DNA from: Tubiluchus corallicola
Taxonomy: Eukaryota; Animalia; Priapulida
DNA length: 37,242 nucleotides
Direction: 5' to 3'
NCBI GenBank assembly: GCA_030141605.1
Contig: JAQGDQ010001509.1
Span: 1 to 37,242 of the forward strand
Below the pieces are notes generated by a model. It had not been told where the DNA came from, did no database searches, and worked only from the letters and a program-made list of their open reading frames with translations. The position numbers and the translations under genes were made by a program. Shown here in pieces: positions 1-37,242 of the stretch (positions are counted from its first letter, which is position 1; each line of letters begins with the position of its first letter).

Positions 1-2822
1 AAAACTGTACTGTTTTCCTTTAATGATTTTTCTTTTTACATCATTTAGAGTGAATGGGTGTAGTTGGTTTGGAGCAAATCATGTGACAGTTACAAGCACT
101 CTGATCTGCCTTGGTGTGAAAAACTGTACTGTTTTCCTTTAATGATTTTTCTTTTTACGTCATTTAGAGTGAATGGGTGCAGTTGGTTTGAGCAAATCAT
201 GTGACAGTTACAAGCACTCTGATGTGCCTTGTGTAAAAAATGTACTGTTTTCCTTTAATGATTTTCTTTTTTACGTCATTCAGAGTGAATGGGTGCAGTT
301 GGTTTGGAGCAAATCGTGTGACAGCTACAAGCACTCTGATCTGCCTTGGTGTAAAAAACTGTACTGTTTTCCTTTAATGATTTTTCTTTTTACATCATTT
401 AGAGTGAATGGTTGCAGTTGGTTTGGAGCAAATCATGTGACAGTTACAAGCACTCTGATCTGCCTTGGTGTAAAAAACTGTACTGTTTTCCTTTAATGAT
501 TTTTCTTTTTACATCATTTAGAGTGAATGGGTGCAGTTGGTTTGGAGCAAATCATGTGACAGCTACAAGCACTCTGATCTGCCTTGGTGTAAAAAACTGT
601 ACTGTTTTCCTTTAATGATTTTTCTTTTTACATCATTTAGAGTGAATGGGTGCAGTTGGTTTGGAGCAAATCATGGACAGTTACAAGCACTCTGATGCCT
701 TGGTGTAAAAATGTACTGTTTTCCTTTAATGATTTTCTTTTTACATCATTTAGAGTGAATGGGTGCAGTTGGTTTGAGCAAATCGTGTGACAGTTACAAG
801 CACTCTTGATCTGCCTTGGTGTAAAAAACTGTACTGTTTTCCTTTAATGATTTTCTTTTTTACATCATTTAGAGTGAATGGGTGCAGTTGGTTTGGAGCA
901 AATCATGTGACAGTTACAAGCACTCTGATGTGCCTTGGTGTAAAAAACTGTACTGTTTTCCTTTAATGATTTTTCTTTTTACATCATTTAGAGTGAATGG
1001 GTGCAGTTGGTTTGGAGCAAATCATGTGACAGTTACAAGCACTCTGATGTGCCTTGGTGTAAAAAACTGTACTGTTTTCCTTTAATGATTTTTCTTTTTA
1101 CATCATTTAGAGTGAATGGGTGCAGTTGGTTTGGAGCAAATCATGTGACAGTTACAAGCACTCTGATGTGCCTTGGTGTAAAAAACTGTACTGTTTTCCT
1201 TTAATGATTTTCTTTTTTACATCATTTAGAGTGAATGGGTGCAGTTGGTTTGGAGCAAATCATGTGACAGTTACAAGCTCTCTGATCTGCCTTGGTGTGA
1301 AAAACTGTACTGTTTTCCTTTAATGATTTTTCTTTTTACGTCATTTAGAGTGAATGGGTGCAGTTGGTTTGGAGCAAATCATGTGACAGTTACAAGCACT
1401 CTGATGTGCCTTGGTGTAAAAAACTGTACTGTTTTCCTTTAATGATTTTCTTTTTTACGTCATTCAGAGTGAATGGGTGCAGTTGGTTTGGAGCAAATCG
1501 TGTGACAGCTACAAGCACTCTGATCTGCCTTGGTGTAAAAAACTGTACTGTTTTCCTTTAATGATTTTTCTTTTTACATCATTTAGAGTGAATGGTTGCA
1601 GTTGGTTTGGAGCAAATCATGTGACAGTTACAAGCACTCTGATCTGCCTTGGTGTAAAAAACTGTACTGTTTTCCTTTAATGATTTTTCTTTTTACATCA
1701 TTTAGAGTGAATGGGTGCAGTTGGTTTGGAGCAAATCATGTGACAGTTACAAGCACTCTGATCTGCCTTGGTGTGAAAAACTGTACTGTTTTCCTTTAAT
1801 GATTTTTCTTTTTACGTCATTTAGAGTGAATGGGTGCAGTTGGTTTGGAGCAAATCATGTGACAGTTACAAGCACTCTGATGTGCCTTGGTGTAAAAAAC
1901 TGTACTGTTTTCCTTTAATGATTTTCTTTTTTACGTCATTCAGAGTGAATGGGTGCAGTTGGTTTGGAGCAAATCGTGTGACAGCTACAAGCACTCTGAT
2001 CTGCCTTGGTGTAAAAAACTGTACTGTTTTCCTTTAATGATTTTTCTTTTTACATTTAGAGTGATTGGTTGCAGTTGGTTTGGAGCAAATCATGTGACAG
2101 TTACAAGCACTCTGATCTGCCTTGGTGTAAAAAACTGTACTGTTTTCCTTTAATGATTTTTCTTTTTACATCATTTAGAGTGAATGGGTGCAGGTGGTTT
2201 GGAGCAAATGATGTGACAGCTACAAGCAGTCTGATGTGCCTTGGTGTAAAAAACTGTACTGTTTTCCTTTAATGATTTTTCTTTTTACATCGTTTAGAGT
2301 GAATGGGTGCAGTTGGTTTGGAGCAAATCATGTGACAGTTACAAGCACTCTGATCTGCCTTGGTGTAAAAAACTGTACTGTTTTCCTTTAATGATTTCCT
2401 TTTTACATCATTTAGAGTGAATGGGTGCAGTTGGTTTGGAGCAAATCGTGTGACAGTTACAAGCACTTTGATGTGCCTTGGTGTAAAAAACTGTACTGTT
2501 TTCCTTTAATGATTTTTCTTTTTACATCATTTAGAGTGAATGGGTGCAGTTGGTTTGGAGCAAATCGTGTGACAGTTACAAGCACTTTGATGTGCCTTGG
2601 TGTAAAAAACTGTACTGTTTTCCTTTAATGATTTTTCTTTTTACATCATTTAGAGTGAATGGGTGCAGGTGGTTTGGAGCAAATGATGTGACAGCTACAA
2701 GCAGTCTGATGTGCCTTGGTGTAAAAAACTGTACTGTTTTCCTTTAATGATTTTTCTTTTTACATCGTTTAGAGTGAATGGGTGCAGTTGGTTTGGAGCA
2801 AATCATGTGACAGCTACAAGCA
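1..2822. repeat. 119-bp tandem array, ~24 copies, truncated by the window start
   Basis: Unit ctctgat(c/g)tgccttggtgtaaaaaactgtactgttttcctttaatgatttttctttttacatcatttagagtgaatgggtgcagttggtttggagcaaatcatgtgacagttacaagca. Near-identical 67-aa ORFs recur every 119 nt (882, 1001, 1120...). Confidence 0.97.
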
Positions 2823-2895
2823 ATCAGCAGATGAAATGAGGGAAGTGATTCACACGAAACTGAAATATATCAGTCTTTTAAAGCCTTTGAGCTGA
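2773..2895 (+). CDS. Possible terminal coding exon of an unidentified upstream gene (SEWVQLVWSKSCDSYKQSADEMREVIHTKLKYISLLKPLS*)
   Basis: Polypyrimidine tract plus AG (tttttctttttacatcgtttag) ends at 2772. The phase-0 frame runs out of the last repeat unit into unique sequence for 40 codons to TGA. No homology recognised. Confidence 0.35.
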   Translation, partial: SEWVQLVWSKSCDSYKQSADEMREVIHTKLKYISLLKPLS

Positions 2896-3205
2896 AATTA
2901 CAAAGTCTACATTATCAAGTTTTTATAAGAATTTTGTGATTGTGCTGTGTCATGAATTTCTACTTGTACAAAACAGTTTTGTAAATTTGTAATGTGTCTC
3001 AGTATTTATCACTGTGGTACGTAGGGGTTGAGTAATTAGAAAACTGATGTCAGTGTTTTCGTTAAACTGTCTACTGTGACAGTAAGCAACAATAATATAA
3101 TCAGAGATTTCTTGTAGTTTATTGTAGAAAGTGCTGACTTTACTGCATAAAATGTTATTTACTGTAAACCGTAAAATTAGCTCATGCTGGTAGCCTTGAT
3201 GATAG

Positions 3206-6200
3206 TGTTAGTAATCAGCCGATGTAAGCCAGGTGGGGTCAGACAGCACTCGTGTTAGTAATCAGCTGATGTAAGCCAGGTGGGGTCAGACAGCACTCGT
3301 GTTAGTAATCAGCTGATGTAAGCCAGGTGGGGTCAGACAGCACTCATGTTAGTAATCAGCTGATGTAAGCCAGGTGGGGTCAGACATCATGTTAGTAATC
3401 AGCTGATGTAAGTCAGGTGGGGTCAGACAGCACTCATGTTAGTAATGAGCTGATGTAAGCCAGGTGAGGTCAGACAGCACTCATGTTAGTAATCAGCTGA
3501 TATAAGCCAGGTGGGGTCAGACAGCACTAGTGTTAGTAATCAGCTGATGTAAGCCAGGTGGGGTCAGACAGCATTCATGTTAGTAATGAGCTGATGTAAG
3601 CCAGGTGAGGTCAGACAGCACTCATGTTAGTAATCAGCTGATGTAAGCCAGGTGGGGTCAGACAGCACTCGTGTTAGTAATCAGCTGATGTAAGCCAGGT
3701 GGGATCAGACAGCACTCGTGTTAGTAATCAGCTGATGTAAGGCAGGTGGGGTCAGACAACACTCATGTTAGTAATCAGCTGATGTAAGCCAGGTGGGGTC
3801 AGACAGCACTCATGTTAGTAATCAGCTGATGTAAGCCAGGTGGAGTCAGACAGCACTCATGTTAGTAATCAGCTGATGTAAGCCAGGTGGGGTCAGACAG
3901 CACTCATGTTAGTAATCAGCTGATGTAAACCAGGTGGGGTCAGACAGCACTCGTGTTAGTAATCAGCCGATGTAAGCCAGGTGGGGTCAGACAGCACTCA
4001 TGTTAGTAATCAGCTGATGTAAGCCAGGTGGGGTCAGACAGCACTAGTGTTAGTAATCAGCTGATGTAAGCCAGGTGGGGTCAGACAGCATTCATGTTAG
4101 TAATGAGCTGATGTAAGCCAGGTGAGGTCAGACAGCACTCATGTTAGTAATCAGCTGATGTAAGCCAGGTGGGGTCAGACAGCACTAGTGTTAGTAATCA
4201 GCTGATGTAAGCCAGGTGAGGTCAGACAGCACTCATGTTAGTAATCAGCTGATGTAAGCCAGGTGGGGTCAGACAGCACTCGTGTTAGTAATCAGCTGAT
4301 GTAAGCCAGGTGGGATCAGACAGCACTCGTGTTAGTAATCAGCTGATGTAAGGCAGGTGGGGTCAGACAACACTCATGTTAGTAATCAGCTGATGTAAGC
4401 CAGGTGGGGTCAGACAGCACTCATGTTAGTAATCAGCTGATGTAAGCCAGGTGGAGTCAGACAGCACTCATGTTAGTAATCAGCTGATGTAAGCCAGGTA
4501 GGGTCAGACAGCACTCATGTTAGTAATCAGCTGATGTAAGCCAGGTGGGGTCAGACATCATGTTAGTAATCAGCTGATGTAAGCCAGGTGGGGTCAGACA
4601 GCACTCATGTTAGTAATCAGCTGATGTAAGCCAGGTGGAGTCAGACAGCACTCATGTTAGTAATCAGCTGATGTAAGCCAGGTAGGGTCAGACAGCACTC
4701 ATGTTAGTAATCAGCTGATGTAAGCCAGGTGGGGTCAGACAACACTCATGTTAGTAATCAGCTGATGTAAGCCAGGTGGAGTCAGACAGCACTCATGTTA
4801 GTAATCAGCTGATGTAAGCCAGGTAGGGTCAGACAGCACTCATGTTAGTAATCAGCTGATGTAAACCAGGTGGGGTCAGACAGCACTCCTGTTAGTAATC
4901 AGCTGATGTAAGCCAGGTGGGGTCAGACAGCATTCATGTTAGTAATCAGCTGATGTAAGCCAGGTGGGGTCAGACAACACTCATGTTAGTAATCAGCTGA
5001 TGTAAGCCAGGTGGGGTCAGACAGCACTCCTGTTAGTAATCAGCTGATGTAAACCAGGTAGGGTCAGACAGCATTCATGTTAGTAATCAGCTGATGTAAG
5101 CCAGGTGGGGTCAGACAGCACTCATGTTAGTAATCAGCTGATGTAAGCCAGGTGGGGTCAGACAGCATTCATGTTAGTAATCAGCTGATGTAAGCCAGGT
5201 GGGGTCAGGCAGCATTCATGTTAGTAATCAGCTGATGTAAACCAGGTGGGGTCAGACAGCACCCATGTTAGTAATCAGCTGATGTAAACCAGGTGGTGTC
5301 AGACAGCACTCATGTTAGTAATCAGCTGATGTAAACCAGGTGGGGTCAGACAGCATTCATGTTAGTAATCAGCTGATGTAAGCCAGGTGGGGTCAGACAG
5401 CACCCATGTTAGTAATCAGCTGATGTAAACCAGGTGGGGTCAGACAGCACTCATGTTAGTAATGAGCTGATGTAAGCCAGGTGGGGTCAGACAGCACTAG
5501 TGTTAGTAATGAGCTGATGTAAGCCAGGTGGGGTCAGACAGCACTCATGTTAGTAATGAGCTGATGTAAGCCAGGTGGGGTCAGACATCATGTTAGTAAT
5601 CAGCTGATGTAAGCCAGGTGAGGTCAGACAGCATTCATGTTAGTAATCAGCTGATGTAAGACAGGTGGGGTCAGACATCATGTTAGTAATCAGCTGATGT
5701 AAGCCAGGTGGGATCAGACAGCACTCATGTTAGTAATCAGCTGATGTACGCCAGGTGGGGTCAGACATCATGTTAGTAATCAGCTGATGTAAGCCAGGTG
5801 GGGTCAGACATCATGTTAGTAATCAGCTGATGTAAACCAGGTGGGGTCAGACAGCACTCATGTTAGTAATCAGCTGATGTAAGCCAGGTAGGGTCAGACA
5901 TCATGTTAGTAATGAGCTGATGTAAACCAGGTGGGGTCAGGCAGCATTCATGTTAGTAATCAGCTGATGTAAGCCAGGTGGGGTCAGACATCATGTTAGT
6001 AATCAGCTGATGTAAGCCAGGTGGGGTCAGACAGCATTCATGTTAGTAATCAGCTGATGTAAGCCAGGTAGGGTCAGACAGCATTCATGTTAGTAATCAG
6101 CTGATGTAAGCCAGGTAGGGTCAGGCAGCATTCATGTTAGTAATCAGCTGATGTAAGCCAGGTAGGGTCAGACAGCATTCATGGTAGTAATCAGCTGATG

Positions 6201-6395
6201 TAAGCCAGGTGGGGTCAGACAGCACTCATGTTAGTAATCAGCTGATGTAAACCAGGTGAGGTCAGACAGCATTCATGTTAGTAATCAGCTGATGTAAACC
6301 AGGTGAGGTCAGACAGCATTCATGTTAGTAATCAGCTGATGTAAACCAGGTGAGGTCAGACAGCATTCATGTTAGTAATCAGCTGATGTAAACCA
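3206..6395. repeat. 47-bp tandem array, ~68 copies, with interspersed 43-bp deletion variants
   Basis: Unit tgttagtaatcagctgatgtaagccaggtggggtcagacagcactca; period 47 (3253, 3300). Variant units read cagacatcatg. Confidence 0.97.
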
Positions 6396-7142
6396 CCTCC
6401 TACGTTTGTCGCTTACTGTGAAGTGTTCAATGGGCTGTATGATTCGGTGATCAAATGTCAAAATCGTAATTGTAAATGGAAATTGTCATTATTCGGCTTG
6501 GAGATGGTGCTCTCTTGGTCCACGGCTCTTTGCCGTTACATTTGCATAATTTAGTAATGTAGTTGCTATGCAGCACAGAAGATGACAGCCGAGCTGACTC
6601 TGCTGTTGTCATGGTAACCTGCTGTATTAGTGGAGCACTACTCTTTTGCCAATGAAATAAAGCTATAAGTTTCTCTCAATTTAGCAATCTTTATAAACCT
6701 GCATAATTCAGTTGAAATATCCCATAACTTCTAGGCTTTAAACCTCATTTCACAAAAACTTGGGCTACACGGTTTTCCGGTTTACAGTATTTCACTTTAG
6801 GGTCACTTCACAATTTCCACTAACAAAAACAAATCTCTTTTGTCATCTTTTTGTATTTTTTCATATTATTTCAAAAAAAAATTCATGTTTACAACAATTC
6901 ATACGACTGGTCTCTTTTGTGAGGTTGTGCAGCACTTTATTGGTTGTTTGAAGTCCAGCATCCACATTTTAGTAGCATATGAATGCGCAAAAGCATAACT
7001 GGCTCAAGTTGTTAGCAAAAACGTAAAGAGTTGTGTGTGTAACATTGTGAATCAGTAACATTGTGTGTAACAGTAAATCACTGTGAATTAACGTGTTGCA
7101 TGAAAGACATTTTTGTTTGTGATTTTATTCATACATGTACGT

Positions 7143-7613
7143 CAGGGGTGTGCAAACTGCGGCCCGAGGGCCACTTGCGGGGCCCCCCGAGAGATCTTGT
7201 GCGCACCACGAAAAGGTTTGTCAACGTAATGAAAGTGCGGCCCGCGAAGAGGTTTGTCAACGTAATGAAAGTGCGGCCCACGCGATCCAGTTGAAGTCTG
7301 CGCCAGTATCACATAGATAGTGCGGGTGGTTTTTTTCCTCTAGATCGGATGGCATTAACTCTTACAAGACCGTTGTCACTTAATGTCACTGTCGGACATG
7401 ACGAAACATGGTTTTTAATGTAAATTTCAATAACTTCTAAAATAGTTTCTTGAGTGTAGTAGTGCAGTAGTAATGATGTGCGCAAATCGGATGCAAAAAT
7501 AATCGTTATTAGGTCCTACTGTACTTGGCTCCTTGAGCAAATTGCATGTGGCCCACAGGAATTGCGGGAAAGTTTAATGTGGCCCGGCTAGTCAGATAAT
7601 TTGCATACCCCTG
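7143..7613. mobile_element. hAT-like MITE, copy 1
   Basis: TIRs caggggtgtgcaaa / tttgcatacccctg, subterminal ggcc motifs, internal ~36-bp duplication. Homologous in inverted orientation to 10427-10899. Flanks atgtacgt / ttgaaggt are at best a degenerate 8-bp TSD. Confidence 0.85.
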
Positions 7614-9604
7614 TTGAAGGTTAAATTGTTCTCAAGAGAAAATCTAGTACAGTGGTCATACAAAAAGCATAATTTGATTAGATGCAATCGTTATTGCTAT
7701 TGTTTTTCAACTTCTACTTTCATATAATATTAAAATCTGCCAATTTTGACATTACAAAGTTAACACTTAAGTACGTAATGAAATCGGGTTAAACATTGTT
7801 AAACTTCGTTTTGACTGCAATTGCTCATAGTTGTTTATAAAACAGTTGTCTGACCCAGGATGTACTCAGCTCACTCAACTTTGCCATTCTTTTTACTCTC
7901 AGTTTTTGTAAATGATCTGGGAATGTGGTTGCAATGAGTTGTCAATGTGTTTTGAATTTTGATATAATAAAACTTCATATAAAGATGCAACAGCTTGTAA
8001 AGCTTCTTGTTTTCAATAGACTAACAATATCGTGCATAATACAATCACTGCTAGTCCGCGACATGCGCTAAATACAAGTCCAACAGTCTTTTAGATGTAA
8101 TTTATGATTTTTTATTTTCCAAAATGGGCAATCATCGTCTCATCCCAAAATCACTATCACATCATGACATATTTGACTGACTGACTGACTGACATATTAT
8201 GTGTGACTCGACTTCGTTTTATCTGAAGCAAATAAAAACATTTTCTGCAAAACAAATGTCAGAAAGATAATTAACTGCTATAATGAAAATGTATAATAAT
8301 ATTATGAAACATGAAGAAATCAAACTTACATCTTTGCCGCGTCTTACTAACTTGCTAAAGAGAACTCGACTGACAAAATTTTGTTATAAAACGACACGAC
8401 GTACTGAACAAGAATAACTTCTTTCCTATCCTGTCTGCAAAATGAGGCCAATGGCCTATCTCTTGCCCTATCAACAGCTTAAATTTGCAAAAAACGAACA
8501 CAAAGAGGCACCACATGCTTATATCCAAAACAATGCTGCTAATTTTTTGTCGGGGAATGTTGAAATTGTAGTGTAAGCAGATTGTATGACGAAGTAGAAA
8601 TACATAGAAGTAAATCGTGTCTTGAGATGTGCTGAGTTGTCTTAGTTTATTAGCTTAGTTTATTTTATTCCATTTGCTATAACAATATAATGTGTAATAT
8701 GGTGAAAATACCAAATTAAAAGAAACAAGCATGTAAATAATGAAATTTATTAATGGATCATTGGGGCTGTCCAAAAAGAAAACTTGTAAAAGTCAGGCCC
8801 AATATGACAAATATAAAGAAAAGTGTAGGTGCAAGAATAAAAGGTAGGTAATGGGAAGAAAAGGAGTATGAAAAGTGAAAGGATACGATAACTGTAATAT
8901 GAAAGTGAGAAAAGAAAAAATAAACAGGTAAAAAGTAGGTTCACATGAGCTAAGAATGTACTAAAAGTAAATAAATTTATTTATTTATACATTGTAACTT
9001 TTCTTAATTTGAATTGCTTAAATAAAGATGCACAACCAAAAATTTCCAGTATGATACATTTGCATTATTTTTACTAAATCTTGACTTAGAATATTTAGAA
9101 TCGACTAATTACATCTGAATCGTTTATTTGCCTTCCAAAAATCAGATTGTAATATGCACATAATTTACAAATGGCGCGAAAACTAAAATCCATCTAACTA
9201 CCGTTTCAGTATTCTTCTTACTTACATACTTATGTTGTGATTTTGTTGTCGTCAGGGATCGTTATTCACATCGGATAAAAAAAAACCCATTAGCAACAAC
9301 TGTTCCGATCCCCGGGGAAGAAGAAAGCAGTGGATAACCTTCAATTATTAGAAAGTTTTTTGTGCTGTCGCACATTCATCATAATAAGTAAGTAACAAGT
9401 AAGGTAATAGTAATTTAATTTGTGGTACTACAGTAGAAAGGCACTTATCGGGGTTATTGTGTAAATAAACCGCAGTGAACTAAATTGGAACACTGCTGGC
9501 GCGTTTTGACGTAAATAACGTCACGATTGACCAGGTGCAAAATGGATGCCAGAGATTGTGAAAGCTGAAAAAGGCTGCACATATCAAATAGCAGTGCTCT
9601 CAAA

Positions 9605-9973
9605 ATGCCACAAACCAAGCATTCAAGTGAAGGGGCAAACGCGTTCAAAAACGATGGTAGTTTTCTGGAACTTTTTCGAAAGAAAATGGAACGGGAACAG
9701 CAACAACTTGAGACTGCCAAGAGTGATGTTATTGTTAGTGCAACTAACAGTAGTACTTTACATTCCTCGAATAACGCATTTAATAGCGTCCATAATGACG
9801 AAAAAGAAACACTCTCTCAGACTTCGTGTAATGTGACTTCCTCGTATAGTAGTACCAGTGAAAAAACAAAAACGCTCGTTTGTACTTCAAGTGGTGTGCC
9901 TACATCTAGTATGTCATCATCGGATGCCATCGGCACTTCATCTCAAACAAAAAAAGCCAGCTTGTTATCGTTT
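9605..9973 (+). CDS. TRIR: TRIR (C19orf43, telomerase RNA component interacting RNase) exon 1
   Basis: ATG at 9605. NAFKNDGSFLELFRKKME resembles the human motif NLFANDGSFLELFKRKME. Ends LLSF|gtaag (phase 0, 123 codons). Confidence 0.92.
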
Positions 9974-10426
9974 GTAAGCCTTAATACATAGTAGTTTGTG
10001 TTCATGTAACTTTCTTTTATTTTTTGGTTGGTTTAACTGTCAAAATGAGTCTAGATTTTGAGAACTAATTTATGTTCACAGATAAGATTAAAGTACCTTG
10101 ACAAAGTTTTGTAACTTAGTATAATTTTCATGTAGGTCAAAGCTAAAGTGAGTAAAAGTACTTTATTTAGTGAATAACAGACCCGCCAATGACTTGATGT
10201 AAAAAATGAGTGTGAAATGTAGAAAGCATCGGCTATGGTCCATAAAGCAAATTGATGCCTCAGAAATTTTTGCATTTTTGGGTGACCCAATCAAAATAAG
10301 TCTACACAGTAATCATTATCAAGCGCTATTGGAAAATTTCATTGTTGTCTTGTTACCAATGAAAAAAAATCTACGAAGTTGTAACAAATATTATTTTTAA
10401 GTTGTTAGCAATATAAGCCTCTAGAC

Positions 10427-10899
10427 CAGGGGTGTGCAAATTATCTGACTAGCCGGGCCACATTAAACTTTCCCGCAATTCCTGTGGGCCACATGCAGTT
10501 TGGTCAAGGAGCCAAGTACAGTAGAACCTAATAACGATTTTTTTTACATCCAATTTGCGCACATCATTACTACTGCACTACTACACTCAAGAAACTATTT
10601 TAGAAGTTATTAAAATTTACATTACAAATCATATATTTCTACTTTCACGACAGATTGTGGTAATTTCATTACAATGCATATTAGTAATGTGTATCACACA
10701 GTCTATGTAGTACAGTGACATTAAGCTACAACGGTCTTGTAAGGGTTAATACCATCCGATCTAGTAGAAAAAAGCTACCCACACTATCTTTGCGATACTG
10801 GCGCAGACTTCAATTGGATCACTTGGGTCGCACTTCCAGGACAAACCTCTTCACGGGCCGCACAAGATCTCTCGGCGGGCCGCATTTTGCACACCCCTG
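10427..10899. mobile_element. hAT-like MITE, copy 2 (TRIR intron 1), inverted relative to copy 1
   Basis: Perfect 14-bp TIRs caggggtgtgcaaa / tttgcacacccctg. Flanks ctctagac / (c)ccctagac approximate an 8-bp nnnTAnnn TSD typical of Buster/Charlie-type hATs. Confidence 0.87.
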
Positions 10900-11051
10900 C
10901 CCCTAGACTTTCACTAACCATTCGGTCAAAGCAGCCCGTGTTAATTCAAATTTGTTACGAATTGTGGAATGTTTTTGCTCATTACAGCTTCCTGATGCTG
11001 GGTAAAAGTTTTGGCCTCGAGGATTATATGTGTTAGTTGATTTGTTGCCAG

Positions 11052-11129
11052 GTGGGTAAGCGTCGAGGGAGCAAACCAACTCTCAAAACAGGCGTGGTGA
11101 AGAAGAGGAAGACAGAAGGCGGCGAAGAG
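11052..11129 (+). CDS. TRIR: TRIR exon 2
   Basis: ttgttgccag|GTG...GAG|gtaag. Encodes VGKRRGSKPTLKTGVVKKRKTEGGEE (human VGKRRGGNKLALKTGIVAKKQKTE). Phase 0 at both ends. Confidence 0.93.
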
Positions 11130-12483
11130 GTAAGAGGTAACTGAGGTAACCACACCGTCGTCGCTGCTGGATACGACCTGCACGTTTTAACAATTCCGTA
11201 CAAGTACCTTAATGTGTTAGTGATAGAAGAGAATTTCATTTCCTGTAAGACGTACTTGCATATTTTCCATGTGTCAGTTGTATATTATTAGCTAATGCAA
11301 TAGGAATGATTGTAAAAAGAATTAGTTTTTTTGGTTCCGAAGTTATATCGTTCATTTTAGTTGCTGAGAATTGCATTTTTACCTGTCAAAGCAGGCAGGG
11401 TGCTAAAAACATAATAAGATAACGTTGTTATACGTTCAAAAATACTTGTGGTAAGTGCAGTAACTGAAGCTACTGTGGTACTTGCAGGCATATAGTAGGT
11501 ACTTGCCAGGAATTTTTTACCTTTACCATTGAAAAGTTATTTGCCCCACAACGTACATTTACATGTTTTGTTCAGTTTGTTGTGACTGTGGGTTGGCTTT
11601 GTGGAGTAAAATTCCTGGTGAATCGATTTCACTCGACGAATTGACATAAAAATTTCGATAGGGTGATGATTCTAAGTCAATACAGCTAGTCGCCTTGCAA
11701 GCCAATTTTTATATTTTTTTATAAAAGGATATTCGAGCAGGTTAAAGCATAACTGATGGAAACCTCTAGCGTATTTCATTTGCTCATTGTTGTTGGTAGA
11801 GTAACAAAGGTATTTCATAACTTGCTGATATCTATTCGTAGCGAAGCGGAAGAAAACACTTTTCATAAACAAAACCTTAAAAAATTCATATTGAAATTTT
11901 ATATCACTTACATGCTATCAAATTGCGTACAGAGTTTGTGTCGGGTCTGTGTTACATAGTCCATAAGGCATAAGCCATGAGGAGCAAAAGCCGTTTCATG
12001 AAAAACGAACACGTTAACCAGTGATCCCTGTCACATGAATAATCCATTTTCTATCTTCCACTTGTTTGCCTACCGTAAGCCGTCAACCATAATCCACGGT
12101 AGCCTCCTCACCAACCGTTTTGAGTGGTTCATAAGGCGACTTAACGCAAAATGAATTCGGTCGTTAATTTCTTTTGCCAAATAAGGCATTTTGGGTCATC
12201 GCTATTGTGGTAAGTAGCAAGATTGTGATTTTTTTGCAATACGCAGTTCATTTGTATCGTAAAAATTCCTAACAGCGCGGTCTCATAAACATTAAAAAGC
12301 AATTTCTTAAGCACGACATTTCACTAATGTTACAATTAGATACATGCACCGGTGAAACAGATTATGGCAAAATTCCTTACTGTTTACACAGAGTAAGGAG
12401 CACACCGTGGGTTGTGACATGCGCCCTATGGAAGTTGAAAGACACGTTACAGATTATAACTTCTAAAATTGAACTGTCGCAAC

Positions 12484-12847
12484 TGTTGTGTTTTGTTTCT
12501 CTCGGAAGGCTCGTAGAGAAAACCAGAAAAAACGCCGTCAAAATTAAACTAGTTTATTAAGCGAGAATTCTACAACACAAAAGTATGAAGGAACGAGAAA
12601 TGATTACACTAAACGTGAAAATCTGGAAAACATTTAAGTGTATCTGAAAATGTAAGTATTACGTCCGTGAGATCTGCGTGTGTCCTGTGTGCCCCCGTGT
12701 CAGCGTCCTGCTTCGCCTTATATAGTGCGCTGTAGAAACTTCCAGAAGTAATGTTCCAGAACATTCCAGACGGTAAGGCAGTCATTCCGACGGAACATTC
12801 TACGATGTTCTATGTAATTCTAATTGATGCCAGCGATCTCCACAACA
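12484..12847 (-). mobile_element. Solo LTR in TRIR intron 2, same family as 24512-24876
   Basis: tgttgt...acaaca termini, TATA box tatataagg on the minus strand, clear homology to 24512-24876. TSD degenerate (gcaac/gcact). Confidence 0.8.
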
Positions 12848-13105
12848 GCACTGACTGGTAGATGTAGCCATTTTAGCGGCAAGTCTTTGAAACGCATTTT
12901 GACGTCATTGCGTAAAGTTTGAAGAAAATTCGTAGTTCAATTCGTGTTTTTGGTGAATCGGTGGTGCATACTGGGATGACGATGCAGTGCTGTTTTACCA
13001 AGGGACGCAAATGTTTTAATTTATTAATAATTTTCTTTTCCAATTACGTCAGTCTTTCAAGCAAGTCAGCGTAAAATAACTAATATAATATATCTGGTAA
13101 AATGA

Positions 13106-13584
13106 CACTGACTCACTATCCCAGTGTGCACGACTGACTCACTATCCCAGTGTGCACCACTGACTCACTATCCCAGTGTGCACCTCTGACTCACTATCCC
13201 AGTGTGCACCTCTGACTCACTATCCTAGTGTGCACCACTGACTCACTATCCCAGTGTGCACGACTGACTCGCTATCCCAGTGTGCACGACTGGCTCGCAA
13301 TCCCAGTGTGCACGAGTGACTCGCTATCCCAGTGTGCACGACTGACTCACTATCCCAGTGTGCACGTCTGACTCGCTATCCCAGTGTGCACGACTGACTC
13401 ACTATCCCAGTGTGCACCTCTGACTCACCATCCCAGTGTGCACCTGTGACTCACTATCCCAGTGTGCACCACTGATTCACTATCCCAGTGTGCACCTCCG
13501 GCTCACTATCCCAGTGTGCATGACTGACTCACTATCCCAATGTGCACGACTGGCTCACTATCCCAATGTGCATGACTGGCTCAC
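13106..13584. repeat. 26-bp minisatellite, ~18 copies
   Basis: Unit tgactcactatcccagtgtgcacgac. Confidence 0.95.
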
Positions 13585-13757
13585 CAAAAACACATTATTC
13601 ATCTTATTGACAGTGTAAAGTAGCTTAAACAGTTACTTAGTCAGTGAAGAGTGTGCTAAAGATACCTTCAAAGTTCTCGCAATGTTATCTAAACTTATTT
13701 CAAACGACTTACCGTTAAAAAGCCTGCGCCTAGCGGGTGTTTAAAATTACCACTGTA

Positions 13758-13758
<1 letters not shown>

Positions 13759-13817
<59 letters not shown>
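13759..13817. repeat. (TA)n microsatellite
   Basis: About 29 TA units; the mirror copy at 36012-36074 is 4 nt longer. Confidence 0.97.
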
Positions 13818-13820
<3 letters not shown>

Positions 13821-13958
13821 TATTATATAACTTCCAATAAGTAATATAACTTTGTATTGAAAGTTCTTTAGGATGTACTTTAGGATTCTCTTTTCTTCCT
13901 ATTTAAATACTCATTTGCTCTAAAGAAAACTAAATTTAACTAAGTTTGATTTTATATG

Positions 13959-14630
13959 CAGTAGTCGCCACTTAATAGACTCATTTTAGGACCGAAGTGC
14001 TTTGAACCAATTAACCGACTGACCCTATTAACCGATGGGTGTAGTATTACAGGTACAGAAGTATGAGTCACCAGCTTAGTGTGCATTGCAAATGTTTTTA
14101 ATGAATTTTAGAAACGAAGTAATGCCTAAATTCCTTTGCGTGGGTAAAATTTTTAGAAAAAAATATATTTTAAAATATTAATTTATACCAATGAATTAGC
14201 AATACATTAAAAAGTAATAGGCAAGGTAGTAAGTGATTAAATGTTTGGCTTCCATAATTCTTTGGGTAACGAGGCTAATTGCAGTGGACGAGCAGGTAAC
14301 TGATTCAAAGCAAAACTGCTACACTAGCGTATTAGTCATGATAAACGACATGCTTACAACAAAACGGTACTTACATGATTGTTTCTGCATGCATAGTTCA
14401 CAGAAGCGAAGTAAAGATGACATAAAACTAGGAAAGGCTCTTTGGGCACATACAAATGTCTTATTTTAAGTGGGTGAAGGAAAAATATTGAGTCAATTAT
14501 GCGGAGTTATTTGAATGAACTACCGATAGTTTTTATGTACATTTGAATAGAAGCGGCCCGTACCAGGCATTTTCGAGTCAATTGAGCAATTGAGTCTATT
14601 AACCGTGAGTCTATTAATCACCGCCTACTG
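13959..14630. mobile_element. Tc1/mariner-pogo-like MITE (TRIR intron 2)
   Basis: Imperfect TIRs cagtagtcgccacttaatagactc / gagtctattaatcaccgcctactg. TA on the right flank, TG on the left. Subterminal attaaccg repeats. Confidence 0.7.
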
Positions 14631-14699
14631 TATACTGAACTGCAATATATAACTTTCCAAAACCTGATGCTTGATCCTAAGATGTACATTTTGTTTAAG

Positions 14700-14801
14700 G
14701 CATCTACAAAAGAACCATGGGCACAGTACTTGAGTGAAGTGAAGAAATACAGAAATCAAATATGCAGCGAGGATGATAGCAACCGACCGCTGGTCAAGTG
14801 A
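14700..14801 (+). CDS. TRIR: TRIR exon 3 (terminal); spliced product 182 aa
   Basis: ttttgtttaag|GCA...TGA. Encodes ASTKEPWAQYLSEVKKYRNQICSEDDSNRPLVK* (human DAWAKYMAEVKKYKAHQCGDDDKTRPLVK*). Confidence 0.93.
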   Translation, partial: ASTKEPWAQYLSEVKKYRNQICSEDDSNRPLVK

Positions 14802-15460
14802 ATGTAAAATTGACGTGTAATAGAATTTATTAGATTAACTGACGTCATAAAATGTACAAAAAAATGTTGATTACGTATACTTCACATAATTAATGTAGAG
14901 CAAATCTTTGTGGTTTAGCGCGCAACGTAAATTTTATGAATTGTGTATATTAATGCAGTACAGTACTGATAAATTTGCAGACTAAAATTTGTTATTGTTA
15001 ACAGTTCTTTGAAACATTTTCTGCTCTTCAGTTAAAATGGGCATTGTTGGAGAAGAATGAATGTGAATGAACTATCATCCTATCAGTAAGTAATGTAATG
15101 ACTCCCAAGAAGATTTCCCATGTCTCTCAAACAACTGTAAAAAGCTAAGACTTGATTTCACTTTGACAACACTCTCAACTAATGTAGTATCAATGATATA
15201 AGTGCTAATTTAATATCTGTAATTTCTAATATCACTAGTTTACTAATTGTATTACTACATAATGCAAGATCACTAAGGTTCTTATTCTGACTCGTCTTTG
15301 ATTGCCTTTCTTTGATGGAGCAGAAAATGGAACTTTTAATGTGGATTTCAAAAACCTGTTAAAAAAATATATTAAAAAATTCTGTTAGTTTTTTTGTACA
15401 ATCTTAAACTAGTAAGTAATTGTCCACATTTATCTTGCATAATCAAAACTCTGCACTAAA

Positions 15461-15539
15461 TTTTAGCTGTTGATATGTTTCAGTAGATGGGGTATGTGGG
15501 GTATGTACCCCATCTACTGAAACATATCAACAGCTAAAA
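15461..15539. repeat. Perfect hairpin: 34-bp stem, 11-nt loop
   Basis: ttttagctgttgatatgtttcagtagatggggta - tgtggggtatg - taccccatctactgaaacatatcaacagctaaaa. Confidence 0.95.
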
Positions 15540-16180
15540 CATACATACCGTATGTGACTTTTTACCACTTGAGCAGTGAACTTACCAATTTTTCTATTTG
15601 CAAACACTGGTAAAGAAAGAAATTTTTCGTGAAAGCAGGGCTTCGAAACGTAAAAAAAACTTTTGTTATGCCAGGTGTTCGTTACAGAAATTACCGGTTG
15701 CACATTCCCAAAACCGCCATGTTTGTACATTCACATAAAAATCATTGTAGACACAAAATACTGCTGTCGCAACACAATTGGTAATTTGATTTTTGCAATT
15801 TTGGATATATTGTGCATTATGATGTTATAAATAAAGTGTGTATGCCTTCATAAACAACTGACGTCATGTTTATTGTACACAGCACTGTCAATCATGATAA
15901 ACATTAGTATAACAATACCATAGATATGGTTTATGTAGATCAAAGATCTCGGTGATTGCTTAGGAGTGTTCTGCATTCTAGACTCTTGCTGTTCTGATCT
16001 TTGTTTAAGTTCCTAATTAGTTTAATAAATACGACTTTATTATGCACGCATTCGCCTGTTTGCTAATATTATTATAGAGTGTAACAACTAGTATATGCAC
16101 TTGTGTATATTCATTTTTATTTAGACAACAGAGAGAAATAAATTGGAAAAGTTCATATAAATATAACATGCCGATTTCTG

Positions 16181-16398
16181 ACCAGATGTCTCAGACTTGC
16201 ACAAAAGTTAATGTTACATCAAGACCAGATGTTTCAGACTTGCACAAAAATTAATGTTACATCAAGACCAGATGTTTCAGACTTGCACAAAAGTTAATGT
16301 TACAGCAAGACCAGATGTCTCAGACTTGCACAAAAGTTAATGTTACATCAATACCAGATGTTTCAGACTTGCACAAAAGTTGATGTTACATCAATACC
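16181..16398. repeat. 43-bp minisatellite, 5 copies
   Basis: Unit accagatgt(c/t)tcagacttgcacaaaagttaatgttacatcaag. Confidence 0.93.
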
Positions 16399-16724
16399 CA
16401 TATGTGTTATAATTACCCATACAGCCATGATCAATTAACATGAAAAGTGGAAAAAACTGTCTGTAACCTAATGTTACTCAACTATATCAACAAAGGCTGC
16501 TTTTAGGTATTAAAATAATAAACAATACATGAGAAAGAAATGTTTGGTCCTCAAAAAGACTTTTCAAGACAAATAAAACTAGATTAAACATTAGAGAACT
16601 TGATTAAATGAGAAAATTAAATATGAGATAAACAGGAATGCAACATTAACATTATCATAATTAACACGCACCACTTTAATTAATTTTCTGATAAGTTGAC
16701 AACATACCAGTTAACAACTGTATA

Positions 16725-17178
16725 CAGTGGCGGATTTAGGGGGTGGTCCCAAGAGGACAGCCCCCCCTTTCGTAGTAGCAGTTACAGCACGCCAAGTGAA
16801 TGTTTCTCTGGATTATAAGCTTTAGAACGTTTAGTGGCAGCTTTTAATGACTTATATCGAGTAAAAAGTTCTGCATTAATGATTTTAGTGTAAAAGCGTT
16901 TGTGCCCTTTAAGTGATAATTGAAGTTTTAGGCAAAGATGTCGCTGTGCGCAATTATATGCTATACTAGTATGTATGCTAGTATATTGGTGTGTAATTAA
17001 GAGTCAAAAGTTTGAGGTGACATAATGAGTTTTAAACTATTGAATTTGCTCGAGGAAACAGTAAGAAAAATGTTCTAAAATTCAGTAAAATACATTGGTA
17101 GCCGGCTGGGGTTCCCCAGACCCCCTAGCCGCTTTTTCGTTGGACCCACCCTTTTTCTGGAGCCTGTATCCGCCACTG
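16725..17178. mobile_element. MITE with CAGTGGCGGAT TIRs (hAT-like)
   Basis: cagtggcggat...atccgccactg with G/C-run subterminal motifs. Only gtata is shared by the flanks; no clean 8-bp TSD. Confidence 0.75.
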
Positions 17179-17849
17179 GTATATGATACATCCACGTTAA
17201 CAAAAGCAAAATCATGTCATTTCATTTCCTTGACGAATAAAAGCAATCTCTGTAACACTGATTTGTACTCACCAAATGTCTAGACCTTTAAAATAGAGCC
17301 TACACCTTTGAAAGTATTAATTATGCTAGTACTACATAATAAAAATCATTATGATTTGCAATTTGGAATATACCTCATGGTTTATGACTATCATATTATG
17401 AACATACACAGAATTCGAGTAACTTATTAATTGCAGTTTTAATAAGCTGCTGCATGTAAAATTAAATAAGCTATATTTACAATCCGTACATAAGTAAACA
17501 TAAATTATTTACAGCGGTGGGATGCTGGTTCCCAATCTTATTTGGTCCATAGCCCAATGCACAAAAAACAAAAGTTCTTTTATCAGATTGTGTGGCCCAC
17601 ATGGTATATGTCTATGGCGAGGGCTCACTGATCTACATTGTATATTGCATACTAACCCTTGAAGCAAAGGCAACCTGTTACTTTTGGTTTTTATCAGTTT
17701 TTCTCATGAACTTCTGTTACAAAAACACTGTTTCTAATGAACATGTTTCTACTAAACGCTTGGACATTTTACAATCTGTCACAATCTTCAGCTCAAACGA
17801 TCTTCACACGAAAATGTCAACCTATACTCATGATAATTTCTTTCAAGTG

Positions 17850-18346
17850 AAATTCTCTGCAGGACTCCATGATTTGTCACAAATTCTCTGCTGGACTCCA
17901 TGATTTGTTACAAATTCTCTGCACGACTCCATGATTTGTTACAAATTCTCTGCAGTACTCCATGATTTGTCACAAATTCTCTGCAGGACTCCATGATTTG
18001 TCACAAATTCTCTGCAGGACTCCATGATTTGTTACAAATTCTCTGCAGGACTCCATGATTTGTCACAAATTCTCTGCTGGACTCCATGATTTGTTACAAA
18101 TTCTCTGCACGACTCCATGATTTGTTACAAATTCTCTGCAGTACTCCATGATTTGTCACAAATTCTCTGCAGGACTCCATGATTTGTCACAAATTCTCTG
18201 CACGACTCCATGATTTGTTACAAATTCTCTGCAGGACTCCATGATTTGTTACAAATTCTCTGCAGGACTCTATGATTTGTTACAAATTCTCTGCAGGACT
18301 CCATGATTTGTTACAAATTCTCTGCAGGACTCCATGATTTGTCACA
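17850..18346. repeat. 31-bp minisatellite, ~16 copies
   Basis: Unit aaattctctgcaggactccatgatttgt(c/t)ac. Confidence 0.95.
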
Positions 18347-18400
18347 TCAGTTACTCACTGACATTAAAATATTTTGCACATTACACTTCTACATGTAATA

Positions 18401-19031
18401 TGTGTGCTTGCAAACCAAAACCATTCATAAGTCGGTATAGTTAAAACTACGTTCTGATGCTTTAAAGTAGAATGCACCAAAATTTTGGCCTAATGTTACT
18501 TTTTCATTTTTTTATGAAGACAAATGGAAAATATATTGGAATGTTATATTCTAGCATAAAATTATCAAGAAAATGTTCAAAAAATAATAAAAATTTAATT
18601 TTATAACGCCATGCTCACTTCTCTGTTTACAAAGTAGTACTGCAATTGCAAGAAAGGCTGTCATTTAGCTTAGGGTTTTTTCTGTTGTCAAGCCCAAATT
18701 TTCACCAGGAAGAGCCATCTACTGGATTTAAACGTAACTTCAATGTGTTCTTACAAAATGGTTCTCACACTTTGCTAGTGCTGTTGCTAAGTGTTTTGTA
18801 GAAACGCGACACAAAACAATGGCTGACTTTAACAGCGATTTTCTCAAGATTATGTTTTTCACTGCATAGACTGCACCTCAACTTCAATGTGGATTATCTC
18901 AGCTTAGAAATAACATAGAGTGTTGAAGTTATTATCAAAATGATCCTCATGAAATGGATTTTCAGGACTTGTGAATAACTGCAGAAGTCAAAACTGCCGA
19001 CTTATGGACGATTTTGTTATGCAAGCGCACA
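18401..19031. mobile_element. TA-flanked MITE (Tc1/mariner-like) just 3' of the GAL3ST stop codon
   Basis: TA|tgtgtgcttgcaaaccaaaaccattcataagtcgg ... ccgacttatggacgattttgttatgcaagcgcaca|TA; ~35-bp imperfect TIRs. Confidence 0.72.
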
Positions 19032-19093
19032 TATAAACTGTGTAAGCTGCAAAGATAGAGATTCGATGTTAACATCTAGAGATTCAGAGCTGA

Positions 19094-20192
19094 TTAAACA
19101 GTAAAAGTTCTGTTTGGCCAAAGTTTACGTTTGAGTTCAGTTGTGAATGGCAACTCAGCTTTGGCAAGATCAATACAAATTGTATCATTGGACTTCAGTT
19201 TAAAGTTGTAGACATCCGGAGACCAGCTTTTCAACTTCGTGTTCTGTATTTCGTCCTTAGTTACCATGTTGCTAACACAATGATCGTAAACTTCTTGTGT
19301 TTTATTATGCAGAGCGGCTAAATCATCAGCCATCCGTTCTTTCCCAAATTCCTCAATCTTCTTAAAAAATATTTCCTTGAATGTTGAGTAAAGTTTCATA
19401 TCTGCGCTACTCCACGATTCTATCAAATGTCGTTGTTCTTCAGTTAACTGAGTTTTTTTGCCAGGAAACCTGGCATTCACTTTGAAGACGACAACGTCAA
19501 TCCAATCCCAACACAGCAAATCTCTCAACAGAACTAGGGACTCGTCAAAATATTCTGCAATCATAATCAAGTCAAATTCGTTCTTTATTGAATTAATTTT
19601 CTCTTCGATTCGCCTCTCGTTATCGAAATGTTCAAAGTCCAAGCCGAAATCAAACATCATGGTATTTCTTCCCGGTGGCGTAGCGCGCGGAGCTTTGTCG
19701 AAGTACATCCGAGGGTTCCGAATGTAAGTGTCGAAATCCGTCCCGTAACGTTTGTCATACTTGGAGAACGAGTAAAACGATTCGAGCAGATCCGCAGGAT
19801 GTCGTACGATTGACACAAACTTGGCTTTGGGCATAACAGATCGAATAGTCTCTGGATTGTATCTCGTGTGATGACAAAAGATATTGTACTCTCCACGCGG
19901 GTGTTCCATCATCATAGTGCGAAAAAACTTGCGAAAGAAACCCAGGTAATTACCCCAAGAGGGTAAGACAAAAGTCAGATTATTATACTTTCCGTATCTC
20001 ATGAAGATATTCTGCAGACTACTACTGGCACACTTGTGAGTTTTGAGAAAGAAGATGTCATGCACGGGTTTGCACGTACGTTCCGCAGACATAAAACTAT
20101 GGTTACTCTGGCTGCTATTATTGAACGCATCTGGATGATTTTTCAACATCAAGTAACGAACTTCCGCCGTGAGAGTCGGTCGATAGACAAAA
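19094..20192 (-). CDS. GAL3ST: Galactose-3-O-sulfotransferase family (GAL3ST / cerebroside sulfotransferase-like), copy A, catalytic exon
   Basis: 5'-PSB motif FLKTHKCASSSL, 3'-PB motif IVRHPADLLESFY, and family motifs NTMMFDFG and FDLIMIAEYFDESLVLLRDLLCW. Acceptor ttttgcttttgcag; phase 2 matches the upstream exon. Confidence 0.93.
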
Positions 20193-20357
20193 CTGCAAAA
20201 GCAAAACGGCAACAGAGATCAGAAACTGCACACTGAGTTATTTAAATTATGAATGGTTTTTCAAATTTTAATTCTTAATATAAAGTTAATAGAAGAAAAT
20301 ATCTGTGCTACAATAATGATATTATGTTGAAGATGTTTACAATAATGTAAATAAACT

Positions 20358-20620
20358 ATAATAATAATAATAATCTTTATTTAATGTCGGCTTTTGGATC
20401 AACAATTAACATTAGCTCAAAGAGCTATTATCACCGACTGTAAATAACCAACAACTAGATAACAGAGACCATTATTACCCCACTTTTACCCTAAATACCA
20501 CGCGTCAGGCAGGGCAACAGCAGGTAGCATTTTTAGAGTCTTTGGTATTACCCGGCCGCTGGTTCGAACTCACGACCTCCCAGAAGGAAAGCAGACGCAT
20601 TACCACTAGACTAAGCCGTC
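20358..20620 (-). mobile_element. tRNA-derived SINE in the GAL3ST intron (copy A)
   Basis: Mirror of 29207-29472: A box, B box, core and (TTA)n tail. Confidence 0.82.
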
Positions 20621-20867
20621 TATACACATGATGTTAGTGTATTAAACTTTGGACAGTATTTATTTTCGAACATTTTGTACAAATGTTTTTTGTACTACGT
20701 TAAATCTAAACAATTATACCCTAAAAGCTTTTGTACAAAACCACTTGCCAAATATATTAAATAGACTTACATGAGTGAGACTGATTTTCCAGTTTTTTGT
20801 AATTTTTAACTCACTCTTCATATTTCTTACCTAATTTACAATTGCATTTTGCTAATATGTTCACATA

Positions 20868-21060
20868 ACAGTGGGCTTATACAAGCCTTTGCTTCTCTAG
20901 CCCACTGCAGTACAATTATTCTTTTATGATAACGATAGTGCATGAAACATAACAATTTAATACAGTATGACGTAATAATTTTGATGTCACTGTGTGCTTA
21001 ATGTCAGCATATTGTACTGAATGCGATAATAATAAACAAAACTAAATGAAACTAAAAAAA
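20868..21060 (+). mobile_element. Possible LINE (CR1/L2-group) 3' end remnant
   Basis: Stem-loop cagtgggct-tatacaagcctttgcttctct-agcccactg followed by aataaa and an A-rich tail. Family assignment is from general resemblance only. Mirrored near 28767-28959. Confidence 0.3.
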
Positions 21061-21285
21061 GTAAACAGGACTTTTTAACGGTCCAGATTTTGTTTGATTT
21101 TTGCGATATCCGTAAAAATGAGGCCTGGTAAACCCAGATATGAGTTTACAGTGAAATTTACTTGTATTTAATATCACATTCCCTTTAGTTACTACATTCA
21201 CGCAAAAATAAAACGAAAGCTTTGACTCAAGCCATGGAAAGTTGGCAAATTTAGAATCTTGCTACTGCACAACGGCTGTGTTTAA

Positions 21286-22447
21286 TCTATCAGTACCATA
21301 CCAGATCACCAGCTGCAGCTGACTGCAAGGTGAACTCTACCAGTACCATGCCAGATCACCAGCTGCAGCTGACTGCAAGATGAACTCTACCGGTACCATA
21401 CCAGATCACCAGCTGCAGCTGACTGCAAGGTGAACTCTACCGGTACCATACCAGATCACCAGCTGCAGCTGACTGCAAGGTGAACTCTACCGGTACCACA
21501 CCAGATCACCAGCTGCAGCTGACTGCAAGGTGAACTCTACCGGTACCACACCAGATCACCAGCTGCAGCTGACTGCAAGGTGAACTCTACCGGTACCACA
21601 CCAGATCACCAGCTGCAGCTGACTGCAAGGTGAATTCTACCGGTACCATACCAGATCACCAGCTGCAGCTGACTGCAAGGTGAACTCTACCGGTATCATA
21701 CCAGATCACCAGCGGCAGCTGACTGCAAGGTGAACTCTACCGGTACCACACCAGATCACCAGCGGCAGCTGACAGCAAGGTGAACTCTACCAGTACCATA
21801 CCAGATCACCAGCTGCAGCAGACTGCAAGGTGAACTCTACCAGTACCATACCAGATCACCAGCTGCAGCTGACTGCAAGGTGAACTCTACCAGTACCACA
21901 CCCGAACACCAGCTGCAGCTGACTGCAAGGTGAACTCTATCAGTACCATACCAGATCACCAGCTGCAGCTGACTGCAAGGTGAACTCTACCAGTACCATG
22001 CCAGATCACCAGCTGCAGCTGACTGCAAGGTGAACTCTACCAGTACCATGCCAGATCACCAGCTGCAGCTGACTGCAAGGTGAACTCTACCAGTACCATG
22101 CCAGATCACCAGCTGCAGCTGACTGCAAGGTGAACTCTACCAGTACCATACCAGATCACCAGCTGCAGCTGACTGCAAGGTGAACTCTACCAGTACCATA
22201 CCAGATCACCAGCTGCAGCTGACTGCAAGGTGAACTCTACCAGTACCACACCCGAACACCAGCTGCAGCTGACTGCAAGGTGAACTCTACCAGCACCATA
22301 CCCGAACACCAGCTGCAGCTGACTGCAAGGTGAACTCTACCAGTACCATACCAGATCACCAGCTGCAGCTGACTGCAAGGTGAACTCTACCAGTACCATA
22401 CCAGATCACCAGCTGCAGCTGACTGCAAGATGAACTCTACCAGTACC
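21286..22447. repeat. 50-bp intronic minisatellite, ~23 copies
   Basis: Unit taccagtaccataccagatcaccagctgcagctgactgcaaggtgaactc. Confidence 0.96.
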
Positions 22448-22507
22448 TACTCTCAGCTTCACGATTCGGTTACGACGTAAGTATGAGACAGCGAGTACTG
22501 CACTTAC

Positions 22508-22617
22508 CTCTCAGACCGCTGGGTTATCCAACCTCTTCTAACCCAAAGAAGGTAAGATAAAGCAGAAACAATGACCAAAATGAATAAGCTGAAGTAGGAA
22601 GACTTTATTGTTTTCAT
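22508..22617 (-). CDS. GAL3ST: GAL3ST copy A, N-terminal transmembrane exon (exon acceptor at 22640)
   Basis: MKTIKSSYFSLFILVIVSALSYLLWVRRGWITQRSE + AG|gtaagt: a type II Golgi membrane anchor. Splices in frame to 20192, giving 402 aa from this ATG. Confidence 0.87.
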
Positions 22618-22784
22618 TGCAGACTTGTGGCAAGAACCTCCTAAAAAGAAATTTTTTATTAATTTAATAGACAAGTCTAATAAGCACAGGATAATAGAAA
22701 CATTTTTGATAAAATTTCAATGTTCAAATTTCAGTTTCACAATTCAGACCCATTTATACAAAATGCGTATACAAATTCTAAATT

Positions 22785-24032
22785 TAAGTGCAAAGATAAA
22801 ATAGACATATTAAAGTAAAATGCAAACATAAAGTAAACATAGCAAAGTAAGTGCAAAGATAAAATAAGCATATTAAAGTAAAATGCAAACATAAAGTAAA
22901 GTTAGCAAAGTACGTGCAAAGATAAAATAGACATATTAAAGTAAAATGCAAACACAAAGTAAGCATAGTAAAGTAAGTGCAAAGATAAAATAAGCATATT
23001 AAAGTAAAATGCAAACATAAAGTAAGCATAGCAAAGTAAGTGCAAAGATAAAATAGACATATTAAAGTAAAATGCAAACATAAAGTAAGCATAGCAAAGT
23101 AAGTGCAAAGATAAAATAGACATATTAAAGTAAAATGCAAACATAAAGTAAGCATAGCAAAGTAAGTGCAAAGATAAAATAAGCATATTAAAGTAAAATG
23201 CAAACATAAAGTAAAGTTAGCAAAGTAAGTGCAAAGATAAAATAGACATATTAAAGTAAAATGCAAACACAAAGTAAGCATAGTAAAGTAAGTGCAAAGA
23301 TAAAATAAGCATATTAAAGTAAAATGCAAACATAAAGTAAGCATAGCAAAGTAAGTGCAAAGATAAAATAGACATATTAAAGTAAAATGCAAACATAAAG
23401 TAAGCATAGCAAAGTAAGTGCAAAGATAAAATAGACATATTAAAGTAAAATGAAAACATAAAGTAAGCATAGCAAAGTAAGTGCAAAGATAAAATAGACA
23501 TATTAAAGTAAAATGCAAACATAAAGTAAGCATAGCAAAGTAAGTGCAAAGATAAAATAAGCATATTAAAGTAAAATGCAAACATAAAGTAAAGTTAGCA
23601 AAGTAAGTGCAAAGATAAAATAGACATATTAAAGTAAAATGCAAACACAAAGTAAGCATAGTAAAGTAAGTGCAAAGATAAAATAAGCATATTAAAGTAA
23701 AATGCAAACATAAAGTAAGCATAGCAAAGTAAGTGCAAAGATAAAATAGACATATTAAAGTAAAATGCAAACATAAAGTAAGCATAGCAAAGTAAGTGCA
23801 AAGATAAAATAAGCATATTAAAGTAAAATGCAAACATAAAGTAAAGTTAGCAAAGTAAGTGCAAAGACAAAATAGACATATTAAAGTAAAATGCAAACAC
23901 AAAGTAAGCATAGTAAAGTAAGTGCAAAGATAAAATAAGCATATTAAAGTAAAATGCAAACATAAAGTAAGCATAGCAAAGTAAGTGCAAAGATAAAATA
24001 GACATATTAAAGTAAACTCCAAATATAAAGTA
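22785..24032. repeat. 63-bp tandem array, ~20 copies, essentially left side only
   Basis: Unit taagtgcaaagataaaatagacatattaaagtaaaatgcaaacataaagtaagcatagcaaag. Only ~40 bp of one unit is present in the right arm (27003-27042). Confidence 0.96.
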
Positions 24033-24346
24033 AGCTTACTAGCATGCAGTGCTGGTGCAGTCAACTATCCACAACAATAGTAAGTAGATATATAGGTACA
24101 ATTAGACATATAACCGAGATATAATAACTGACCACAGCTAATTATACATTTAGCATCTCCTGTCAACAAAAAAAAATAATCACAAAAAACGCTAGGAAAT
24201 GAGGTCATTTTACTTACAAAATAAAAAAAATTATGGTGTTTCAAAGTGGTAAATATGGAATACTGAATGACCTTACAATTTTTCCTCTCTGCTTTCATAA
24301 ACAAGTACATGCAGGTTTTGAATTTAGTTTACTGTTTAGAGTTTAC

Positions 24347-24383
24347 CTGGTTGTTCTGCGTGGGTAACAGCACGTCTAATCAT
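24347..24383 (-). CDS. Putative upstream coding exon of GAL3ST copy A (exon 24400-24347), absent from copy B
   Basis: Acceptor attttttgtag, in-frame TGA then attATG, encodes MIRRAVTHAEQP + G|gtaaac. Phase 1 joins the 22640 acceptor in frame (GGSCHKSA-MKTIK), giving 422 aa. Confidence 0.55.
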
Positions 24384-24511
24384 AATGACTCACTTCCTAG
24401 CTACAAAAAATCAATAAAATTGTAAGTGAACTTAGTAGCCAGCATTAGTAGAATCCTATGTATATTTATTTTTTTAAATCATACAACTGCACACGACATA
24501 AATGGTATATG

Positions 24512-24876
24512 TGTTGTGGAGATCGCTGACCTCAAGTAGAAGTGCATGGAACATTTTAGAATGTTCCGTCGGAATGACCGCCTTACCGTCCGTCTGGATT
24601 GTTCTCGAACATTTGTTCAGGAAGTTTCTACAGCGCACTATATAAGGCGAAGTAGGCTGCAGACACGGGATCGCACATCGCACACAGATCTCACAGACGT
24701 AATACTTACATTTTCAGATATACTTAAACGTTTTCCAGATTTTCACGTTTAGTATAATCATTTCTCGTTCCTTCATCTTTTTGTGTAGTAGAATTCTCGC
24801 TAAATAAAGTAGTTTTATTTTACGGCATGTTTTATGGTGTTCTCTACGAGCCTTCCGAGAGAAACAAAATACAACA
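24512..24876 (+). mobile_element. Solo LTR (365 bp) with a perfect 5-bp TSD
   Basis: ATATG|tgttgt...acaaca|ATATG; internal TATA box (tatataagg) and downstream aataaa; no internal domain. Confidence 0.9.
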
Positions 24877-24882
24877 ATATGC

Positions 24883-25812
24883 AAACAAGAAAGGTAAGTT
24901 GAATTTAAAAGGCATTTGTCTTAAAACTAAAATCAAACCTCGGTGTGCAAGATGTTTGCAAACTTGCAAGCAACTTTTTCATCAAACGGTTCACAATGTT
25001 TTTAGCTTCCCCCCCAAAATATTGTATTAATATGTCTTTACGTTTTGTCTTTGTATGATTAGGTATATGGTCAGCTTAGGAAAAAATTATCTTATTGTAA
25101 AACAATTTCAAACATGTGAAAGGCAGTCAAACTGTTAAAATAAAATACCTGCAAGTCCAATTTACACAAATGCAAAGACAGTGAAAACACTAGACTACGA
25201 GCCTAGAAAGGAGTAATAACCTAGAAAAAACTAGTAGGTGCGAAAGTGTAATAGCGCCTAAGTTTTTCTTCTTCGAGGTCTCATTCCATCTGTTGTAAAC
25301 ATTAGCATTAATTAAAGTATTCACCCACTCCTGTCTGCAGCTAACGGCGTAAGTTCTTCTGTTCCTAAAGATACATTTGGTTGAAGTTGTTGAATATCTT
25401 TATTTATCTTAGCTATCCAAGTTGTTTTTGGCTTGCCAAGTGGCTTTTGCCAAGGGTTTAAGGCTTCCTTTAAGACGATTCTTACTGGTGTTTCACTTGG
25501 TAATCTTAGAAGGTATCCTAGCCATCTTAATCTTCGGAACTTGGCTTTTAAACTCCAAGGAATTTCTTTCGTTCTGGTATATAATTTAAATCTTCATTTT
25601 TGATTATAAACGGCCAATTTTTATCTTTAAAACAGTCCTCAGAAGACTTTTATCAAACGTGTCAATCTGCTTTTCTTGAGTAATCGTTAATCCCCACGTT
25701 TCACTGTTGTGGATAAATATGCTGGCAACGTGAGCATTAAATAATCGAGGTCTTATGTTAAGACTTAATTTCTTGCACTTACGTTGAAAAAAGCATGCAC
25801 TGCTTTCTGTTT
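24883..25812. repeat. Left arm of an older, diverged inner inverted repeat
   Basis: Reverse complement of 26101-27000, roughly 90% identical by eye, with indels. Confidence 0.92.
25330..25800 (-). pseudogene. Degenerate non-LTR retrotransposon (RTE-like) ORF2 C-terminal fragment
   Basis: KLSLNIRPRLFNAHVASIFIHNSETWGLT..EKQIDTF..SLLRTVLKI, then RLRWLGYLLRLPSETPVR..KPLGKPKTTW: the typical post-RT region of LINEs. Frameshifted. Confidence 0.75.
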
Positions 25813-26100
25813 TTAATATTACGTTCCTGTGTTTAGAAGAGTGCCCATATATTTGCACTTGTTTCCTTTTCCACCATCTTTTGCACTAATATATTCTTCT
25901 GTTTTTGATTAGTAGTTTGCTTGAAGAATAACTTACATCTCGTTATTAACTTTTCTTACGTCTCCATATGTGACCTACTGTACTGTCACTGCTCTGTGCG
26001 TACAGTAAATTAAAAAAGCGCACTGTTAGTAAAAGTTTCTCAACGACCATACCGTGGATACCGTGGATACGCTCGATACTCTTCAAAACCAGTGGCGATC

Positions 26101-27000
26101 AAACAGAAAGCGAGTGCATGCTTTTTTCAACATCAAGTGCAAGAAATTAAGTCTTAAAATAGGAGCTTCGATTATTTAATGCTCACGTTACCAGCATATT
26201 TGTGTACAACAGTGAAACATGGGGTTTAATGATTGCTGAAGAAAAGCAAAATGATATGTTTCACAGAAGTCTTCTAAGGAAAGTTCTAAAGATAAGCTGG
26301 TCATACATAATCAAAAATGAAGATTTATGCAATAGAACAAAAAAGAAATTTGTTGAAGTTCAAAATTCAAGTTCCAAAAACGGCTAGGACACCTTCTGAG
26401 ATTACCAAGTGAAACACCAGTAAGAATCGCCTTAAAACCTTGCAAAAAACCACCTGGTAAACCTAAAACAACTTGGATGGCTAAGATAAATAAAGATGTT
26501 CAACAACTTTAAATGTATCTTTAGGAGTATGAAGAACTTACGCCGTTGCTGCAGACAGGAGTGGGTGAATACTTTAATTAATGCTAATGTTTACAACAGA
26601 TGGAATGAGACCTCGAGAAGAAAAAACTTAGGCGCTGTGCACTTTCGCACCTACTAGTTTTTTCTAGGTTATTACTCCTTAGGCTCATGTCTAGTGTTTT
26701 CACTGTCTTTGCATTTATTGTAAGTGGACTTGCAGGTATTCCATTCTGGGATTTGACTGCCTTTCACATGTTTGAAATTGTTTTACAATAAAGATAATTT
26801 TTTCCTAAGCTGACCATGTACTTTAATCGCTAAAGACAAAACGTAAAGACATATTAATAGAATATTTTGGGGGGGAACCTAAAAACATGGTGAACCGTTT
26901 GATGAAAAAGTTGCTTGCAAGTTTGCAAACATTTACACACCGAGGTTTGATTTTGGTTTTAAGACAAATGCCTTTTAAATTCAACTTACCTTTCTTGTTT
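26101..27000. repeat. Right arm of the inner inverted repeat
   Basis: Mirror of 24883-25812; directly abuts the giant right arm at 27003. Confidence 0.92.
26115..26570 (+). pseudogene. Degenerate RTE-like LINE fragment (mirror copy)
   Basis: YNSETWGLMIAEEKQNDMFHRSLLRKVLKISW..IKNEDL, then WLGHLLRLPSETPVR. Frameshifted. Confidence 0.75.
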
Positions 27001-27209
27001 ACTGCATTTTACTTTAATATGTCTATTTTATCTTTGCACTTAAATTTAGAATTTGTATACGCATTTTGTATAAATGGGTCTGAATTGTGAAACTGAAATT
27101 TGAACATTGAAATTTTATCAAAAATGTTTCTATTATCCTGTGCTTATTAGACTTGTCTATTAAATTAATAAAAAATTTCTTTTTAGGAGGTTCTTGCCAC
27201 AAGTCTGCA

Positions 27210-27319
27210 ATGAAAACAATAAAGTCTTCCTACTTCAGCTTATTCATTTTGGTCATTGTTTCTGCTTTATCTTACCTTCTTTGGGTTAGAAGAGGTTGGA
27301 TAACCCAGCGGTCTGAGAG
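27210..27319 (+). CDS. GAL3ST: GAL3ST copy B, N-terminal transmembrane exon (acceptor ttttag| at 27186)
   Basis: ATG at 27210, same peptide as copy A; donor AG|gtaagt, phase 2. Confidence 0.85.
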
Positions 27320-27379
27320 GTAAGTGCAGTACTCGCTGTCTCATACTTACGTCGTAACCGAATCGTGAAGCTGAGAGTA

Positions 27380-28541
27380 GGTACTGGTAGAGTTCATCTT
27401 GCAGTCAGCTGCAGCTGGTGATCTGGTATGGTACTGGTAGAGTTCACCTTGCAGTCAGCTGCAGCTGGTGATCTGGTATGGTACTGGTAGAGTTCACCTT
27501 GCAGTCAGCTGCAGCTGGTGTTCGGGTATGGTGCTGGTAGAGTTCACCTTGCAGTCAGCTGCAGCTGGTGTTCGGGTGTGGTACTGGTAGAGTTCACCTT
27601 GCAGTCAGCTGCAGCTGGTGATCTGGTATGGTACTGGTAGAGTTCACCTTGCAGTCAGCTGCAGCTGGTGATCTGGTATGGTACTGGTAGAGTTCACCTT
27701 GCAGTCAGCTGCAGCTGGTGATCTGGCATGGTACTGGTAGAGTTCACCTTGCAGTCAGCTGCAGCTGGTGATCTGGCATGGTACTGGTAGAGTTCACCTT
27801 GCAGTCAGCTGCAGCTGGTGATCTGGCATGGTACTGGTAGAGTTCACCTTGCAGTCAGCTGCAGCTGGTGATCTGGTATGGTACTGATAGAGTTCACCTT
27901 GCAGTCAGCTGCAGCTGGTGTTCGGGTGTGGTACTGGTAGAGTTCACCTTGCAGTCAGCTGCAGCTGGTGATCTGGTATGGTACTGGTAGAGTTCACCTT
28001 GCAGTCTGCTGCAGCTGGTGATCTGGTATGGTACTGGTAGAGTTCACCTTGCTGTCAGCTGCCGCTGGTGATCTGGTGTGGTACCGGTAGAGTTCACCTT
28101 GCAGTCAGCTGCCGCTGGTGATCTGGTATGATACCGGTAGAGTTCACCTTGCAGTCAGCTGCAGCTGGTGATCTGGTATGGTACCGGTAGAATTCACCTT
28201 GCAGTCAGCTGCAGCTGGTGATCTGGTGTGGTACCGGTAGAGTTCACCTTGCAGTCAGCTGCAGCTGGTGATCTGGTGTGGTACCGGTAGAGTTCACCTT
28301 GCAGTCAGCTGCAGCTGGTGATCTGGTGTGGTACCGGTAGAGTTCACCTTGCAGTCAGCTGCAGCTGGTGATCTGGTATGGTACCGGTAGAGTTCACCTT
28401 GCAGTCAGCTGCAGCTGGTGATCTGGTATGGTACCGGTAGAGTTCATCTTGCAGTCAGCTGCAGCTGGTGATCTGGCATGGTACTGGTAGAGTTCACCTT
28501 GCAGTCAGCTGCAGCTGGTGATCTGGTATGGTACTGATAGA
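27380..28541. repeat. 50-bp minisatellite, mirror copy
   Basis: Reverse complement of 21286-22447 with the same order of variant units. Confidence 0.96.
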
Positions 28542-29206
28542 TTAAACACAGCCGTTGTGCAGTAGCAAGATTCTAAATTTGCCAACTTTCCATGGCTTGA
28601 GTCAAAGCTTTCGTTTTATTTTTGCGTGAATGTAGTAACTAAAGGGAATGTGATATTAAATACAAGTAAATTTCACTGTAAACTCATATCTGGGTTTACC
28701 AGGCCTCATTTTTACGGATATCGCAAAAATCAAACAAAATCTGGACCGTTAAAAAGTCCTGTTTACTTTTTTTAGTTTCATTTAGTTTTGTTTATTATTA
28801 TCGCATTCAGTACAATATGCTGACATTAAGCACACAGTGACATCAAAATTATTACGTCATACTGTATTAAATTGTTATGTTTCATGCACTATCGTTATCA
28901 TAAAAGAATAATTGTACTGCAGTGGGCTAGAGAAGCAAAGGCTTGTATAAGCCCACTGTTATGTGAACATATTAGCAAAATGCAATTGTAAATTAGGTAA
29001 GAAATATGAAGAGTGAGTTAAAAATTACAAAAAACTGGAAAATCAGTCTCACTCATGTAAGTCTATTTAATATATTTGGCAAGTGGTTTTGTACAAAAGC
29101 TTTTAGGGTATAATTGTTTAGATTTAACGTAGTACAAAAAACATTTGTACAAAATGTTCGAAAATAAATACTGTCCAAAGTTTAATACACTAACATCATG
29201 TGTATA

Positions 29207-29472
29207 GACGGCTTAGTCTAGTGGTAATGCGTCTGCTTTCCTTCTGGGAGGTCGTGAGTTCGAACCAGCGGCCGGGTAATACCAAAGACTCTAAAAATGC
29301 TACCTGCTGTTGCCCTGCCTGACGCGTGGTATTTAGGGTAAAAGTGGGGTAATAATGGTCTCTGTTATGTAGTTGTAGGTTGTTATTTACAGTCGGCGAT
29401 AATAGCTCTATGAGTTAATGTTAATTGTTGACCCAAAAGCCAACTTTAAATAAAGATTATTATTATTATTAT
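29207..29472 (+). mobile_element. tRNA-derived SINE in the GAL3ST intron (copy B)
   Basis: A box tagtctagtgg, B box gagttcgaacc, core taccaaagactctaaaaatgctacctgctg (reminiscent of Meta-domain SINEs, unverified), aataaa and (TTA)n tail. Confidence 0.82.
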
Positions 29473-29637
29473 AGTTTATTTACATTATTGTAAACATCTT
29501 CAACATAATATCATTATTGTAGCACAGATATTTTCTTCTATTAACTTTATATTAAGAATTAAAATTTGAAAAACCATTCATAATTTAAATAACTCAGTGT
29601 GCAGTTTCTGATCTCTGTTGCCGTTTTGCTTTTGCAG

Positions 29638-30736
29638 TTTTGTCTATCGACCGACTCTCACGGCGGAAGTTCGTTACTTGATGTTGAAAAATCATCCAGA
29701 TGCGTTCAATAATAGCAGCCAGAGTAACCATAGTTTTATGTCTGCGGAACGTACGTGCAAACCCGTGCATGACATCTTCTTTCTCAAAACTCACAAGTGT
29801 GCCAGTAGTAGTCTGCAGAATATCTTCATGAGATACGGAAAGTATAATAATCTGACTTTTGTCTTACCCTCTTGGGGTAATTACCTGGGTTTCTTTCGCA
29901 AGTTTTTTCGCACTATGATGATGGAACACCCGCGTGGAGAGTACAATATCTTTTGTCATCACACGAGATACAATCCAGAGACTATTCGATCTGTTATGCC
30001 CAAAGCCAAGTTTGTGTCAATCGTACGACATCCTGCGGATCTGCTCGAATCGTTTTACTCGTTCTCCAAGTATGACAAACGTTACGGGACGGATTTCGAC
30101 ACTTACATTCGGAACCCTCGGATGTACTTCGACAAAGCTCCGCGCGCTACGCCACCGGGAAGAAATACCATGATGTTTGATTTCGGCTTGGACTTTGAAC
30201 ATTTCGATAACGAGAGGCGAATCGAAGAGAAAATTAATTCAATAAAGAACGAATTTGACTTGATTATGATTGCAGAATATTTTGACGAGTCCCTAGTTCT
30301 GTTGAGAGATTTGCTGTGTTGGGATTGGATTGACGTTGTCGTCTTCAAAGTGAATGCCAGGTTTCCTGGCAAAAAAACTCAGTTAACTGAAGAACAACGA
30401 CATTTGATAGAATCGTGGAGTAGCGCAGATATGAAACTTTACTCAACATTCAAGGAAATATTTTTTAAGAAGATTGAGGAATTTGGGAAAGAACGGATGG
30501 CTGATGATTTAGCCGCTCTGCATAATAAAACACAAGAAGTTTACGATCATTGTGTTAGCAACATGGTAACTAAGGACGAAATACAGAACACGAAGTTGAA
30601 AAGCTGGTCTCCGGATGTCTACAACTTTAAACTGAAGTCCAATGATACAATTTGTATTGATCTTGCCAAAGCTGAGTTGCCATTCACAACTGAACTCAAA
30701 CGTAAACTTTGGCCAAACAGAACTTTTACTGTTTAA
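29638..30736 (+). CDS. GAL3ST: Galactose-3-O-sulfotransferase family, copy B, catalytic exon
   Basis: Protein identical to copy A in the ORF track. Acceptor ttttgcag at 29637; AG+T = Ser restores the frame; 110+1099 nt = 402 aa plus stop. Confidence 0.93.
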
Positions 30737-30798
30737 TCAGCTCTGAATCTCTAGATGTTAACATCGAATCTCTATCTTTGCAGCTTACACAGTTTATA

Positions 30799-31428
30799 TG
30801 TGCGCTTGCATAACAAAATCGTCCATAAGTCGGCAATTAATGTTTTCTAGTTATTCACGTATTCTGAATCTCCATTTCATGAGGATCATTTTGATAATAA
30901 CTTCAACACTCTATGTTATTTCTAAGCTGAGATAATCCACATTGAAGTTGAGGTGCAGTCTATGCAGTGAAAAACATAATCTTGAGAAAATCGCTGTTAA
31001 AGTCAGCCATTGTTTTGTGTCGCGTTTCTACAAAACACTTAGCAACAGCACTAGCAAAGTGTGAGAACCATTTTGTAAGAACACATTGAAGTTACGTTTA
31101 AATCCAGTAGATGGCTCTTCCTGGTGAAAATTTGGGCTTGACAACAGAAAAAACCCTAAGCTAAATGACAGCCTTTCTTGCAATTGCAGTACTACTTTGT
31201 AAACAGAGAAGTGAGCATGGCGTTATAAAATTAAATTTTTATTATTTTTTGAACATTTTCTTGATAATTTTATGCTAGAATATAACATTCCAATATATTT
31301 TCCATTTGTCTTCATAAAAAAATGAAAAAGTAACATTAGGCCAAAATTTTGGTGCATTCTACTTTAAAGCATCAGAACGTAGTTTTAACTATACCGACTT
31401 ATGAATGGTTTTGGTTTGCAAGCACACA
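30799..31428. mobile_element. TA-flanked MITE, mirror of 18401-19031
   Basis: Same TIRs and TA flanks. Confidence 0.72.
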
Positions 31429-31482
31429 TATTACATGTAGAAGTGTAATGTGCAAAATATTTTAATGTCAGTGAGTAACTGA

Positions 31483-31979
31483 TGTGACAAATCATGGAGT
31501 CCTGCAGAGAATTTGTAACAAATCATGGAGTCCTGCAGAGAATTTGTAACAAATCATAGAGTCCTGCAGAGAATTTGTAACAAATCATGGAGTCCTGCAG
31601 AGAATTTGTAACAAATCATGGAGTCGTGCAGAGAATTTGTGACAAATCATGGAGTCCTGCAGAGAATTTGTGACAAATCATGGAGTACTGCAGAGAATTT
31701 GTAACAAATCATGGAGTCGTGCAGAGAATTTGTAACAAATCATGGAGTCCAGCAGAGAATTTGTGACAAATCATGGAGTCCTGCAGAGAATTTGTAACAA
31801 ATCATGGAGTCCTGCAGAGAATTTGTGACAAATCATGGAGTCCTGCAGAGAATTTGTGACAAATCATGGAGTACTGCAGAGAATTTGTAACAAATCATGG
31901 AGTCGTGCAGAGAATTTGTAACAAATCATGGAGTCCAGCAGAGAATTTGTGACAAATCATGGAGTCCTGCAGAGAATTT
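31483..31979. repeat. 31-bp minisatellite, mirror copy
   Basis: Reverse complement of 17850-18346. Confidence 0.95.
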
Positions 31980-32650
31980 CACTTGAAAGAAATTATCATG
32001 AGTATAGGTTGACATTTTCGTGTGAAGATCGTTTGAGCTGAAGATTGTGACAGATTGTAAAATGTCCAAGCGTTTAGTAGAAACATGTTCATTAGAAACA
32101 GTGTTTTTGTAACAGAAGTTCATGAGAAAAACTGATAAAAACCAAAAGTAACAGGTTGCCTTTGCTTCAAGGGTTAGTATGCAATATACAATGTAGATCA
32201 GTGAGCCCTCGCCATAGACATATACCATGTGGGCCACACAATCTGATAAAAGAACTTTTGTTTTTTGTGCATTGGGCTATGGACCAAATAAGATTGGGAA
32301 CCAGCATCCCACCGCTGTAAATAATTTATGTTTACTTATGTACGGATTGTAAATATAGCTTATTTAATTTTACATGCAGCAGCTTATTAAAACTGCAATT
32401 AATAAGTTACTCGAATTCTGTGTATGTTCATAATATGATAGTCATAAACCATGAGGTATATTCCAAATTGCAAATCATAATGATTTTTATTATGTAGTAC
32501 TAGCATAATTAATACTTTCAAAGGTGTAGGCTCTATTTTAAAGGTCTAGACATTTGGTGAGTACAAATCAGTGTTACAGAGATTGCTTTTATTCGTCAAG
32601 GAAATGAAATGACATGATTTTGCTTTTGTTAACGTGGATGTATCATATAC

Positions 32651-33104
32651 CAGTGGCGGATACAGGCTCCAGAAAAAGGGTGGGTCCAACGAAAAAGCGG
32701 CTAGGGGGTCTGGGGAACCCCAGCCGGCTACCAATGTATTTTACTGAATTTTAGAACATTTTTCTTACTGTTTCCTCGAGCAAATTCAATAGTTTAAAAC
32801 TCATTATGTCACCTCAAACTTTTGACTCTTAACTACACACCAATATACTAGCATACATCCTAGTATAGCATATAATTGCGCACAGCGACATCTTTGCCTA
32901 AAACTTCAATTATCACTTAAAGGGCACAAACGCTTTTACACTAAAATCATTAATGCAGAACTTTTTACTCGATATAAGTCATTAAAAGCTGCCACTAAAC
33001 GTTCTAAAGCTTATAATCCAGAGAAACATTCACTTGGCGTGCTGTAACTGCTACTACGAAAGGGGGGGCTGTCCTCTTGGGACCACCCCCTAAATCCGCC
33101 ACTG
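32651..33104. mobile_element. CAGTGGCGGAT MITE, mirror of 16725-17178
   Basis: Same TIRs. Confidence 0.75.
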
Positions 33105-33430
33105 TATACAGTTGTTAACTGGTATGTTGTCAACTTATCAGAAAATTAATTAAAGTGGTGCGTGTTAATTATGATAATGTTAATGTTGCATTCCTGTTTA
33201 TCTCATATTTAATTTTCTCATTTAATCAAGTTCTCTAATGTTTAATCTAGTTTTATTTGTCTTGAAAAGTCTTTTTGAGGACCAAACATTTCTTTCTCAT
33301 GTATTGTTTATTATTTTAATACCTAAAAGCAGCCTTTGTTGATATAGTTGAGTAACATTAGGTTACAGACAGTTTTTTCCACTTTTCATGTTAATTGATC
33401 ATGGCTGTATGGGTAATTATAACACATATG

Positions 33431-33648
33431 GGTATTGATGTAACATCAACTTTTGTGCAAGTCTGAAACATCTGGTATTGATGTAACATTAACTTTTGTG
33501 CAAGTCTGAGACATCTGGTCTTGCTGTAACATTAACTTTTGTGCAAGTCTGAAACATCTGGTCTTGATGTAACATTAATTTTTGTGCAAGTCTGAAACAT
33601 CTGGTCTTGATGTAACATTAACTTTTGTGCAAGTCTGAGACATCTGGT
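33431..33648. repeat. 43-bp minisatellite, mirror copy
   Basis: Reverse complement of 16181-16398. Confidence 0.93.
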
Positions 33649-34289
33649 CAGAAATCGGCATGTTATATTTATATGAACTTTTCCAATTTATTTCTCTCTG
33701 TTGTCTAAATAAAAATGAATATACACAAGTGCATATACTAGTTGTTACACTCTATAATAATATTAGCAAACAGGCGAATGCGTGCATAATAAAGTCGTAT
33801 TTATTAAACTAATTAGGAACTTAAACAAAGATCAGAACAGCAAGAGTCTAGAATGCAGAACACTCCTAAGCAATCACCGAGATCTTTGATCTACATAAAC
33901 CATATCTATGGTATTGTTATACTAATGTTTATCATGATTGACAGTGCTGTGTACAATAAACATGACGTCAGTTGTTTATGAAGGCATACACACTTTATTT
34001 ATAACATCATAATGCACAATATATCCAAAATTGCAAAAATCAAATTACCAATTGTGTTGCGACAGCAGTATTTTGTGTCTACAATGATTTTTATGTGAAT
34101 GTACAAACATGGCGGTTTTGGGAATGTGCAACCGGTAATTTCTGTAACGAACACCTGGCATAACAAAAGTTTTTTTTACGTTTCGAAGCCCTGCTTTCAC
34201 GAAAAATTTCTTTCTTTACCAGTGTTTGCAAATAGAAAAATTGGTAAGTTCACTGCTCAAGTGGTAAAAAGTCACATACGGTATGTATG

Positions 34290-34368
34290 TTTTAGCTGTT
34301 GATATGTTTCAGTAGATGGGGTACATACCCCACATACCCCATCTACTGAAACATATCAACAGCTAAAA
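34290..34368. repeat. Perfect 34-bp hairpin, mirror copy
   Basis: Reverse complement of 15461-15539. Confidence 0.95.
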
Positions 34369-35027
34369 TTTAGTGCAGAGTTTTGATTATGCAAGATAAA
34401 TGTGGACAATTACTTACTAGTTTAAGATTGTACAAAAAAACTAACAGAATTTTTTAATATATTTTTTTAACAGGTTTTTGAAATCCACATTAAAAGTTCC
34501 ATTTTCTGCTCCATCAAAGAAAGGCAATCAAAGACGAGTCAGAATAAGAACCTTAGTGATCTTGCATTATGTAGTAATACAATTAGTAAACTAGTGATAT
34601 TAGAAATTACAGATATTAAATTAGCACTTATATCATTGATACTACATTAGTTGAGAGTGTTGTCAAAGTGAAATCAAGTCTTAGCTTTTTACAGTTGTTT
34701 GAGAGACATGGGAAATCTTCTTGGGAGTCATTACATTACTTACTGATAGGATGATAGTTCATTCACATTCATTCTTCTCCAACAATGCCCATTTTAACTG
34801 AAGAGCAGAAAATGTTTCAAAGAACTGTTAACAATAACAAATTTTAGTCTGCAAATTTATCAGTACTGTACTGCATTAATATACACAATTCATAAAATTT
34901 ACGTTGCGCGCTAAACCACAAAGATTTGCTCTACATTAATTATGTGAAGTATACGTAATCAACATTTTTTTGTACATTTTATGACGTCAGTTAATCTAAT
35001 AAATTCTATTACACGTCAATTTTACAT

Positions 35028-35129
35028 TCACTTGACCAGCGGTCGGTTGCTATCATCCTCGCTGCATATTTGATTTCTGTATTTCTTCACTTCACTCAAG
35101 TACTGTGCCCATGGTTCTTTTGTAGATGC
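35028..35129 (-). CDS. TRIR: Duplicate TRIR terminal exon (exons 1-2 would lie beyond the window, if duplicated)
   Basis: Exact reverse complement of 14700-14801 with the acceptor intact. Confidence 0.8.
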   Translation of the reverse strand, partial: ASTKEPWAQYLSEVKKYRNQICSEDDSNRPLVK

Positions 35130-35198
35130 CTTAAACAAAATGTACATCTTAGGATCAAGCATCAGGTTTTGGAAAGTTATATATTGCAGTTCAGTATA

Positions 35199-35870
35199 CA
35201 GTAGGCGGTGATTAATAGACTCACGGTTAATAGACTCAATTGCTCAATTGACTCGAAAATGCCTGGTACGGGCCGCTTCTATTCAAATGTACATAAAAAC
35301 TATCGGTAGTTCATTCAAATAACTCCGCATAATTGACTCAATATTTTTCCTTCACCCACTTAAAATAAGACATTTGTATGTGCCCAAAGAGCCTTTCCTA
35401 GTTTTATGTCATCTTTACTTCGCTTCTGTGAACTATGCATGCAGAAACAATCATGTAAGTACCGTTTTGTTGTAAGCATGTCGTTTATCATGACTAATAC
35501 GCTAGTGTAGCAGTTTTGCTTTGAATCAGTTACCTGCTCGTCCACTGCAATTAGCCTCGTTACCCAAAGAATTATGGAAGCCAAACATTTAATCACTTAC
35601 TACCTTGCCTATTACTTTTTAATGTATTGCTAATTCATTGGTATAAATTAATATTTTAAAATATATTTTTTTCTAAAAATTTTACCCACGCAAAGGAATT
35701 TAGGCATTACTTCGTTTCTAAAATTCATTAAAAACATTTGCAATGCACACTAAGCTGGTGACTCATACTTCTGTACCTGTAATACTACACCCATCGGTTA
35801 ATAGGGTCAGTCGGTTAATTGGTTCAAAGCACTTCGGTCCTAAAATGAGTCTATTAAGTGGCGACTACTG
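35199..35870. mobile_element. pogo-like MITE, mirror of 13959-14630
   Basis: Same TIRs. Confidence 0.7.
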
Positions 35871-36008
35871 CATATAAAATCAAACTTAGTTAAATTTAGT
35901 TTTCTTTAGAGCAAATGAGTATTTAAATAGGAAGAAAAGAGAATCCTAAAGTACATCCTAAAGAACTTTCAATACAAAGTTATATTACTTATTGGAAGTT
36001 ATATAATA

Positions 36009-36011
<3 letters not shown>

Positions 36012-36074
<63 letters not shown>
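36012..36074. repeat. (TA)n microsatellite, mirror copy
   Basis: About 31 units. Confidence 0.97.
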
Positions 36075-36075
<1 letters not shown>

Positions 36076-36248
36076 TACAGTGGTAATTTTAAACACCCGC
36101 TAGGCGCAGGCTTTTTAACGGTAAGTCGTTTGAAATAAGTTTAGATAACATTGCGAGAACTTTGAAGGTATCTTTAGCACACTCTTCACTGACTAAGTAA
36201 CTGTTTAAGCTACTTTACACTGTCAATAAGATGAATAATGTGTTTTTG

Positions 36249-36727
36249 GTGAGCCAGTCATGCACATTGGGATAGTGAGCCAGTCGTGCACATTGGGATA
36301 GTGAGTCAGTCATGCACACTGGGATAGTGAGCCGGAGGTGCACACTGGGATAGTGAATCAGTGGTGCACACTGGGATAGTGAGTCACAGGTGCACACTGG
36401 GATGGTGAGTCAGAGGTGCACACTGGGATAGTGAGTCAGTCGTGCACACTGGGATAGCGAGTCAGACGTGCACACTGGGATAGTGAGTCAGTCGTGCACA
36501 CTGGGATAGCGAGTCACTCGTGCACACTGGGATTGCGAGCCAGTCGTGCACACTGGGATAGCGAGTCAGTCGTGCACACTGGGATAGTGAGTCAGTGGTG
36601 CACACTAGGATAGTGAGTCAGAGGTGCACACTGGGATAGTGAGTCAGAGGTGCACACTGGGATAGTGAGTCAGTGGTGCACACTGGGATAGTGAGTCAGT
36701 CGTGCACACTGGGATAGTGAGTCAGTG
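36249..36727. repeat. 26-bp minisatellite, mirror copy
   Basis: Reverse complement of 13106-13584. Confidence 0.95.
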
Positions 36728-36985
36728 TCATTTTACCAGATATATTATATTAGTTATTTTACGCTGACTTGCTTGAAAGACTGACGTAATTGGAAAAGAA
36801 AATTATTAATAAATTAAAACATTTGCGTCCCTTGGTAAAACAGCACTGCATCGTCATCCCAGTATGCACCACCGATTCACCAAAAACACGAATTGAACTA
36901 CGAATTTTCTTCAAACTTTACGCAATGACGTCAAAATGCGTTTCAAAGACTTGCCGCTAAAATGGCTACATCTACCAGTCAGTGC

Positions 36986-37242
36986 TGTTGTGGAGATCGC
37001 TGGCATCAATTAGAATTACATAGAACATCGTAGAATGTTCCGTCGGAATGACTGCCTTACCGTCTGGAATGTTCTGGAACATTACTTCTGGAAGTTTCTA
37101 CAGCGCACTATATAAGGCGAAGCAGGACGCTGACACGGGGGCACACAGGACACACGCAGATCTCACGGACGTAATACTTACATTTTCAGATACACTTAAA
37201 TGTTTTCCAGATTTTCACGTTTAGTGTAATCATTTCTCGTTC
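36986..37242 (+). mobile_element. Solo LTR, mirror of 12484-12847, truncated by the window end
   Basis: Starts tgttgtggagatcgc; contains tatataagg. Confidence 0.8.

What the first reader, a model, noticed from the sequence alone, without database searches (positions are those of the whole stretch)
12591..37242. Giant near-perfect palindrome (arms >=10.2 kb) placing two identical GAL3ST genes head-to-head
Seen: layout TRIR exon 3 -> <- GAL3ST | 4.2-kb centre | GAL3ST -> <- TRIR exon 3. The proteins are identical, and even fast-mutating minisatellites keep the same copy number and variant order. Known: gene-bearing palindromes arise by fold-back amplification and can be homogenised by arm-to-arm gene conversion, as on the primate Y. 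Inference: a very recent inverted duplication raising sulfotransferase dosage, an actively converted palindrome, or a fold-back/mis-assembly artefact. The asymmetric, structured centre argues against a simple hairpin-read artefact.
Basis: partly seen in the sequence, partly recalled or inferred. Interest (0 to 1): 0.8.

Follow-up and report, generated by a model that had tools for sequence, protein, structure and literature searches.

The report
Mirror-image gene copy: likely assembly artefact
The assembled DNA shows a 10-kb mirror-image copy of a sulfotransferase gene, but the deepest sequencing run that carries this same sequence shows two ordinary alleles at equal depth and continues differently at the mirror point, so the second copy is likely a fold-back error of amplification, sequencing or assembly, not a real duplication.

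Summary
The palindrome is in the sequence: arms 12591-22824 and 27003-37242 are 99.71% identical and carry the same 402-aa GAL3ST reading frame. It is probably not in the animal. The true mirror centre is a 288-bp loop (25813-26100), not 4.2 kb: 26101-27000 is a degraded (87%) reverse copy of 24883-25812, and the right half lacks a 2,058-bp block. Short-read contigs of two runs of one sample fit the loop up to 26107 and then leave the window's sequence, at a 7-bp inverted microhomology. In the deep run X1, two heterozygous sites inside the arm give window:other allele 122:97 and 106:111, near the per-allele depth of the centre (85:95), not 2:1. Against: in the shallow run X2 long arm contigs are 2.1 times as deep as centre contigs; no raw or long reads were seen; the sample is not shown to be the assembled animal. 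Verdict: fold-back chimera, about 0.8; a real fold-back duplication about 0.17 in all. The gene is an ordinary GAL3ST, nearest named hit Priapulus caudatus (63%). The scan noted a similar unconfirmed palindrome in another genome (e1-9510050).

The parts
12591..22824 (+). Left arm A; likely the real locus (its outer limit is set by the window end of the other arm)
   Evidence: joined to the rest of the upstream gene by intact splicing; contigs of X1 and X2 fit it, several with 0 differences
27003..37242 (-). Right arm A', reverse copy of A at 99.71%; likely the artefactual second copy
   Evidence: depth argument
19094..22617 (-). GAL3ST gene, left copy: coding exons 22617-22508 (start codon, hydrophobic helix) and 20192-19094
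   Evidence: Pfam PF06990 229 bits against a cut-off of 27; GT-AG splice sites and hydropathy 2.22 over 19 residues
27210..30736 (+). GAL3ST gene, right copy: coding exons 27210-27319 and 29638-30736, identical coding sequence
9605..14801 (+).
   Evidence: splice sites; name recalled, no Pfam family
35028..35129 (-). Mirror copy of that exon 3
22825..24882 (.). 2,058-bp block present only in the left half: 63-bp minisatellite (to 24035), low-copy stretch X (24036-24511), LTR-like high-copy repeat (24512-24876); the same 9-bp word ATGCAAACA stands at both ends
   Evidence: X, its join to the minisatellite and the LTR-to-B join are covered by X1 contigs at depth 117-174
24883..25812 (.). B: low-copy flank (24883-25258) plus a high-copy LINE-like remnant (label recalled; no Pfam support)
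   Evidence: X1 contig of 547 nt at depth 165 runs from the LTR-like repeat into B
25813..26100 (.). 288-bp loop, the real mirror centre
   Evidence: covered with 0 substitutions by X1 record 6 and X2 record 13
26101..26107 (.). Fold point: 7-bp microhomology AAACAGA with the reverse complement of 25806-25812; contigs of two runs stop fitting at 26107
26101..27000 (-). B', degraded reverse copy of B (77 substitutions, 26 indel events)
27000..27003 (.). Second junction: B' joined straight to the arm, skipping the 2,058-bp block, with 2-3 extra bases
18959..18994 (.). Arm difference island 1 (about 7 substitutions and 3 gaps), inside a very high-copy repeat
20385..20458 (.). Arm difference island 2 (8 substitutions, 1 gap), inside a SINE-like high-copy repeat; the right arm has the family-majority letter at both sites listed

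Best explanation
The window likely holds one real GAL3ST locus followed by a false mirror copy, made when a DNA strand likely folded back at 26101-26107 during amplification or library preparation and the chimeric molecule was likely assembled as if it were chromosome. Shown: the mirror, its 288-bp loop, the 7-bp microhomology, the point where short-read contigs leave the window, and 1:1 allele depths inside the arm in run X1. Inferred: a displaced 3' end primed on the 7-bp complement 288 bases back and copied B and then A in reverse; a second jump at a 9-bp microhomology, or bases missed by the sequencer after the turn, lost the 2,058-bp block; few reads supported B', so it stayed noisy and picked up letters of other repeat copies; ordinary reads of the one locus fit either arm and made both arms the same accurate sequence, leaving differences only inside repeats. 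Which step made the chimera (whole-genome amplification, library or sequencer) is not known from any call.
For: (1) X1 record 6 (326 nt, depth 151.5) fits 25831-26107 with 0 differences and runs on for 49 letters that do not fit; X2 record 13 (383 nt, 5.24) stops at the same base and runs on for 107. B' begins at 26101, so the overlap is a 7-bp microhomology with a 288-bp loop, the form reported for amplification chimeras: inversion with an intervening deletion, 2-21 nt of complementarity, segments under 10 kb apart (PMC1855051, abstract and Results). (2) Two heterozygous bubbles in the arm, where both arms read the same: X1 window allele 121.5 against other allele 96.7, and 105.9 against 111.0. 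The centre bubble gives 84.7 (by subtraction) against 94.9. 2:1 is rejected at p=7e-4 and 7e-8 if depths are taken as counts; the likelihood ratio is 10^1.6 with counts cut five-fold. On 7 clean contig depths a single-copy model beats three palindrome models by 10^3.4-10^6.6 at 15% noise and 10^1.2-10^2.4 at 25%. X1 long contigs: arm median 144 (n=4), centre median 165 (n=7), ratio 0.87. (3) X1 record 3 (547 nt, depth 165) is one sequence that joins the LTR-like repeat to B, has B' letters at 24995, 25006 and 25024, and B letters from 25053 on; B and B' share only 28 identical bases there, too few for a 31-letter-word assembler to splice two copies, so B and B' look like two imperfect renderings of one locus. 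(4) At 13 of the 20 listed sites in B where contigs show another letter, B' has that letter (6 have B's, 1 neither). (5) No arm difference in 1,876 bases of low-copy arm; both islands lie in repeats with summed depth 1e5-1e6, and the right arm has the family-majority letter at 20450 and 20458. (6) Palindromic reads are common in amplified DNA of small animals and promote misassembly (PMC13265396, passages); nanopore reads miscall and skip bases after an inverted junction (PMC7229812, Results).
Against: In X2 (same sample, about 20 times shallower) long arm contigs have median depth 10.8 (n=4) and centre contigs 5.1 (n=4), ratio 2.1, as a real duplication predicts; its first bubble is 9.24:4.38, its second 5.43:6.06, and its clean depths do not tell the models apart (likelihood ratios 10^-0.01 to 10^0.2). 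In X4 (another sample) two arm contigs are at 9.7 and 11.2 and two centre contigs at 2 and 3. 127 nt of B' (26302-26428) exist letter for letter in X1 at depth 233.8; they lie in a high-copy repeat and I could not place them. All runs are assembled contigs: they drop minority branches, their depth is one figure per contig, and the tool warns that depth is no copy number. X1-X3 are one sample, which carries the window's letters but is not shown to be the assembled animal. That all 4 difference clusters lie in repeats is weak alone, since repeats are abundant here. Whether the assembly came from amplified DNA is unknown.
Confidence: 0.8

Rival explanations
1. A real, very recent fold-back duplication (replication template switch or break-induced), private to the assembled animal, to one haplotype or to some cells; B' and the missing block would be errors of sequencing a real hairpin-prone junction.
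For: Microhomology and a short loop also mark biological inverted duplications (PMC10766183, abstract). Real inverted junctions give miscalled and missed bases in nanopore reads (PMC7229812 Results). X2 long contigs give arm:centre 2.1 and one bubble 2.1:1. Contigs drop rare variants, so a mosaic junction would be missed.
Against: X1 allele ratios 1.26 and 0.95 and centre depths up to 174, above the 156 (twice the fitted haploid depth of 78) that a one-haplotype palindrome allows. The loop contig leaves the window at depth 151.5, more than one haplotype's share.
Confidence: 0.12
2. An old real palindrome whose arms are kept identical by arm-to-arm gene conversion, while a 2-kb insertion or deletion shields the inner 930 bp, which have drifted to 87%; the islands would be patches that conversion missed.
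For: Long perfect blocks (1,168-3,211 bp) broken by dense islands, and a sharp fall of identity inside the 2-kb heterology. The arms meet the size and identity criteria used for primate palindromes (8 kb, 99%; PMC8327919 passages).
Against: Needs twice the centre's depth on the arms; X1 gives 1.1-1.2. The X1 contig over B mixes B and B' letters in a way two separate old copies cannot give. Contigs of two runs leave the window where B' starts.
Confidence: 0.05
3. The two arms are the two parental haplotypes joined head to head by the assembler.
For: The sample is strongly heterozygous and the arm differences come in clusters; three B' letters are found in an X1 contig.
Against: At both bubbles, where the alleles differ by 8 of 142 and 9 of 158 letters, the arms are identical. 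Both alleles of stretch X exist, so the missing block is not simply the other haplotype.
Confidence: 0.03

Closest known systems
Inverted chimeras of multiple displacement amplification (PMC1855051: abstract and Results read; PMC13265396: 12 passages read)
   Same: Inversion with an intervening gap, short complementarity at the join (7 nt; reported range 2-21), segments well under 10 kb apart (288 bp), a second jump as in multi-segment palindromic reads.
   Different: No chimeric read was seen, and it is not known that this assembly came from amplified DNA. Here the product is a polished 10-kb arm in an assembly, not a single read.
Nanopore base-calling failure after inverted junctions (PMC7229812: abstract and Results read)
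   Same: The sequence after the turn is miscalled and shorter than the sequence before it (B' at 87%, 2,058 bp missing).
   Different: That effect also hits real inverted duplications, so it does not decide between real and false; the platform behind this window is unknown.
Gene-bearing palindromes of mammalian X and Y chromosomes (PMC8327919: 12 passages read; 10.1101/800185: search listing only)
   Same: Arms over 8 kb at over 99% identity, with a gene copy in each arm, head to head.
   Different: Those are physically duplicated and shared between individuals and species. Here the deep run gives single-copy depth and the loop continues into other sequence.
ODIRA and other biological fold-back inversions (PMC10766183: abstract only)
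   Same: Turn at a short inverted repeat with a short loop.
   Different: They raise copy number; X1 shows no rise. The second junction of a triplication cannot be seen because the window ends.
Galactose-3-O-sulfotransferases (Pfam PF06990)
   Same: 229 bits over profile positions 57-398, N-terminal hydrophobic helix, conserved blocks in an alignment of 8.
   Different: Nothing unusual found; nearest named relative is a Priapulus caudatus protein at 63% identity.

Membership tests
Gene-conversion palindrome (primate X/Y type) | Arms of at least 8 kb at 99% identity or more | tested here: met
   10.2 kb at 99.71%; criterion from PMC8327919 passages
Gene-conversion palindrome (primate X/Y type) | Two physical copies: arm depth above spacer depth | tested here: not met
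   X1: arm/centre 1.1-1.2 on allele sums, 0.87 on long contigs; allele ratios near 1:1. X2 (shallow) gives 2.1 on long contigs and is undecided on clean depths.
Gene-conversion palindrome (primate X/Y type) | Spacer continuous with both arms | tested here: not met
   Contigs of X1 and X2 leave the window's sequence at 26107; contigs can drop a minority branch
Gene-conversion palindrome (primate X/Y type) | Shared by other individuals or species; sex-chromosome location | not testable with these tools
   No genome is held; the one other sample laid (X4) covers the locus in patches
Amplification-type inverted chimera | Inversion with an intervening gap, segments under 10 kb apart | tested here: met
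   288-bp loop; criterion PMC1855051
Amplification-type inverted chimera | 2-21 nt complementarity at the join | tested here: met
   7 nt, defined by where the contigs stop fitting; naive chance about 1e-4 for one junction
Amplification-type inverted chimera | No extra copy in bulk DNA | tested here: inconclusive
   Met in X1, not met on long contigs of X2; X1 is about 20 times deeper
Amplification-type inverted chimera | Junction carried by one or few molecules of an amplified library | not testable with these tools
   Only contigs were served; library not on record
Biological fold-back duplication (ODIRA/BFB type) | Short inverted repeat at the turn | tested here: met
   7 nt; a longer imperfect match inside the loop is not above chance (51 of 1,000 shuffles)
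Biological fold-back duplication (ODIRA/BFB type) | Raised copy number of the arm | tested here: not met
   X1; a mosaic or private event is not excluded
Two haplotypes fused by the assembler | Arms differ at heterozygous sites | tested here: not met
   Identical at 2 of 2 bubbles
Galactose-3-O-sulfotransferase (PF06990) | Profile score above the curated cut-off | tested here: met
   229.4 bits against 27, E 9.5e-68
Galactose-3-O-sulfotransferase (PF06990) | N-terminal membrane anchor and conserved PAPS-binding blocks | tested here: met
   Hydropathy 2.22 at residues 8-26; KTHKCASS block conserved in alignment A1; that this block binds PAPS is recalled
Galactose-3-O-sulfotransferase (PF06990) | Enzyme activity and substrate | not testable with these tools
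   none

The most novel reading that the evidence does not exclude
A real, old gene-bearing palindrome in a priapulid-like animal, with two GAL3ST copies held identical by arm-to-arm gene conversion that stops sharply at a 2-kb insertion, leaving the inner 930 bp to drift to 87%: a natural ruler for how a heterology blocks conversion, at a heterozygous locus far from mammalian sex chromosomes.
Probability: 0.05. Interest if true: 0.6.

Novelty: not a real feature. Interest (0 to 1): 0.12.

Why it matters
If the artefact reading holds, the practical point is that this assembly holds a false duplicate of GAL3ST, so gene counts and other near-perfect palindromes from it need a depth and junction check; the window is a clean worked example of how such a fold-back looks after polishing (short loop, microhomology, noisy inner mirror, perfect outer arms, islands in repeats), which mimics gene conversion. 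If the palindrome were real it would be a gene-bearing palindrome at a heterozygous locus in a little-studied animal group. No open question becomes newly testable under the likely reading.

Tried and rejected
Whole-genome check: no genome is held for this window, so I could not see whether the window is a whole contig, what lies beyond 37242, or how many such palindromes the assembly has. Holes in cover, which the tool says prove nothing: bins 26724-26947 (low-copy flank of B') had no depth in 4 of 4 runs, and no listed contig bridged 27000/27003 (tables were cut: 24 joints and 8,028 pieces not shown). No RNA holder was listed; no statement on expression follows. X3 covered only repeats and was not used. 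X4 covers the GAL3ST exon in patches (depth 0 to 11 by bin), so its arm:centre contrast was not modelled. A longer inverted match inside the loop was not above chance (51 of 1,000 shuffles). Pfam gave nothing for the three exons of the TRIR-like gene or for the LINE-like fragments, apart from one hit at E 0.24 below its cut-off. My first idea, an old palindrome with a conversion boundary (note), was dropped. Look-ups in earlier findings: nothing nearby; two unrelated notes on a caspase-STING gene in the same genome. I ran three paper searches for mechanisms only and make no claim about what is or is not in print for this locus; no supplements were read.
Full report
Observation. A self-comparison of the window shows 12591-22824 matching the reverse complement of 27003-37242 at 99.707% over 10,242 columns, with 20 mismatches and 4 gap openings. 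The right arm ends at the window's last base, inside an LTR-like repeat that also occurs at 24512-24876. Each arm holds the full coding sequence of a galactose-3-O-sulfotransferase in two exons; the two 1,209-nt sequences are identical (Pfam PF06990, 229 bits). 4 of 4 longer minisatellites are exact mirror images; the TA run differs by 4 bases. The nearest named protein among 122 hits is from Priapulus caudatus at 63%, so the animal is probably a priapulid or a relative (inference).

Anatomy of the centre. The 4.2-kb centre is not unique. B (24883-25812) and B' (26101-27000) are inverted copies at 86.7%, with 77 substitutions and 26 indel events; 11 of the indel events lie in the 376-bp low-copy flank. 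B' abuts the right arm at 27000/27003. So the whole structure mirrors about a 288-bp loop (25813-26100), and the right half lacks 2,058 bp (22825-24882) whose two ends carry the same 9-bp word. The 24 arm differences fall in 4 clusters where random placement gives 15.3 (0 of 20,000 draws gave 4 or fewer). From the sequence alone this could be an old palindrome under gene conversion, which was my first reading.

Read data. One run search with 24040-31450 listed 6 runs: X1-X3 of one sample, X4 of another, X5 and X6 with next to none of the words. All are assembled contigs. I laid X1-X4 on 24036-27379 and X1, X2, X4, X6 on 18347-21285. The X1-X3 sample carries the window's letters exactly in many contigs, so it may be the source sample and is not independent of it; I did not try to establish this.

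The fold point. X1 record 6 (326 nt, depth 151.5) fits 25831-26107 with no difference and runs on for 49 letters that do not fit; X2 record 13 (383 nt, depth 5.24) stops at the same base and runs on for 107. B' starts at 26101, so the real sequence and the mirror overlap by 7 bases. An inversion with a gap, short complementarity and segments under 10 kb apart is the commonest chimera of multiple displacement amplification (PMC1855051, abstract and Results). Biological fold-backs share this form (PMC10766183, abstract), so the form alone does not decide.

Copy number. Inside the arm there are two heterozygous bubbles at which both arms read the same. In X1 the window allele and the other allele have depths 121.5 and 96.7 at 19781-19922, and 105.9 and 111.0 at 21128-21284. 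A bubble in the low-copy centre gives 84.7 (179.6 minus 94.9) and 94.9. An arm contig without differences is at 197.4. A palindrome on the window haplotype predicts 2:1 in the arm; one on both haplotypes predicts twice the centre's depth. On these 7 depths the single-copy model wins over three palindrome models by 10^3.4 to 10^6.6 at 15% noise and by 10^1.2 to 10^2.4 at 25% noise. Long X1 contigs agree: arm median 144 (4 contigs), centre median 165 (7 contigs). Left out of those medians were the bubble contigs, contigs of other repeat copies, and the 127-nt contig on B'. The tool warns that contig depth is no copy number; the allele ratio within one bubble is the best-controlled figure.

One locus rendered twice. 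X1 record 3 (547 nt, depth 165.4, 6 other letters, no gap) runs from the LTR-like repeat into B and has the B' letter at 24995, 25006 and 25024. After 25024, B and B' share only 28 identical bases and the contig goes on with B letters. An assembler working with 31-letter words cannot switch between copies over 28 bases (inference), so this is one real sequence of which B and B' are both imperfect renderings. Over 25050-25267 an X2 contig equals B while B' differs at 25 places. Of the 20 listed sites in B where contigs show another letter (26 further rows of that table were not shown), B' has that letter at 13, B's at 6 and neither at 1, as if reads of other copies had been polished in. Both islands of arm difference lie in repeats with summed depths of 1e5-1e6; the right arm has the majority letter at the two island-2 sites that the table lists, 20450 and 20458. 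No difference lies in 1,876 low-copy bases; with only four clusters this is weak alone.

Results against. In X2, about 20 times shallower, long arm contigs have median depth 10.8 (4 contigs) and centre contigs 5.1 (4 contigs), a ratio of 2.1. Its bubbles are 9.24:4.38 and 5.43:6.06, and its clean depths do not separate the models. I cannot explain the X1/X2 difference; uneven or amplified coverage at low depth is a guess. In X4, arm contigs are at 9.7 and 11.2 and centre contigs at 2 and 3, but cover is patchy. A 127-nt piece of B' exists exactly in X1 at depth 233.8 and could be a real repeat copy here or elsewhere. Contigs drop minority branches, so a mosaic or private duplication would be missed. 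No raw or long read was seen.

Mechanism. Most likely (0.8) a strand folded back at the 7-bp complement, copied B and the arm in reverse, and lost the 2,058-bp block by a second jump or by skipped bases; nanopore reads are known to miscall and skip after an inverted junction (PMC7229812, Results), and palindromic reads from amplified DNA of small animals are common and promote misassembly (PMC13265396, passages). Ordinary reads of the single locus would fit either arm and make both accurate and identical, while B', cut off between two false junctions, stayed poor. These steps are inferred; platform and library are unknown. Rivals: a real recent fold-back, private or mosaic (0.12); an old converted palindrome (0.05); fused haplotypes (0.03, since the arms are identical at 2 of 2 heterozygous bubbles).

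Comparison and verdict. The arms meet the size and identity criteria used for primate sex-chromosome palindromes (PMC8327919, passages) but fail the physical test of copy number in the deep run and of continuity at the loop. The structure works like an amplification-type inverted chimera; membership cannot be closed without the reads. The gene is an ordinary GAL3ST. Novelty: not a real feature. Interest 0.12.

Noticed in passing
window 19117-19718 and 19899-20194 (run X6): Run X6, guessed to be RNA and under the same species label as X1, has contigs only 87-89% identical to the GAL3ST exon; one stops fitting at 20194, next to the predicted acceptor at 20192, and runs on for 85 letters, as a spliced transcript would. 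The divergence suggests a paralogue or a different species under the same label.
   Followed up: partly
window 19781-19922, 21128-21284, 24072-24175: The X1/X2 sample is strongly heterozygous: alleles differ at 8 of 142 and 9 of 158 letters, one bubble lying inside the GAL3ST coding exon.
   Followed up: partly
window 1-2822 and 3206-6395: Two long tandem arrays, 119 bp x 23.8 and 47 bp x 68.6. The window starts inside the first and ends inside an LTR-like repeat, as a short contig broken at repeats would.
   Followed up: no
window 7235-7613 and 10427-10863: Two inverted copies (85-95%) of a MITE-like element flank exon 1 of the TRIR-like gene.
   Followed up: no
window 15461-15539 (mirror 34290-34368): A 79-bp self-complementary hairpin, 88.6%.
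   Followed up: no
window 24399-24400: An X1 contig at depth 174 ends at 24399 and the next (24370-24525, into the LTR-like repeat) is at 117, about one haplotype's depth: the other haplotype may differ here or lack the LTR-like insertion.
   Followed up: partly
window 27165-27209: An acceptor-like site (T-rich run, AG) lies just upstream of the first coding exon of GAL3ST, so a 5' non-coding exon and the promoter probably lie further upstream, possibly beyond the fold point and so missing from this window.
   Followed up: no
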